A stretch of DNA of 46,124 bases from a virus (taxonomy: Duplodnaviria; Caudoviricetes). The stretch lies in IMG/VR virus record IMGVR_UViG_3300042914_001187, positions 1 through 46,124 of that record; one strand, written 5' to 3'. The position numbers and the translations under genes are program-made. Below are positions 1 through 46,124 of the stretch, piece after piece. The notes beneath the pieces are model-generated. The model did not search any database. It saw only the letters and a program-made list of their open reading frames with translations, and had not been told where the DNA came from. The first letter of the stretch is position 1; every line of letters begins with the position of its first letter.

Positions 1-151
1 CGTGGAATTGGGATGGGGGTAATGGGGTGTGTGGATTTGAGCGTATACGGGGGAGGGGGACCCTATGCCCACAGCCGGGGATGGGGGGCCGGTGGGGTCG
101 GCACTCCCGCCCCTGATGACCGTACTCCCCCCTGCGCGTTTAAACAATCCC

Positions 152-856
152 TCACTTCCCCATCACGTGCTCGCGCACTGCACTGCTCTCACCCTCAAGC
201 ACTAGTGGCTCCACTATCTGCGCCTTGCTGATGCGCCTGACGTTGCCCACCAGCCTCAAGTGCTTCGCCAACTCCTGCTTCAGTTGATCTGCGGTGAGCC
301 CATCGTCATCCTCTTGCACTGTCTGCTTGAACATGCCCACTGTCTTGCCCATCAGTTCCAATGCTTTGAGTTTCGATCCTTCCTGCTTGGCTTCTTTGCT
401 CAGTTCCAACAGCGACTTGATCACATAGCGTTTCACCGCGATGGCATCATCTGTCAGTGCTTCCACCGTCTGACCCCAATGCTCTTGCAGCATCCTTTGC
501 ACCCTTATGTCCTGGGCAAGCTTCCATGCTGATGCCTTCAGTGTTCTGTCTGTACCCTTGGCGTTTGGGTATGCGTCTCTGTAGGCTTCGAGTTGTGTTT
601 TCCCTTCTATAAGGCCCTTGGCGAACTCCATCATGGAACTTGTCATAGGCTTGAGTCTCGGCGTTCCTTGTAGTTCTCCGTCTACCCTACGTTTTGGCGG
701 TACTGCGTCCCTGGCCATCCGTTCCGCTTCGCTCAGTCCGGGCGCTGTATCGTTCTGGTTTCCATCACCATCGAGTGTCACCTCTTCCAGCCGCCGCAGT
801 AGCTCATCCTTGGTCGTCCTGCCATTGCCCCGCATCTGATCATCACCCAGGCCCAT
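152..856 (-). CDS. terS: Terminase small subunit
   Basis: TerS-type HTH segment (FAKGLIEGKTQLEAYRDAY...SAWKL) and C-terminal KLKALELMGK..GMF. Start moved to ATG 856, which has an AGGGG SD; the ORF-track extension to 952 runs through DnaA boxes. Confidence 0.75.
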   Translation of the reverse strand: MGLGDDQMRGNGRTTKDELLRRLEEVTLDGDGNQNDTAPGLSEAERMARDAVPPKRRVDGELQGTPRLKPMTSSMMEFAKGLIEGKTQLEAYRDAYPNAKGTDRTLKASAWKLAQDIRVQRMLQEHWGQTVEALTDDAIAVKRYVIKSLLELSKEAKQEGSKLKALELMGKTVGMFKQTVQEDDDGLTADQLKQELAKHLRLVGNVRRISKAQIVEPLVLEGESSAVREHVMGK

Positions 857-914
857 GTCATCACCCCTTTGCTGTTTAAACCTGTACCACCGTTCGCATC
901 CGCAGTCTATCAGG

Positions 915-1119
915 TTATCCACAGGCTGTGAATAACTCCAGCCGTCATCCACAACTTATCCACATCTTTTGTAAGTTTCGCGTCAGAAAAGCCTTACCCT
1001 GCCCTACCCCTTACCCTGGCCCTGATCGCCCGTTTAAACCCTGGTTGCAATAAATTGGTACTACAAAACTTGTCCACACCCTGTGGATAACTTTGACTTG
1101 TCCACATCTCTGTGGATAA
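915..1119. promoter_or_regulatory. Cluster of eight DnaA-box-like 9-mers
   Basis: TTATCCACA 915 and 956; TGTGAATAA 927; TCATCCACA 945; TTGTCCACA 1070 and 1098; TGTGGATAA 1082 and 1111. Confidence 0.8.
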
Positions 1120-1256
1120 CTAAAGTAAAACTTTTCTATTGCAACCATGCCTGTAAGCCGCCGTATTGGTCTGGTTGATACCTACCCCGCCTGAACCCCT
1201 TCCAGGGCCTTGTAGCCCCTTCCTTGGAATCCTTGGGCCACATATATATGCAAACC

Positions 1257-1281
1257 GCAACCCCTTGCCGCAACCCCTTGC
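1257..1281. repeat. Tandem 12-bp direct repeat GCAACCCCTTGC upstream of the early promoter
   Basis: Copies at 1257-1268 and 1270-1281. Confidence 0.6.
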
Positions 1282-1325
1282 GGGTCAGCTACCCATCTGG
1301 AGTACCTGACCAAACCGTGGGGTTG

Positions 1326-1354
1326 TTGACAGGTTGTTTAAACCCTGATCTAAT
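1326..1354 (+). promoter_or_regulatory. Strong sigma70 promoter of the early operon
   Basis: TTGACA (1326-1331), 17-bp spacer containing GTTTAAAC, TCTAAT (1349-1354). Confidence 0.8.
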
Positions 1355-1360
1355 CCTTTC

Positions 1361-1655
1361 CATGCCCTAGTGATATCGATCAGTTGATTGATAGTGCTAG
1401 CGAGGCAGAGACGATCGAGTCTGGTGCATGGCCCGTAAGCCCATGACCCGCTGGTGGAGTCCAGAACTGAACGGCCCAGGATAAGGTCGGTCTGTGGAGG
1501 TAAAAGTCGAGAGGCTTTCCCGGCAAGGGTTCAATACAGGCAGGGGCTACGCCCTGCACCTGTCCACCGTGACGGTAGATAAAAACCAATCCACACATTT
1601 GGAAGCTGCTTGCAGCCTGATGCCCGTCTGGGCATTGGAGTGCAAACCGCACTTA
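1361..1655 (+). ncRNA. Long structured 5' leader or candidate ncRNA
   Basis: No SD-led ORF before 1671; several hairpins, including AAAGTC-GAGA-GGCTTT and GATGCCC-GTCT-GGGCATT. Confidence 0.5.
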
Positions 1656-1670
1656 ACCGGAGAACAAACC

Positions 1671-1847
1671 ATGACTGACTTTGACAAGCACAACCTGCTC
1701 GCCGCCCTGATTCGCATGGAACACAAATGCCTTGGCTCGATGTTCAAAGAAGAGTACGAGGCAACCATGCGCTTGGCCCAGGAACTGCAAGCCCCGCAAT
1801 TCATCACCGAGTACTTTGCTCGCAAGGCAATCACCACTGAGGAATGA
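1671..1847 (+). CDS. Early hypothetical protein (58 aa)
   Basis: GGAG SD before ATG 1671 (MTDFDKHN...). Confidence 0.7.
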   Translation: MTDFDKHNLLAALIRMEHKCLGSMFKEEYEATMRLAQELQAPQFITEYFARKAITTEE

Positions 1848-1849
1848 CC

Positions 1850-1975
1850 ATGACCCGCATCATCTACAACCGTCTGCTCGGCGGCTGGTTCATTGTTCGC
1901 GGCCCCCACCAGACCCCCATCGGTGGCCGGTTCGAATCCCGTGCCGCAGCCCTTGCCCACTTCAACCGCAACTGA
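1850..1975 (+). CDS. Small hypothetical protein (41 aa, MTRIIYNRLLGGWFIVRGPHQTP...)
   Basis: Hand-translated; GAGG SD; fills the gap between neighbouring genes. Confidence 0.65.
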   Translation: MTRIIYNRLLGGWFIVRGPHQTPIGGRFESRAAALAHFNRN

Positions 1976-1979
1976 AATC

Positions 1980-2186
1980 ATGATCAATCCCAAAATCATC
2001 CAACGCTACAACACCGACTTCGACTTCGCCAACGGGTTCAATGCCGCACTCGCCGGCATCTCCCTCGACCGCACTCAGCCAGTCAACTGGCAAGAGGGTT
2101 GGCGCGAGTGGGATCGAATCGAGTCAACCGATATCGCTGATGAGTGGGAGCGGCTGACCAGCCTACCCAACCTCAAGCACAACTGA
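1980..2186 (+). CDS. Small protein with an Rmf/CrpP-like motif
   Basis: FANGFNAALAG...WQEGW resembles the ribosome modulation factor pattern. Confidence 0.5.
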   Translation: MINPKIIQRYNTDFDFANGFNAALAGISLDRTQPVNWQEGWREWDRIESTDIADEWERLTSLPNLKHN

Positions 2187-2226
2187 TGAGACCTGACTGG
2201 TCGAAACCCCTGCGGGGGTCTTGTGC
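2177..2226 (+). ncRNA. Hammerhead ribozyme (type I topology)
   Basis: Stem I GCACAA/TTGTGC, core CTGATGA, stem II GACC/GGTC, GAAA, stem III CCCC/GGGG, GTC cleavage triplet at 2218-2220. Confidence 0.92.
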
Positions 2227-2246
2227 AATTAACCCGAAAGCGAACC

Positions 2247-2885
2247 ATGCAAACCATCGCCCAATTCCAGGCCACTAACCGTGCCGCCCGTGCTGCCGCC
2301 CCTGTTGCCCCGTCTCGCGCTGGCGAGTGGATCAAGTCCAACCCCGCTGCGTTTGAGTGGCTGGTTGATCGCTGCGACACGAACCCTTTCGCTGCATCCC
2401 TGCTGGACAACCTGCGCAAATGGGGCAGGCTGACCGACCGGCAACTGCTGGCGGTGCAGAACAATATCGCCCGGGCGCAGATCATGCGAGACAAGGCCGA
2501 CAACGCACCGGCACTGTCGGTCGAGCCCATCGAGCAAGCATTCGCCAAGGCCCAGGCTGCTGGCGTGGCGCGCCCAAAGCTGCGCCTGGGTGAGTTCACC
2601 TTCAGCCCTGCCCCTGCCACTGGCAAGAACCCCGGCGCGATCTACGTCAAGCATTCGGATGGCACCTACCTGGGCAAGGTGACCGGCTCCCGCCTATTCA
2701 CTGTCGCCGCAGTCGGCGGTGAGGTCGAGCGTGAGATCGTTGCAGTGGCGGCTGACCCCCTCAATGCAGCCATCGCCTACGGCAAAAAATACGGGAAGTG
2801 CTCAGTGTGCGCCCGTACCCTGACCGATGAGGCATCCATCGCCCGGGGCATCGGCCCCGTCTGCGCGGAAAGGTTTGGCTGGTAA
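2247..2885 (+). CDS. DUF6011-type Zn-finger protein
   Basis: C-terminal GKCSVCARTLTDEASIARGIGPVCA. Confidence 0.75.
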   Translation: MQTIAQFQATNRAARAAAPVAPSRAGEWIKSNPAAFEWLVDRCDTNPFAASLLDNLRKWGRLTDRQLLAVQNNIARAQIMRDKADNAPALSVEPIEQAFAKAQAAGVARPKLRLGEFTFSPAPATGKNPGAIYVKHSDGTYLGKVTGSRLFTVAAVGGEVEREIVAVAADPLNAAIAYGKKYGKCSVCARTLTDEASIARGIGPVCAERFGW

Positions 2886-3040
2886 TGAGACACGCTCACC
2901 TGCTCGCCTCTGGCGCTACCGCCGCAGCCCTCATCACTTTCGGATGGGGGCACTACTGGCTGACCGACCTTGCCCTGGTGATCGGCGGCGTGTTCGCTGG
3001 TCATGTCCTGACCGAGGCGCTGAATGACCCCTCGGACTGA
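2885..3040 (+). CDS. Small membrane protein (51 aa)
   Basis: Hand-translated from a TAATG overlap; two hydrophobic segments. Confidence 0.55.
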   Translation: MRHAHLLASGATAAALITFGWGHYWLTDLALVIGGVFAGHVLTEALNDPSD

Positions 3041-3107
3041 TCAACTAAATATCATCAACCCTTGCGCCCTGATATTATCGGGGCTCATCCCCGTTTAAAG
3101 GTGCATC

Positions 3108-3683
3108 ATGTATTCAACCCGTGAAGAATGGCTCAGTGCTGGAGTCGAGGAAGTCCGGCCCCTGTTCGACCTGTATTCAAAGCCCTTGCCTGCCAAGGTG
3201 CGGGTCTCTTGCGGCTTCCCGTCCACCGCCCTGCGGTCGGGTGCTATCGGTGAGTGCTGGATCAACACCGCCTCTGCCGATGGCACCTTTGAGATTTTGG
3301 TGCATCCCAAGCTGGCTGACCCCGTCAAGGTGTTCGAGGTTCTCATCCATGAACTTTGCCACGCCACTGCTGGTGCGTTTAACCATGGGGTCAACTTTCA
3401 GAAGATTGCCGGGGCTATGCACCTGAAAGCGACCGGCTCAGGTCGCCAGCCGTGGAAATCCACTGTCGGGGATGATGATTTTCTGTCGGTCTATGCCGCC
3501 ATCATTACCGGCCTGGGCGACTACCCTCACGCCGAGTTGAAGTCCGACCGCCAGATCAAAAAACAGACCACTCGCCTGCTCAAGGCCGAGTGCCCATCCT
3601 GCGGGTATACCGTGCGCCTGTCCCAAAAATGGGCGGCGCAAGGTCTGCCTACCTGCCCCTGCGGCGATACCCTTTCCCTCTAA
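3108..3683 (+). CDS. SprT-like zinc metallopeptidase with C-terminal Zn ribbon
   Basis: LIHELCH (HExxH), HG..F, CPSCGY...PTCPCG. Confidence 0.8.
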   Translation: MYSTREEWLSAGVEEVRPLFDLYSKPLPAKVRVSCGFPSTALRSGAIGECWINTASADGTFEILVHPKLADPVKVFEVLIHELCHATAGAFNHGVNFQKIAGAMHLKATGSGRQPWKSTVGDDDFLSVYAAIITGLGDYPHAELKSDRQIKKQTTRLLKAECPSCGYTVRLSQKWAAQGLPTCPCGDTLSL

Positions 3684-3702
3684 CCACCACCGAAAGCGAA
3701 TC

Positions 3703-5139
3703 ATGGCAAACATTTCCCAGACCATCATCCAAATCGCCCGTCTGCCCCTGCCTGTCGTGGCAGGTGCGTACAACCAGTACCACCCCAACCCTCAGGGCGG
3801 GGTTACCAAGACCGATGCAAGCCGCTGGCTGGCCGAGGCGGTCGAGGCTGGCACCCTGAGCATGAACAACATCATGGCCGCCACGCCTTCGACCTTCAAG
3901 GCCGCGCCGACCATCGATCCCGCCATCGGGGCCAAGGTTGATGCAGCCTCGCAGGTTGCATCTGATGCCCGGGCTGATGCCCTGTCTGCGCTCAATCGCA
4001 TCGATGCCATCGACGACAACATCAGCGCAGTGATCCAGACAATGGCTCGCGTCGAGCACAAGTCCAACACCCTGTCCGACAAGATCGATGGCATCAAGAT
4101 TGATGACCGTAGCATTAAGGTAGCGGTCGATTCAATTATTGGCGACCACTTTTCGCGCTGGTCTAAACGCATCGAGGACGCGGGTGCCCAACAGGTTGTG
4201 GCCGACCAGACCGCCGCGCACCGCACTGGCAGCAAAAGCTGCTTTGAGGTTTTCGGCATCGATGTTTTCGATGTTAAGGGTCAGCCACTGATGGTTGACC
4301 TTTGGAACCATCCCCAGGCACCTGCGGTAGACCCCGACTTCATCTGGACTGAGGGCATTCTCAAGCACCTGCTGCTCTCTGACCGGACGGGTGAGAATCT
4401 TTGGTTTGGCGGCGAGAAAGGCACCGGCAAGTCTGAGACGGCCCGACAGTTTGCAGCCCGTACCGGACGCGCGTTTAAACGCATCAACTTCCACAAGCAC
4501 ACAACCGTGGAAGAGTATGTCGGCGCTGTGGGCATCGAGGACGGCAAGACCGTCTTCCAGGCCAAGGACTTCCTGCTGGCCTACACCATGCCCTCCACCG
4601 TGATCCTGCTGGATGAGGTCACCAACGCTGACCCAGGCGAACTGGCAACGCTCAATGGTTTCCTTGAGCCCAACGCCTGCGTGTCCTTTGGGGGTCTGAC
4701 CCATACCCGCGCCGAGGGGGTGCTGGTCTTCGTGGCCGACAACACCTTCGGCAATGGTGACGACTCAGGCAGGCACGCTGGCACCCGCATGCAAAACTCT
4801 GCCCTGGTTGATCGGTTCTCGCGGGTGATCCAGTTTGACTACCTGCCCAAGGACTCTGAGATCGAGGCCATCACCCGCCGCGCCGGCTGCAACAAGGCAA
4901 TCGCCGAGGCGATTCACTGTGCCATTCAGGTTGCGCGGCACAAGGTCAAGAGTGCCGACATTGTGGACGCACCATCGATCCGGTCTGCCATCGCCTTTGC
5001 CCGGGCAATCCAAGTGCTTCCCCTGCGTGAGGCTTGGACGACCACTGTCGTGGCCCGACAACCCGTCGAGTCTCACGCTACCCTGATGGGCATCTTCGAT
5101 GCCTGCATGAATCAAGAATTTTTCAACGACAACATTTGA
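3703..5139 (+). CDS. MoxR/CobS-like AAA+ ATPase
   Basis: Walker A GEKGTGKS, Walker B ILLDE, NSALVDRF, SIRS sensor; long helical N-terminus. Confidence 0.88.
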   Translation: MANISQTIIQIARLPLPVVAGAYNQYHPNPQGGVTKTDASRWLAEAVEAGTLSMNNIMAATPSTFKAAPTIDPAIGAKVDAASQVASDARADALSALNRIDAIDDNISAVIQTMARVEHKSNTLSDKIDGIKIDDRSIKVAVDSIIGDHFSRWSKRIEDAGAQQVVADQTAAHRTGSKSCFEVFGIDVFDVKGQPLMVDLWNHPQAPAVDPDFIWTEGILKHLLLSDRTGENLWFGGEKGTGKSETARQFAARTGRAFKRINFHKHTTVEEYVGAVGIEDGKTVFQAKDFLLAYTMPSTVILLDEVTNADPGELATLNGFLEPNACVSFGGLTHTRAEGVLVFVADNTFGNGDDSGRHAGTRMQNSALVDRFSRVIQFDYLPKDSEIEAITRRAGCNKAIAEAIHCAIQVARHKVKSADIVDAPSIRSAIAFARAIQVLPLREAWTTTVVARQPVESHATLMGIFDACMNQEFFNDNI

Positions 5140-5147
5140 GGCGAATC

Positions 5148-6734
5148 ATGAAACGCTATCACGGATACTCGTTTAAACAGGCCGTCGAAAATTTGACACG
5201 CAAGGTCGCGGCCGAGTTTGGTCTGGCGGTCAGGACGATCAACTGGCATGCAGGCATCCAGACCGCCGGTACAAACAAGGACGGCGACATTTACTTCGCT
5301 GACGTTGCGGATGACGCGGTGCTTTATGACATTGATGTTCAACGCTATGTCGGTTTTGTGGTGCATGAACTGCTGCACCAAAAATATACCGACTTCAACG
5401 TCAACCACCACGACCAGTACGTCAACCAACTGCACAACGCGGTCGAGGATGCCTGGATCGAGCATACGGGTATCGATGCCAAGCTGACCGGCAACATCGA
5501 TGGGCTGCTGACCGCGCTGCTGGATCAGATTGTGGGCGAGGCCAATGCCACGGTGACTGATTGGGCAGACCCTGCTCAATACCCGTTTATCTTCGCGGTC
5601 TACCTGCGGCGGCATCTGAACACCCATGTCCCGGTGCCTGCTGGCCTGGAGCCCATCATCATTGGCGCGACTCAGCGAATCGATGCCTGCCGCTCCAGCA
5701 AGGACACGCTGGCCCTGGCTGAGTGGATCATGGGTCAACTCCAGGCCCTGCCAAAGAACCCCAAGAACACCCCCGACAAGGCCCCCAAAGGCCCCTCAGA
5801 GGCTCCATCTGATGACGGCAATGGTAAGGGTGCAGGCGAGGCCGATAAGGGCTCCAGGCTTGGCGACAACCCGCACAAAAGCCCAGGCTCTGCCCGGGCT
5901 CCCAAAAAATCTGATGAGGCGGTGGAGGTTGAGCCCTCCATCAAGGTGCCCGAGGGCAAGGCCGGTATCGGGTCATGGTCTGAGCATGCAACACTGACCC
6001 CGCCTGACCATCACCTGCGCAGCAACCCCTGGCTCACCGACCAACTGGCGGTGCCTGCGCGGCTGCGGTATGAGGTCAAGCGCCTGTTCGACAACTCTGG
6101 GCGCGAGGACTTCCAGCGCAACCGCAGGGCTGGCTCGATCAATGTCTCGGCCCTGCACAAGATCGGCATCACCGACAAGCTGTTCCAGCGCCGCCATGCG
6201 GTTGAGGGCATCGACTCTGCGGTTGTGATCTGCCTGGATGTTTCGGGCTCGATGTTCGATGACGGGAAAAAGAATAAAAAATACAACATGAGCAACCGCA
6301 TCGTCCAGGCTGCTATGGCAACCAGGGCGCTGCTGGATACCCTGCAAAAGGCCCAGGTCGAGACCTGCGTCCTTGCCTTTGGCTCGTTCACTTCAGTGGT
6401 CAAGCCCTGGGGTGAGCATGCGGTCAAGGCTGCGGCAAAGATCAACAGCATCGGCAACGGCGGGTCAACCAACGACTACTTCGCGGTTCGCTACGCCCAC
6501 AAGCTGCTGCTCAGTCGCCCCGAGCAGCGCAAGATTTGCTTTGTCATCACCGATGGCATCGGCAAGCCTATAGCAGTGCGCAACCAGTGCGAGGCAGGCA
6601 ACAACCTGGGCATCACCACCATCGGCATCGGCATCGAGCAGGACGTTAAGCATGTATACCCTCAGTCGGTGCGGATCACTGACGTTGGCGACCTGGGCAC
6701 CGTGTCATTCAAACAGATCAAGCTGGCAGCATGA
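5148..6734 (+). CDS. CobT-like protein: N-terminal HExxH peptidase-like domain plus C-terminal VWA domain
   Basis: VHELLH...NAVED; MIDAS DVSGS, GGST, ITDG; start at ATG 5148 after GAGG. Confidence 0.85.
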   Translation: MKRYHGYSFKQAVENLTRKVAAEFGLAVRTINWHAGIQTAGTNKDGDIYFADVADDAVLYDIDVQRYVGFVVHELLHQKYTDFNVNHHDQYVNQLHNAVEDAWIEHTGIDAKLTGNIDGLLTALLDQIVGEANATVTDWADPAQYPFIFAVYLRRHLNTHVPVPAGLEPIIIGATQRIDACRSSKDTLALAEWIMGQLQALPKNPKNTPDKAPKGPSEAPSDDGNGKGAGEADKGSRLGDNPHKSPGSARAPKKSDEAVEVEPSIKVPEGKAGIGSWSEHATLTPPDHHLRSNPWLTDQLAVPARLRYEVKRLFDNSGREDFQRNRRAGSINVSALHKIGITDKLFQRRHAVEGIDSAVVICLDVSGSMFDDGKKNKKYNMSNRIVQAAMATRALLDTLQKAQVETCVLAFGSFTSVVKPWGEHAVKAAAKINSIGNGGSTNDYFAVRYAHKLLLSRPEQRKICFVITDGIGKPIAVRNQCEAGNNLGITTIGIGIEQDVKHVYPQSVRITDVGDLGTVSFKQIKLAA

Positions 6735-6964
6735 AGACGATCAGAGCAGTGACCAACAGGCACCCCGTGTTTTTAAAACAAGCATATGCCCTGGACGGCA
6801 TCGTTCACCTAGTCGATGATGAGCGATACCTGGGCCACGGGGAGCGATACATTGCCTTTGATGGGCTGGCATTCTCGGTCTACATCAAGACGACAGACGG
6901 CCCACTTAGGGCCAATACATTCAACAACCTGCGCAGCGCAGTCAACTATGCTCGGCGCGTTTAA
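6731..6964 (+). CDS. Hypothetical protein
   Basis: ATGA overlap with the VWA gene. Confidence 0.6.
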   Translation: MKTIRAVTNRHPVFLKQAYALDGIVHLVDDERYLGHGERYIAFDGLAFSVYIKTTDGPLRANTFNNLRSAVNYARRV

Positions 6965-6978
6965 ACCGGAGGGATGAG

Positions 6979-7125
6979 ATGGCATACCTTTTTGTGGCTT
7001 TGTGTTTCCTTGCATGGCTGACCCATGTATTCACCTGCTTCGCTCAGGGAATGTGGGGCTTCCTGCTGGCCGGGGCAATATTCTTTCCCATTGGAATCCT
7101 GCACGGGTTCTATCTCTGGTTCTAA
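6979..7125 (+). CDS. Small two-TM membrane protein (48 aa, MAYLFVALCFLAWLTHV...PIGILHGFYLWF)
   Basis: Hand-translated; GGAGG SD; strongly hydrophobic. Confidence 0.7.
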   Translation: MAYLFVALCFLAWLTHVFTCFAQGMWGFLLAGAIFFPIGILHGFYLWF

Positions 7126-7127
7126 CC

Positions 7128-7247
7128 ATGAACTGGCCCTTTCCACCGTTTCCCAACCCGCTGGACAAGCCGGGGCAACTTCCCCGTCCTGCACCCTTCC
7201 AACCATCAGACGCGGATGAACCCGCACCATTTATCAGGAGCGTTTAA
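7128..7247 (+). CDS. Pro-rich small protein (MNWPFPPFP...)
   Basis: Packed between neighbouring genes; starts with WPFP. Confidence 0.5.
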   Translation: MNWPFPPFPNPLDKPGQLPRPAPFQPSDADEPAPFIRSV

Positions 7248-7412
7248 ATGAAAAAGTTTGAGATTGAATATCGCCGCACCAGTTTTGTCGTGGTACATGT
7301 CGAGGCCGAAACAAAAGAAAAGGCAGAAGACATGGCATGGGATCAACTTGAAAAAGACCATTACACCGACAACGCCGAATGGGAGGTTGAAACCATCACC
7401 CAGGTTGAATAA
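7248..7412 (+). CDS. Small acidic protein, DpnD/PcfM-like (54 aa)
   Basis: AGGAG SD; VHVEAETKEKAEDMA pattern. Confidence 0.65.
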   Translation: MKKFEIEYRRTSFVVVHVEAETKEKAEDMAWDQLEKDHYTDNAEWEVETITQVE

Positions 7413-7415
7413 AGA

Positions 7416-7443
7416 AAGGGGGCCATGAGCCCCCTTCCTGTTT
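7416..7443. terminator. Intrinsic terminator between convergent operons
   Basis: AAGGGGGC-CATGA-GCCCCCTT, A-rich upstream and T-rich downstream. Confidence 0.75.
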
Positions 7444-7538
7444 GTCCCGTCGGCGGAAAGCGAATAAAACGCCCGACAAACTGATGCGGTTATTTTTAAC
7501 GGGCCACTCGCACCTTACGCCCGGACGGCCTGCACCCG

Positions 7539-9218
7539 TCAGAATGCGTCCAAGTTTTCCGTGTAAACCCCTGCTGTTTTGTTGTACAGCAAGCTGGTCT
7601 CACCCTGAGACCCTATCCACCTGTAGCGGCACTTCCAGACCGCTATCTCGACAACTGCGCCCTGCCCCCTGTGGACAGTCACGCCGCAGTCTGTCTTTGC
7701 CCACCACGCCATTGACCCGCTGATGCTCATGCCATCTGGGCGGGGCTGATCATTCCCTGATCGCGTCATCTTGGCTGGATGCGCCACGAACCAGCAATGG
7801 ACTTCGTGCGCCATGCAAAACTTCCTCACCTTCGTCAGCATGTTGCTGATCGCCTCAGTCTCAGCTACGTCCTTGCGGCTCATGTCAATGTAGTTGTACG
7901 GGTCAATCACCATGCCCCGAACCCCCATTCGTTTGACCGATGCCCTGGCCCGATCAAGGATCGAGTCCAGCGTGCTTGGCTCTTCCCCGTTTGTGTCCAT
8001 GAAGATGAAGTGATCATTGACCCATTTAAACGCGGCATCCTTGGTCTGCGCATTCATCCTGTCGCGGCCATCGTGGAAACGCATGCCCGTGTAGATTTCC
8101 ATGAGCCTGACAATGTGGGTCTCGGGCTGGTTCTCAAACGAGCAGACCACAAACTTCCAATCGTTTTTCCGGGCGAGGTTGACCATCAACTGATCCACGA
8201 AATTGGACTTGCCCGATGACGGGTAGCCGGTGACGACCGTCAACTGTCCAGGCCCGACCGTGTAGATTTCATCGAGGGACGGGTAGCCGGTGCTGACCCC
8301 GCGCCCGTTGCCTTTGACGTAGAGGTCTTCGATAGACTGTTTAAACTTGCCTGCCTCGCTGATGCCGCTGATCGGATACGGCTCGGCGGCATTGATGACC
8401 GTAGCTACCTGAGAGGGGTGATCAAGCAAAACTTCGTTCAGGTCTTTTTTGTCAAACCTTGCGACCCTGCATTTTTCCTTCCCGATGCGTCTTGCAAGTT
8501 CTTCTGCGAGGGCCTGCCCGGGCGTGTCTTGGTCTGTGGCAAGCACAACGTATGGGGCTGCGTCGAGTATGTCTCGGGCGTTCCAAACATAGGCAAAGCG
8601 TTTATCTTCTGACGGCAGAACCTTCCCGTCGGCCACCTTGATTGGAGCGCCTGCGGGCACGCTGAGTACGTTGTTTAAACCTGCCTCCATCGCTGACAGG
8701 CAATCCATCTCACCTTCAACGATGATGATTGGCTGGCCCTTTTCAATGTGTTCCAGGCCAAAGAAATCATGAGCCCCGCCGCCTTCTTGGGTGAAGTCCT
8801 TCTCTTCAATGGATCGGTACTTGGCTGCGACCAATGCCCCGTTCCTGAAGTATGGGAAACCGATTGATTCGGTGGCCCTGCCAAGCTTGGCAAACCACTT
8901 GTTCGCCGAAAACAGCTTCGCTCTTTCTGCGGTCTGACGACTGATGCCTCTACTCTCCAAGTAAGCGTAGTGCCTGTCCTGTAGCACTTCGCTTGTGATC
9001 ACTGGGTTTGGTACGGCTGACAATTTTCTCTCCTGTTTTTGAAGTTGCACCGATCCCTCTGCGGCGCAATGATGGCAGTGATAGAGCACCGCCCCGTCTG
9101 GCTTACGGGTCAGCGTCATGTCTTTGATGTTTTTTTTCTTGCGCTCTGGCAAGCAGAACGGGCATACGACCCGTGCGGTGTTGTCGAAATACTGCTGACG
9201 CAGAAGTTCTTCAATCAT
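7539..9218 (-). CDS. Bifunctional DNA primase-helicase (T7 gp4/Twinkle-like)
   Basis: Zn finger CPFC...CHHC, TOPRIM (VEGEMD, DQD), SF4 helicase GYPSSGKS, VIDPYN. Confidence 0.93.
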   Translation of the reverse strand: MIEELLRQQYFDNTARVVCPFCLPERKKKNIKDMTLTRKPDGAVLYHCHHCAAEGSVQLQKQERKLSAVPNPVITSEVLQDRHYAYLESRGISRQTAERAKLFSANKWFAKLGRATESIGFPYFRNGALVAAKYRSIEEKDFTQEGGGAHDFFGLEHIEKGQPIIIVEGEMDCLSAMEAGLNNVLSVPAGAPIKVADGKVLPSEDKRFAYVWNARDILDAAPYVVLATDQDTPGQALAEELARRIGKEKCRVARFDKKDLNEVLLDHPSQVATVINAAEPYPISGISEAGKFKQSIEDLYVKGNGRGVSTGYPSLDEIYTVGPGQLTVVTGYPSSGKSNFVDQLMVNLARKNDWKFVVCSFENQPETHIVRLMEIYTGMRFHDGRDRMNAQTKDAAFKWVNDHFIFMDTNGEEPSTLDSILDRARASVKRMGVRGMVIDPYNYIDMSRKDVAETEAISNMLTKVRKFCMAHEVHCWFVAHPAKMTRSGNDQPRPDGMSISGSMAWWAKTDCGVTVHRGQGAVVEIAVWKCRYRWIGSQGETSLLYNKTAGVYTENLDAF

Positions 9219-9463
9219 TTCTGGCTGCCGTCAGACTTCCGTTTAAACGATCTGTTGGCGCTGGCGGACTTGACTCGCAGATTGCTGCGGGTGGTTTTGC
9301 CGCCTTTCCCGAGAGGGGTGATGTGATCTACGTCTTTGCCATCACCCTTGGTGACGACTCCCTCTCTCTCCAACATTCGACGGGCTTTGTTTCTCTGCGC
9401 CCGTTTCTTTTTGACTGCGGGTGTCCCGTCATAGTTCTGATATTCGGCTTTATAGTCGCGCAT
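9215..9463 (-). CDS. HNH endonuclease-like protein
   Basis: DVDHITPL..GG...SNLRV...ANRS. Confidence 0.8.
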   Translation of the reverse strand: MRDYKAEYQNYDGTPAVKKKRAQRNKARRMLEREGVVTKGDGKDVDHITPLGKGGKTTRSNLRVKSASANRSFKRKSDGSQK

Positions 9464-9571
9464 GGTGTTGCTCCTGCTAAAGGTGGGGTACTCCAGACTG
9501 TTCCTTACCTACCTGACATTCCATGGATGTATGGCACGGCGCGGAGGTGCGTGAGGTGATCAACGCTCAGG

Positions 9572-9796
9572 CTAGTGTCTGTTTCCCCCGTCATCTGACA
9601 TTGTTGATTCAATGATGCCGATCATCAGACTGAGCATCGTGACTTCGTCCATGTCGAACGTGGCAAGGCTGATCTTGCCATCGCGCAGGGTCACAACGAA
9701 CCCCGCAGCATCACCATTCTTCATGTCGATGTAAGCTTTACCGATCAGGTTTAACGACTTCTCCCGGTCGATAACCAGTGTGTCATCTTTGTCCAT
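9572..9796 (-). CDS. Hypothetical protein
   Basis: GGAGG SD before ATG 9796 (MDKDDT...). Confidence 0.6.
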   Translation of the reverse strand: MDKDDTLVIDREKSLNLIGKAYIDMKNGDAAGFVVTLRDGKISLATFDMDEVTMLSLMIGIIESTMSDDGGNRH

Positions 9797-9854
9797 CGGG
9801 CCTCCGTTTAAATTGGATACCCGAGAAGGGTGACCACAATTGAGTTTAACGAAC

Positions 9855-10199
9855 TCATGACTTGCCATCAATCAGGAAAGACGCGAACATGTGAGCCATG
9901 GCGGTGATTTCTTGCGCCGACATGGCATCACCGTACCCCATGTGCGTCTTGGCTATCTCACATGCCTCATTGAGTGCCACCACCCTCATGTGCTGCGTCT
10001 TCTCCAGCCATTCTTCTCGCTCCTTCATCGCCGTGGCATCGGTCTGCGGGACTGTGTATGTGCCTTCAAAAACTGCCCGATCTATCGCCGCCGCACTTAT
10101 CGCCGTATTCACCGTATTCCAATTCTCACGCCGCGCTTGCCGCGCAGCCTCAGATATCTTCTTCTCTACCATCTTTGCCGTCTCTTCTACGATACCCAT
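9855..10199 (-). CDS. Hypothetical protein
   Basis: AGGAG SD; same orientation as the operon. Confidence 0.65.
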   Translation of the reverse strand: MGIVEETAKMVEKKISEAARQARRENWNTVNTAISAAAIDRAVFEGTYTVPQTDATAMKEREEWLEKTQHMRVVALNEACEIAKTHMGYGDAMSAQEITAMAHMFASFLIDGKS

Positions 10200-10347
10200 C
10201 GCTTTCTCCTGTTGTTAAAACACTTTCAAAGTTGCCTGAGACGGGTGACCTAACCTCATACCTTCCACAACCCATGCACCGCCACGCCGTCCTGTTCTTC
10301 GTCAGTTCACTCTGACTTATCACTCCACCACACTTACACATCCTCAT
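10150..10347 (-). CDS. Small Zn-ribbon protein
   Basis: CKCGG...WRCMGCGR. Confidence 0.55.
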   Translation of the reverse strand: MRMCKCGGVISQSELTKNRTAWRCMGCGRYEVRSPVSGNFESVLTTGESDGYRRRDGKDGREEDI

Positions 10348-10364
10348 ATCCCTGTATTCCCCCT

Positions 10365-10590
10365 ATGCTCTTTGGTGGATGTTGGAGCAAAGCACAGCCT
10401 TACCGTGGTCACAACCAAGGATCGCTCTGTGCTTATGCTCTTCGGAGCCATGTCCTCGCATCACACTACCCCAGACTTGTTTCAACCACCGCGCTCTAGG
10501 GTTCGCCCACGCTCCCCGCTTTGGCTTGCTCGTGTAGCGGGGTTAAATCAAGCGCCACCACCGACGTACCGCATGGCGCTTATGCTGGGA
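10365..10590. ncRNA. Unassigned multi-hairpin element upstream of the replication operon
   Basis: Stems AAGCACAG/CTGTGCTT, GCTC-TTCG-GAGC, GGG-TTCG-CCC, CCCCGCT/AGCGGGG, AAGCGCCA/TGGCGCTT. Confidence 0.5.
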
Positions 10591-10601
10591 GTGAAACGGG
10601 C

Positions 10602-10716
10602 AAGAAAAAGCCGCTAGAACAGACCCCGGTGAGAAACCATCCTTTTGTGAAGGCGGCACCCCTGTCGGGGTCGGAGTCTGATCTAGCGGCTCGATCCTGC
10701 TGGTTTCTCACGCCAA
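10602..10716 (-). promoter_or_regulatory. Attenuator-like leader (c4-a1b1-like)
   Basis: Terminator stem AGCCGCTAGA/TCTAGCGGCT plus a U tract on the minus strand, and a competing 11-bp inverted repeat GTGAGAAACCA/TGGTTTCTCAC. Confidence 0.55.
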
Positions 10717-10727
10717 GCAGTGAATGA

Positions 10728-10757
10728 ACTTTACCGGAACATTGATGACCCTGTCAA
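10728..10757 (-). promoter_or_regulatory. sigma70 promoter for the replication operon
   Basis: TTGACA (10757-10752), 18-bp spacer, TAAAGT (10733-10728). Confidence 0.6.
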
Positions 10758-10777
10758 GGGGTCAACAAAGATTTTTT

Positions 10778-10891
10778 TCAGGCAGTGCAGGTGACCACAC
10801 GGCCATTGGCTGTGATGGCGTGGGTGGTGCATTGAGCCCAGGCGCTGGTGGCCAGGGCAATGCTCAATGTGGCAAGGATACGTTTGGCCAT
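10778..10891 (-). CDS. Small secreted peptide (37 aa), possibly truncated
   Basis: MAKRILATLSIALATSAWA signal peptide followed by QCTTHAITANGRVVTCTA. Confidence 0.55.
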   Translation of the reverse strand: MAKRILATLSIALATSAWAQCTTHAITANGRVVTCTA

Positions 10892-10903
10892 ATCTTGTGG
10901 GGC

Positions 10904-11056
10904 GTTGGTAGCCGGTGCTGATCTCCGGCATCCCCAGCCTCGAAAGACAAGGGTTGACTACTCAAGCACCAAGATGTCGTTAAGGGACTTGCCAACGCAA
11001 AGCGCCGAGCATCCGAGTGTCTTTGGTTTTGCGTATCAGCCTACGCATTCACCAAC
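10904..11056 (-). ncRNA. C4-like antisense RNA
   Basis: 5' GTTGGTGAATGCGTAGGCTGATACGC ... GCCGGAGATCAGCACCGGCTACCAAC 3', with a closing stem; matches the C4 pattern as recalled. Confidence 0.7.
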
Positions 11057-11130
11057 ACGGCTGGGGACTGAGCTACTACCCTACTCGCGCATGCGCTTTC
11101 AGAGCTTCACCCAATCCCCATGCGTCTTGG
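11052..11130 (-). ncRNA. c4-2-like RNA
   Basis: CCAAGACGCATGGGGATT ... AGTCCCCAGCCGTGTTGG forms an interrupted closing stem; family name from recall. Confidence 0.6.
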
Positions 11131-11154
11131 TTGTTGTTATCCTCCGCGACCCGG

Positions 11155-11183
11155 AGGATAACAACCTGCGAAAGGTTTGTCAA
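11155..11183 (-). promoter_or_regulatory. sigma70 promoter for the C4-like RNAs
   Basis: TTGACA (11183-11178), 17-bp spacer, TATCCT (11160-11155); GTTTAAAC at 11191 just upstream. Confidence 0.7.
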
Positions 11184-11221
11184 GTTGTATGTTTAAACAT
11201 GTACATTCTCCACAGGAGGGC

Positions 11222-11248
11222 GTAACGGGTGTAACGGGTGTAACGGGT
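11222..11248 (+). repeat. Three tandem copies of GTAACGGGT upstream of a TATACT -10 box
   Basis: Copies at 11222, 11231 and 11240; TATACT at 11257-11262. Confidence 0.75.
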
Positions 11249-11292
11249 ATCAGGGGTATACTGACGGCGCGGGTCGTCTCCACCCGCCTGCT

Positions 11293-11742
11293 TTACGCAG
11301 TTGCCTCTCTCTTGCCCCGCCCCGTGCGGGGCTTTTTTTCTGGGGCGATGGCAGGAATGCATTCCACGATGATCTCTGTCCGGGGCTTGTCTGGGTCAAG
11401 ATTCCAATAGATGTGCTTTTCTTTGACCTGCCGGTCGTTCTCATAGATCAGGCCCTGCATCAGGTCAAGGATCAAAGACTCATCCAAGTCTGGCCTGCGT
11501 GAGGCGTAGTGAATCCACATGGTCACCCTCAAATCACCCTTCATCAGCACCGCCAGGGGCGAGCATTGCTGTTTAAACGCCTCTGAGTAGGACAAAGCCT
11601 TCGACGACTTGATCAATCGGCTGACGTTGCCAAAGCGCACGATCTTGCGGCTGTTCGCCTTGGACGCAGGCTCACCAAAAATAATTTGTGATATCGCTTG
11701 CAAACCTTCTTTGCTTGCACTATGATCCTCGCTCACTGACAT
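11293..11742 (-). CDS. rusA: RusA-like Holliday junction resolvase (start uncertain)
   Basis: GEPASKANSR, RRPDLD...ILDLMQGLIYENDRQV, PRTEI. Confidence 0.82.
   Translation of the reverse strand: MSVSEDHSASKEGLQAISQIIFGEPASKANSRKIVRFGNVSRLIKSSKALSYSEAFKQQCSPLAVLMKGDLRVTMWIHYASRRPDLDESLILDLMQGLIYENDRQVKEKHIYWNLDPDKPRTEIIVECIPAIAPEKKPRTGRGKREATA
11314..11339 (+). terminator. Intrinsic terminator of a candidate sRNA
   Basis: GCCCCGC-CCCGT-GCGGGGC-TTTTTTT. Confidence 0.75.
11698..11726 (+). promoter_or_regulatory. sigma70 promoter for the recombination operon
   Basis: TTGCAA, 17-bp spacer, TATGAT; GGAG SD and ATG at 11762. Confidence 0.7.
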
Positions 11743-11761
11743 TTTTACCCCCTGGAGACCC

Positions 11762-12646
11762 ATGAAAGTTACGAACGTTCACAATGTACCACAGCCCCTT
11801 GTCACTCTGGCTGAAGGCAAATACTACAGCAAGGGCAAGGCCGACTACAGCGTCACTGAACTCATGTCTCCGCCCAGGGTGCAGCGCCTGAGGGCGCAGC
11901 ATGACGACGACATGGTGCAGGATGTATCTGACATGCTATGGCCACTCCTGGGCTCTGCGCTGCATGTCGTGATGGAGAGGGGGGAGACATCAGGCTGGGT
12001 CTCAGAAGAGCGTTTATTCACTGAGGTGGATGGGGTGACGGTCTCCGGGGCGATTGACCTTCAGGAGCGTACGCCGAGAGGGGTGATCATCGTTGACTAC
12101 AAGTTCACCTCTGCCTGGGCCGTCATGAACACCAAGATTGAGTGGGAGCAGCAACTCAACGTGTACAAGTGGCTGGTTGAGCGGGTCAAGAAGACCCCGG
12201 TGGTGGGGCTTCGCATCTGTTCCCTGATCAGGGACTTCAGCCGCCATGAGACCAAAGAGGGCTACCCCAAGGCCCCGATACATATGGTTGAAATCCCGAT
12301 GTGGGACGCAGTTAAGGCCGAGGCGTACGTGCGGGAGCGTCTTGAGATGCACCGCAACTCCAAGCTGGCCGCAGATTTTGGTGAGACGCTGCCTGAGTGC
12401 TCGCCAGAAGAACGGTGGATGTCTGAGACGACATACGCCGTTAAACGTGACGGGCGCAAGACTGCGATCCGTGTTTTCAAAACCATAGAGGAAGCCAAAG
12501 AGTTGGCAGAAAAGGAGAAAGGCTATGTCGAGACGCGGCTTGGAGAGCCAAAGCGTTGCACCGGCAACTACTGCGGGGCGGCCCAGTGGTGCGACCAGTA
12601 TCAGATGGAACTCATCGCCCAACCATTTAGCAACACAAGCAATTAA
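11762..12646 (+). CDS. PD-(D/E)XK exonuclease (RecB/Cas4-like)
   Basis: GSALH, SGAID...IVDYK, QLNVY, C-terminal C...YC....WC. Confidence 0.82.
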   Translation: MKVTNVHNVPQPLVTLAEGKYYSKGKADYSVTELMSPPRVQRLRAQHDDDMVQDVSDMLWPLLGSALHVVMERGETSGWVSEERLFTEVDGVTVSGAIDLQERTPRGVIIVDYKFTSAWAVMNTKIEWEQQLNVYKWLVERVKKTPVVGLRICSLIRDFSRHETKEGYPKAPIHMVEIPMWDAVKAEAYVRERLEMHRNSKLAADFGETLPECSPEERWMSETTYAVKRDGRKTAIRVFKTIEEAKELAEKEKGYVETRLGEPKRCTGNYCGAAQWCDQYQMELIAQPFSNTSN

Positions 12647-12657
12647 AGGTGGGGCAA

Positions 12658-13014
12658 ATGAAAGATAGGATCGCCGCACAGTTTGAAGCATTTCACACCG
12701 ATCACCCGTGGGTTTATAGCCGACTTAAAGAATTGGCTTTGGACATTAAAAGAACGGGCCGCAACCATTACGGCATGAAGGCGTTGTTTGAGGTGCTGCG
12801 CTTTGAACATGCAATAGCGACAAACAAATCTGATGGCCTCAAGTTAAACAACAACTACACCGCCTTGTATGCCCGTAAGTTGGGGCAGGAGGCGCCTGAG
12901 TTGGAGAACTTCTTTAAGTACCGAGAACGCAGAGCACGCTGGACAAGTGGTCAGGTGACTTACCCCGGTGATGCCATATCACGAGAGGTAGACGCATGGG
13001 ATAGAAACGTTTAA
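12658..13014 (+). CDS. Conserved phage hypothetical protein
   Basis: FH..HP.VY...LNNNYTALYAR pattern; GGTGGGG SD. Confidence 0.7.
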   Translation: MKDRIAAQFEAFHTDHPWVYSRLKELALDIKRTGRNHYGMKALFEVLRFEHAIATNKSDGLKLNNNYTALYARKLGQEAPELENFFKYRERRARWTSGQVTYPGDAISREVDAWDRNV

Positions 13015-13056
13015 ATACAAAAACTTTTGCAACCAAACCAATGATTGGAGAACCGC

Positions 13057-13746
13057 ATGACGCCGAGTGAGTTACTCAAGGTCAACGTCAACGACCACGT
13101 TGAGAAGAAGCAGGGCCTGTCATACCTTTCCTGGGCCTGGGCCTGGGCAGAGGCTTTGAAGGCAGACCCAATGGCAACCTTTCAAATCCAGATGTTTGAA
13201 GGCCAGCCATACCTGCGCATCAACGACACGGCCATGGTCATGGTTACTGTGACTATGTTCAACAAGCCGATCACCTGCTTCTTGCCGGTGATGAACGGGG
13301 CCAACAAGCCCATCACGTTCGACGGCAGGAAGATACAGACCCGCAACGGTGAGATCATCGAGAAGATTGACAGCTTCAACGTGAACACCGCGCTGATGCG
13401 CTGCCTGACCAAGGGTCTGGCGCTGCACGGATTGGGTCTGTACATCTATGCCGGTGAAGACCTGCCAGAGGCTGAACCCGTCAAGGTCATGCCCGTGGAT
13501 CAAAGCACCGGAGAGATCAAGGCTGAAGTCAAGATGGACACCGGCAGCGACGAAGCAAACGCCAAGCTGTTCGCTGAAGGAATGATCAAGTACTCAAGCT
13601 TGGTCAAAGACCTGAAGGATTTAAACAGCTACTGGAAGGCCAACCAAGGCCAACTGGACAAGCTGAAGACCAGCCACCCTGAACTCTATGAGAACGTTCG
13701 CAACACCTTCGCCCACATCAAACTTTCATTTCAACCCAAGGAGTAA
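13057..13746 (+). CDS. Sak3/DUF1071-like ssDNA annealing protein
   Basis: VEKKQGLSYLSWAWAW, LPVM, NTALMRCLTK.LALHGLGLYIYAGEDLP. Confidence 0.85.
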   Translation: MTPSELLKVNVNDHVEKKQGLSYLSWAWAWAEALKADPMATFQIQMFEGQPYLRINDTAMVMVTVTMFNKPITCFLPVMNGANKPITFDGRKIQTRNGEIIEKIDSFNVNTALMRCLTKGLALHGLGLYIYAGEDLPEAEPVKVMPVDQSTGEIKAEVKMDTGSDEANAKLFAEGMIKYSSLVKDLKDLNSYWKANQGQLDKLKTSHPELYENVRNTFAHIKLSFQPKE

Positions 13747-13748
13747 TC

Positions 13749-14039
13749 ATGTCTGAATACAAACCCTATCCCGATTCCGGTTCCCTGCGTGCAAGCCAGA
13801 CCAAAAAGGGGAACAAGTCCCCCGACTACTGGGGCAACGTGGCCATCAACCTGAAAGACTTGACCAACATCCAGACCGTGGATGGCCTGACTGTGGTCAA
13901 GCTTAGTGGCTGGAAGAAGCAAGACAAGCAGGGCAAGACGTACCTGTCACTTGCTGTTGACCGCTTTGTTCCCCAGCAGCAGAGTGCCCCCGTCCGTCAA
14001 GATGACGGCCTGGATGATGGTTCTGATGTCCCGTTTTAA
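13749..14039 (+). CDS. ssDNA-binding-like protein
   Basis: PDYWG, LSGW, YLSL and an acidic DDGSDVPF tail; follows the annealase. Confidence 0.7.
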   Translation: MSEYKPYPDSGSLRASQTKKGNKSPDYWGNVAINLKDLTNIQTVDGLTVVKLSGWKKQDKQGKTYLSLAVDRFVPQQQSAPVRQDDGLDDGSDVPF

Positions 14040-14057
14040 TTAAAAAGGAGAAGAGAG

Positions 14058-14594
14058 ATGCGTACCCGTTCAACCCCGTCCCGTGTTAAAGAGTTGTCCC
14101 GCTGGATCACCAAGAACCGCAAGGCCACAGTCCATGACTTTGTCAGGGAAACCGGCGGCAGGCCAACTCAGTACTATCACATCCGCGCCAACCTTGGTCT
14201 TGCCAAAAAGAACCCGACTCTGTCTGACGCCATGAAAAAGGCCAGTCAGCGCCGCAAGGAAAAGACTCCAGCCGCCAAGCCGGTCGATCTTGAAGCCATG
14301 CGAAAGGACAACGAAGAGTTCCTGGCAGGCAAGCCCCAACCGAAGCAGGAAGTGGTCGTTGAGGGCAACACCCCTGACTTCATCTGGTACGAAATGGACT
14401 TGATGCAGCGCCGTCTCGGTGATGTGTCTACCCGTTTAAACCATGTGATGAAGGTGGCCCATGCCCGCGACGCAGACCAGAAGAAGATGATGCGTGACCT
14501 CATCAATGAGAACACCACTCTGCGAGTTGAGAACAACAACCTCAAGCATCAGGTGTCTGAGTTGACGGAGATGATTAATGGCACTCCAGTTTGA
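14058..14594 (+). CDS. Basic N-terminus plus coiled-coil protein (possible DNA-binding)
   Basis: AGGAG SD; heptad-like C-terminus. Confidence 0.65.
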   Translation: MRTRSTPSRVKELSRWITKNRKATVHDFVRETGGRPTQYYHIRANLGLAKKNPTLSDAMKKASQRRKEKTPAAKPVDLEAMRKDNEEFLAGKPQPKQEVVVEGNTPDFIWYEMDLMQRRLGDVSTRLNHVMKVAHARDADQKKMMRDLINENTTLRVENNNLKHQVSELTEMINGTPV

Positions 14595-14988
14595 GGCCAG
14601 GAAGGTAGCGATGAAGCAAGACCGGACAGGTTTTGTTTTAACGCTATCTATCCACCCCGACGACTTGCCAGAGGAACTGATCCGTGACTTTGTCGGGGCA
14701 AGATATGCCTGCGCCATTGTCCGGATTCAGGATGATGAGTCTCCAACCGCGTACGTCAACCGAGTTCAAAAGGCGGGGATGCTTTGCCGCAATCCCGCTT
14801 TCCAAGAGTTCGTGGCTGCGCGGCTGGTTGGCCACTCTGTCAATGAGGATCAAACCGCAGCCGCCCTGTGCAAGCAGTGCGGTATCACATCTCGATCAGA
14901 ACTCAACGGCAACACCAAGGCTCAAGAAATGTTTGACGCCATCGTCCTTGATTTTGAAAACTGGAGCACAGATGCCGATTCCTTCTAA
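14578..14988 (+). CDS. Phage hypothetical protein
   Basis: GGAG SD; LCR...FQ...CGITSRSEL pattern. Confidence 0.7.
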   Translation: MALQFEARKVAMKQDRTGFVLTLSIHPDDLPEELIRDFVGARYACAIVRIQDDESPTAYVNRVQKAGMLCRNPAFQEFVAARLVGHSVNEDQTAAALCKQCGITSRSELNGNTKAQEMFDAIVLDFENWSTDADSF

Positions 14989-15313
14989 CAACTACAAGCC
15001 TTTCTTGACGTACTTGGAGCCGAAAGAGTACATCAAGCTTAAAAGGTTTGCCGCCAAGAACAAGATGCCAATGACTCAGCTTGTTCGGGAAGCGGTGACG
15101 GCCCGAATCGCAGGCGGCAACGCCTACGTGGATGGGTTCAATGACGGGCTTCAGACGGCCATAGACGCCGTCAACGCAATGAAACACGCGCAGATGAGGT
15201 TCCCGTCAGGGAAGTCCTTTGCTGAACTGGTAACAGACGACCTGATCGTTCGTCGCATGAAGGAGGCCGACAGTGAATCTGAAGGGTCAAAGGAACCAGT
15301 GCCGGGGGTGTGA
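14972..15313 (+). CDS. Ribbon-helix-helix-like DNA-binding protein
   Basis: FLTYLEPKEYIKLKRFAAKNKMPMTQLVREAV; GGAG SD before ATG 14972. Confidence 0.65.
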   Translation: MPIPSNNYKPFLTYLEPKEYIKLKRFAAKNKMPMTQLVREAVTARIAGGNAYVDGFNDGLQTAIDAVNAMKHAQMRFPSGKSFAELVTDDLIVRRMKEADSESEGSKEPVPGV

Positions 15314-15503
15314 TCAATACTTCAACAGCAATAAAGCCTTTGACAAGCACAGGAGGGGGCAGCCCGGACATGACCGGCGGTGCCTCACCCCCGAAGAAAT
15401 GCTTGCAAAGGGAATGAGTTTAAACATCTATGGTTTTTGGGTCACCATGGCCATGGCTGATAAAGCGGCCAAAGTTTTAAAAGGAGATAGAGATGGAGAG
15501 TAG
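15273..15503 (+). CDS. FDxHR-type zinc-binding protein
   Basis: CRGCDQYF....AFDKHR...RCL. Confidence 0.7.
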   Translation: MNLKGQRNQCRGCDQYFNSNKAFDKHRRGQPGHDRRCLTPEEMLAKGMSLNIYGFWVTMAMADKAAKVLKGDRDGE

Positions 15504-15675
15504 GCGTACAGACCCCTGGATTCCTGTGGGTCACCCTGATTTCAAATGGACATCAGGTGCGGATGTGCAAGCCACATGGCGCAAGTACGGGTGGGTGCCG
15601 CCCAGTGAGACACGCCCACCTATTGTGTTGGAGAACAAAGAGCCAGCGTGGGTGGCGATGAGGCGGGTCAAATGA
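15493..15675 (+). CDS. Hypothetical protein
   Basis: AGGAG SD; DVQATWRKYGW. Confidence 0.6.
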   Translation: MESRRTDPWIPVGHPDFKWTSGADVQATWRKYGWVPPSETRPPIVLENKEPAWVAMRRVK

Positions 15676-15878
15676 AGGCCATACTTGAGTTCACTTACCC
15701 CGAGGATGAGGATAAGCTGCGTCATGCCATGCACGGTGACACTGCCATCTACGCCCTCGATGACATGCGGCAGATGATCCACTCATGGGAAAAGCACGAT
15801 GGAGCCAATCCAGGCGCTATGGTCGAGCGGCTCAAGCTGCGGGTGGTGGATGCGTTAACAGCCTGCGGGGAGGTGTGA
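15672..15878 (+). CDS. Hypothetical protein (MKAILEF.YPED)
   Basis: ATGA overlap with the upstream gene. Confidence 0.65.
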   Translation: MKAILEFTYPEDEDKLRHAMHGDTAIYALDDMRQMIHSWEKHDGANPGAMVERLKLRVVDALTACGEV

Positions 15879-16132
15879 TGAACGACCCGTTTGACTGGAA
15901 AAACTACACCCCAAAAATCAGTATGCGTGACTTGGAGAAGGCACGGCGCAACTCATACCAGATGACCCGCCATGTAAACGAGCAACGCAAGAAGGGTATT
16001 GAGCCAAGCGCCCCGTACAGCGACCGCACAGCACCATACCTGAGCGCAGAGCCCAAAGACATGGTGGTCGAGATGCCGGTTATGCCGGTACACAAGAAGA
16101 CATTGGAGCGACACGCAAGGGAGAAGAAATGA
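15878..16132 (+). CDS. Hypothetical protein
   Basis: GGAGG SD; TGATG overlap. Confidence 0.6.
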   Translation: MNDPFDWKNYTPKISMRDLEKARRNSYQMTRHVNEQRKKGIEPSAPYSDRTAPYLSAEPKDMVVEMPVMPVHKKTLERHAREKK

Positions 16133-16515
16133 CCCTCATTGAAGCCGCAAAGCAGGCGCTGGAGGCGCTGTATATGGCAAATACTCGTGAGTGGCCTGAA
16201 AACAAAATTGGCGCGGCCATAAACGCGTTGAGCGCCACCATCGAGCAGGCTGAGAAGCAAGAGCCGGTGGCGCGGCTTGGCTTAGAACCAAGCGACATGC
16301 CTGATGGCGATGACCCCATGTATGACCATGATTTCTTCATTAAGGGCATGGTGTGGGCCGATGCCATGCTGTGTAAAAAGAACGCCATTCCACCCGCAGC
16401 ACAGTGGGTCGGGCTGACGGAGAAAGACTTCTCGGCGATTAACCAATCCTGCCTGACCAAACTTCAGGCCGCGACAAGCGCCGAGTCAATCCTCAAGGAG
16501 AAAAATCATGGCTAA
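16129..16515 (+). CDS. Hypothetical phage protein (EAAKQALEAL...QEPV...WVGLT)
   Basis: ATGA overlap; mosaic-type phage motifs. Confidence 0.65.
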   Translation: MTLIEAAKQALEALYMANTREWPENKIGAAINALSATIEQAEKQEPVARLGLEPSDMPDGDDPMYDHDFFIKGMVWADAMLCKKNAIPPAAQWVGLTEKDFSAINQSCLTKLQAATSAESILKEKNHG

Positions 16516-16708
16516 AGACACAGGAGGGTACGCCTTCCCGCACACCAACCATCACGGACACAAACTAGAAGGCATGACGCTGCGCGACTACTTCGCGGCG
16601 AAAGCGATGCAGGGGTTTATCCCTGACGGTGGCACGAACGTGCAAGAGATTGCTCAGGCGGCGTACATCGTGGCTGATGCCATGCTCAAGACAAGGGGGC
16701 AAGCATGA
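16508..16708 (+). CDS. Small phage protein (GMTLRDYFAAKAMQG family)
   Basis: Recognisable family motif; AAGGAG SD. Confidence 0.75.
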   Translation: MAKDTGGYAFPHTNHHGHKLEGMTLRDYFAAKAMQGFIPDGGTNVQEIAQAAYIVADAMLKTRGQA

Positions 16709-16908
16709 CCAAAGATGACGACGACACCATGTGCTACCGTTCAGAGCTTGAGGCGGCGGTGAAAGCGGCCGTTGAAGCCGAGCGCGAGGCGTGTGCGAAG
16801 GTGGCCGAAAACAGAATGCTGTTGGACGCATCTGCAAAAGAAAACGTGGCACACCATACTGCCTGCAAGAACATTGCCGCTGATATCCGAGCAAGGGGGC
16901 AAGCATGA
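16705..16908 (+). CDS. Small phage protein (EREACAK...IRARG)
   Basis: ATGA overlap. Confidence 0.7.
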   Translation: MTKDDDDTMCYRSELEAAVKAAVEAEREACAKVAENRMLLDASAKENVAHHTACKNIAADIRARGQA

Positions 16909-17051
16909 AGAGAATTCTTTGCTGGATTTTTGGACACCGCAACACCATCAGTTGCGTGGTTGATGGGAAAGTTACGCACGACAGGTGCGAACGATGCGGC
17001 GCTGATCTGCCCATTGCATACCCGCACCATCGAGCAAGGGGGCAAGTATGA
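16905..17051 (+). CDS. DUF1660-like Zn-binding protein (48 aa)
   Basis: Hand-translated: LCWIFGH...RCERCG. Confidence 0.65.
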   Translation: MKRILCWIFGHRNTISCVVDGKVTHDRCERCGADLPIAYPHHRARGQV

Positions 17052-17224
17052 CTGAAGACGTAGCCAAGATGGCACGGGAGGCTGGGGTTCTGACGGGGTA
17101 TAACTCTGATCTGTTTAAACGCTTTGCAGCCATCGTTGCTGCACGATGCGCTGAGATCGCTTACGAAGCCGAGCCGTTTCATTCTGCGGACCTGATCCGC
17201 AAAGCCTTTGGAGTGGAGGAATGA
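17048..17224 (+). CDS. Small hypothetical protein (58 aa)
   Basis: Hand-translated: MAREAG...KRFAAIV...FGVEE; ATGA overlaps at both ends. Confidence 0.65.
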   Translation: MTEDVAKMAREAGVLTGYNSDLFKRFAAIVAARCAEIAYEAEPFHSADLIRKAFGVEE

Positions 17225-17316
17225 ATCACTGGGAATACGCCATCTTCACTGCCGTGTTCATCATGGTCTGTTACATGTTTGCTGAGTCCCTGTTCTGGTG
17301 GCTCAGTTTTTACTGA
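17221..17316 (+). CDS. Single-TM peptide (31 aa)
   Basis: GGAGG SD; hydrophobic. Confidence 0.5.
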   Translation: MNHWEYAIFTAVFIMVCYMFAESLFWWLSFY

Positions 17317-17331
17317 ACGTGGATGTGTTGA

Positions 17332-17604
17332 ATGACCCAGAACAGTCAATACGACATCAGCCGCACCAGACGGATGCTGGCTGCATCGCTTCGCATGAAG
17401 GGGTTTAGCTACAACAAGATTGGCAAAATCTTTGGCATAAGCCATGAACGCGCCAGACAGATTATTTGGAAACACGATCAAGAGGCTCTTGAAGCCATTA
17501 GGGCTGAAAACCGAACAGCAAACAGTCCGTTATTTAAACATGAGCTTATTGCGCTTCAAAAAGTTCAGGACTGGTTACATTTTTTAACGGAGACACCAAA
17601 ATGA
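17332..17604 (+). CDS. sigma70 region-4-like HTH protein
   Basis: GFSYNKIGKIFGISHERARQI. Confidence 0.7.
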   Translation: MTQNSQYDISRTRRMLAASLRMKGFSYNKIGKIFGISHERARQIIWKHDQEALEAIRAENRTANSPLFKHELIALQKVQDWLHFLTETPK

Positions 17605-17963
17605 TTGACTTCATCTCAACCCACCCAAACGCTGACTCTCAGACTATTGCCTGCGCCAGATTGCTGGCCGCCGTCATTGCTCAAGCCATTGAAGACGCCT
17701 CAAACAAGGACGGTCGGTCTGGCGATGCCTCATCCGCCACGGCCTGGATTTTTGAAGAAGGCAGCGCCTTTGAGCAATATGCCAACCTGATTGGCGCTAA
17801 CCCAAAAGCTTTGCGGGCGGCTCTTATTGCGCCATCAGAACCGGGTCAGTTCACCCCCAAGAACAGCCGGTTCGACGAAAGCAAACGCCGGACATTGCGT
17901 TTAAACCATATCCAATGGCTCAAGCGGAAAGAGTTGGCCAGACAAATGGCAGATAAACAATGA
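17601..17963 (+). CDS. Hypothetical phage protein
   Basis: LLAAVIAQAIEDA...AWI pattern; GGAG SD. Confidence 0.65.
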   Translation: MIDFISTHPNADSQTIACARLLAAVIAQAIEDASNKDGRSGDASSATAWIFEEGSAFEQYANLIGANPKALRAALIAPSEPGQFTPKNSRFDESKRRTLRLNHIQWLKRKELARQMADKQ

Positions 17964-18250
17964 TGTACCGCAGCAAGAAACTGCTGGAGGCTGTGCGGGA
18001 GGCACCCTGTATGCACTGCGGGGCTCAGGATGGAACCATCTGCGCGGCCCATTCCAACCAGTTGCGGGACGGAAAAGGCAGAAGCCTGAAGGCCCACGAC
18101 TACAGGATAGCGGCCTTGTGCCACCTCTGCCACTTCCAGATTGACCAAGGTTTCCTGTGGAACAAGGAACAGAAGCGCGACATCTGGGATGAGGCCCATC
18201 GAAAAACCATTGGCTGGCTCTTCGATCAGGGCATCATTTCAATTCGCTGA
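17960..18250 (+). CDS. DUF1364/DUF968-like His-Cys nuclease
   Basis: PCMHCG...AAHSN...GKG..LKAHD...ALCHLCH. Confidence 0.75.
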   Translation: MMYRSKKLLEAVREAPCMHCGAQDGTICAAHSNQLRDGKGRSLKAHDYRIAALCHLCHFQIDQGFLWNKEQKRDIWDEAHRKTIGWLFDQGIISIR

Positions 18251-21200
18251 CGGCCTTCTTGACTGACTTGATGTTGGCGGTCAGGTTGTTTTCCATCCTG
18301 CCCAGGTCAACCAACAGGTCGCGCTTTTCATCAGATTCCATGTCAGAAGAGTTGATCGTGCGGCGCATCTCACGCAAGTCTTTCATGCTCTTCTCGATGT
18401 CTCTGACGTAGTCTTTGACCGCAAGAAGACCAATGTTGTCTTCAAGGTACTTGGAAAACTCTTCTGGTCTGGCGGTCTTCTCCAGCAGGCTCATGGTTCT
18501 GACGACAGTATCCACCGACCGCTGCAACTCATAGAACTGCGTGACGGAGCCCCGGGCCTCTGGGTCAAGGGCGAACCGTTTAACCACCGGCAACTGCTCA
18601 AACCGCAGGGATGCCTTGGGCACATCTGAAAACTCACTGGAGACGGCGTCGATCACATCTGTGACGTAGCCGCCAATCGTTCCCGTGTAGCCCTTGATAA
18701 GTTGATCCACCTTCAGCGGCGACAGGTTCAGCAGCCCACCAATGTACTCGGCGGTCTTTGATGTGCCGGGGCCGACTTGGAATCTGGCCTCAACCTCTTG
18801 CATACCCTGCCCGACGATAGGCCGCATGGTGAAGAAGTTGAAGTTCGTCGCCACCTCAACGATTGGTTTAAACGTTTGAGGGATTGGGTTGAAGGCGAAT
18901 GTGTTGGCCAGAGCCCGCAGGGTGGACATGCCAAGGTCTTTGCCGGTGTCGTTGCCCATGAAATAAGCAATGATCCGTTCAGGCATGGTCTTGAACAGGG
19001 TTCCAACCTCAAATGGGATGGGCACCCGGATGCCAACACTGGTGAAAATCCAGTTGTTGTCTTTGGTTTCCTCTTCCTGCTTCTGGTATTCCTCATCATC
19101 AGCCACGGACAGGTAGTACATGGACGACAGAGCCGCCATGGTCATGCCCCGAATCCAGAACCGGCGCTTGATTTCCTTTGCATCCTGGGTATTCATCTGG
19201 CCTGCCGAAGCCCGATAGAACAAGTCCAGACCCTGCAACCGGGCGTTGAAGAACGGGATCGCTGCGGTGGCGATGCGGATCAGGACGTTATTGCCCTTGC
19301 GGCTGAAGTTCATCACCTCCATGGCCCGGGAAATCGCTTCCGCCTCGTTGCCGGTCTCTTTCATGACCCGCTCATACACCGCCATGCGCGTAGCAGCGTC
19401 CGACGCGGTGGTACCCTTCTCCAACCCTTCCCACAGGGATTTAAACGGCCTGAGCAAGATGGCGTCTTTACCTGCCTTCTTGTTCAGGTCTGAACTAAGG
19501 GTTTCCCCTGACTGCTCAATGTTCTGGCTGAACTCATACCCGCCGACGACCCCGGCGTTGAACAGGGCCTGAAGGTTCTTGTCCTTTGCGGACAGGGCCT
19601 TGCCAAAGTTGACCATGGTGCCAACGATGGGGGTAATCTTCTGGCCGCTTGTGACGTACGACGACAGGGAGTCGCGCAGCAGGTTGGCCATCATGAAGCC
19701 CGGGTCCTTGGTCACCAAGTTCCTCAAGACATTGGCAGGCCCAGACAACAGCCCCATGAAGGGCAGGTCAGGCATGTTTAAGCTCTTCAGTGCATCGATA
19801 AACAGTTGATCTGACGAGCGGTAGTACACCACCTGGCCGTTTTCCAGTTGCGTGTAAACATCTATGCCGGTAGCCGGTCCAGGCAGGCGCTCCGTCTCGT
19901 TGATCTCCAGCGCCACCTTGGTGGCCCTCTGGGCCGCGATGTTCTTCATCCCGGAGTTGATCATGGACTGGGTGTTCCTGACCATGGTCTCCAGGAAATC
20001 AGCCAGAGGGGCTTCTCCACCCTTGAGTTCTTTTGGCCCCCTGACGCCAGAGATTCCACCAAACGGGTTCGGCCCGATGGTTTTGTCCAAATCCAACTGG
20101 CGATAGAACGGGATGTAGTCAGCGTACTGCGTGTAAACCTGCGCCCGCTCGCGGCTTAGAACGCCGGTCTGGACCGCGAAGTTCACGATGCCGTTGTTAA
20201 ACGCGATCAGGTCTTTCTGAACCTGAACAAACTCAGGGTGCTGGGCCTCAATCTCTTGGGCCAACTTGGCGTCTTTAGCGTTGTACAGCCGTTCTTTGCC
20301 TTCATCCAGCAGACGGCGACCGCGCTTCCAGCCAGCCCAGAACTGATACCGCTGGTAGACCTCTGGGTCACCGTACTTCGCAAGAGGAGCCAGAGCTTCT
20401 GTCAGGCCCTTGACGCTGGTGTCGATGGTGGTGAAGCCGTTACGGTAGACAGGAACCCCGCCTTGGCGGTCTCCAATGCCCATGGCGGATGCTGCAACAC
20501 CCGCTGATACATCAGACTGAAGGGCGGCAAACTCTGCGCTCTGGTCAGCCAGAAGTTCAGGGCCGCCAGCCAGACGAATCTTTTCCCGCATCCTTTGGTC
20601 AAACTTGGCCAGAGAGTCATAGCGGTTGATGAACATCTGACGCAGGCTGGTGTAGTCATTCTTGAACCCACCAATGACTCGTTCTTTAAAGCCCAACTCA
20701 ACCCGGCCCGGGGCAACTTGTTTGATCCGGTCGTTGGCCGCTTTGGACAGAGTGGGCAGGCTGAACTTGATCTCACTCTCCATGCGAGTGAACTTCTCCC
20801 GCGCCCTCTCCCGGTTGTCATAGGACAGTGGCTCAATAACAGTAGCCAACAAAAACGAACTGACCGAGTCATCGTACTGCGCATTGATAAATTTGTGCGC
20901 TATGGGCTCTGCAACCTCGGCTTCTATGTCAATGTAGATTGGGACTCTGCGATACCCTGCCTCATGAAGGGCAAGCATTCTGTGCCGACCCTCATGGCTT
21001 GTGATCTTCCATTCCCCGTTTCGCTCGACAACACTCAGGTACAAAGGCTGACTTTCTTTTTTAAGCCTTTCAGTATCCAGTGGCTCTTGCTCTTTGCGCA
21101 GACGGTCCAGCGTTTCTGGCGATGCCGTGGCTTTAACAAAGTCCATCGGGTCAACGAACGCAAGATACCCCTTGGTCTTTTTCTTAGCCGAGCTTTGTGT

Positions 21201-24200
21201 GTACATGGACTCGTTGTACAGGCGGTCAAACCGCTCTGGCGTGTAGCGAACCTTGCTCAGGCTGTACCTGACATCCTTGGTCTCAAGGTTAAACTGGCCG
21301 TCGTTGCCCGTGATGGACTTGACCTGCTGCGGTTTAAACACAGCGTAAGACATGGGGGCGGTGCGGTTGCGGCGAACCACATAGCCATCAAAGCCAAGCT
21401 TGCGAATCGTCCGCATGATGTCTGGGCGCTCAACCACCTTGGGGAAACCCTGCGCCAAGATGCCTTTCAGGCCATCAAGGATGTTCTCAACATTGACGGT
21501 GGGTGCGCCGCCAATCTGCTTGTTTATCTGCTTGGCTACGTCACCAATCTGGCGGTCCATCGTCTCCGTGTAGTCATAGGCATCCATGACCTGCTGGACA
21601 TGCTCTTTGTTCCTGAAGTCGAACGGCGTCATGGCGCGGGCGTACAGCGGCATGATCTTCATCCGCTCAGGAGACAGTGACAACAGAACGTCATCCATCT
21701 CTTTCTTGATGAGGTTGTAGCTGTCAAAGTCAGGAATGTTGCGCGTTGCATCGCGCATGAACTTCTCACCCTGAGCCTTGGTGATCCTGTCCTTTGACAC
21801 AGCCTCATCGACCGCCTGCTGGAAAAATGGCAGCTTTTCGTCCTTGTTCAGGGCCTTGTAAACCCTCTCACGCAGACGATCCTCTGCCATGCGGCCCCAC
21901 TTGGCTGACTCTTCTGCGGTGTCAGACAGGTAAATGACCCCGTCATTGAACTCAAAGAAGTTGGATGTGGTGGCGTGGAAGAACTTCTTGGCTTTGCCGT
22001 CTTCGTCAACCCACTGGCTTCCGGCGATGTACTGTTTAAACTCAGGTGTGTCGGGAACCTTGACGGCCTCTGCGGCTTCCTGAGCCTCTTTGGCAGTTGG
22101 GAATGCTACGCCCCGCAGGCTGTACCGCACATCCGGTGACTCAAGGCTGTAGGTGCCAACGTTGCCGGTGGCTGACTTGACCTGATTGGGCTGATAGACG
22201 GCAAGGTTCTTGCGCCCATGCTCTTTGACGTAAAAAGAATCAAAGCCAGCATTCTGGATGGCGTCTTGGAAATCTGCGTTCTCAATGGACTCCCAGCTAC
22301 CGGAGCGAATGTCTGCGGGGTCATAGGCGTCTTCAGTTAACTCAGCCAAGACCTTGCGAATATGGCCGGGGTTCTCGTAGTCAAACGGACGCTCTGCCCG
22401 CACGTACATGGGCATGATGTGCGGGCCGGTTGGAAGAAGATTGATGAATTCCTTTTGGATGTATTCCCGTGCCTCAGGGGTGGCATCTTTAAGGTCGCCC
22501 GTCTTCAGGCTTTCAATCATCTCTTTTCCAAGAGAGTCCTTGCCGTAATCCTTTTTAATTGCAGAGATGGCCCTCTTCACCCCGCCATCGATCTGCTCTT
22601 TGGACAGATACTTTTCGGGATTGCGAGCCACGCTTTCATAGCTGTCGGCGGCAAAACGGGTGGCAAACTCCGGGTCGTCCGTCAGGAAGATTGGTGCGCC
22701 ACGCTCAGTCTTGCGGGTGAAGTCTGTGGTGTCTTTTGCCAGCCCGTGGTACATGACCATCGGCGTACCGTCTTTGTTGACGATCTTGCTGTCACCAAGC
22801 CAGCGTTTAAATTCAGGGCTGGTGGGTGCCTTCAGGCTGAGTTTTGCTGCTTTGCCGGAAGGCTTTTCTTCGACGGCAGGCTCTGGTCGAGCTTTTTCAG
22901 CGCGTTGTACCTCTCGTCCGGCGACAGCCCCAGCGTCAGATTTTCGACCGAAGACCACAGACGGTCCTGCTCGTCCATCACCCTCACTGGCCTGCGCGAT
23001 GATTGCCTCTTCGTATCCAATGTCATCTGCTTTTACCCCGCTCAGTTTTGCGTACAAGCGTTTCTCATAGTACCAGAGAGCAGCCTGAATGTCTGCCAAC
23101 GTCAGATCAACGCCGCTCTTGCGCAGCTTGGCCTGCGCGTTACGGGCTGCCTTGTACATAAATGCGCGGTCAGAGGCTGTGAATGGGGCCTCTTCCAGCA
23201 TTTCGTACTCATTCTTGTAGATGGTGTTGGCCATCTTTTCAAGATTGTGGTCAAACAAAAGCTGCTCGTATGCATCGCCTGCGGCAGTCTCTGCTTGTTT
23301 AAACCATTCAGGCTTTGCCGCCTTGGTGCTGGGCTCCTTGCCACCAGCCAAGTATTCAAGTTCAGTGGTGAACCCAAAGTCTTTGTACTTGTTCCGCAAC
23401 GGGATTGAGGCCGCCACGACTTCATCGCGGCTTGCACTCGGTTGATCCATCATGTCGCGGAACTTGTTAATCGACGCCGTCGTGGCTTTGGGGATCAACA
23501 AACCACGCATCCGATTGATGGATCGAGTCCACCACAAGTCCATGGTCAGGTAGCCTTCTGAGCCGGACAGGTTGGCGTAGAACGCTCCAAGCTTGGGGCC
23601 GAAGTAAATGGCTGCGCGGGGGACGACCGTGTCAGCCAGATAGCTGCCGTCAGACTTCTCACCCATTTCACGCAGACGGGCGTTCATGTCTTTGACTGTG
23701 ATCTCTTCCAAGAGATGCTTTTCAAAGTCTGTGTTGTGGTCTTCCAGCAGACGCTCGATGCTGCGCAAATTGTTTTCCAGGGCGGTGGCCCGACGGTTGC
23801 CCATCGCAACCATGGGTTTGCCGTCGCGGAGTTTGGAGTACAACTCAACCGCGTTTGAAATGTTCTTGGTTACCTTTTCGCCGTTGGATGTAACGGCCAC
23901 GATGGCCGAAAACACCGAGCGGGCGTGTTGGTTATCAGCCAACTCAGGGAACCTTGCCTGCAAGCGTTTAACCGCGTTGGGGTAGTTGTTGGAGTACCAA
24001 CCCAGCCCAGTGCCGGTCTTGGCCGTCGTGCCCAATTGGTAAGACACTTCATCAGCTATCGCATCAGCAATCTTGACGACATCATCGTCGGTCAAGTTCT
24101 TACGATCCATCGCGCCATGCTTTTTCAACGTGTCGTTGTTCAGGGCACGGGCAATGTCGCGGACATTGTTGAATCTGCCGCGCTTGGCTTCAGTGTTTAA

Positions 24201-26789
24201 ACCCAAAGCTTCACGAGCCGCATTGTCTTCGTCTTCTATGACAGAACGGGTAGACAGCGGGATGCGTTCCCGCGCAAGACTGAACTTCTCTTGGCCGTAT
24301 GGAACATTTTCAAACTCTTTGAGTTTAGCCCGATAGGCAGGCAATACCTTGTCGTAAATGATCTTGTCTAGTTGTTTTTCTCCGTTTACACGCTCGGTGG
24401 ACACGCCCAGTTCTTTCAGGCGCTTCTCGATGCCATCCTGAACTTTGGTCAGGTTTGTATCTGCCCTACCATTACCGGGGAGCCAGCGGTCTTCATCTCT
24501 TCTAAGCCGATTTGTTCTGGCACTCTTAACCAGACGATCCACGCCATCATTGATAACATCGTCTATCGTTTTTAGGCTGAGTTTTTCTTGAACCGCAGGC
24601 GTTGCTTCAGCGGCAGGTTTGAGGCGACCGCGCTCAATGCTTTGGAAGATGTCATCAGCAGACTGGAACCCTGCGCCACGCAGAGCCTGACCCAGGCTGG
24701 CGAAGAAGTTCTTGATCTTGCGGTAGAGGGCGGCAATCATGCCCGGGGGTGGCTTTGCCCCCTTGTCATAAGCACCAAAGGCGTCTGCGATTGATTCTTC
24801 AACCACCGCATCGGAGACGTACTGATCCAATTCTTTCCCAGTGAAACCCTTCTGCTCGCCCTCTTTGGTGAACAGATCGACATACGCGTCATAGCGCGAC
24901 CGCTTGTCGTCGTACTTGGTTTCTTTGAGTTCTTTGATCCACTGCTTGTTTGCACGCTCTTCCAGCGCCTTCCATTGCTGGGGCGTGAAGAAACCCAAGT
25001 CCTTCATGGCGTGGAGGGACTCATGGCGCATGGTCTGGACGGGGGTTGCATCCTCCAGAGACACCCGGATCAGCTTGTCCAAGTAAGCCCCGCCAGCACC
25101 ATTCTCAATCCGGTCAACGATGTTCAGGCCAACATCACCCAGGCCGAACTTGCGCATCTGGGGGACGAAGGTCTTGTAGAGTTCTTTGGCGGTTTCGCGT
25201 CGTTGCTGTGTCTGTTTAAACACATCTTCGCCAACCGTCTGCTGGACTACGGCCTCTGCTTCGCCCAAAGTTTTGAACGTGCCGACGGGCTTGTTGTCCG
25301 GCCCGAGGACGTTGAACTGCTCGTTTACACGCTCAATCTGCCCAAAAGGCATGACCGTAAGAGGCTTGGCCAACGACTCCGAGCGGTCGTACAAATCTTT
25401 AATTTTCTGCGCCGACTCATCCATCATGGTCGGCATTTGAGTTTTGAGCGACTGATACTCTTCGGTGTTGGTCTGCTCGGTGGCCTCTAGACGCTCCAGC
25501 TTGTCTCTGGCCTTTTGAACGTCAGCGTTTATCTTTGCTTCGTCCTGCAAGAGCTTGTTGCGCTCTTCGGCCCTGATCTTGGTCAAGGACTCAAGCTTGG
25601 CGGTGGCTTCCTCTTGGGTGTCCACCACAGACAGGGGCTCATCCCTGCCCTGAGCCATGATGCTGAAGCCCTGCGGCACAGTCTCCCGGCCAGTCTCTTC
25701 CCGGTTGATCTTGAAACCACCGGGCAAGACATCAGGGAACCGCTGGGCGAGTTCTTCTTCGGTGACGGCCACACGGGCCTCTTCCTCGCGGCGAATGGCC
25801 TCCCTGTCCGGGCCCCTAATCGCGGCGATGGGGGCAGAGCCCAGCAGCCCCAATAGGCCCTCTTGGGTGGCTTGACCGGCCACGCCCTCAAACAAAGGCA
25901 CATCCCTGCCCTCGCGCTGAAGGGCAAGGTTTGCAGCCAGACGCTCTTGGCCACCCTGAATGGCTTCCGTGGGAACATCGACTGCGGCGGCTGTACCAAT
26001 ACGCCCCAGCATGGATTGGCTGGCTCTTGCTGCTGCGCCCGGGGTCAAAAGACGTTCTGCGCCGTACCTGCCTGCAACCAAACCGACGCCCGCACCCGTC
26101 AAAATCTGATCAATGTTCTGGCCCGTATATTCTTGCGCAGCGGCAGCCTTGACACGGGCCTCTTCTTCGCTTCGACCGTCCTCAATCTCTGCCCTGTAAA
26201 CAGCATCGTAAATAGCGCCCTTGACGGCACCAGCGCCCTGTGCAGTGCCAATCACAGTTGGAGAGGCTTTAGCCACCGCATTGGCGGCCTGAACAGATCG
26301 TGCTCCAAGCCCAAGAGCCGCAGCGGCGGCGGGGCCAAAAAGCATCGTTGGCAAATACGGGGCGAAAGAACCAACAGCCTGAGCGGCAGACTGAAGTGGC
26401 GCTTCTGCGATGTTTTTGGCGGCAGCTTTAATCTCTTCCCAGGTGCTGCCAGTTGCTTCTGCCTGCCTTAAACGCTCTTGCTGGCGTTGTAGCTCCGCCT
26501 GACGCGCAGACGACATCCCAGCCTGAGACGACCGAGCAAGGTCTTCAAGTTTTTGAGACGCAACATTTCCCGCCCCAAAAACATCAGTGAGGGCTTGGGT
26601 GCTGCCATAAGCGCCCTGGGCAAACGACGCAGCAAGATCGCTTAGACTAAACCCTGCTGGCCCAGAAGACTGCGCCGCGCCGGGCTGCGCAGCAATCATT
26701 CGTTTAACCGTCGTCTGAATTACGCTTGGATCAGTGCCATCGGGGAATTCAAGGACGCGACCATCAGCAAGTTCGGCTCTGATCGTCAT
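18234..26789 (-). CDS. Large polyvalent injected protein (metallopeptidase, glycosylase-like domain, two ADP-ribosyltransferase-like domains, ParB-like domain, LPD38-like C-terminus)
   Basis: RHESLH; GPKLGAFYANL...MDLW...QAALW; two segments of the type EFK.W...HG/HAT...IMP.Y...P.QVKS.TGN.G; EGRHR; RVPIPFEVG. Confidence 0.8.
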   Translation of the reverse strand: MTIRAELADGRVLEFPDGTDPSVIQTTVKRMIAAQPGAAQSSGPAGFSLSDLAASFAQGAYGSTQALTDVFGAGNVASQKLEDLARSSQAGMSSARQAELQRQQERLRQAEATGSTWEEIKAAAKNIAEAPLQSAAQAVGSFAPYLPTMLFGPAAAAALGLGARSVQAANAVAKASPTVIGTAQGAGAVKGAIYDAVYRAEIEDGRSEEEARVKAAAAQEYTGQNIDQILTGAGVGLVAGRYGAERLLTPGAAARASQSMLGRIGTAAAVDVPTEAIQGGQERLAANLALQREGRDVPLFEGVAGQATQEGLLGLLGSAPIAAIRGPDREAIRREEEARVAVTEEELAQRFPDVLPGGFKINREETGRETVPQGFSIMAQGRDEPLSVVDTQEEATAKLESLTKIRAEERNKLLQDEAKINADVQKARDKLERLEATEQTNTEEYQSLKTQMPTMMDESAQKIKDLYDRSESLAKPLTVMPFGQIERVNEQFNVLGPDNKPVGTFKTLGEAEAVVQQTVGEDVFKQTQQRRETAKELYKTFVPQMRKFGLGDVGLNIVDRIENGAGGAYLDKLIRVSLEDATPVQTMRHESLHAMKDLGFFTPQQWKALEERANKQWIKELKETKYDDKRSRYDAYVDLFTKEGEQKGFTGKELDQYVSDAVVEESIADAFGAYDKGAKPPPGMIAALYRKIKNFFASLGQALRGAGFQSADDIFQSIERGRLKPAAEATPAVQEKLSLKTIDDVINDGVDRLVKSARTNRLRRDEDRWLPGNGRADTNLTKVQDGIEKRLKELGVSTERVNGEKQLDKIIYDKVLPAYRAKLKEFENVPYGQEKFSLARERIPLSTRSVIEDEDNAAREALGLNTEAKRGRFNNVRDIARALNNDTLKKHGAMDRKNLTDDDVVKIADAIADEVSYQLGTTAKTGTGLGWYSNNYPNAVKRLQARFPELADNQHARSVFSAIVAVTSNGEKVTKNISNAVELYSKLRDGKPMVAMGNRRATALENNLRSIERLLEDHNTDFEKHLLEEITVKDMNARLREMGEKSDGSYLADTVVPRAAIYFGPKLGAFYANLSGSEGYLTMDLWWTRSINRMRGLLIPKATTASINKFRDMMDQPSASRDEVVAASIPLRNKYKDFGFTTELEYLAGGKEPSTKAAKPEWFKQAETAAGDAYEQLLFDHNLEKMANTIYKNEYEMLEEAPFTASDRAFMYKAARNAQAKLRKSGVDLTLADIQAALWYYEKRLYAKLSGVKADDIGYEEAIIAQASEGDGRAGPSVVFGRKSDAGAVAGREVQRAEKARPEPAVEEKPSGKAAKLSLKAPTSPEFKRWLGDSKIVNKDGTPMVMYHGLAKDTTDFTRKTERGAPIFLTDDPEFATRFAADSYESVARNPEKYLSKEQIDGGVKRAISAIKKDYGKDSLGKEMIESLKTGDLKDATPEAREYIQKEFINLLPTGPHIMPMYVRAERPFDYENPGHIRKVLAELTEDAYDPADIRSGSWESIENADFQDAIQNAGFDSFYVKEHGRKNLAVYQPNQVKSATGNVGTYSLESPDVRYSLRGVAFPTAKEAQEAAEAVKVPDTPEFKQYIAGSQWVDEDGKAKKFFHATTSNFFEFNDGVIYLSDTAEESAKWGRMAEDRLRERVYKALNKDEKLPFFQQAVDEAVSKDRITKAQGEKFMRDATRNIPDFDSYNLIKKEMDDVLLSLSPERMKIMPLYARAMTPFDFRNKEHVQQVMDAYDYTETMDRQIGDVAKQINKQIGGAPTVNVENILDGLKGILAQGFPKVVERPDIMRTIRKLGFDGYVVRRNRTAPMSYAVFKPQQVKSITGNDGQFNLETKDVRYSLSKVRYTPERFDRLYNESMYTQSSAKKKTKGYLAFVDPMDFVKATASPETLDRLRKEQEPLDTERLKKESQPLYLSVVERNGEWKITSHEGRHRMLALHEAGYRRVPIYIDIEAEVAEPIAHKFINAQYDDSVSSFLLATVIEPLSYDNRERAREKFTRMESEIKFSLPTLSKAANDRIKQVAPGRVELGFKERVIGGFKNDYTSLRQMFINRYDSLAKFDQRMREKIRLAGGPELLADQSAEFAALQSDVSAGVAASAMGIGDRQGGVPVYRNGFTTIDTSVKGLTEALAPLAKYGDPEVYQRYQFWAGWKRGRRLLDEGKERLYNAKDAKLAQEIEAQHPEFVQVQKDLIAFNNGIVNFAVQTGVLSRERAQVYTQYADYIPFYRQLDLDKTIGPNPFGGISGVRGPKELKGGEAPLADFLETMVRNTQSMINSGMKNIAAQRATKVALEINETERLPGPATGIDVYTQLENGQVVYYRSSDQLFIDALKSLNMPDLPFMGLLSGPANVLRNLVTKDPGFMMANLLRDSLSSYVTSGQKITPIVGTMVNFGKALSAKDKNLQALFNAGVVGGYEFSQNIEQSGETLSSDLNKKAGKDAILLRPFKSLWEGLEKGTTASDAATRMAVYERVMKETGNEAEAISRAMEVMNFSRKGNNVLIRIATAAIPFFNARLQGLDLFYRASAGQMNTQDAKEIKRRFWIRGMTMAALSSMYYLSVADDEEYQKQEEETKDNNWIFTSVGIRVPIPFEVGTLFKTMPERIIAYFMGNDTGKDLGMSTLRALANTFAFNPIPQTFKPIVEVATNFNFFTMRPIVGQGMQEVEARFQVGPGTSKTAEYIGGLLNLSPLKVDQLIKGYTGTIGGYVTDVIDAVSSEFSDVPKASLRFEQLPVVKRFALDPEARGSVTQFYELQRSVDTVVRTMSLLEKTARPEEFSKYLEDNIGLLAVKDYVRDIEKSMKDLREMRRTINSSDMESDEKRDLLVDLGRMENNLTANIKSVKKAVSELK

Positions 26790-26796
26790 TTAAACC

Positions 26797-29340
26797 TCAT
26801 TGAATTGGGTTGCCTTTTGAGTCAAACCGAATGACCTGACTTGCTGATCCTACACCAGTGGCTGATGGAGCGGCAAGTTTACCAAGGGCTTCAGATTCCA
26901 AAACATCTATCTTTTGCTGAAAACCAGCGCGTTCTTCTGGCGTTTTGGCCCTGTCGCGCTGCATGACCAACATGCCGTACATCGGGTTTTCTTTCCTAAA
27001 CTTGCTCAACAATTCAGCACGTTTCAGGTCTCCAGCTTGTTCTGAACGGAATGAATACCCAGCAGCGCGGCTTGCCTTTTCCATGGCTTGATCAAAGGAC
27101 AGCTTGGGGTCCTCTCTCATGTACCGCTCGGCGTATTTGATGAGGGCTGGCTGTGAATCAGCGCCTCTTGCCCGCATGATGTCCAACTCTTTCTTCTTCA
27201 AATCAAACATGCGGTCTTGCTGGCTAATCTGCTGCTTGAGCTTTTCCTGCTCCAGTTGACGCGTGCTGATGTTGTTGGCCAAGCTTGCTGCAAGCTGCAT
27301 GTTGCCCTGCTCCAGAGCCGTCTCATACCGGGCGTTCTCCATCCGCAACTTCATGTAGTTGTCTTGGGCGGCCTGTTTAAGCTTATTGGTCTCTGCCATC
27401 GACTCAGAAATCAGCGGGGCGGCTTCAGCGGCAGACTCAAATGCCCCGGCAATACCAGAACGACGGCCCGGTTTAGCTGCGGCTTTAGCCATGCCGAAGC
27501 CAAACTTCATCATCGCCTCACCAATACTCCGAGCCTCAATTTCTTTGGATCGGTTCTTGGCGGCATCCAACTCTTCCTTGAACTGTTTGCGCTCAGGCTC
27601 AGACCTTGCGTTTAACTCTTCACGGATTTTCTTGGCCAGTTCCTGTGTCTCATCTTTTGGAAGCTGAACGTTCGCTGCCTCAGTGATGGTCCTGACTGCG
27701 GCGGCTGCGCTGCTTTGAGAGATGCTGCCGGATGCACGGGCAGGACGGCCCTCTTCCCGCCTTGCTTGTTGGCCTCGTGGTGCTTCTGGCGGCGCTGCTC
27801 GTGGTGCTTCTTGAGCGGCGCGGGGTGCGCTTGCTGGCGGCCTTTGAGCCATCACGCGCTCATATGTTTCCGGGGCTGACTGCCGCAGAAACCTCATCCT
27901 CGCCTCGTCCTCTTGGGCTGCTCGACGGGCTCGTTCATTCTCAATCCGAACCCTGTCCATTTCCATCGCCCCGGCAGCGCTTCCACCGAATTGAGGGTCT
28001 TGAACAAGGCTGTAGTTGTTGTCTTCTGTCGGGCCAGCAAAAGCCACGATGCCGCCAGAAGCCATTTCAGTGACTGCCTCTTGGGTCTCTTCAGGCAGGG
28101 TGTTAAACGCACTGCCAAGACCTGCGCGGAGAGATGCACGCTCGGCAATCTCGTCGTCGATCATTGCGACCTGTTCGCGGTCACCCCGATTCAGAGCGGC
28201 CAATTTGGACTGCTGCAACTGAACATCACTGAGTTTGTCCAGGGTGTTATCGACGAAGTAGTTGCTGGTTACGCTGCCGCCATCGGCATATTCATCTACC
28301 TGCCCGCCTTCGGCAAACATTTGGCCAAATCTGGCCATTCCGCCAAGACCAACACCCAGGCCAGCAATTTGACCCAGCATGCTGCCCGGTGGTTCATAAA
28401 TCTGTTTGGTCGACTGCTGCCCCAGCGGCAAGCCACGGATCATGTCAGACATGAAGCCAAGCTGTTTATACGGGTAGTTCTGCTCGTTCAGGAAGTCCTG
28501 ATACGCTTGGGTCAGACCCTGTTGCCGCAGTGCCTGTTGCTGTGCTCCCATCTGGGATTGCAGGCCAATAGTTTCTTTCTGCTGGCCAAACTCTTGTCCA
28601 CCCAGAGCACCCAACTGACCCGCACCCTGAAGCGCAGTCTGAAAACCCTGCATACCGAGACCGGCCCCGAACTGGCGGGACTGCTCACGAAGCTGTTGTT
28701 CCCGGGCAAACTGCTGCTGCGCCTGATCAAAGGCTGACATATAGCCTCTGGCGCGGATGTCACCCTGCTGCATGCCCAGGTTGCGCTGACGCTCTGCCTC
28801 AACGATAGCCTGACGGCCACCGCCAAACGCTCCAGACCGAACCGCCTGCGCCTGATCAGCCATCCGCTGCATCTCAGATGAACGCTGGGCCTCCCGAAGC
28901 TGGGGCTCCATCGCCATTTCAACGAACGGGTTCATGTACTGAGCGGCTCGGCCAGCGGTGAACTGCCCCATGCGGAAGGGGTCGTACTGAGTGCCAAGGG
29001 CACCCAAAGACGCAGCCCCCGCTACACGGCCACCAAACTGGCCAAGCTGAGAAGGCCCCATCTGTCCAGCGGCTGCCTGAGCCTGCTCTTGGAGAGGGGA
29101 GAAGCCAGCGATACGCGGGGCACCGTATGCCTGATAAGGCCCAGCCGTCAGGGCTTTGGTCTTTTCCAGCGTCTCTTGTGCGTACGGCTTGGCCCAGTCT
29201 GGCAGGTCAGTGACTTGGGTTTGTGTTGACGGGGGAGAAGAACCGCCGCCGCCATAAATGATGCGCCCGCCTTCTTTGCGGGTAACGCTTTCGCCAAGGG
29301 GTTCGCCAAAGGCTTCAAGTTGTCTGCGAGAGTAGTTCAT
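26797..29340 (-). CDS. Internal virion / DNA injection protein
   Basis: Gln/Ala/Gly-rich; YMNP, GAFGG.R; adjacent to the giant protein. Confidence 0.7.
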   Translation of the reverse strand: MNYSRRQLEAFGEPLGESVTRKEGGRIIYGGGGSSPPSTQTQVTDLPDWAKPYAQETLEKTKALTAGPYQAYGAPRIAGFSPLQEQAQAAAGQMGPSQLGQFGGRVAGAASLGALGTQYDPFRMGQFTAGRAAQYMNPFVEMAMEPQLREAQRSSEMQRMADQAQAVRSGAFGGGRQAIVEAERQRNLGMQQGDIRARGYMSAFDQAQQQFAREQQLREQSRQFGAGLGMQGFQTALQGAGQLGALGGQEFGQQKETIGLQSQMGAQQQALRQQGLTQAYQDFLNEQNYPYKQLGFMSDMIRGLPLGQQSTKQIYEPPGSMLGQIAGLGVGLGGMARFGQMFAEGGQVDEYADGGSVTSNYFVDNTLDKLSDVQLQQSKLAALNRGDREQVAMIDDEIAERASLRAGLGSAFNTLPEETQEAVTEMASGGIVAFAGPTEDNNYSLVQDPQFGGSAAGAMEMDRVRIENERARRAAQEDEARMRFLRQSAPETYERVMAQRPPASAPRAAQEAPRAAPPEAPRGQQARREEGRPARASGSISQSSAAAAVRTITEAANVQLPKDETQELAKKIREELNARSEPERKQFKEELDAAKNRSKEIEARSIGEAMMKFGFGMAKAAAKPGRRSGIAGAFESAAEAAPLISESMAETNKLKQAAQDNYMKLRMENARYETALEQGNMQLAASLANNISTRQLEQEKLKQQISQQDRMFDLKKKELDIMRARGADSQPALIKYAERYMREDPKLSFDQAMEKASRAAGYSFRSEQAGDLKRAELLSKFRKENPMYGMLVMQRDRAKTPEERAGFQQKIDVLESEALGKLAAPSATGVGSASQVIRFDSKGNPIQ

Positions 29341-29801
29341 ACTGACTCCGTGCTCAAAATTTTCGTGTACAGCTTATCTGTGTGCTTGTAGCCAAGGTAC
29401 TCAAACAGCCGCGAATTGTCCAGATGAATTTTCGTGTGCATGATGATGCGGTGAACACCATCAGCGCGTAACGCCTCTTCCGCAAACTGAAACAACCTGA
29501 TCCCGGTCCGCCCCAGTCGATGTTCTTTCCTCAGAAAGTAAATGTCTTCAAACGCCGTTTTGCACGTTCTGTAGTGCAAATGCGGGCTCACAATAAAAAT
29601 TGCGTACCCAACCAACCCGTCCGCATCTCGCGCTGTGATGCACCGCAGCATACCGGCCACATACAACTTGCCATATGCCTCATAGTCGGGTGCAAGCGGG
29701 AAATCTTTTGTCACGCATAACTCGTCGTAGTGAGCAGGAATGATTCCCTTCAACTCTTCAATAAAAGTTGCTGGGTCCTCTACGGCGTAGCTAATTGTCA
29801 T
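29337..29801 (-). CDS. GNAT-family acetyltransferase
   Basis: LVGY, DIYFLRKEHRLGRTG..L, LFEYLGY. Confidence 0.75.
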   Translation of the reverse strand: MTISYAVEDPATFIEELKGIIPAHYDELCVTKDFPLAPDYEAYGKLYVAGMLRCITARDADGLVGYAIFIVSPHLHYRTCKTAFEDIYFLRKEHRLGRTGIRLFQFAEEALRADGVHRIIMHTKIHLDNSRLFEYLGYKHTDKLYTKILSTESV

Positions 29802-31120
29802 GCTGGCAAATACTTGTCAGCCCGAGTGTTCTTGGCGACCCGGCCTTTGCCTGTCGTTTGGCCACGGGCCGCTTGTACACGGTTCATCATGGCGTACAGC
29901 TTACGCGCACCGGCCTCAGTCGAGCCGTTGCCCAGTTCAGAGACGATACGGGCTGGTACCACAAACTCACCGTCAGCCAGCCGCGCAGGGCGCTTACGCC
30001 CAATCACTGCGGGAATAGAGTCAGACACCCCATCGCCAGGGCCGCGCAGTAGCCTGCCGCCGTCGGAGTAATCGCCAAGGTCAGAGATGCCACCACGGGC
30101 CATTTTCTGCATACCGGTGGACATATCAACACCCATATCAGAGACACCACCACGGGTGTTCTGCATGTCGTAAACATTGGCGGCAGACATGGCTTCAACC
30201 GGACCGCCAGCGGCCATGCCCGAACCATAGTCATTTATGATGGGCATAGCGGTAAACGGAGACATAGCCACTACGGGAGCCGGTGGATTAACCGGCGTGA
30301 ACTGATGGTTGAAGTACCGTTGCTGCCTGCCAAAATCCCGACCAAGGCCGCCGTATCCAGGCACATCTGCCTGTGGCGTCGGGGAAACCGGGTTGGCGCT
30401 GTATTGCAGCGGGGTGGGAGGGGCTGTGGGCTTGATGCCTGGGGGGTTGTAATCATCGTCCCCCATCAACACAGGAGCCAAACCAGCGGCACCAGAGGTC
30501 AGTAAGCCCTTCATGCCGCCAACGCCCTGCATGAAAGCATCTCTACCTCCAGCCTCTGCCAGACTGGTCAATCCTTTGCCCATTACTGAAAACCCAGACG
30601 GAACAACAGGTGCGGCACCGGAGGCCACATTGGCACTTCCAGCAAGAGCCTCCAGCCCGGCTTGTCCAAATCCAGCATTTTGAGCGGCCAACATTGCAGA
30701 CTGAGAACCTGCTCCAGTTGCGGCTTGAGTGCCCAACGTCTGTGCAACCATTTCAGGAGTGGCAGCACCAGCCCCCATCAAGCCACTACCCAAACCCGCG
30801 CCACCATAAGCGCCGAGACCAGTCATTAGGCCCTGCTTCAAGTCTCCAGTCAGCGCCGCAGTTCCCCCGCCAATCATCAGGGCGGCCATGGGAGCGCCAA
30901 CGCCGGTTGCAGTCAAAGCTGCGCCAGCAATCATGGGCAGAATGCGCGACAGGAACCCAGCCTCAGGCAGACCAGTCTCAGGGTTAATACTTAGAGACCC
31001 GCCATGAGCTTCTGCCAGTTTTTGAAGGCTGTTTACCTCGCCCAGCGACATGTGGACAAGCTGAGTGTCTGGGCCTCGGCCTTTGGAGGCAAGGTGTTTG
31101 GCGGCGGCTTCAAGGCTCAT
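29798..31120 (-). CDS. Internal virion / pilot protein
   Basis: GRGPD..LVH, INPETGLPEA, Gly-rich hydrophobic stretch, GPGDGVSDSIPA...LADGEFV; GAGG SD before 31120. Confidence 0.7.
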   Translation of the reverse strand: MSLEAAAKHLASKGRGPDTQLVHMSLGEVNSLQKLAEAHGGSLSINPETGLPEAGFLSRILPMIAGAALTATGVGAPMAALMIGGGTAALTGDLKQGLMTGLGAYGGAGLGSGLMGAGAATPEMVAQTLGTQAATGAGSQSAMLAAQNAGFGQAGLEALAGSANVASGAAPVVPSGFSVMGKGLTSLAEAGGRDAFMQGVGGMKGLLTSGAAGLAPVLMGDDDYNPPGIKPTAPPTPLQYSANPVSPTPQADVPGYGGLGRDFGRQQRYFNHQFTPVNPPAPVVAMSPFTAMPIINDYGSGMAAGGPVEAMSAANVYDMQNTRGGVSDMGVDMSTGMQKMARGGISDLGDYSDGGRLLRGPGDGVSDSIPAVIGRKRPARLADGEFVVPARIVSELGNGSTEAGARKLYAMMNRVQAARGQTTGKGRVAKNTRADKYLPA

Positions 31121-31148
31121 ATTTGCCTCACGGAAAAGGGGTTGATTG

Positions 31149-31177
31149 AGTCTATCATGGGGGGTGTTTTTAGCCAA
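31149..31177 (-). promoter_or_regulatory. Possible internal promoter for the injection genes
   Basis: TTGGCT, 17-bp spacer, extended -10 TG-A-TAGACT. Confidence 0.4.
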
Positions 31178-31517
31178 CCTTCCAGTTAGTGCCGTCAGAA
31201 TAAACTGGGGTGAAAACAGCGCCGCCGCCAACAACGGTAGCGCCGAAGGTGGGAGTCAAGGCGTTGGTCACAAAGGTGCGCGCTCCAGCCCCGGAGGTGG
31301 CTGCACTGGGTAGGGTGGCCACGGTATAGTTTGTTGCTGCCGGAACAACGCTTGAGGTCCCAAGCTGGCCCAGGATGTTGTCGAGTCGGTTGAAGTACAG
31401 ACGCAGAACGTCAGCAAACTGATCGTGATACCGCTTCTCATACTCCGTGGGCGCGGTTGGCAAACGAGGCGCAACGACTCGGTTGAGTTCAAACTCTGAT
31501 GTAACGATCAGGGTCAT
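31170..31517 (-). CDS. Small tail-associated protein
   Basis: APRLP.AP.EY...LRLYF; C-terminal PVYSDGTNW. Confidence 0.65.
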   Translation of the reverse strand: MTLIVTSEFELNRVVAPRLPTAPTEYEKRYHDQFADVLRLYFNRLDNILGQLGTSSVVPAATNYTVATLPSAATSGAGARTFVTNALTPTFGATVVGGGAVFTPVYSDGTNWKVG

Positions 31518-33671
31518 TTAACGCCTTCCGTCAGGACGTACGTCAAGCGACGGGACACCCAACTGCCAGTTGACCCCAAGGCCGTCAGAGCTGACCTTGA
31601 ACGCCATCTGCCTTCCACGGATGCGCGTGTAAACAATCTGGGTGAACTGCTGCACCGTGTAGTTCCGCTGGCCCGTGTAGTCCTGCGTGCTGGTCACTGT
31701 CGGCGTGTTGGCCGTGCTGTAGTTGGCACCAGGGTTCTGCCGTGGGCGCAGGGTGAAGGTCACTGCCGGGTTGTTGGCATACGACCCATCGAACGTGATG
31801 TCGGGGATCATGCGCCATGCAAAGCCATAGTTGTGGCCATCACCAATGTCAAAGTCGGCAGACTGGATGTAGGACTCAATTGCGCTCGGCGGGTTAGTGC
31901 TGCCGTCATCCACACCACTTTCGTGATAGACCAACTGGCCGTTGTAGCCTGTGGCGGTCGGGTGATTTCTCAATGGTGTATCCAGCCACGCGGTGCGCGA
32001 AAGATTGCCGTACGACCAGATGCGCTCCAGATGGTTGTAGATGACGTACCTGTCAATCACCGTTGAATTGGCCGAGCAGTAGAACCACCAGATTTCGTTG
32101 TAGCCCTCATTGGTGCCGCCGTAAATCTGATACTGCTGCTGGAGGTTGATGTCGCCAAAGATGTACTGACGCAAGGGGCAGTACAAGGTCTCAACCCGAC
32201 CAGAGTACATGTAGAACTTATCCAGCCCCATCCAGTACGTGATGTTGGCTGCTGTGGCCACAGAGTTGGGGCCAGCGATGGAGATGTTGTAGCCCAAGAC
32301 CTGAAAGCCCCAGATGTACGGGGGGCCAAGGTACTGCATGGAGTAGATTGCTGCGTCAGTCCAGACCAAAATCTCTTGTCGGGTTTGTTGGTGGGCAACG
32401 ATGCTCGACCCCGTGGACAGGCGGTAGCTGCCAGCCTGATTGGTTGCAGCGGGGGTCCATGTAGCGTAGTCCTCTTGGTCAGACCAACGGATCAGCAGCG
32501 GGTCTTGGGTGGCCGAGCCATAATCATTGCAGCCAAAGGCAATCACAAACCGCGAGGCGTCAGACACCGTGACGGAGTTTGAGACCGTGGGGCAGCCGGA
32601 GTCCGTCGTGTAAGGCGATGGGCTTGTCGGAGACAGCAGGACTGCGCGGTCGTAGATCAACGGGTTGGCGTTGACCTTCCACAAATACAATGCCCCGCCA
32701 CGAGGGTTGATGACGAGGTCCTGGCCAAAGTTGGTCTGGCTCCAAAGGCGCATCTGAGCGCCAATACCCGAGGTGGCAGCCTGCCCCCACCCAGACGCAT
32801 TGCCGTACTGATTGACGGTATCGCCAGAGTTGTGCGCCACAGCGGTACTGCCCACCCCGCGAGTGCAGCCTGTAAAGGTGGTGGATGTCTTGCCAGAGTA
32901 CGTGATGTACTCACCATTTATGCCAATGGCACCTGCGGCTGCAAAGCCTGTCGTCGATATGACGGTGATGGTGGTGTCGCTGTCGTTTAAAGCGCCGTTG
33001 AGGGTGGTGGTTGCAGAAATTACCGTCGTGCCACCAAAGCCGCCAGCACCCCAGCCGGTCAGGAAGGTGAAGGTTTCCTCACCAATTGAAATCTGATACG
33101 CAAACGTAGCTGCGCCGGTCGTGCCAGAAGATGTGGCCGGAGACGCAACGGTGATGCTGTACGTCGAAGCATCAATGTATGTGATGCGAAACTCTTGGTT
33201 AAGCGCAGCCGCAGGGATGCCATTAACAGCGCCGCCAACCCCGGAGATGGTTACAAAGTCCCCGTTTGCCGCGCCGTACCCAGGGTCATTGACGATGACC
33301 GTTGTAGAGCCGTTGGTCGTCGTAAACGCATTGGCCGCGATGACGTTGGTGTCACGAATCGGCGTGATGTCATAGAACTCACCACCGTTGGACTGCTGGA
33401 TGTAGTACTTGAGGTGTGTGCCTAGACCCATCAGATTATTGCCCGCAAGTGTCACCCAATTCCAAAGGGAGCGGCAAGTGCCCCAGAACGAACCAGTTGG
33501 AGGCACAAGACCTGTTTCTTGAGCCCCTGTGTCCTTCACCCAACCACCCAGCTTCTCAGGGTAGCCCGAGCGAAACCGCACCTTGTCCATCTCAAACCAA
33601 GTTCCCTCATTGGCAAGGGTGGTTGACTCTCGATTGACGCCTGGGCGTAGTTGCAGTTTCTGAAGTGGCAT
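31518..33671 (-). CDS. Tail tube/nozzle (stabilisation) protein
   Basis: MPLQKLQLRPG, DKVRFR.G.PEK.GGW, IRWSDQE, ends PDGRR; beta-rich; start at ATG 33671. Confidence 0.75.
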   Translation of the reverse strand: MPLQKLQLRPGVNRESTTLANEGTWFEMDKVRFRSGYPEKLGGWVKDTGAQETGLVPPTGSFWGTCRSLWNWVTLAGNNLMGLGTHLKYYIQQSNGGEFYDITPIRDTNVIAANAFTTTNGSTTVIVNDPGYGAANGDFVTISGVGGAVNGIPAAALNQEFRITYIDASTYSITVASPATSSGTTGAATFAYQISIGEETFTFLTGWGAGGFGGTTVISATTTLNGALNDSDTTITVISTTGFAAAGAIGINGEYITYSGKTSTTFTGCTRGVGSTAVAHNSGDTVNQYGNASGWGQAATSGIGAQMRLWSQTNFGQDLVINPRGGALYLWKVNANPLIYDRAVLLSPTSPSPYTTDSGCPTVSNSVTVSDASRFVIAFGCNDYGSATQDPLLIRWSDQEDYATWTPAATNQAGSYRLSTGSSIVAHQQTRQEILVWTDAAIYSMQYLGPPYIWGFQVLGYNISIAGPNSVATAANITYWMGLDKFYMYSGRVETLYCPLRQYIFGDINLQQQYQIYGGTNEGYNEIWWFYCSANSTVIDRYVIYNHLERIWSYGNLSRTAWLDTPLRNHPTATGYNGQLVYHESGVDDGSTNPPSAIESYIQSADFDIGDGHNYGFAWRMIPDITFDGSYANNPAVTFTLRPRQNPGANYSTANTPTVTSTQDYTGQRNYTVQQFTQIVYTRIRGRQMAFKVSSDGLGVNWQLGVPSLDVRPDGRR

Positions 33672-33678
33672 GGTCGTC

Positions 33679-34194
33679 CTACGACAAGAAGAGGGCGCGT
33701 TCGTCTTTGCGGCGTTTATCCAGCCCTGCCAGCACTTTACCCCCACCCTTGTTCCAAAGCAAGAAAGCGTCTGCTGCGCCTTCCCAATCGCCTCGGTTGG
33801 CCTTCATTCGGATGGTGGAGCGCTGCAGATTACCTAGCCCGAAATTAAAGGAAATACTGACCAGAGCGTCAAAGCGGCCTTGACTGCCAACACTGCCGGG
33901 CACAAGTCGAAGAACACCACGTTCAAAACTTGCGACATCCGCGTCGAAGAGATCATTAATTTCCTGCTTGGACCAGACACGGTTGTCCTCCGGTTTTAAT
34001 GGGTACTCCCTGCGGATCATGGGGATGTCGACCTGGGTCTTCCCTTCTGGCCGCATCATGGGCAGGCGAATCTGTTCTTGGTACAGCACATGGCCATAAC
34101 CAATTGTCCAGATGTGCGCCGGGCACAGGTACGGGCGGTTTCTAAACCCCTCGTACTTATGCATCAGATCAGCGCCGACCTTGCTCAGTTTCAC
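33679..34194 (-). CDS. Endolysin, GH24 lysozyme
   Basis: EG....PY.CPA..WTIGYGH, FDALVS..FN.G, GL..RR..E; GTGA overlap start. Confidence 0.9.
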   Translation of the reverse strand: MKLSKVGADLMHKYEGFRNRPYLCPAHIWTIGYGHVLYQEQIRLPMMRPEGKTQVDIPMIRREYPLKPEDNRVWSKQEINDLFDADVASFERGVLRLVPGSVGSQGRFDALVSISFNFGLGNLQRSTIRMKANRGDWEGAADAFLLWNKGGGKVLAGLDKRRKDERALFLS

Positions 34195-34694
34195 TTTTTG
34201 CCCCAGGTCCGGGTTCCAAACCAAAAGCCGATGATTGCGCCGAGCATCGACATTTCATCGGGGCTGAAGATGATGTCCGAGTAGCGCAGCACGTCGTCCA
34301 TGCTCTTAATCATTCCGGGGTTTGTGTACAGGTAGTAGCACAGGAACAGGTTGATCAGCACCAACTCCAGAACGAAGATGTACGTCACGGTCGGGCGCAC
34401 AGTGCCGACGTAGGAGGCAACCCACTTGTGCGCCCTGTCCAGCACCTTTTCGTCGTGTTGCAGAGCGGCCTCGGTCATCTGCGCCTCGGTCTGCATCATG
34501 ATCTGATCAGTGCGAATTTCCTCAATGCGCTGCTGCGCGGCGTACCCCTGCGCAGCCAGAGCCAACTCACGCTCGTTTTGCATCCTGGCCAGGGCCAACT
34601 CGTGCTTCTGGTCGGCTTTGTTTTGAAAGTACTCAAGCAATTTTGGCAGGCCGGAAATCAGCAAGCCACCGAGGGTAGAAATAAGGGACAGCAT
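34191..34694 (-). CDS. Holin-like membrane protein
   Basis: VRPTVTY, hydrophobic helices, IIGFWFGTR; directly upstream of the endolysin. Confidence 0.65.
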   Translation of the reverse strand: MLSLISTLGGLLISGLPKLLEYFQNKADQKHELALARMQNERELALAAQGYAAQQRIEEIRTDQIMMQTEAQMTEAALQHDEKVLDRAHKWVASYVGTVRPTVTYIFVLELVLINLFLCYYLYTNPGMIKSMDDVLRYSDIIFSPDEMSMLGAIIGFWFGTRTWGKK

Positions 34695-35002
34695 TATCTT
34701 TTCTCCATTTTGGCTTCAATAATTGCAATCTTTTGGCGGTTGTACTGGATGTCGTCGCGGTTCTTTTGAATCTCAGCCGACAGGTCTTGACGCAGCCGCT
34801 CCCTGGCCAACTTGGCCCCGGTGTTGGTGGCCTGTTTGTTATCTGATGTAACCACCAAACTGATCTTGCTGTTCAAGATGGTGACCTCATGGCTCAGGTT
34901 TGACAGCGCCGACATGAGATACACCACGCAGCTAAAAAGCAATGGCAGCAGAGCAAACGCAATCTTTTCGATCAATGCACTCTTTGCGGTTTCTTCAGCC
35001 AT
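34694..35002 (-). CDS. TM plus coiled-coil protein in the lysis region
   Basis: N-terminal hydrophobic helix; start at MAEETAK. Confidence 0.6.
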   Translation of the reverse strand: MAEETAKSALIEKIAFALLPLLFSCVVYLMSALSNLSHEVTILNSKISLVVTSDNKQATNTGAKLARERLRQDLSAEIQKNRDDIQYNRQKIAIIEAKMEKR

Positions 35003-35003
35003 T

Positions 35004-35483
35004 TTATTTCCCTTGCGCTGTGGCTTCCACGATGAACCAAACAGTTGCGCCGATAACGACAAACACCACCAACGCGCCAATCAAAATAATGAACAACTCG
35101 TCCAACTCCTGCTGCCGTTTCTTTGCGGCTTCTTTCTTACGCCTTGCTGCATGGGCTGCGTCTGCTTCCATCCGCTGTGCCCTAGCCGCAATCCTCATCC
35201 AGACATCCATCTTGTTTGCCTGGAAAAACAGCATCTTGATCTGTTCCTCAAACTGCTTGGCCTGCTCAATGGCCATTTCCAGTTCAAGCGCCTTGCCTAA
35301 AGCGGACCCTTTGAACTCACCCTGCTGCGACTTTTGAACAACTTCGATGGCGTCGGCTTTGGCATCAAAATATTTACCCAGCACCGGCCCGAGCGAGGTG
35401 ACATCATCGACCGTCGCGGCGACCTTTTTTACAAGCTCAACCGCTGACGATATTGCAGCAAGGGCGGTGATGGGGTCAATCAT
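35004..35483 (-). CDS. Coiled-coil protein with C-terminal TM
   Basis: MIDPITAL..., C-terminal hydrophobic helix. Confidence 0.65.
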   Translation of the reverse strand: MIDPITALAAISSAVELVKKVAATVDDVTSLGPVLGKYFDAKADAIEVVQKSQQGEFKGSALGKALELEMAIEQAKQFEEQIKMLFFQANKMDVWMRIAARAQRMEADAAHAARRKKEAAKKRQQELDELFIILIGALVVFVVIGATVWFIVEATAQGK

Positions 35484-35762
35484 CTATTGCTTGCCCTCTG
35501 CAAACACATTAACAAACACCGTACCGTCCTCAAGAGCCTCAAGCTCATGCCACTCGTTTGCTACAAGGTTGACCGGCTGCGTGTCTTTGGTCATCACAAG
35601 CTCGCGGCATTCCTTGCGAATGACACATGATCCTGCGTGGCACATGGTCAAGTGAGAATACGCATGCTCATGACGCGGCAAGCCCTCGCCCTTGTCGGCG
35701 TGGTACACGTTCAGTACCGCACCGTCGTAGGTCACGCTAAAGCGAGGGGCAAGCATGTTCAC
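35484..35762 (-). CDS. Cupin (RmlC-like) protein
   Basis: HEHAYSHLT...WHELEALEDGTV. Confidence 0.75.
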   Translation of the reverse strand: MNMLAPRFSVTYDGAVLNVYHADKGEGLPRHEHAYSHLTMCHAGSCVIRKECRELVMTKDTQPVNLVANEWHELEALEDGTVFVNVFAEGKQ

Positions 35763-36025
35763 AGCGTTTGTGCTCCGGTGGTCGTTGGTTGATCCTCGGG
35801 CGGCAAAGATGGCTCGGGTGGTGCGACATATTCCGTAATTGCCCCATATTCACCCGCATTTCCTTTAACCCACAATTCTTGAATGTGCTGATATTTATCA
35901 GTGCCATTTACGCCCACTGGTAATTCTCCGTCAAATTCTTTATATTTAACTACGCACTCAAAAAAAGTATGTTCCGCATCACACCAAAATAAATTTTTTG
36001 CGTATTCAACTGTGAACATCACCAC
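35759..36025 (-). CDS. Tail fibre assembly-like protein
   Basis: AGEYGAITEYVAP; follows a fibre-like gene. Confidence 0.55.
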   Translation of the reverse strand: MVMFTVEYAKNLFWCDAEHTFFECVVKYKEFDGELPVGVNGTDKYQHIQELWVKGNAGEYGAITEYVAPPEPSLPPEDQPTTTGAQTL

Positions 36026-36031
36026 TACTCC

Positions 36032-36433
36032 TTACGAAATGCGAACATACAAAGCTTCCCACCAACAATAATCCGTGCTACAGCAACCGGATACGGAGGC
36101 AAAAGTTACCCCACTGCTCATTTTGCGCCATGTTCCTGATAACGCAGTGCCCCCACCATCGTAAGTGCTATTATTAGATCGAATTCGCCTTCCTAAAAAT
36201 GGGGCGCTGTTTGCTGAACCGCCGAGGGTTGAGGCAGCTGAATTCGGCGTAAAGTTATATCGCAATGATGATCCGGCAATTGTGCCGTCCGTTGCAAGAT
36301 TTGTATTCACTCCCATCATCAAAACAGCATACGTTCCAACCGCCCCAAATGTTGTTGGAATTCCCGTAAACGCCGTGCTTTGCGTTGTTGCGTCATTAAA
36401 AAGAATATCCGTGTTTCTCAATGTGGTTGGCAT
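36032..36433 (-). CDS. Short tail fibre / receptor-binding-like protein
   Basis: I.FND.TTQSTA, GAVGTYA, SGTWR.M, ends VRIS. Confidence 0.6.
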   Translation of the reverse strand: MPTTLRNTDILFNDATTQSTAFTGIPTTFGAVGTYAVLMMGVNTNLATDGTIAGSSLRYNFTPNSAASTLGGSANSAPFLGRRIRSNNSTYDGGGTALSGTWRKMSSGVTFASVSGCCSTDYCWWEALYVRIS

Positions 36434-36442
36434 GATTGCTCC

Positions 36443-37255
36443 TTAAGGTGTGCCGCCGCCAGCAACATCGCTGAGTGCAGTGAATACGCCAGCGGAAGTC
36501 ATTGACGCAATGGTTGTCCCGCCATACTTGAAAATCAGTTTGCCACCTGATTCTTCAATGGTAAAGTTGGTTGTGGCCAGTTTGGTTGCGTTCGTTGCAT
36601 TGGTGGCGTTTGTGGCGTTGGTTGCATTAGTCGCGTTTGTTGCGTTGGTGGCGTTGGTGGCATTTGTGGCATTTGTCACAGCCGTGGCCCCGATAGCTGC
36701 CACAATGTCCGCAGCCGAAGCGACAGAGAGCGCCGAAGTCCCGTTTCCGCGCAGTATTCCTCCGCTGGCAAACGATGACGCTCCCGTGCCCCCATCAGCC
36801 ACAGCAAGATCAGTGGCCAACGTCAGACTGGAGAGATGGCTGTTCTGAAACGCAAAGTTGGTTCCCTCCGACCAAACCGTCACGGTCTTGCCCGCCGGGA
36901 TGGCCACCCCAACCCCCGCAGCGGTTGTGTTGCCAAGCACCGTTGAGTTGTAGATTGTGGCGGTGTAGCTGCTGGCGTTGTAGACGACGTAGGTCTTTTC
37001 TGCCGGGGGCGCATACACCGCAAAATTGGCCCCGGTCGTAGTGGTCAGGGCAATCGTCATATGCCGTGCCTCGTCCGGCGCACCATTTGCCGCCGTGAAT
37101 GCCTGATTGGCAGCAATCACAGACACAGAGGTATACCCGGCAATCGACGACTCAATCAACGTGCCAAGGTTGGTGTTGGTGGTGTTGCCCCACGTACCGG
37201 CCTGATCACCCGTGGTGATAAGCTCAATGCGCAGGCTGGGGGAGTAGGTGGACAT
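36443..37255 (-). CDS. Tail fibre-like protein containing (NAT)10
   Basis: GTWG.TTNTN N-terminus, LAVADGGTGA motif. Confidence 0.7.
   Translation of the reverse strand: MSTYSPSLRIELITTGDQAGTWGNTTNTNLGTLIESSIAGYTSVSVIAANQAFTAANGAPDEARHMTIALTTTTGANFAVYAPPAEKTYVVYNASSYTATIYNSTVLGNTTAAGVGVAIPAGKTVTVWSEGTNFAFQNSHLSSLTLATDLAVADGGTGASSFASGGILRGNGTSALSVASAADIVAAIGATAVTNATNATNATNATNATNATNATNATNATNATKLATTNFTIEESGGKLIFKYGGTTIASMTSAGVFTALSDVAGGGTP
36584..36676 (-). repeat. Ten-copy Asn-Ala-Thr coding repeat
   Basis: 9-bp period with synonymous variation. Confidence 0.9.
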
Positions 37256-37264
37256 AACGGTTCC

Positions 37265-38236
37265 TCACTGAGGGTTATTGATATTTTGCCAGTTTGGGCT
37301 TTGGCTGTCATCTATTGAAGACCAACCTGGGGTTTGGTTGCTGGCTATGTCAACCCATCCTGGGTTTTGGCTGGCCGTGATGTTGGCCCATCCAGGGGTT
37401 TGGCTGCTGGCAATGTCGGCCCAATCGGCATTCTGTGTGCTGATGATCTTGACCCAGCCACCCACCCCAAAGCTGTCAGCTAGGACTGCGTTTTCGGACA
37501 CGGCCACATTGAAGCCAGCTTGGATGGTGCGGATGTCGTTGGCGCTCAGGTTTTCTGTGATGCTGACCAACAGGTTTACAACCGCCGCCTCAACAGACGC
37601 AGCCCCAAAGTTCTCGACGATGGAGTCCGTGTAAACGCTGATGATTGTGGCGGCGTCCTCAACCGTCATCCCTTCCGTCACAGCCTGGGCAAACTGCGCG
37701 GCAATCGCCTGGAAGTCGTTCATCGTCACAGCCTCAGACACGGACTGAGCAAACTGAGCGGTGATTACAGGGGTGTCGTTGAGAGTGCTTGGCTCTGTGA
37801 TGGATTGGAAGAACGCCGACTGCTGGGTGCTGAAGTCCGCCACCTCCAAAATGTCTTCGGTTCGGGTCTGGCCAAAGGCAAAGAAGACGTTCTGGGTATC
37901 GGCAAGGTCTGCGTTCTCAGTGACAGATTGGGCAAACTGAGCAGAGATGGCTATGACATCCGCCGGGTTGGAGTTCTCGCTGATGGATTGCAGGAACGTC
38001 GAGGCTTGGGCGCTTGCATCGTCGGCTGTAAACAGCTCGTTGATGGTGGCGGTAAACAGCGCGTTGCCCGTGATCTCAATATCGTTTTCGGTGATCGGCT
38101 CAGTGATGGATTGCAAGAAGGCAGAAACCTGGGTGCTGGCGTCGTCGGAGTTCAGGTTCTCCGACAAGGAAAAGACAAAAGCCTGCCCTGCCAGTGAGGC
38201 AAACGGGGTTTGGGCAAAGCTTGCGATTCCGAACAT
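37265..38236 (-). CDS. Acidic repetitive virion protein
   Basis: MFG...FA..PFA start, F.QS(I/V)(T/S)E repeats, Trp-containing C-terminal repeats. Confidence 0.65.
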   Translation of the reverse strand: MFGIASFAQTPFASLAGQAFVFSLSENLNSDDASTQVSAFLQSITEPITENDIEITGNALFTATINELFTADDASAQASTFLQSISENSNPADVIAISAQFAQSVTENADLADTQNVFFAFGQTRTEDILEVADFSTQQSAFFQSITEPSTLNDTPVITAQFAQSVSEAVTMNDFQAIAAQFAQAVTEGMTVEDAATIISVYTDSIVENFGAASVEAAVVNLLVSITENLSANDIRTIQAGFNVAVSENAVLADSFGVGGWVKIISTQNADWADIASSQTPGWANITASQNPGWVDIASNQTPGWSSIDDSQSPNWQNINNPQ

Positions 38237-38238
38237 GG

Positions 38239-38400
38239 TTAATCGTCAGCAGGCAGGGGCTGGTTGCCTTCTTCCAACCACTTCAGGTATTTCTGGTAAT
38301 CGGTGTTGGCCGGGTCGAAGGGGATGCAGGCGTTGTCGGATAAACGAACCACCATTGACAACATAGTTTGCGGTTTTGTGGGTGAGCACTCTTTGTACAT
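38239..38400 (-). CDS. Small tail-fibre chaperone-like protein (53 aa)
   Basis: Hand-translated: IPFDPANTDYQKYLKWLEEGN. Confidence 0.75.
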   Translation of the reverse strand: MYKECSPTKPQTMLSMVVRLSDNACIPFDPANTDYQKYLKWLEEGNQPLPADD

Positions 38401-39447
38401 TTACAACTCCGATGAGACTTCAAACCCGCCGTTTGCAAAAGCGTAAACGGCGGCAGACCCCGTACCTGTTTTCTTCCTGCCCCACGAAAAACCAATCGTG
38501 GATATCTCTTGACCATCTGCATCTCCACCACTACGCCCGGTAGTGCCAAGCATTGACAGCGTTGGAGCGGACCGCATTTCAGTCATGAAGTTAACTTTCA
38601 CCCCCACAATAACATCTCTGCTCACGGTGGCAAAGCTGGTGCCGCCGCCGTCTACAACGCCAGTATTTTTACAGTAATACCGCTGACACAGCATCAACTC
38701 AGTCCCATACGGCCTGTAATCAAACGATGTGGCGGTAGAGCCTTTTTCCAGTTGGACTCCGGTGATGTTCAATGTCGCCCCTGCTGTTGCGACAAGATCA
38801 ACAGAGCCAGTTGGGGCAATCCCCGTCGTAGCCCATGCGTTAGCCGGTCCTTCGTTGGTTGAACCAGTGCCGAGGTTGAACACCAAAGTTATGCCGCGCC
38901 CGTTGTCTGTCAGCCATGTTCCGGTCGTGTCGCCGGGGATGGTGATAGTTTTGTACTCCCAAGTGTTTGCTGCGCTTATGGCAAAAGAAAACGGATAGCG
39001 TCTATTTGCCGCACTGTTTGAAATTGACCCACCAAAACTGCCAGTTAAAGATGAACGAATCCAAAAACTGATTGTGACGGTCTGTGCATTGGCTGTGCCA
39101 AACCCAAGGTCGGCGGTGTTAAACCCCTCGATGCCTTGGACGAAGTAGCAAAAGTCAGAAGCCCCCGGCGTCCCCGCAGTGGTAGTGGTGATTAACAAGC
39201 TGTTTGTAAACCCAGCAGGTGCAGTAGTCGACCGCTGCATCGAAAATCGAGTGCTTCCAGTGCTATTTCCTGCCCATCGGTCAATTACATAAAGTTCAGT
39301 GCCAACGCTACCACTACCAGGGTACGTCACGCTTGCCCCGTTATTTCTTTGGTCGATCACCATCGCGCCGTTGATGATGCGGTTCTTGAAACCCGTGTAC
39401 TGCGCGTACTGGCCCAGCAGTCCTTGGTCAACTTGAGTTAATGGCAT
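38401..39447 (-). CDS. Tail fibre / carbohydrate-binding virion protein
   Basis: KNRIING.M.IDQRN, DRW, VQLEKG..AT.FDYR....EL.LCQRYY. Confidence 0.75.
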   Translation of the reverse strand: MPLTQVDQGLLGQYAQYTGFKNRIINGAMVIDQRNNGASVTYPGSGSVGTELYVIDRWAGNSTGSTRFSMQRSTTAPAGFTNSLLITTTTAGTPGASDFCYFVQGIEGFNTADLGFGTANAQTVTISFWIRSSLTGSFGGSISNSAANRRYPFSFAISAANTWEYKTITIPGDTTGTWLTDNGRGITLVFNLGTGSTNEGPANAWATTGIAPTGSVDLVATAGATLNITGVQLEKGSTATSFDYRPYGTELMLCQRYYCKNTGVVDGGGTSFATVSRDVIVGVKVNFMTEMRSAPTLSMLGTTGRSGGDADGQEISTIGFSWGRKKTGTGSAAVYAFANGGFEVSSEL

Positions 39448-39456
39448 GATTGGCCT

Positions 39457-39840
39457 TTAGCGGAAGATGGCGACGGTAACCACTTCACAGTCCTGTGGGT
39501 TGTTATAGTCATACACAGTATTTAAACGAACAGATGTCGTAAGAAAATCTGTTGCAAATCCGTTTGATGTTGGCGCTGAAAGATACCTGCCCGAACCTCC
39601 GGGGCCATAGCCAGCGTTGGCTCCAATTGCGTAATTCACATCAGGCATAGCCGTAGTAAAGTTTATCCTGTAATCGCCCGTCCCGTTATCCGTGATGCTC
39701 GTCACGTTGCCAGACGCCCTGATTGCCACGGTGCCCGTGCCGTTGAAGTTGACCCAAGCGCGGGCCTGATACCCTGGGGCTGTGCCCACAGGCGTAGACA
39801 TGATGCTGGCGTTTGCCCCCAATACTGCTGCTTGTGTCAT
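39457..39840 (-). CDS. AWVNFNG-domain tail module (copy 5)
   Basis: AWVNFNGTGTVAIRASGNVTSITDNGTGDY. Confidence 0.75.
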   Translation of the reverse strand: MTQAAVLGANASIMSTPVGTAPGYQARAWVNFNGTGTVAIRASGNVTSITDNGTGDYRINFTTAMPDVNYAIGANAGYGPGGSGRYLSAPTSNGFATDFLTTSVRLNTVYDYNNPQDCEVVTVAIFR

Positions 39841-39849
39841 GGTTGGCCT

Positions 39850-40362
39850 TTAGCGGAAGATGGCTACGAGCACCGTACCGATGTCCGCCTGAATTAATGC
39901 GCCGGTATTTGTTTGGTACCCTGTAAGAACTTGATAATTGTTTGTGTTTTGCGTTCCGTTTGTTTGGTATCTTTGGACATCAAAGCCACCTTCCGCACCA
40001 AACACCGGGCAATAATTTACATCTGGCATTGACGTAGTGAAGTTCACCGTGTAATTACCCGTACCATTGTCTGTGAGGCTTGACACGTTACCGCTGCCAC
40101 GAATAGCAATCGTGCCGGTGCCGTTGAAGTTGACCCATGCGCGGCAGCCGTAGGCGATAGCCGTAGAGCCATAGCCCGAGTTAAATTGAAAGTTGCCAGA
40201 GGCGTCAAACTCACCAACCTGAACGCCGCCCTCGGCAAAGCCAATCCGATCATTGCCGGGGAAATAAATGCCCGTGTTTGTGTCCGTGCCCCTGATGGCA
40301 GGAGTGGATGCAGAGCCGTCTACATCAGACAGGCCGTTGGTGCCTGACAGGATCAGCGCCAT
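39850..40362 (-). CDS. AWVNFNG-domain tail module (copy 4)
   Basis: Same domain with a DTNTGIYFP N-terminal region. Confidence 0.75.
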   Translation of the reverse strand: MALILSGTNGLSDVDGSASTPAIRGTDTNTGIYFPGNDRIGFAEGGVQVGEFDASGNFQFNSGYGSTAIAYGCRAWVNFNGTGTIAIRGSGNVSSLTDNGTGNYTVNFTTSMPDVNYCPVFGAEGGFDVQRYQTNGTQNTNNYQVLTGYQTNTGALIQADIGTVLVAIFR

Positions 40363-40400
40363 GATTGCTCCAGTGCGTCAAGTTGATTCATGGTTGGCCT

Positions 40401-41342
40401 TTAGCGGTGAATAGCTACACAAAGCCGGTCATAATCTTCAAACACTTGCGATCCAAAACTTGATGTGTATGCCGTTTTTAGCCTCAAAGCACTTGCGGTG
40501 GGTGTTTCACCATAAGTTGCAAACACCCTTGGGAATGCATTATTGGCGTTGTTAAAACCAACTGTGAACGCATAATTCGCATCTGGCATTGCAGTCGTAA
40601 AATTAATTGTGTAGTCACCCGTGCCGTTATCCGTAATGCTGGACACGTTGCCGCTTGCGCGGATCGCCACTGTGCCCTGCCCGTTGAAGTTTACCCAAGC
40701 CCTGCAACCATAGGCTGTGGCAGTTGACCCATAGCCCGAGTTAAACGACAAATTGCCGGACGAGTCCCATGACGGTGCGCCGGTTGAAAGTTTTGCTGGG
40801 GTGACCCCCGCATCTGCCAGATACGTATTGCCAACAGCGCCTGCCGTTCCGGGGATGGCGTTCAGGACCGACGACACATAGAAGCTGATGACCTCAACCA
40901 GATCGCCCGCCGTTGCGCCCGAGGCCAGGACAATCGTTGTGCCCGATGTGGCCGTGTAGTCGGCTGACCCCAGCATCACGCCGTTCCTGTACACATCCAC
41001 GTAGCCCACCGTGTATGAGGGCACACTGAACGTGGTCTGGCTTGCGGTGGCCGTAAATTCTGTGACTGTGCGGTAGGCCGTGGTTACAACACCACTTGCA
41101 GGCAGGCCAAGGTAGCGCACACTGATGTTGTTCGTCCCCGTCGGCGGGGCGGCAGAGAAGGTCAGCGTTGTGCCCGAGACAGAGTACGTCGATGGGTCTT
41201 GCAACACACCTGTGACGGCAACAATGATTGAGGACGAGTTGGCCGGAGCCACCGTCATGGTGAACGCGACAGTCGAGCCGTTGCCGCTGAACGTGTCAGT
41301 CAGGAAGGCCGCTGTGAGTGGTTGGTTCCCAATGTAGGCCAT
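40401..41342 (-). CDS. Tail fibre-like protein, AWVNFNG domain (copy 3)
   Basis: MAYIGN.P, F.GNGST..FT, ATASQTTF repeats plus the domain. Confidence 0.75.
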   Translation of the reverse strand: MAYIGNQPLTAAFLTDTFSGNGSTVAFTMTVAPANSSSIIVAVTGVLQDPSTYSVSGTTLTFSAAPPTGTNNISVRYLGLPASGVVTTAYRTVTEFTATASQTTFSVPSYTVGYVDVYRNGVMLGSADYTATSGTTIVLASGATAGDLVEVISFYVSSVLNAIPGTAGAVGNTYLADAGVTPAKLSTGAPSWDSSGNLSFNSGYGSTATAYGCRAWVNFNGQGTVAIRASGNVSSITDNGTGDYTINFTTAMPDANYAFTVGFNNANNAFPRVFATYGETPTASALRLKTAYTSSFGSQVFEDYDRLCVAIHR

Positions 41343-41345
41343 GAC

Positions 41346-41843
41346 TTACTCGTACAAAATGTTGATGGTGCCAGCGTCGAAGGTGTCAGTGCCGTTGACG
41401 GTTGTAAGGCGAACGCGGTCGAGGGTGCCGGAAAGAGATACAGAACCACAAGATGATGTAACATCGTTTGACCCGCCACCACCACCAGCAATACCCATTG
41501 CAACATAATTATTGGTCGAAATGTTAGTTATAACGACATTCCCACGCAGAGCATTAGTCGCATCGCCACGATAACTTGTATAAAAACCTGATGTTATTGT
41601 TCCGCTTAAACCGTTTGTTGAAAAGAAAGAACCATAACCACTAGTTGTAACAGAGCCTGAACCAATTTGTACTTGAATAAGACTCGATCCATTAGTAGAT
41701 ACACCACTAAGCATCACCGTGATGCGCTTGACCCACGACGGGATGCCGGTGAAATCAATCGACGTACCAGACGTTGAAGCCACGGCTGTGCCGGAGTAAA
41801 TAACCCCTGTTGTGCTTTTGGACGTAATGGTACTGATTGGCAT
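41346..41843 (-). CDS. Tail-associated beta-rich protein
   Basis: SIDFTGIPSWVKRIT, FDAGTINILYE. Confidence 0.7.
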   Translation of the reverse strand: MPISTITSKSTTGVIYSGTAVASTSGTSIDFTGIPSWVKRITVMLSGVSTNGSSLIQVQIGSGSVTTSGYGSFFSTNGLSGTITSGFYTSYRGDATNALRGNVVITNISTNNYVAMGIAGGGGGSNDVTSSCGSVSLSGTLDRVRLTTVNGTDTFDAGTINILYE

Positions 41844-41846
41844 GGC

Positions 41847-42080
41847 TTACCTTTGAGGCATTGCGGCCTTGATCTCATCCACAGTTGCTGCGGCGTCGAT
41901 GGCGGTTTGCATCTGGGCGTATTTGTCCCGAATCTTCTGGCGCTCTGCCTCTGCCCCCTGTGCCTGACCGGGGATTTGTTTGGCGATAGCGTCATCAAAC
42001 GGTTTGAACTCTTCAGCCCGTGCTGCACGGCGCACATCATGCGCGATGGTCTTGGCCTTGTTGATGTTGATGGTGATCAT
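41847..42080 (-). CDS. Small tail assembly-like protein
   Basis: MITINI.KAK.I.H..RR..R. Confidence 0.65.
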   Translation of the reverse strand: MITININKAKTIAHDVRRAARAEEFKPFDDAIAKQIPGQAQGAEAERQKIRDKYAQMQTAIDAAATVDEIKAAMPQR

Positions 42081-42083
42081 GGT

Positions 42084-42275
42084 TTACTCCTGAAATTCCC
42101 ACGCCGACCTGAAAAGTCGGTCTGATGGGATGTCATTGACAGACACAATCTTGTACGGCTTGCCTGCCGGTACGTCTTTGGCCGCAATTGCTTGGATGCT
42201 CAGGCCACACTCAGGTGCCGGAACAATAACGGCCACTCCGCCGTCGTCGGTTGGATAAATAATCCTCTGGTTCAT
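42084..42275 (-). CDS. Small tail assembly-like protein
   Basis: AKDVP.G.PY.IV...DIP.DR.FR.AW. Confidence 0.7.
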   Translation of the reverse strand: MNQRIIYPTDDGGVAVIVPAPECGLSIQAIAAKDVPAGKPYKIVSVNDIPSDRLFRSAWEFQE

Positions 42276-42288
42276 GGTTTACTCCTTG

Positions 42289-42678
42289 TTAACGGAAGAC
42301 GGAAACATTAAAGGTGAGTGGGTCTTCAGCGGCTGCCGCTGCTTCTACAAAAGTTATAAACCTGAAAGACGTTGTGGCCGAATCGTATGTCGCGGTGTTG
42401 GCTTGAGAAAGGCCGACAGGTCTTTGTGTTGCACTGTTTCTGCGCCCGGTACCAAAGTATGAATAGTTCACATCCGCCAAAGCCGTGGTGAAATTAACGG
42501 TGTAATCGCCCGTGCCATTGTCAGTGATGCTTGTGACATTAAAACTTGCCCGGATGGCGACCGTGCCTGTGCCGTTGAAATTAACCCATGCCTTGGCGCT
42601 GCCGTTGACGACAGTGTTTACAGGAACCGTTGCCGTTCCGTCCAGCGTGCTCAGTGTCGTTGTTTTGATGGTTGACAT
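42289..42678 (-). CDS. AWVNFNG-domain tail module (copy 2)
   Basis: AKAWVNFNGTGTVAIRASFNVTSITDNGTGDY. Confidence 0.75.
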   Translation of the reverse strand: MSTIKTTTLSTLDGTATVPVNTVVNGSAKAWVNFNGTGTVAIRASFNVTSITDNGTGDYTVNFTTALADVNYSYFGTGRRNSATQRPVGLSQANTATYDSATTSFRFITFVEAAAAAEDPLTFNVSVFR

Positions 42679-42687
42679 GGCTGGGCC

Positions 42688-43038
42688 TTAACGGTGGATG
42701 GCAAGCATTACATAAGCTGAGTCTTCTGCGCTGCCCCCGCTTTCAACTGTGCTTATCTGCAATGACCCCGTATTAAAAGCAATAAATTGAATCGTTCTGG
42801 GGTTATTGGTGACGTTTAACTGTACGTCGGAAATACCTACTGGGCAGTAATTAACATCTGGCATCGCCGTTGTGAAGTTAAGCGTGTAGTTTCCAGTACC
42901 GTTGTCGGTGATCGAACTCACGTTCCCGCTGGCGCGGATGGCCACGGTTCCGGTTCCGTTGAAGTTGACCCACGCCTTGGCGGTGTAGACCTCTACGCCC
43001 GCGAGGTTCTGGATGGTCGTTACTTTGATCGTGCTCAT
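42688..43038 (-). CDS. AWVNFNG-domain tail module (copy 1)
   Basis: TAATG-overlap start MSTIKV plus the domain. Confidence 0.75.
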   Translation of the reverse strand: MSTIKVTTIQNLAGVEVYTAKAWVNFNGTGTVAIRASGNVSSITDNGTGNYTLNFTTAMPDVNYCPVGISDVQLNVTNNPRTIQFIAFNTGSLQISTVESGGSAEDSAYVMLAIHR

Positions 43039-43487
43039 TACACCACCGTCCAATTTGTGCCCGTGGACACCGTCACCGTCACACCCGTTGCAACCGCCAC
43101 AGGACCGGCAGACATGGCGTTATACCCATCTGGCGTGGTGTAGCTGGTCACAATGGTCTGCGGGTTGATGTAGAAACTGATGACCCCAAGGGATGCCTGA
43201 CTCACTGTGCCCTGCCCAGGCGCAATTAACTGGACAATCGGGCTGGTGTAGTAGACGTAGATGTTGCCTGTTCCGCTGGGCGGCGCAGATGTAAACGTGA
43301 TGGTCTGGCCGCTGATGGTGTAGGCACTGCCGGGGTTCTGCGGCACGTTCTCAATGACAGCCTGCACACCAAAGACCGATCCCACCGGGCGCGACAGCGT
43401 AAACGCCGTGGTGGTCCCGTCGCCGTTGAAGTAGTCAACAGCAGGAACGAATCCTTGCGTGGTGTAGGTGTTGCCAATAAAAGCCAT
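43038..43487 (-). CDS. Tail-associated protein
   Basis: FIGN, FNGDGTTTAFTL, NAMSAGP...WTVV. Confidence 0.7.
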   Translation of the reverse strand: MAFIGNTYTTQGFVPAVDYFNGDGTTTAFTLSRPVGSVFGVQAVIENVPQNPGSAYTISGQTITFTSAPPSGTGNIYVYYTSPIVQLIAPGQGTVSQASLGVISFYINPQTIVTSYTTPDGYNAMSAGPVAVATGVTVTVSTGTNWTVV

Positions 43488-43488
43488 C

Positions 43489-43812
43489 TCAGACCGCCGT
43501 CAAAACCGAAACAACCACATCCGCAGAGCTTGCGGCGCTGGTCAATACCTTCAGGGCATCAGAGGCAATCAGCACCACCCGGTTGCCACCAATCACCTCC
43601 AGCGAACCGCCGACAGGAATCGTTGCCGCCTTGACCAAATAATAGTCTGCGGCAGAGCGGGTGAAGTACACATCGGTGGTGATTGGCGATGTTGTCGTGT
43701 TGGCCACCACCAAGCTGGTGATAGCGATAGTTCCGCTGGAGACGGTTGTAAGCGTAGACGCCGATGTGCCGACGTTCCTTGCCACATAAGAAGTGTTTGC
43801 GTATGTAGGCAT
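43489..43812 (-). CDS. Small beta-rich virion protein
   Basis: IPVGGSLE...L...DALKV. Confidence 0.65.
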   Translation of the reverse strand: MPTYANTSYVARNVGTSASTLTTVSSGTIAITSLVVANTTTSPITTDVYFTRSAADYYLVKAATIPVGGSLEVIGGNRVVLIASDALKVLTSAASSADVVVSVLTAV

Positions 43813-43813
43813 A

Positions 43814-44896
43814 TCAACTCATCATTGTTGCTAAAAAGAGGGCTTCGTCATTTGTTGCAAATGACGCTGGTGATGATGCCCACCCAGTCCCTGTGGATGT
43901 AAGAAGATTACCCGCCGTGCCGGGTGAAGTCAAACCCGTACCGCCAGCCGCAGCAGGCAAAGTTCCAGCGGTCAACGCCGAGGCGCTGGTTGAGTACAGG
44001 GCGTAGTTTGCCGCAGTAAATGTGGTCAGGCCGGTGCCGCCGTACCCTGGCTGGATTGTGCCGCCTTGCCAAGTGCCACCGGAGATGACCGCCGAGCCAA
44101 GATTGAAGGCGTTTGTGCCAAACGTCACGCCCTCTGGCAGATAGGCGTGGAGGTCCCAAGTGCCACCCGTCGTGCCGTTGTTCGTCAAAAATACCGCGCC
44201 TGCACCGCCCGAAGGGATGGTGCCAATCGTGGCAGTGGCGTAGTCCGTGATGGTCAGGGTGCTCGTGGCGAGGTTGTTGAACACAAACGCCACACCCGTC
44301 GTCAGAGTGGTGGCGTCAGGCAGTGCATACGTCTGCCCACCCGTCCCAACAAGGGTTTGAATGTAGCTGGAAGCCGCCGTCAGGGCTGTGGTCCCACCTG
44401 CTGCGGTTGTGTTGGTGTTGGCCTGATTGACCCGATTGACCGTGATGTTGGAATTGGCGTCCCGAAGCACCACCGAGTTGGCCCCGGAGGAGGATGTGAC
44501 CCCCGTACCGCCGTACGCCACAGCAATAGTTGATCCTTGCCATGTGCCAGAGGCTACAGTCCCCAGGGCCGAGACGTTGCCGCTTCCATCGAGATTGACC
44601 GACCGCCCAGACGGGTAGGTCACAAAGACGCTAACTACCCCAGAGAAAGTGACGGCACTGCCTGTGTTGCTGGACGCATAGATTGTCGTGCGCGTCAGCG
44701 TGGGTCCCGTGGTCGAATACGTGCCAAGGCCCACCTCCCACTGACCCGTCGTATCTGTAGCCGAGTAGTAGGTGGTGTTGGTGTCGCCAATGATGGCGAA
44801 CGTCTGAAAGCCAAGAACCGCGCCCGTAAGCGTGAAGCTTACAGTCGTATTCGCCGTGGCCGTTTCTTGGACACGGTTTGCAAGGACCAGAGGCAT
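43814..44896 (-). CDS. Tail fibre-like protein
   Basis: LANRVQET, WEVGLGTY, repeated GTWQG..I...YGGTG. Confidence 0.7.
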   Translation of the reverse strand: MPLVLANRVQETATANTTVSFTLTGAVLGFQTFAIIGDTNTTYYSATDTTGQWEVGLGTYSTTGPTLTRTTIYASSNTGSAVTFSGVVSVFVTYPSGRSVNLDGSGNVSALGTVASGTWQGSTIAVAYGGTGVTSSSGANSVVLRDANSNITVNRVNQANTNTTAAGGTTALTAASSYIQTLVGTGGQTYALPDATTLTTGVAFVFNNLATSTLTITDYATATIGTIPSGGAGAVFLTNNGTTGGTWDLHAYLPEGVTFGTNAFNLGSAVISGGTWQGGTIQPGYGGTGLTTFTAANYALYSTSASALTAGTLPAAAGGTGLTSPGTAGNLLTSTGTGWASSPASFATNDEALFLATMMS

Positions 44897-44908
44897 CTAA
44901 ACCCCCTA

Positions 44909-45514
44909 TTAACTCGTCGCGGTGGTCGAGTAGGTAACCGAAACCGTGTCGCCTGCGGTCGTGACCTTGGCAGTGGCAAACGCGCCTGCGCTGTACAGCG
45001 TACCAGAGGTGTTGCCTTGAGTCGAAGACGCGCCAGAGCCGGTCACCAGGAAACAGCCGCCAACCGTACCGCCGCCACCCGTGATGGTGTAGGTAATTGC
45101 CGATGCGGTTTTGGTCGTCACGTTGGTGGGCGTAGAGCCAGTAGAAGTAGCCGCGCTAAACGATGCGGTGCCCCGGACAGCCGAACCACCAACGGTGTAG
45201 TTGGTGAACTCCGTCCAGCCGCCGTGCGATGCCATCGTGTCAGAAGCAGAGAACGTCGGGCTTGCACCAGAGATCAAACCAAGGAACGGGCCGACCGTGG
45301 TGTAAGAGGTGCCAGACAGCAGGGTGTCAAGCATAAGTTCTTTGCCAATTGCATTGACCAGATTGGGGAACTGATCTTCCCACTTGATGTTGCCATCGGC
45401 ATCGCGGCAAACCACATGGTAGTGGCCCTCAATACCAACAGACTCCGCGCCAGCCACATTCGACTGCATAGTCACTTCAGCGTGGTCACCGAAGTTGGAA
45501 AGTTCTTTCTGCAT
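44909..45514 (-). CDS. Virion structural protein
   Basis: W.D..PNLV...GK, Thr/Gly-rich; AAGGAG SD. Confidence 0.65.
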   Translation of the reverse strand: MQKELSNFGDHAEVTMQSNVAGAESVGIEGHYHVVCRDADGNIKWEDQFPNLVNAIGKELMLDTLLSGTSYTTVGPFLGLISGASPTFSASDTMASHGGWTEFTNYTVGGSAVRGTASFSAATSTGSTPTNVTTKTASAITYTITGGGGTVGGCFLVTGSGASSTQGNTSGTLYSAGAFATAKVTTAGDTVSVTYSTTATS

Positions 45515-45523
45515 GATGACTCC

Positions 45524-45946
45524 TTAAACAAGTCTGATTAGGGCAGAGGTGCTCGTGTTGGCGGGCATCTGCACGGTGAAAGTGGTGGTTGAGGTTTTGT
45601 CAGACCCGAAGTCCAACACGCACACAGCGCCGTTGTCACCCGGCGTGTAGATCAATGCACCACGCGCTGTAATCGCCCCCGTCCATGCTGGAGAGGAGAA
45701 GTTGACGTACGTGATGCTGCCGCTGGCTGTGTCCTGGCTTGCGATGGTGGCGGTCACAACCAAACCCCCTGCGACATAGTTGCCGCCAGAGGCTTCTCCG
45801 GTAGTGGTGTACGCCGTGGTGGTCTGATCCAGCGTGGCTGAGTTGGTGTACAGCGCCAGATAGAACGTGTCCGAGGCGAAGTTGATCGTGCCGCTGGCAA
45901 GCCCCGACCGCAGCGTGTTGCAGGAGTAGTTACCGGTAAAGGCCAC
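45524..45946 (-). CDS. Virion structural protein
   Basis: F.LALYT..A.L...TT.Y, ARGALIY, VLDFGSDK. Confidence 0.7.
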   Translation of the reverse strand: MAFTGNYSCNTLRSGLASGTINFASDTFYLALYTNSATLDQTTTAYTTTGEASGGNYVAGGLVVTATIASQDTASGSITYVNFSSPAWTGAITARGALIYTPGDNGAVCVLDFGSDKTSTTTFTVQMPANTSTSALIRLV

Positions 45947-46123
45947 TCAGATCACCTCAAAACTGTTTGCTTTGCGCACATTGTCTATCCAAGGTATCAC
46001 TTGAATATTGTTTGGCACATGCAAGCCAGAGACCATCTCACCTTGTAGCGGGATGATGTGGTCTACATGCCACGGAAACCCAAACATTTTGGTGCGCAAC
46101 ACGGCCAAATTGTACGCCTCTTT
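45947..46123 (-). CDS. HNH homing endonuclease (3' part, truncated by the window edge)
   Basis: Hand-translated: WHVDHIIPLQGEMVSGLHVPNNIQVIP...N..K.N. Confidence 0.8.
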   Translation of the reverse strand, partial: KEAYNLAVLRTKMFGFPWHVDHIIPLQGEMVSGLHVPNNIQVIPWIDNVRKANSFEVI

Positions 46124-46124
46124 C

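Follow-up and report, generated by a model that had tools for sequence, protein, structure and literature searches.

Why would a phage keep one short palindrome scattered through its genes, and what reads it? The window, that is, the whole 46,124-nucleotide stretch of viral DNA analysed here, holds 22 exact copies of GTTTAAAC, with none past 25214, and the coordinates given for all 22 in a preliminary description of this DNA were confirmed (Table 1). Base composition predicts 0.44 copies at the window's GC content of 55.2%, which bears out the earlier expectation of under one copy but corrects the GC value of 57% on which it was based. All ten one-mismatch copies described earlier are present, one of them at 13619 rather than 13620, and the window has 36 such copies in total. 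Contigs from another lake run span 10 of the 12 sites in positions 1–12,000 with zero differences, so the array is not an assembly artefact. The part of the window up to 25,300 contains 34 copies of the hexamer TTTAAA; the remainder contains 3. The window is an incomplete genome, with terL, portal and capsid genes absent and relatives of about 56–66 kb; complete relatives of the palindrome type carry 18–54 GTTTAAAC sites each. A Megablast search of GenBank phages with both window halves returned nothing, and none of the 62 window ORFs matched methyltransferase families.

Table 1 Features of the window, with positions counted from its first nucleotide
Feature	Position	Strand	Remark
Terminase small subunit (terS)	152..952	-	Density step at the adjoining terL/terS junction
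SprT-like zinc metalloprotease with C-terminal Cys4 zinc ribbon	3108..3683	+	191 aa, HExxH intact; putative reader
YPH linker and zinc ribbon (QxTR..C..C...R...W...P.C)	3522..3656	+	Putative DNA-reading part
CobS-like MoxR-type AAA+ ATPase	3703..5139	+	AAA_5, E 1e-12
CobT-like protein with its own HExxH and a vWA domain	5148..6734	+	Putative stand-in protease where the SprT HExxH is lost
Giant polyvalent protein gene (LPD38, ART-PolyVal)	18234..26789	-	Ends the structural operon; six sites
Exact GTTTAAAC array	138..25221	.	16 of 22 in genes, 6 of these in the giant gene
Exact GTTTAAAC sites, first part	138, 874, 1032, 1336, 4473, 5171, 6959, 8339, 8673, 9241, 11191
Exact GTTTAAAC sites, remainder	11571, 14434, 15418, 17113, 17899, 18866, 21332, 22034, 23297, 24195, 25214
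Variant sites of the consensus	7242..43296	either	n = 19: 10 GTTTAAAT, 7 GTTTACAC, 2 GTTTACAT

The 22 copies are maintained by selection on the DNA itself, as the preliminary description had proposed. Synonymous shuffling (1,000 rounds) left 1.27 in-gene copies of GTTTAAAC on average and never more than 5, against 16 seen, so the enrichment outlasts codon-preserving randomization; five of the 16 pass through the Leu codon TTA, as had been noted, and 11 through TTT-AAA. In the relative G001, 16 of 17 aligned sites are identical, at 82–90% identity. The site is better given as YGTTTA(A/C)A(C/T), the palindrome being its commonest form in the lake phage family, across which GTTTAAAT, GTTTACAC and GTTTACAT are enriched 10-fold, 12-fold and 3-fold. 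Because GTGTACAC shows no enrichment (7 seen, 12.6 expected) while GTTTACAC does, one perfect half seems to be needed.

Site density follows a gradient along the genome. Across 22 near-complete relatives (excluding G037, a contig 92% complete that has neither terS nor cobS), 74% of sites fall in the half that begins at terS; density rises stepwise at the terL/terS junction and peaks near terS and a cluster of DnaA boxes. In the window, the last exact site lies 1.6 kb from the start of the giant gene, so the exact copies stop inside a gene rather than at its edge, and 6 of the 19 variant sites lie past 25,221. The earlier claim that the palindrome marks one half of the genome therefore stands for the exact copies, which do stop at 25214, but what the window displays is the strong end of a gradient seen across the whole family, with no all-or-none boundary. 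Tail-gene amino-acid composition was rejected as the cause, given that sites per shuffled opportunity themselves drop from 2.7–2.8 to 0.4–0.6. A symmetric, origin-centred layout is ruled out by the lopsided profile around the DnaA-box cluster, with 120 and 40 sites in the flanking tenths. Chi and KOPS are oriented motifs for translocases and are strand-biased along the genome; here, by contrast, asymmetric variants from 17 genomes occupy either strand and share no direction, and a directional translocase signal was likewise rejected.

The suggestion that these are binding sites for a phage protein gained support from comparison between genomes, which points to a partner that the preliminary description had not named, the SprT-like gene. 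In two relatives of independent lineage (p-AU 3e-61), ArdC replaces sprT–cobS–cobT. One, G004, has no exact site in 58.9 kb; the other, L251, has 3 in 17.5 kb, compared with 19 in 21.6 kb of its sister L248, and retains 2 of 8 aligned exact sites. These were the only two independent ardC swaps found, and sprT and cobST were removed together in each. Co-inherited with sprT in the lake phage family, cobS is unnecessary for sites elsewhere. Among phages with sprT and no cobST, GardenState, Emotion and phage 4A carry 16, 17 and 13 copies of GTTTACAC, and R5C has 10 of GTTTAAAC in 50 kb. Exact sites are absent from both of the two phages that have cobST without sprT, and BaileyBlu, Halsey and Kenzers, relatives without sprT, have neither GTTTAAAC nor GTTTACAC. 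Overall, sprT loci without cobST hold 344 sites against 49 expected (48 viral loci) and 207 against 19 (60 genome loci), many of these loci being weak, with 31 of the 48 viral and only 21 of the 60 genome loci reaching p < 0.001. Two Streptomyces genomes have 11 and 13 copies in all, of which 9 and 13, respectively, sit inside about 38 kb around sprT, and many sphingomonad plasmids have about two sites, one of them within the conserved Phe-Lys of sprT itself.

The zinc ribbon appears to be the part of the gene that the sites follow. Armstrong, in which HExxH is present and the ribbon is altered, has no sites, and neither do two Ralstonia homologues with altered ribbons; in one case, L098, a frameshifted ribbon accompanies 16 sites. 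The contig G037, with 39 sites and no match to sprT, was not counted against the link because of its incompleteness. Since the word, over several groups of bacteria, occurs in phages and plasmids whose sprT has an intact ribbon, the SprT-like protein is the likely reader; on these comparative links, among rows that are related to each other, it very probably reads the sites by direct binding. The candidate proteins proposed earlier were rejected: the RHH gene also occurs in the site-poor relatives L029 and L251, the giant-protein gene also occurs in the site-free G004 and G013, and HTH 17332 and ORF 14058 were undetected in most site-rich loci. A decoy for a host factor is unlikely, as the word goes with the gene whichever host group is considered, and two host chromosomes are almost free of it.

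The window protein has a HELCH motif with H93 as third ligand. Its Pfam SprT-like match (E 6e-4) falls below the cut-off, viral SprT structures match it at E 1e-16 to 1e-4, and its own model reached a pLDDT of 95. Among solved structures, neither sequence comparison nor Foldseek (E ≤ 0.001) found a match; the closest solved folds, weakly, are the DNA-activated proteases SPRTN and Wss1 (6mdw, E 0.024), which share the HExxH, the third His and a zinc-binding part beside the protease. No dispersed recognition site is known to us for these proteases. An ESM Atlas search with the ribbon gave leads under 0.9 only. SPRTN and Wss1 remove DNA–protein crosslinks (PMC7213743). The protein is predicted to be a homodimer, with a score of 0.73 against 0.00 for the best of three controls, and of 30 solved pairs 20 passed the score mark, as did one of 23 single chains; dimer runs share at least 78% of contacts at a pLDDT of at least 83.

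In contrast to SPRTN and Wss1, one third of the lake phage family is without the catalytic motif: HExxH is missing in 33 of 106 SprT-like proteins. The interface of the predicted dimer includes residues that survive in these protease-dead members, R5, E6, R32, R43, S56, D58, E62 and H141 each being kept in 33 of 33, and ribbon residues Q153, T155, R156, C162, C165, R170, W175, P181 and C183 are kept in 30–33 of 33. Protease-dead members also hold their site density (median 16.9 versus 14.9 per 10 kb, p 0.37). A ribbon-only search found HExxH intact in all 89 full-length homologues without cobST, and the CobT HExxH is kept in all 31 protease-dead cases with enough downstream DNA, to which that count is limited. 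By motif, then, an apparently dead SprT protease is found solely beside an apparently intact CobT protease.

Related systems share parts of this arrangement. ArdC of plasmid R388 combines a DNA-binding domain with a Spartan-like metalloprotease and counters type I restriction (PMC7213743), and it occupies the same genome slot in the two relatives described above. It differs in having an N-terminal ArdcN domain, through which it binds single-stranded DNA, with no site described in the passages cited (PMC7213743), and in that relatives carrying ardC lack sites or are poor in them. Searches for ArdcN (PF08401) and MPTase-PolyVal gave no match for window 3108–3680 at E ≤ 1, whereas both domains matched in L251 and ArdcN in G004. 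ArdC is active with its active site mutated (PMC7213743), so the analogy is no evidence that proteolysis matters. The AAA_5 gene vcrx089 of IncC plasmids, with vcrx090, protects against type I restriction (PMC7498323, PMC11602122), the likeness of phage CobS to Vcrx089 being their common Pfam family (AAA_5) only. For viral cobS–cobT, in which the vWA partner may carry a peptidase domain, cobalamin synthesis or virion assembly has been proposed (PMC8651126, PMC7824862). In contrast to the window system, no DNA site is described for either pair in the passages cited. A protease-fold protein with a genome-wide DNA address fits no system compared here.

We propose that, through these sites, the SprT-like protein probably protects or regulates the phage's own DNA. 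The reading that we favour, at a probability of roughly 45%, is a site-anchored dimer whose protease clears host defence proteins off phage DNA. The zinc ribbons of the predicted dimer would dock on YGTTTA(A/C)A(C/T), probably holding the protease on phage DNA. The output would be proteolysis, with SprT as the enzyme or, in genomes whose SprT is dead, the adjoining CobS/CobT pair, and its targets may be host enzymes that track along DNA, for example type I restriction complexes; the gradient would follow the order of DNA entry. A fuller and more tentative version is that the dispersed octamer marks phage and plasmid DNA of several phyla and docks a dimeric zinc-ribbon protease that removes the host's restriction or silencing proteins from marked DNA only, with sites densest at the first-entering end and catalysis repeatedly passed, in the lake family, to a recruited CobS/CobT motor-protease.

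The main rival, which we consider rather unlikely, is that the dimer acts as a dispersed repressor. It would then shut down early genes and promote lysogeny or a carrier state, with the SprT or CobT protease motif as its off-switch. The placement of sites fits a repressor: density is about fourfold higher outside called ORFs than inside (17 versus 4.5 per 10 kb, 18 genomes of the lake phage family), sites pile up at sprT, immediately before it and over the next 3 kb, in each of two actinophages many sites lie 8–65 bases ahead of a start codon (intergenic sites numbering 10 of 16 and 7 of 17), and window site 11191 stops 7 bases ahead of a -35-like box. Cluster AZ phages, in which a lysogeny role has been proposed for an 'SprT-like protease' (Lizalica gp46), are without an identified repressor, and Liebe, with a truncated homologue, forms clear plaques where its near twin Maureen forms turbid ones (10.1101/2025.05.26.655371), although the two differ at three further positions. 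A close precedent is the stoperators of Cluster A mycobacteriophages, bound by the L5 and TipsytheTRex repressors. Stoperators span 13 bases, lie in promoters and in short gaps between genes, follow the direction of transcription and are read by a monomeric HTH protein (PMC9283540). Both kinds of site are short and present in more than 20 copies over a phage genome, and stoperators are read by one phage protein. Window-type sites span 8–9 bases and in the lake phage family lie mostly within ORFs (463 of 622 in the 18 genomes), including six in the window's giant gene, as against the many intergenic sites of the two actinophages. Whereas stoperators need orientation (PMC9283540), GTTTACAC in ORFs has none (149 sense, 150 antisense, 25 records); GTTTAAAT is found 67 times sense and 126 antisense in these records, and Emotion alone shows an orientation bias (15 versus 2). 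The co-varying gene, moreover, encodes a predicted dimer with a protease fold and a zinc ribbon rather than an HTH repressor. A repressor also sits poorly with the integrase-bearing BaileyBlu and Halsey, which have neither gene nor sites, with the presence of the gene–site pair on plasmids and with the lack of an integrase family match among the 62 window ORFs, and it leaves the ardC replacement unexplained.

We regard a purely structural system as improbable. Proteins of the MatP or ParB type bridge sites to loop, compact or partition DNA; similarly, each ribbon might bind one complete asymmetric site, with the dimer bridging two and organizing the incoming genome in one of these ways without proteolysis. 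The predicted homodimer, the enrichment of GTTTACAC and not GTGTACAC, the retention of sites with protease-dead versions and the position of the sprT-like gene beside parA on plasmids would all suit this, as would site spacing in R5C, whose evenness exceeds random expectation (CV 0.40, p 0.005), the p values in four other genomes being 0.06–0.19. The intact HExxH of all 89 homologues without cobST would nevertheless be needless in such a role. It is equally doubtful that something else reads the word, be it a factor of the host or CobS/CobT (a reading that we rejected), with sprT only travelling along. Although sprT, cobS and cobT are always gained or lost jointly in the lake phage family, sites track sprT without cobST in Actinobacteria and Alphaproteobacteria, cobST alone has none, altered ribbons have none and host chromosomes are almost devoid of the word. 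A role in packaging, in replication or in programmed nicking, with the sites recognized by the terminase, at an origin or by the HNH protein, would match the density step and maximum near terS and the DnaA boxes, but is very improbable given the lopsided profile there and a site-free G004 that has terS, an HNH gene, a helicase and DnaA boxes.

In the openly searchable literature, we found no published description of the pairing between word and SprT and no papers joining GTTTACAC or GTGTAAAC with phage; the main text of the Cluster AZ preprint names no binding site and contains neither word (10.1101/2025.05.26.655371). The pairing is open to direct test in the cultured phages GardenState, Emotion, Maureen/Liebe and R5C, whose hosts are harmless and which offer a defined site, a protein and natural mutants. 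If SprT represses, it would be a candidate for the missing repressor of the Cluster AZ phages, as a variant of the stoperator kind. If, as in the site-anchored protease that we favour, SprT shields marked DNA, this would be counter-defence in cis, and such shielding, if true, could explain the orphan viral cobS/cobT pair.

The palindromic octamer GTTTAAAC is present at all 22 positions listed in the preliminary description, with no exact copy beyond 25,214. The GC content of the window is 55.2%, rather than the assumed figure of about 57%, and the expectation of less than one copy holds (0.44 from base composition). Sixteen of the 22 sites fall within genes, against a mean of 1.27 and a maximum of 5 in 1,000 rounds of synonymous shuffling; the encoded proteins leave room for 23 octamers on the left side, of which 16 are realized, and for 2 on the right side. 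Alignment with G001, the closest complete relative, places 17 of the 22 sites in blocks of 82–90% identity, and of these 16 are identical and one has changed to GTTTAAAT. Shuffling and conservation together bear out the suggestion that selection acts on the DNA. The octamer is no assembly artefact: of the 12 sites in positions 1–12,000, 10 are covered, with no differences, by contigs from a different lake run.

The window is an incomplete lake phage genome with podovirus-type ejection genes. It carries terS, an early block (SprT-like, CobS-like and CobT-like genes), a primase–helicase, a RusA/exonuclease/Sak block, a 2,851-aa polyvalent protein, and ejection, lysis and tail genes; terL, portal and capsid genes are absent from it, and relatives reach about 56–66 kb. 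The middle part of the giant polyvalent protein varies among close relatives, and the tail block is mostly non-homologous to that of G001, where a 1,970-aa protein stands.

Coordinates of features in the window and in related genomes
Feature	Record	Position (strand)	Remark
Stretch rich in G/C runs	Window	1-130	Just past terS stop
DnaA-box-like 9-mers	Window	915-1119	Five, four being exact TTATCCACA; upstream of terS
sprT	Window	3108-3683 (+)	SprT-like protease/zinc ribbon
Giant protein gene	Window	18234-26789	LPD38 and ART-PolyVal matches
Tail block	Window	36032-45946	Series of short paralogous fibre-like genes; phrog_11355 five times
sprT remnant	L251	10990-11148 (-)	Stand-alone 49-codon zinc-ribbon frame
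Split cobT	G006	40360-41998	Peptidase frame and vWA frame
Split cobT	L246	13965-15761	Peptidase frame and vWA frame

Of the first 39 related loci, 34 show enrichment of GTTTAAAC. Summed over 22 near-complete relatives that carry sprT, with tenths numbered from the start of terL via terS and the early genes (three records were covered to 60,000 bases, 232–471 short of their ends), exact sites per genome tenth number 120, 129, 71, 84, 58, 34, 19, 27, 40 and 40. The first half therefore holds 462 of 622. Density steps up at the terL/terS junction and is lowest in the tail genes, and the gradient persists after control for amino-acid composition (18 genomes). The proposed confinement to one half describes exact copies in the window, but the family shows a gradient of which the window is an extreme case, though with six variant sites past 25,221. 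In P22-type phages, packaging starts near the terS/terL junction and runs into terL; if it does so here, the site-rich side would be the first into the cell. The window and three contigs (G012, G015 and G037) break near this junction, possibly reflecting a packaging start or sequencing dropout. DnaA-box-like clusters also occur in the relatives G001–G004 and, because G004 is free of sites, are separate from the octamer.

Within the family, the octamer tracks the sprT–cobS–cobT block. It does not track RHH, recombination genes, the giant gene, terS or the HNH gene, which removes the RHH and giant proteins as the readers suggested earlier; a Pfam search of window ORFs also gave no match for the supposed ParB-like domain of the giant protein. 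Two mutually independent lineages (p-AU 3e-61) carry ArdC in place of the block. Exact sites are absent from the 58.9 kb of one, G004; the other, L251, has 3 against 19 in L248 (84% identical over 6.1 kb), and kept two of eight aligned exact sites. Split peptidase and vWA frames like those of some relatives are also described for HHTV-2 (PMC8651126).

Outside the family, sites occur with sprT alone: GardenState, Emotion and 4A, phages without cobST, hold 16, 17 and 13 copies of GTTTACAC, and R5C, likewise, 10 of GTTTAAAC in 50 kb. Two phages with cobST but no sprT have no exact sites, and CobS/CobT was therefore dropped as reader. Three actinophage relatives without sprT contain neither word. 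Across loci with sprT but no cobST (distinct, at least 8 kb, from the best 80 of each scan, many being close kin), 344 sites were counted in 48 viral loci, where 49 were expected (p<0.001 in 31 loci), and 207 in 60 genome loci, where 19 were expected (p<0.001 in 21). Sites accumulate at the sprT gene itself, and in two Streptomyces genomes (8–9 Mb) 9 of 11 and 13 of 13 copies lie inside ~38 kb around it; a third, of the GTTTACAC type, has one copy. Among plasmids tested with sprT, one has three sites in 22 kb and a Ralstonia plasmid none. Judged from these sequence associations, the SprT-like protein very probably reads the octamer directly.

In 20 palindrome-type records, GTTTAAAC is enriched 45-fold, GTTTACAC 12-fold and GTTTAAAT 10-fold, and GTGTACAC is not enriched (7 seen, 12.6 expected). 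Five records rely mainly on variants. The base before GTTT is usually a pyrimidine, and the consensus is YGTTTA(A/C)A(C/T). Within genes, GTTTACAC has no orientation (149 sense, 150 antisense); the counts for GTTTAAAT are 67 and 126. Three relatives of 57–58% GC (G008, G009 and G012) have 0–1 GTTTAAAC and use GTTTACAC or GTTTACAT in its place. R5C has 61% GC and only the palindrome, so the variant is not a matter of GC content alone; it might be set by host restriction of TTAA or TTTAAA or by a changed ribbon. Another word, ATAATTAT (7 copies, 0.2 expected), is enriched in L039 (16.8 kb), a distant relative that has no sprT, and may be one local repeat.

The Armstrong homologue keeps HExxH, its ribbon lacks QxTR, Arg and Trp, and the phage has no sites; Ralstonia homologues have QTRRH at the ribbon position and no sites, and a similar homologue has one. 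Of 106 distinct family proteins, 33 have lost HExxH, through at least five changes on the SprT tree, and site density is unaffected (medians per 10 kb of 16.9 when lost, n=32, and 14.9 when kept, n=64; p 0.37). Searching with the ribbon alone, which is blind to HExxH, yielded 97 distinct homologues that could be parsed (13 loci could not); the motif is present in all 90 whose N-terminal part is complete, and 89 of those are without cobST. Because CobT has its own HExxH in all 31 protease-dead family loci whose downstream sequence is long enough, the protease motif is dropped, in this sample, only beside another.

The modelled SprT-like protein (pLDDT 95) matches viral SprT models well and solved structures weakly (abylysin, E 0.008; human SPRTN, E 0.024). 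Prediction supports a homodimer, scoring 0.73 against 0.00 for the best of three controls, with pLDDT of at least 83 and runs agreeing in at least 78% of contacts; among solved pairs 20 of 30 attain the mark, as does one of the 23 single chains. The predicted interface (residues 3-7, 32-43, 55-62 and 141-146) includes the non-catalytic residues kept by all 33 protease-dead proteins, which would account for the survival of the fold where catalysis is gone and for the failure of a ribbon alone to preserve the sites in L251.

We favour, at roughly 45%, a site-anchored protease: held at octamer sites, the SprT-like protein would clear host DNA-tracking defence proteins. We do so because sprT heads the early block, because most sites are unoriented and within genes, because ArdC, which counters type I restriction (PMC7213743), replaced sprT twice, and because the AAA_5 gene pair of IncC plasmids also counters type I restriction (PMC7498323, PMC11602122). 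The main rival, a dispersed repressor, is less likely. In its favour, site density outside called ORFs is four times that inside, a ratio inflated by small genes; many actinophage sites in a partial gene list stand ahead of start codons; and a truncated homologue is linked to clear plaques (10.1101/2025.05.26.655371). Compared with stoperators as described in PMC9283540, the octamer system fails their orientation and reader tests. DNA bridging is improbable, as is another reader, and packaging or nicking scarcely credible.

The domains of ArdC are missing from the SprT-like protein. Viral cobST has been ascribed to cobalamin synthesis or virion assembly (PMC8651126, PMC7824862). The SprT-like family is already annotated, and a preprint on Cluster AZ phages predicts a DNA-binding tail, its main text naming no site (10.1101/2025.05.26.655371). 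No description of the site–protein pair was found in the literature searched, which excluded subscription journals. The octamer is a real, selected and widespread feature, with a specific and testable partner and a proposed function.

Follow-up and report, generated by a model that had tools for sequence, protein, structure and literature searches.

A type I hammerhead ribozyme at a phage early-gene junction belongs to a widespread cassette in which the upstream stop codon precedes the predicted cut

Between two early genes of a tailed-phage contig lies an element, 2177-2226, that is a type I hammerhead ribozyme by sequence and structure, albeit one that scores below Rfam thresholds and stands outside the hammerhead subclass with a loop II pseudoknot. 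We propose that it is one copy of a widespread phage cassette, that its predicted cut, after C2220, likely splits the polycistronic early transcript, and that the stop codon of the upstream gene is kept before the cut. The stretch analysed, here called the window, is 46,124 nucleotides long and makes up the whole of a 46-kb phage contig (G000), with a terminase small subunit gene at 152-952. The features that matter for the argument are these:

940-1120: several TTATCCACA/TGTGGATAA-like boxes, lying in the stretch that separates the terminase small subunit gene from the early promoter
1326-1354, plus strand: probable early promoter, TTGACA-17 nt-TCTAAT, read by eye
1355-1605, plus strand: non-coding leader of ~240 nt after the probable early promoter, from the codon score
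1608-1657, plus strand: two adjacent hairpins with one A between them, from a motif scan and covariation; uncatalogued
1980-2186, plus strand: upstream orphan open reading frame of 68 codons, from its coding score, with its stop on the core TGA
2176, plus strand: conserved A outside stem I on its 5' side, an A in 61 of 62 subclass members
2177-2226, plus strand: type I hammerhead ribozyme, from fold, Rfam, covariation and folding in context
2221-2246, plus strand: 26-nt leader after the predicted cut, nearly unstructured by folding
2247-2885, plus strand: DUF6011 (PF19474)/phrog_4046 gene, 212 aa (PF19474, E 1.5e-15)
3703-6734, plus strand: pair of genes in the early operon for an AAA ATPase (CobS/MoxR-like) and a VWA-domain protein

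On inspection of the sequence, stem I (2177-2182/2221-2226) consists of six Watson-Crick pairs, the core CTGATGA occupies 2183-2189, stem II (2190-2193/2199-2202) has 4 bp and a 5-nt loop, and GAA (2203-2205) is followed by a 5-bp stem III (2206-2210/2215-2219) and the cleavage triplet GTC, with the predicted cut 3' of its last base, C2220. In hammerhead position numbering, the invariant core CUGANGA, GAA, the A15.1-U16.1 pair and H17 are all present, and the topology is that of type I, with the core surrounded by three helices, of which stem I is open-ended and stems II and III are closed by loops. This fold is the minimum-energy structure (-21 kcal/mol, z -2.5, with 3 of 200 shuffles as good), and it is still so in 110- and 200-nt contexts, where pair probabilities run from 0.61 to 0.98 and no competing alternative fold is predicted. 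The best Rfam match, Hammerhead_1 (RF00163), covers exactly 2177-2226 with 26.4 bits (E 0.001), short of the gathering score of 34, and at gathering level Rfam has no match anywhere in the 46-kb window. A structural descriptor for type I hammerheads, with types II and III covered by Rfam alone, found one in the window and none in 60 second-order Markov shuffles. A loose core pattern gave 18 overlapping matches at four sites, of which only the one at 2183 has the stems; the RAGATH-1 hammerhead (RF03152) was rejected at 20 bits against a threshold of 56.3, with only model positions 26-77 matched. BLAST of the hammerhead against GenBank phages gave no match. An earlier note on this DNA had read the element as a hammerhead with all core nucleotides and three perfect stems, and inspection, minimum-energy fold, Rfam match and the covariation given below bear this out.

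The genes on either side fit closely around the ribozyme. The open reading frame at 1980-2186 ends on the first core TGA (2184-2186), with a second in-frame TGA at 2187-2189, and it scores as coding in its own frame only (+29 bits, against -17 and -34 in the others), the core TGA being the stop of the upstream gene, as had been suggested; a search for homologues over a single query length range returned only the sequence itself. Downstream, the predicted cut after C2220 leaves 26 nt before the ATG at 2247, in agreement with the earlier arithmetic. This leader carries a GAAAG motif resembling a ribosome-binding site, and the same motif precedes the ATG at 3703. Folding predicts no sequestration of the ribosome-binding site by stem I, the GAAAG site being open with or without the cut. 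The ATG within the core was considered as the start of the DUF6011 gene and rejected as out of frame. From the probable promoter at 1326-1354, which is missing from the output of an automated scan that accepts only A as the second base of the second hexamer, the early transcript probably starts near 1361, placing the hammerhead ~0.8 kb in. A similar site precedes the leader in a related contig (L002).

Pattern scans of viral contigs place the hammerhead in a large family. The first scan returned 126 stretches of an estimated ~220, and these, together with two DUF6011 loci and the window, yield at least 113 distinct type I hammerheads in 129 sources. A second pattern, which excluded the window's stem I base, returned 123 stretches of an estimated ~1600, part of them chance matches; with 48 loci carrying the 1608-1657 motif, they add at least 87 further distinct type I hammerheads. 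Each ribozyme follows the end of one gene and precedes the start of the next, and a contig often carries several of them (e.g. L055, L007 and L028). Their neighbours are highly varied: 104 upstream proteins fall into 77 clusters, and 105 downstream proteins into 76. The leader after the cut measures 24-30 nt in 59 of 105 members, which is about the room that an initiating ribosome needs. To judge from these sequence comparisons, the hammerhead is part of a widespread phage cassette made up of a stop codon, a hammerhead, a leader of ~25 nt and an ATG.

Among 54 rows from the subclass to which the window's copy belongs, double changes occur at 12 of 16 pairs, distributed over all three stems, and 99.4% of cells are paired; the count is biased upward, since pairing served to select the rows and the search pattern dictated the inner columns. 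The core is invariant in 62 of 62 members except at position 7, and the GTC triplet occurs in 111 of 111 hammerheads, invariances that the search patterns fix in part. A loop II pseudoknot of at least four pairs was found in 8 of 62 members of this subclass versus 17 of 20 in a subclass with a long stem II; in the window's copy the best Watson-Crick pairing of loop II is 2 bp. In the long-stem subclass, which has a 19-nt stem II arm (L012, L025, L042, L044 and others), loop II pairs with the 3' tail, and base changes in the two partners match between copies. The window's subclass lacks a paired extension of stem I and gives no covariation or mutual-information signal for pairing of loop II with either the 3' tail or the 5' flank. 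Besides A2176, its members share A2227 (A in 61 of 62) and, in loop II, U2194 (U in 61 of 62) and A2196 (A in 59 of 62), and this conservation makes these four bases a likely candidate for a non-Watson-Crick tertiary contact. Natural hammerheads depend on tertiary contacts between stems I and II, according to PMC11300833. For a copy that has no Watson-Crick loop II pseudoknot, the speed of cleavage in vivo is uncertain.

The clearest regularity in the family concerns where the upstream gene ends. The upstream reading frame was taken to be, among those starting with ATG and spanning at least 40 codons, the one with the largest number of codons before the core, with 250 nt of upstream sequence required and no gene finder used; an event was defined as a protein cluster plus a stop offset, so that phylogeny was handled by clustering alone, and the counts leave out duplicates, hammerheads with less than 250 nt upstream, and 3 and 12 hammerheads with no upstream frame of at least 40 codons. 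In the first sample, 107 hammerheads, 104 of them with such a frame, reduce to 85 events, in which the stop falls in the core 23 times, within 20 nt before the core 39 times, later inside the ribozyme 11 times, farther upstream 12 times and past the cut never. For the 34 events that reach the core, random frames would put 7.0 stops past the cut (P 2e-4), and the 23 core stops compare with 11.3 expected from random frames and with 14.8 +/- 2.9 given a stop before the cut. A second sample, with other stem I sequences, gave 75 events (15 core, 40 just upstream, 6 inside, 14 far upstream, 0 past); 6.3 of the 21 reaching the core were expected past the cut, and 15 core stops were found where 11.2 were expected. 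Over both samples, 160 independent junctions comprise 38 stops in the core, 79 just upstream of it, 17 later inside the ribozyme and 26 farther upstream; 134 of the 160 thus lie inside the ribozyme or no more than 20 nt ahead of its core, and none lies past the cut, where 13 of the 55 reaching the core were expected. Five clusters of homologous upstream genes change their stop offset near the ribozyme, and unrelated upstream genes, those of the window and of L001, end on the same core codon. A stop in the core is not conserved, and the rule is a stop before the cut. This rule likely serves to avoid non-stop mRNA, because a cut inside a reading frame would produce it, and the absence of stops past the cut speaks, on comparative grounds, for cleavage of translated mRNA by these ribozymes in vivo.

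The junction upstream of DUF6011 orthologues gives a closer view of the same variability. We compared 21 loci, namely 14 of 16 metagenome loci (L393 and L394, with no upstream DNA, were dropped) and 7 picked from a set of 80. An intact hammerhead precedes the gene in 7 of them, with the stop at +1 (L384, L390, L392), +11 (L387, L388), -3 (L133) or -13 (L397), so that, with the window included, the core holds the stop in 4 of 8 intact hammerheads; the ribozyme of L397 is nearly identical to the window's, yet its upstream gene stops at -13. L389 (~60-120) has, ahead of DUF6011, a hammerhead with C in place of the core A9 and with an upstream stop that comes earlier; decay of the copy or faulty assembly may account for it. 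The 1608-1657 motif fills the slot in five loci (L383, L385, L395, L136, L141), four have no cassette (L382, L391, L132, L135), three have other sequence (L386, L130, L131), and L396 offers too little DNA. L382 and L391 share their upstream gene with L397, and short direct repeats flank the cassette when L397 is set beside these two, which suggests that it was lost through slippage or recombination. Other structured or conserved spacers, which the model of the 1608-1657 motif does not match, occupy the slot in L131 (~2415-2480), L130 and L386. Among the 80 DUF6011 loci, a hammerhead is present only in L129, which is the same contig as L384, and in L133/L134. At this junction both the ribozyme and the place of the stop vary, and the benefit of the cassette may be small, since it is absent or replaced in many relatives and L389 carries a core change. 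The natural variants, with stops at -13, -3, +1 and +11 or no cassette between the same genes, form a ready test set for the effect of ribosome traffic on cleavage.

These counts bear directly on the special meaning that the earlier note had given to the stop in the core, which does not survive them: a core stop is found in only 38 of 160 events, and offsets shift among homologous genes and before DUF6011 orthologues. They likewise weaken the idea of a translation-gated switch, in which selection would place the stop in the core and ribosome traffic on the 1980-2186 frame would set whether and when the RNA is cut. The concentration of stops close to or inside the ribozyme would suit such a switch, as would the stop codon shared by the unrelated upstream genes of the window and L001, and the main evidence left for it is the excess of core stops over conditional expectation in both samples. 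That excess is also what one would expect if the core TGA is immutable while stops in loop II are free to mutate, and folding gives neither a competing fold nor a sequestered downstream ribosome-binding site. We therefore consider a dedicated translation-coupled switch unlikely and unsupported, given that the stop position is not conserved and two alternative folds were not found; the stop/core overlap in the window is probably tight packing and not a control switch, and genes running into the cassette often end in the core because packing is compact and the core TGA cannot mutate.

The cassette might instead be a nearly neutral or selfish repeat, spreading mainly because recombination between its copies reshuffles early genes, or because RNAs of gene length, excised between two copies, are ligated or mobilised, with cleavage of minor importance for expression. 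The many neighbour clusters, the several copies per contig, and the presence (L397) or absence (L382, L391) of the cassette between the same pair of genes are all consistent with this. The invariant catalytic core, the compensatory changes in the stems and the finding that none of 160 junctions has its stop beyond the cut all point to selection on cleaving translated RNA, and PMC3088659 reports that spliced or circular products were not found; we regard this alternative as quite improbable. Least credible of all, and very improbable indeed, is that the minimal hammerhead is slow or inactive and serves only as a pair of hairpins for 3' end protection or as a pause site. It would account for the missing pseudoknot and stem I extension in a ribozyme class whose natural forms need stem I-II tertiary contacts (PMC11300833), as well as for the broken core of L389; against it stand the core and GTC invariance, partly pattern-fixed as it is, and the unpaired A/A together with the U and A of loop II, all of which are conserved and fit a tertiary contact.

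We thus favour the reading that the hammerhead cuts the early transcript, notwithstanding an Rfam score below the cut-off and the single type I copy in this genome. Hammerhead cleavage leaves a cyclic phosphate on one product and a 5'-OH on the other, and RNase E decay can depend on the 5' end. In the cell, the ribozyme would cut with the aid of loop II contacting the top of stem I in a non-Watson-Crick manner; the upstream product would carry stems II and III and a cyclic phosphate at its end, and the DUF6011 message would begin with a 5'-OH and the 26-nt open leader, insulating its translation and slowing 5'-end-dependent decay. Stabilisation of that message by the 5'-OH is plausible in the light of RNase E biology. 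The invariant core TGA would be the most durable stop inside the cassette, such that genes running into it tend to end there. For stop offsets from about -13 to +14, stem I or the core would lie under the terminating ribosome for a short time, and ribosomes finishing the upstream gene may thus briefly block folding, delaying cleavage without switching it. Of the earlier proposal that a terminating ribosome couples processing to translation, a generic damping of cleavage is therefore plausible and would need no designed switch, and the dedicated coupling falls away with the varying stop offsets and the lack of an alternative fold.

The hammerhead is not the only element to occupy such a junction. 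The paired hairpins at 1608-1657 belong to a motif with matches in 48 viral stretches, some of them chance; 9 of its 16 pairs show double changes (26 rows). Most commonly ~7-11 nt separate the upstream stop from the motif and ~14-19 nt separate the motif from the next start, so that it occupies the position between genes that the hammerhead takes elsewhere; it replaces the hammerhead before DUF6011 in relatives and alternates with hammerheads along one operon, that of L001, with three copies and then a hammerhead. Copies were seen in L001, L136, L141, L210-L255, L383, L385 and L395. Its 5' flank can pair with loop 2 beyond chance expectation, which would allow a pseudoknot: this pairing averages 3.84 versus 2.98 +/- 0.13 (0 of 2000 swaps; 43 copies, uncorrected for kinship, after removal of 3 copies that lack the second hairpin and 4 duplicates), and in the window's copy it amounts to 2 bp only. 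The motif has no Rfam match and, by BLAST, none among GenBank phages. Candidate roles for it are those of a site cut by a host nuclease, an element for protein binding or antitermination, and a new ribozyme; the antitermination reading draws on what we take to be a resemblance to put antiterminators. One could go further and suppose that hammerhead and motif are interchangeable processing cassettes of early operons, that the motif is a new protein-free self-cleaving class, and that both sit on an upstream stop with ribosome traffic timing the cuts, a speculative combination that we think rather unlikely to hold in full. As a lead, this companion of the hammerhead promises more than the hammerhead copy itself.

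Farther upstream, the leader at 1355-1605 is possibly a large structured RNA: it is 67-82% alike in relatives (L001, L002, L214, L228, L230, L232, L237, L239), 17 of 36 predicted pairs show double changes among 9 sequences, and it has no Rfam match. The boxes at 940-1120 are presumably DnaA-box-like.

The UGAUGA hexamer of the RYMV satellite RNA presumably corresponds to its hammerhead core. In PMC4488728, that hexamer is described as an initiation-termination sequence, and the likeness to the window lies in a UGAUGA serving as a stop signal in an RNA that cleaves itself by a hammerhead; the satellite is a circular plant RNA, whereas the core ATG of the window is out of frame with DUF6011. Our literature search, within main texts open to it, found no paper on stop codons in phage hammerhead cores, and the term "stop codon" is absent from the main texts of PMC3088659 and PMC6765202. 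Hammerheads and stop codons are brought together in an origin-of-code argument (bioRxiv 10.64898/2026.03.05.709948), and PMC6765202 treats the question of what self-cleaving ribozymes do for bacteria and phages as unsettled. Among Rfam families, Hammerhead_1 (RF00163) has the same type I topology, with all 45 model positions matched at 2177-2226, and differs from the window's copy, which has a longer stem III and no internal loop in stem I; RAGATH-1 (RF03152) aligns in the core, stem III and inner stem I, leaves model positions 1-25 unmatched, and contrasts with the normal stem II of the window.

The closest precedent is that of Perreault et al. 2011 (PMC3088659), in which clustered hammerheads flank variable single genes in prophages and phages and cut polycistronic RNAs of 2 kb both in vitro and in E. 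coli, with processing to single-gene mRNAs as the implied role; for a halovirus hammerhead, a mapped transcript 5' end lies no more than 3 nt from the cut. Polycistron-cutting phage hammerheads are thus already published, and the window's copy by itself adds little, in contrast to the family-wide count of stop positions. Dataset S1 of that paper may hold members of the present family. This precedent joins covariation and gene-junction context in supporting the role in early-polycistron processing that the earlier note had proposed, with cleavage at this site a prediction from sequence. The window resembles the clusters of that paper in having a canonical core, an intergenic position in a phage polycistron, variable neighbours and a start codon close by. 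Unlike the type II ribozymes and pseudoknots emphasised there, the window's copy is type I, with a 6-bp stem I, a 4-bp stem II and no pseudoknot, and where those clusters have several ribozymes per genome, the window holds one canonical type I copy and its relatives several per contig.

Follow-up and report, generated by a model that had tools for sequence, protein, structure and literature searches.

We found that a large phage protein is divided by a short repeated motif, [KR][LFY]SL, which probably serves both as the site at which a peptidase resident in the same chain would cut it and as the point at which its cassettes are exchanged. The protein is encoded in a 46,124-nucleotide stretch from a Caudoviricetes virus (IMG/VR record IMGVR_UViG_3300042914_001187; hereafter the window), and its parts are listed in Table 1. 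All six motifs announced by an earlier sequence-only reading were found in place, against 0.27 expected from composition and with none of 20,000 shuffles reaching five; the pattern was picked after the sequence had been seen, and it is the relatives that provide the independent test. Among 29 non-redundant relatives we counted 116 strict motifs in the cassette regions (36,583 aa), all of them lying after the HExxH domain and before the LPD38 tail, and none in the 51,277 aa outside. Sequence outside the array may avoid the motif, as 4/300 shuffles gave a zero count, although one of 23 permuted patterns also gave zero and the relatives counted are non-independent. The sequence-only reading was to fall if the motifs lay inside folded domains; what we observed is a conserved short site at each junction, outside folded domains, and the ART Pfam matches stop ahead of motifs 4 and 5. 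A relaxed motif was dropped, as it caught sites within domains (RMSI inside ART, RLNV inside a GP88 cassette); the second motif position tolerates Y, K, L, R, F or A, a looseness that speaks against a cut site. Eight distant LPD38 proteins of cultured phages had neither the repeated xSL motif nor this peptidase clade, and the motif is unnamed in the literature searched, whose coverage mostly excludes subscription journals.

Table 1. Parts of the polyvalent protein and related genes in the window (positions are those of the window)
Feature	Position	Strand	Remarks
Polyvalent protein, phage-type, probable ejection protein	18234..26789	-	2851 aa
N-terminal region	25185..26789	-	aa 1-535, without family or motif
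Zincin-like metallopeptidase domain (predicted)	24630..25184	-	aa 536-720
HESLH	25011-25025	-	at aa 589; H589, E590, H593
EE	24795-24800	-	E665, predicted third ligand
Motif 1, KLSL	24573..24584	-	aa 736-739, behind peptidase and polar linker
Cassette 1	24282..24578	-	99 aa, without family
Motif 2, KFSL	24276..24287	-	aa 835-838
Cassette 2	22839..24281	-	481 aa, DUF7178-related
Motif 3, KLSL	22833..22844	-	aa 1316-1319
Cassette 3, ART-PolyVal 1	22122..22838	-	Pfam PF18760, E 3.6e-19
Motif 4, RYSL	22116..22127	-	aa 1555-1558
Cassette 4, ART-PolyVal 2	21264..22121	-	Pfam PF18760, E 5.7e-11
Motif 5, RYSL	21258..21269	-	aa 1841-1844
Cassette 5	20763..21263	-	167 aa, HEGRHR domain, weakly ParB/PFIN-like
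Motif 6, KFSL	20757..20768	-	aa 2008-2011
Conserved tail	18237..20762	-	842 aa, motif-free
LPD38 (inside tail)	18585-19097	-	E 1.4e-35
Ejection-like neighbour protein	26797..29340	-	847 aa; phrog_4287 (DNA ejection protein), E 2.5e-16
Sak single-strand annealing protein	13045..13746	+	E 3.1e-40

In Pfam the protein matched LPD38 and ART-PolyVal alone, in agreement with the labels previously given to both ART domains and to the tail. The domain of about 100 aa claimed to be without family corresponds to cassette 1, which occurs in 12 of the fetched proteins. The glycosylase-like label of cassette 2 went unconfirmed: searches of Pfam, NCBIfam and PDB sequences gave no HhH-GPD glycosylase match and no solved relative. 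The ParB-like label of cassette 5 is weakly favoured by matches to PFIN (E 0.018) and to a ParB chain (E 0.41), and by an invariant HEGRxR. MARTX toxins are defined by a cysteine protease domain plus MARTX/RTX repeats, and in them, as in RNA-virus polyproteins, an internal protease frees interchangeable domains at repeated short sites. The comparison with MARTX holds as an analogy and not as membership, for those are secreted bacterial toxins with repeat arms and, like the RNA-virus polyproteins, use cysteine proteases, whereas the phage protein has a protease of the HExxH type and the two Pfam families named above. The union of several biochemically unlike domains, LPD38 and ART-PolyVal included, in one large chain is that of a polyvalent protein, and the available text of Iyer et al. 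2017 gives phage-type polyvalent proteins the same domain set (MPTase, ART-PolyVal, LPD38) and virion-gene context (PMC5512222). Upstream of the gene lie those for the phrog_4287 ejection protein, an acetyltransferase, virion structural proteins and a tail fibre; the ejection-like neighbour bears another repeated motif. In the portions available, phi24B gp47 and the N4 virion RNA polymerase are likewise giant virion proteins with an HExxH/metallopeptidase domain for which no self-cleavage site is given, and gp47, which carries LPD38, has been proposed as an ejection protein (10.64898/2026.04.10.717836; PMC13434306). From the gene context and the analogy with gp47, we infer that the polyvalent protein is packaged and delivered with the DNA.

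The form of the motif varies with the clade of the peptidase, being xSL in the clade of this protein and xSR in HExxxH clades. Among distant polyvalent proteins, the ART domain was followed by LxQ in 19/21 versus 1/66, and by a motif with L/I in 83/99 versus 4/32, according to peptidase clade, the rows compared being non-independent and the ART tree poorly resolved (5/74 branches starred). Lineage history could also produce such covariation, through ART-to-ART crossover that leaves each scaffold its own junction. The DLSTxxHE clade, to which the peptidase of Caulobacter phage JessA gp39 belongs, was presumed by us to be MuF_C; Pfam did not name that family in 11 windows, and "MuF" is thus a tag alone. 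A reader of this protein signal other than the resident peptidase, be it some different protease of the phage or the host or the machinery for packaging or ejection, seems to us unlikely. Conservation at the protein level and confinement are compatible with any reader, seven long complete ORFs have similar post-ART ends and no peptidase was detected in them or in their fetched flanks, and a preprint on phi24B, in its available part, assigns the gp47 metallopeptidase to peptidoglycan breakdown (10.64898/2026.04.10.717836). However, the motif matches the clade of the peptidase also where 239-672 aa separate the latter from the ART end (8 of 19 Q cases), at one locus the matching clade is encoded in a neighbouring ORF, and no copy of the motif occurred in the other 25 proteins of the window (8,217 aa, including Sak, tail and ejection genes; 26 ORFs scanned).

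Cutting by the resident domain is also consistent with the predicted zincin type of this metallopeptidase. HExxH and EE were intact in 328/328 domains of the relatives and E665 was invariant in 99 rows; no dead-peptidase relative suited to a motif co-loss test was found among those 328. The AlphaFold2 (AF2) model built from 99 rows (pLDDT 85.7) has the three-stranded sheet, HExxH helix and downstream Glu helix that characterize gluzincins, and it replaced a first model from 25 rows that was all-helical and matched nothing. Its nearest folds were mostly zincins, with PprI first and a modest best Z of 6.2, and Foldseek returned nothing at E 0.001 (best E 0.49). PprI, according to the text available, cleaves a short specific sequence (PMC4374696). 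The match to the IrrE/PprI gluzincins (8SLN, 3DTI) is weak, and while PprI cuts one repressor in trans, the phage domain shares its chain with six candidate sites. A complex prediction of the peptidase with Zn and a 32-aa peptide of motif 4 scored 0.00 with the controls not folded, and counts neither way.

Somewhat less probable still than an outside reader is that the motif acts as an uncut docking strand that tethers or unfolds the cassettes for packaging, or keeps the peptidase inactive. AF2 and DSSP assign a strand at K736-L737 (pLDDT about 56-67; partner strand not visible), an assignment that fits cleavage as well, and the N4 virion RNA polymerase, despite its HExxH domain, is described in the text available as packaged uncut, its MPTase region being needed for encapsidation (PMC5512222). 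A further point against cleavage, though not one for docking, is that ArdC is reported to block restriction without a working protease site (PMC7213743). Docking, for its part, leaves unexplained the general-base Glu and the third ligand, both kept in 328/328 domains, since a module that only bound the motif could do without them. Moreover, of the ART ORFs ending soon after the domain, 7/12 stop two residues past a conserved I/V, a position that matches where the proposed cut would leave them.

As to exchange, the idea that the motif is a crossover point for domain swapping was borne out, since breakpoints in relatives map to it, at codon resolution in close pairs. With the motif masked, 401/829 alignment ends fell within 10 aa of it (null mean 61, maximum 125 of 1000), and in 868 pairs sharing the upstream side identity was 0.96 at the Leu of the motif and had fallen to 0.09 three positions further on. 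Homology between close relatives stops or restarts at the Ser-Leu codons, but not every indel is motif-bounded, as several relatives carry an insertion of about 300 aa in the N-terminal region, upstream of the peptidase, with no bounding motif. The motif bounds recurring cassettes and parses 29 proteins into 108 of them in 37 clusters, many without family. Sak may be the agent of this short-homology exchange, and no dedicated recombinase was found beside the array among 27 window ORFs scanned, the window perhaps being less than the whole genome. At the DNA level, AGC CTG is indeed used by four of the six motifs, as had been remarked, but also by 4/18 other S-L pairs of the protein and carries little weight. 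Because synonymous codons vary, with all six Leu and all Lys and Arg codons represented, and because no DNA repeat family common to the six motifs was found (the two ART ends alone share a repeat), we regard the motif as a protein signal with no fixed DNA site, and a conserved recombination site at each junction, as in integrons or shufflons, is absent. That the motif is only a scar of 10-15 nt microhomology left by Sak-type annealing, with no protein role, is the least probable alternative and quite improbable: crossovers at Ser-Leu codons, a phage-encoded Sak and AGY serine at 101/128 sites versus 31% in genes favour it, but 27/128 sites use TCN serine, two bases away from AGY (counts that, like one codon-resolution breakpoint comparison, still include the RMSI sites), a scar under no selection would erode, and the tracking of peptidase clade finds no explanation in a DNA site.

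We return to self-cleavage combined with exchange, of which the cleavage part is likely on the basis of an intact zincin, a confined motif conserved at the protein level and the covariation of motif and clade, which support it indirectly. The protein would be packaged and ejected whole and then cut inside the host into separate effectors, the zincin-type peptidase severing the chain at [K/R]-x-S-L between cassettes, probably at the bond that joins motif positions 2 and 3 (between R-Y and S-L) or after the Leu, as in PprI. Exchange would settle on the motif as the sole short homology common to all junctions, and only those fusions would be retained in which the chain can still be cut and the effector ends cleanly. 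The chances are about even that each zincin clade reads a four-residue code of its own (R-Y-S-L, R-F-S-R, L-x-Q, T/R-R-S), the release site being the recombination joint.

Processing of the polyvalent chain into functional units by the MPTase was proposed by Iyer et al. 2017, the available text of which identifies neither a site of cleavage nor a motif at the junctions (0 matches for YSL and RFS; PMC5512222). It has been a central idea on polyvalent proteins since 2017, its substrate being unnamed in the literature searched, and what our sequence comparisons would add to it is a putative site, a cassette map and the motif-to-peptidase covariation. Self-processing becomes testable once a site has been named, a catalytic residue can be mutated and peptidases can be swapped across clades. 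The motif splits proteins of 2-4 thousand residues into clean cassettes, which can be listed at once as candidate effectors of early infection, and if it is self-cleaving it would explain how new cargo is taken up without breaking the protein. If the clade-specific codes are real, the cargo of thousands of phage proteins could be parsed from the motif and new anti-defence effectors could be read directly off it.

The ORF at 18234-26789 (minus strand) encodes a product of 2851 aa, in which the six [KR][LFY]SL copies placed by a sequence-only reading were all recovered (see table); composition predicts 0.27, and five or more arose in none of 20,000 shuffles. AGC CTG encodes S-L in four of the six, as that reading had counted, vs 4 of the 18 remaining S-L pairs of the protein. 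A TYSL at 22143-22154 (minus strand), nine residues ahead of motif 4 and within an ART C-terminal segment, is probably a chance occurrence, since relatives differ at that spot. Pfam matched LPD38 and two ART-PolyVal cassettes, in agreement with the tail and both ART-like domains already proposed; the glycosylase-like label of cassette 2 (cassettes being the five segments between consecutive motifs) found no confirmation, this cassette being related to DUF7178, and the ParB-like assignment of cassette 5, where HEGRxR is invariant, retained only weak ParB and PFIN matches. Because the preceding genes encode a PHROG ejection protein, an acetyltransferase, virion proteins and tail fibres, the product is probably an ejection protein. 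The window also encodes the annealing protein Sak and, side by side at 3108-6734 (plus strand), a SprT-like ORF (weak, E 6e-4), a MoxR-type AAA ATPase and vWA genes. Other ejection-region proteins of the window and of most of the viral loci L001-L038 share a further recurrent motif, [FYMK]-A-x-G-G-x-[VI] (variants FAEGGQV, YADGGSV, MASGGIV and MAAGGPV), and many ART domains of proteins without HExxH terminate in DITK[AS]xGGxV; the motif may be another protease's site or a packaging signal.

Coordinates of motifs and domains in the polyvalent protein, its neighbours and its relatives
Feature	Position	Location or source
[KR][LFY]SL, six copies	aa 736, 835, 1316, 1555, 1841, 2008	ORF 18234-26789 (-)
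HESLH	aa 589	ORF 18234-26789 (-)
[FYMK]-A-x-G-G-x-[VI]	window 26797-29340, aa 342, 351, 426	minus
[FYMK]-A-x-G-G-x-[VI]	window 29798-31234, aa 340	minus
GP88 (PF17338) cassette in relative	L018:10754-12295	Pfam
GNAT cassette in relative	L025:10568-11104	Pfam
969-aa DUF7178 cassette in relative	L005:10724-13630	Pfam
~300-aa insertion, unbounded by motif, missing from window's protein	L018 aa ~270-620	same region in L019, L021, L024, L026, L037

Two scans gave relatives in 70 viral loci, whose 52 full-length ORFs plus that of the window gave 29 proteins once redundancy was removed at 90% tail identity. In these, the relaxed form [KR][LFYM]S[LIV] (background 0.23 per 1000 aa) occurred 127 times in the 36,310 aa from peptidase to tail, a few internal RMSI sites included; the 27,325 aa upstream contained none and the 24,196 aa of tail a single copy. 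The strict form was seen 116 times inside the cassette region and never outside. Cutting at the motif yielded 108 cassettes in 37 clusters, 86 of the cassettes falling in clusters of two or more; lengths were near constant and the order changed, and many of 27 relatives' cassettes were without a match in the Pfam scan. Homologues of window cassettes 1-5 began at the relaxed motif in 11/12, 38/39, 79/82, 86/88 and 50/50 cases (raw counts over close homologues). In five relatives (P0175, P0181, P0176, P0202, P0248) a variant of the protein's own (RASK/RYSK, RKSL, KLSV) recurs across several junctions, which hints at a code drifting within a single protein.

The motif had also been proposed as the crossover point for domain swapping, and this is borne out by the breakpoints. 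With motifs masked, 401 of 829 ends of alignments above 50% identity had a motif no more than 10 aa away (null mean 61, maximum 125 of 1000), as did 148 of 376 interior ends (null 27.5, maximum 63). Against L004, the closest viral relative, DNA identity was lost in motif 1, at its Ser-Leu codons, and regained at motif 3. Over 1,339 sites in the proteins retrieved, anchored on the motif and with some pairs being indels, three or fewer of ten residues matched past it in 86/99 upstream-sharing and 183/222 downstream-sharing swap types. In upstream-sharing pairs (n=868) the motif Leu had a mean identity of 0.96 and the three residues after it 0.35, 0.19 and 0.09; in 1,619 pairs mean identity rose from 0.33 immediately ahead of the motif to 0.92 immediately behind. 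The expectation that homologue indels begin and end at the motif held for many alignment breaks, beyond the null, but not for the insertion upstream of the peptidase in relatives.

HExxH and the EE pair were kept in all 328 full peptidase domains picked by profile score (291 by strict pattern and 37, with EEAISD, EEAVSD or EEAIAQ, by eye). An AF2 model from a 99-row alignment (pLDDT 85.7), which replaced an all-helical one built from 25 rows, shows strands 19-23, 32-35 and 38-42 plus the HExxH and Glu helices, in agreement with the MPTase core described in the accessible text of PMC5512222. Its nearest structures, with modest scores, were PprI (Z 6.2), PPEP-3 (5.6) and further zincins including ArdC (4.1); Foldseek gave no match at E 0.001. 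The domain models as a zincin with its HExxH and Glu intact, a putative metallopeptidase.

We then compared motif and peptidase clade, defined by clustering HExxH regions, in ART-PolyVal proteins of all kinds gathered by a DNA pattern ending ahead of the motif (at least 247 ORFs, at least 235 non-redundant). Among the matches listed, post-ART position 3 was Q in 19/21 DLSTxxHE-type proteins vs 1/66 ART ends paired with another type of peptidase (Fisher p 6e-16, overstated since the rows share ancestry), and for eight of these 19, 239-672 aa separate the ART end from the peptidase. On the ART tree, with only 5/74 branches starred, the 15 DLSTxxHE-clade rows needed 15 changes (shuffled mean 14.0) and were not clustered. 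Position 4 was L/I in 83/99 ART ends of the window's peptidase family vs 4/32 of the HExxxH clade, where R occupied 21/32 (matches listed). Cultured phages agree, with xFSR or RYSQ in F116 gp60, Y11 and JY45, and LNQ or LAQ in BD1 gp16 and JessA gp39. The motif therefore covaries with the resident peptidase clade. In locus L147 the cassette protein (ART protein at +9476) lacks a peptidase, while the adjoining upstream ORF (from base 2) has one from a clade in which the other members show the same I[TR]RS ends as the cassette protein, which suggests action in trans. Against this tracking stand 22 ART ends in long ORFs without HExxH, seven of these ORFs with R-led motifs (matches listed). Recognition of the signal by another reader seems unlikely.

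Among 12 ART ORFs ending within 20 aa of the domain, seven stop two residues beyond the conserved I/V, equivalent to a candidate cut between R-Y and S-L; PprI, in the part of PMC4374696 available, cleaves after Leu and before Arg, and by analogy would suggest a bond between S-L and R instead. Cleavage calls for caution, as the accessible texts report N4 vRNAP packaged uncut (PMC5512222) and the ArdC protease site dispensable (PMC7213743). The model places K736-L737 of motif 1 in a strand (pLDDT about 56-67); we regard an uncut docking strand as rather improbable.

At 128 sites Ser was AGY in 101 and TCN in 27, and all six Leu codons and every Lys and Arg codon were used. No DNA repeat family common to the six motifs was found, the only repeat among junctions being two ART ends (87 nt at 70%) that stops at the motif. 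Selection at the motif therefore acts on residues, and a mere recombination scar is very improbable. The AGY excess over a 31% background would fit a junction spread by recombination.

The 2851-aa protein is a phage-type polyvalent protein and not a MARTX toxin, nor is the array a site-specific cassette system. MPTase processing was already proposed in PMC5512222; we found no junction motif in its accessible text, in the wider literature searched, or in the available parts of PMC9503650, PMC9024508, PMC13434306, 10.1101/2020.03.07.982082 and 10.64898/2026.04.10.717836. A conserved junction peptide in a cassette array, exchange there, an intact zincin-like domain and covariation are observed. 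From these, we consider it reasonably probable that the chain is packaged and ejected, that the resident peptidase, by cutting at the motif, would then detach the cassettes both from its own domain and from the tail, and that cassette exchange would exploit the short homology of the junction, possibly via Sak.
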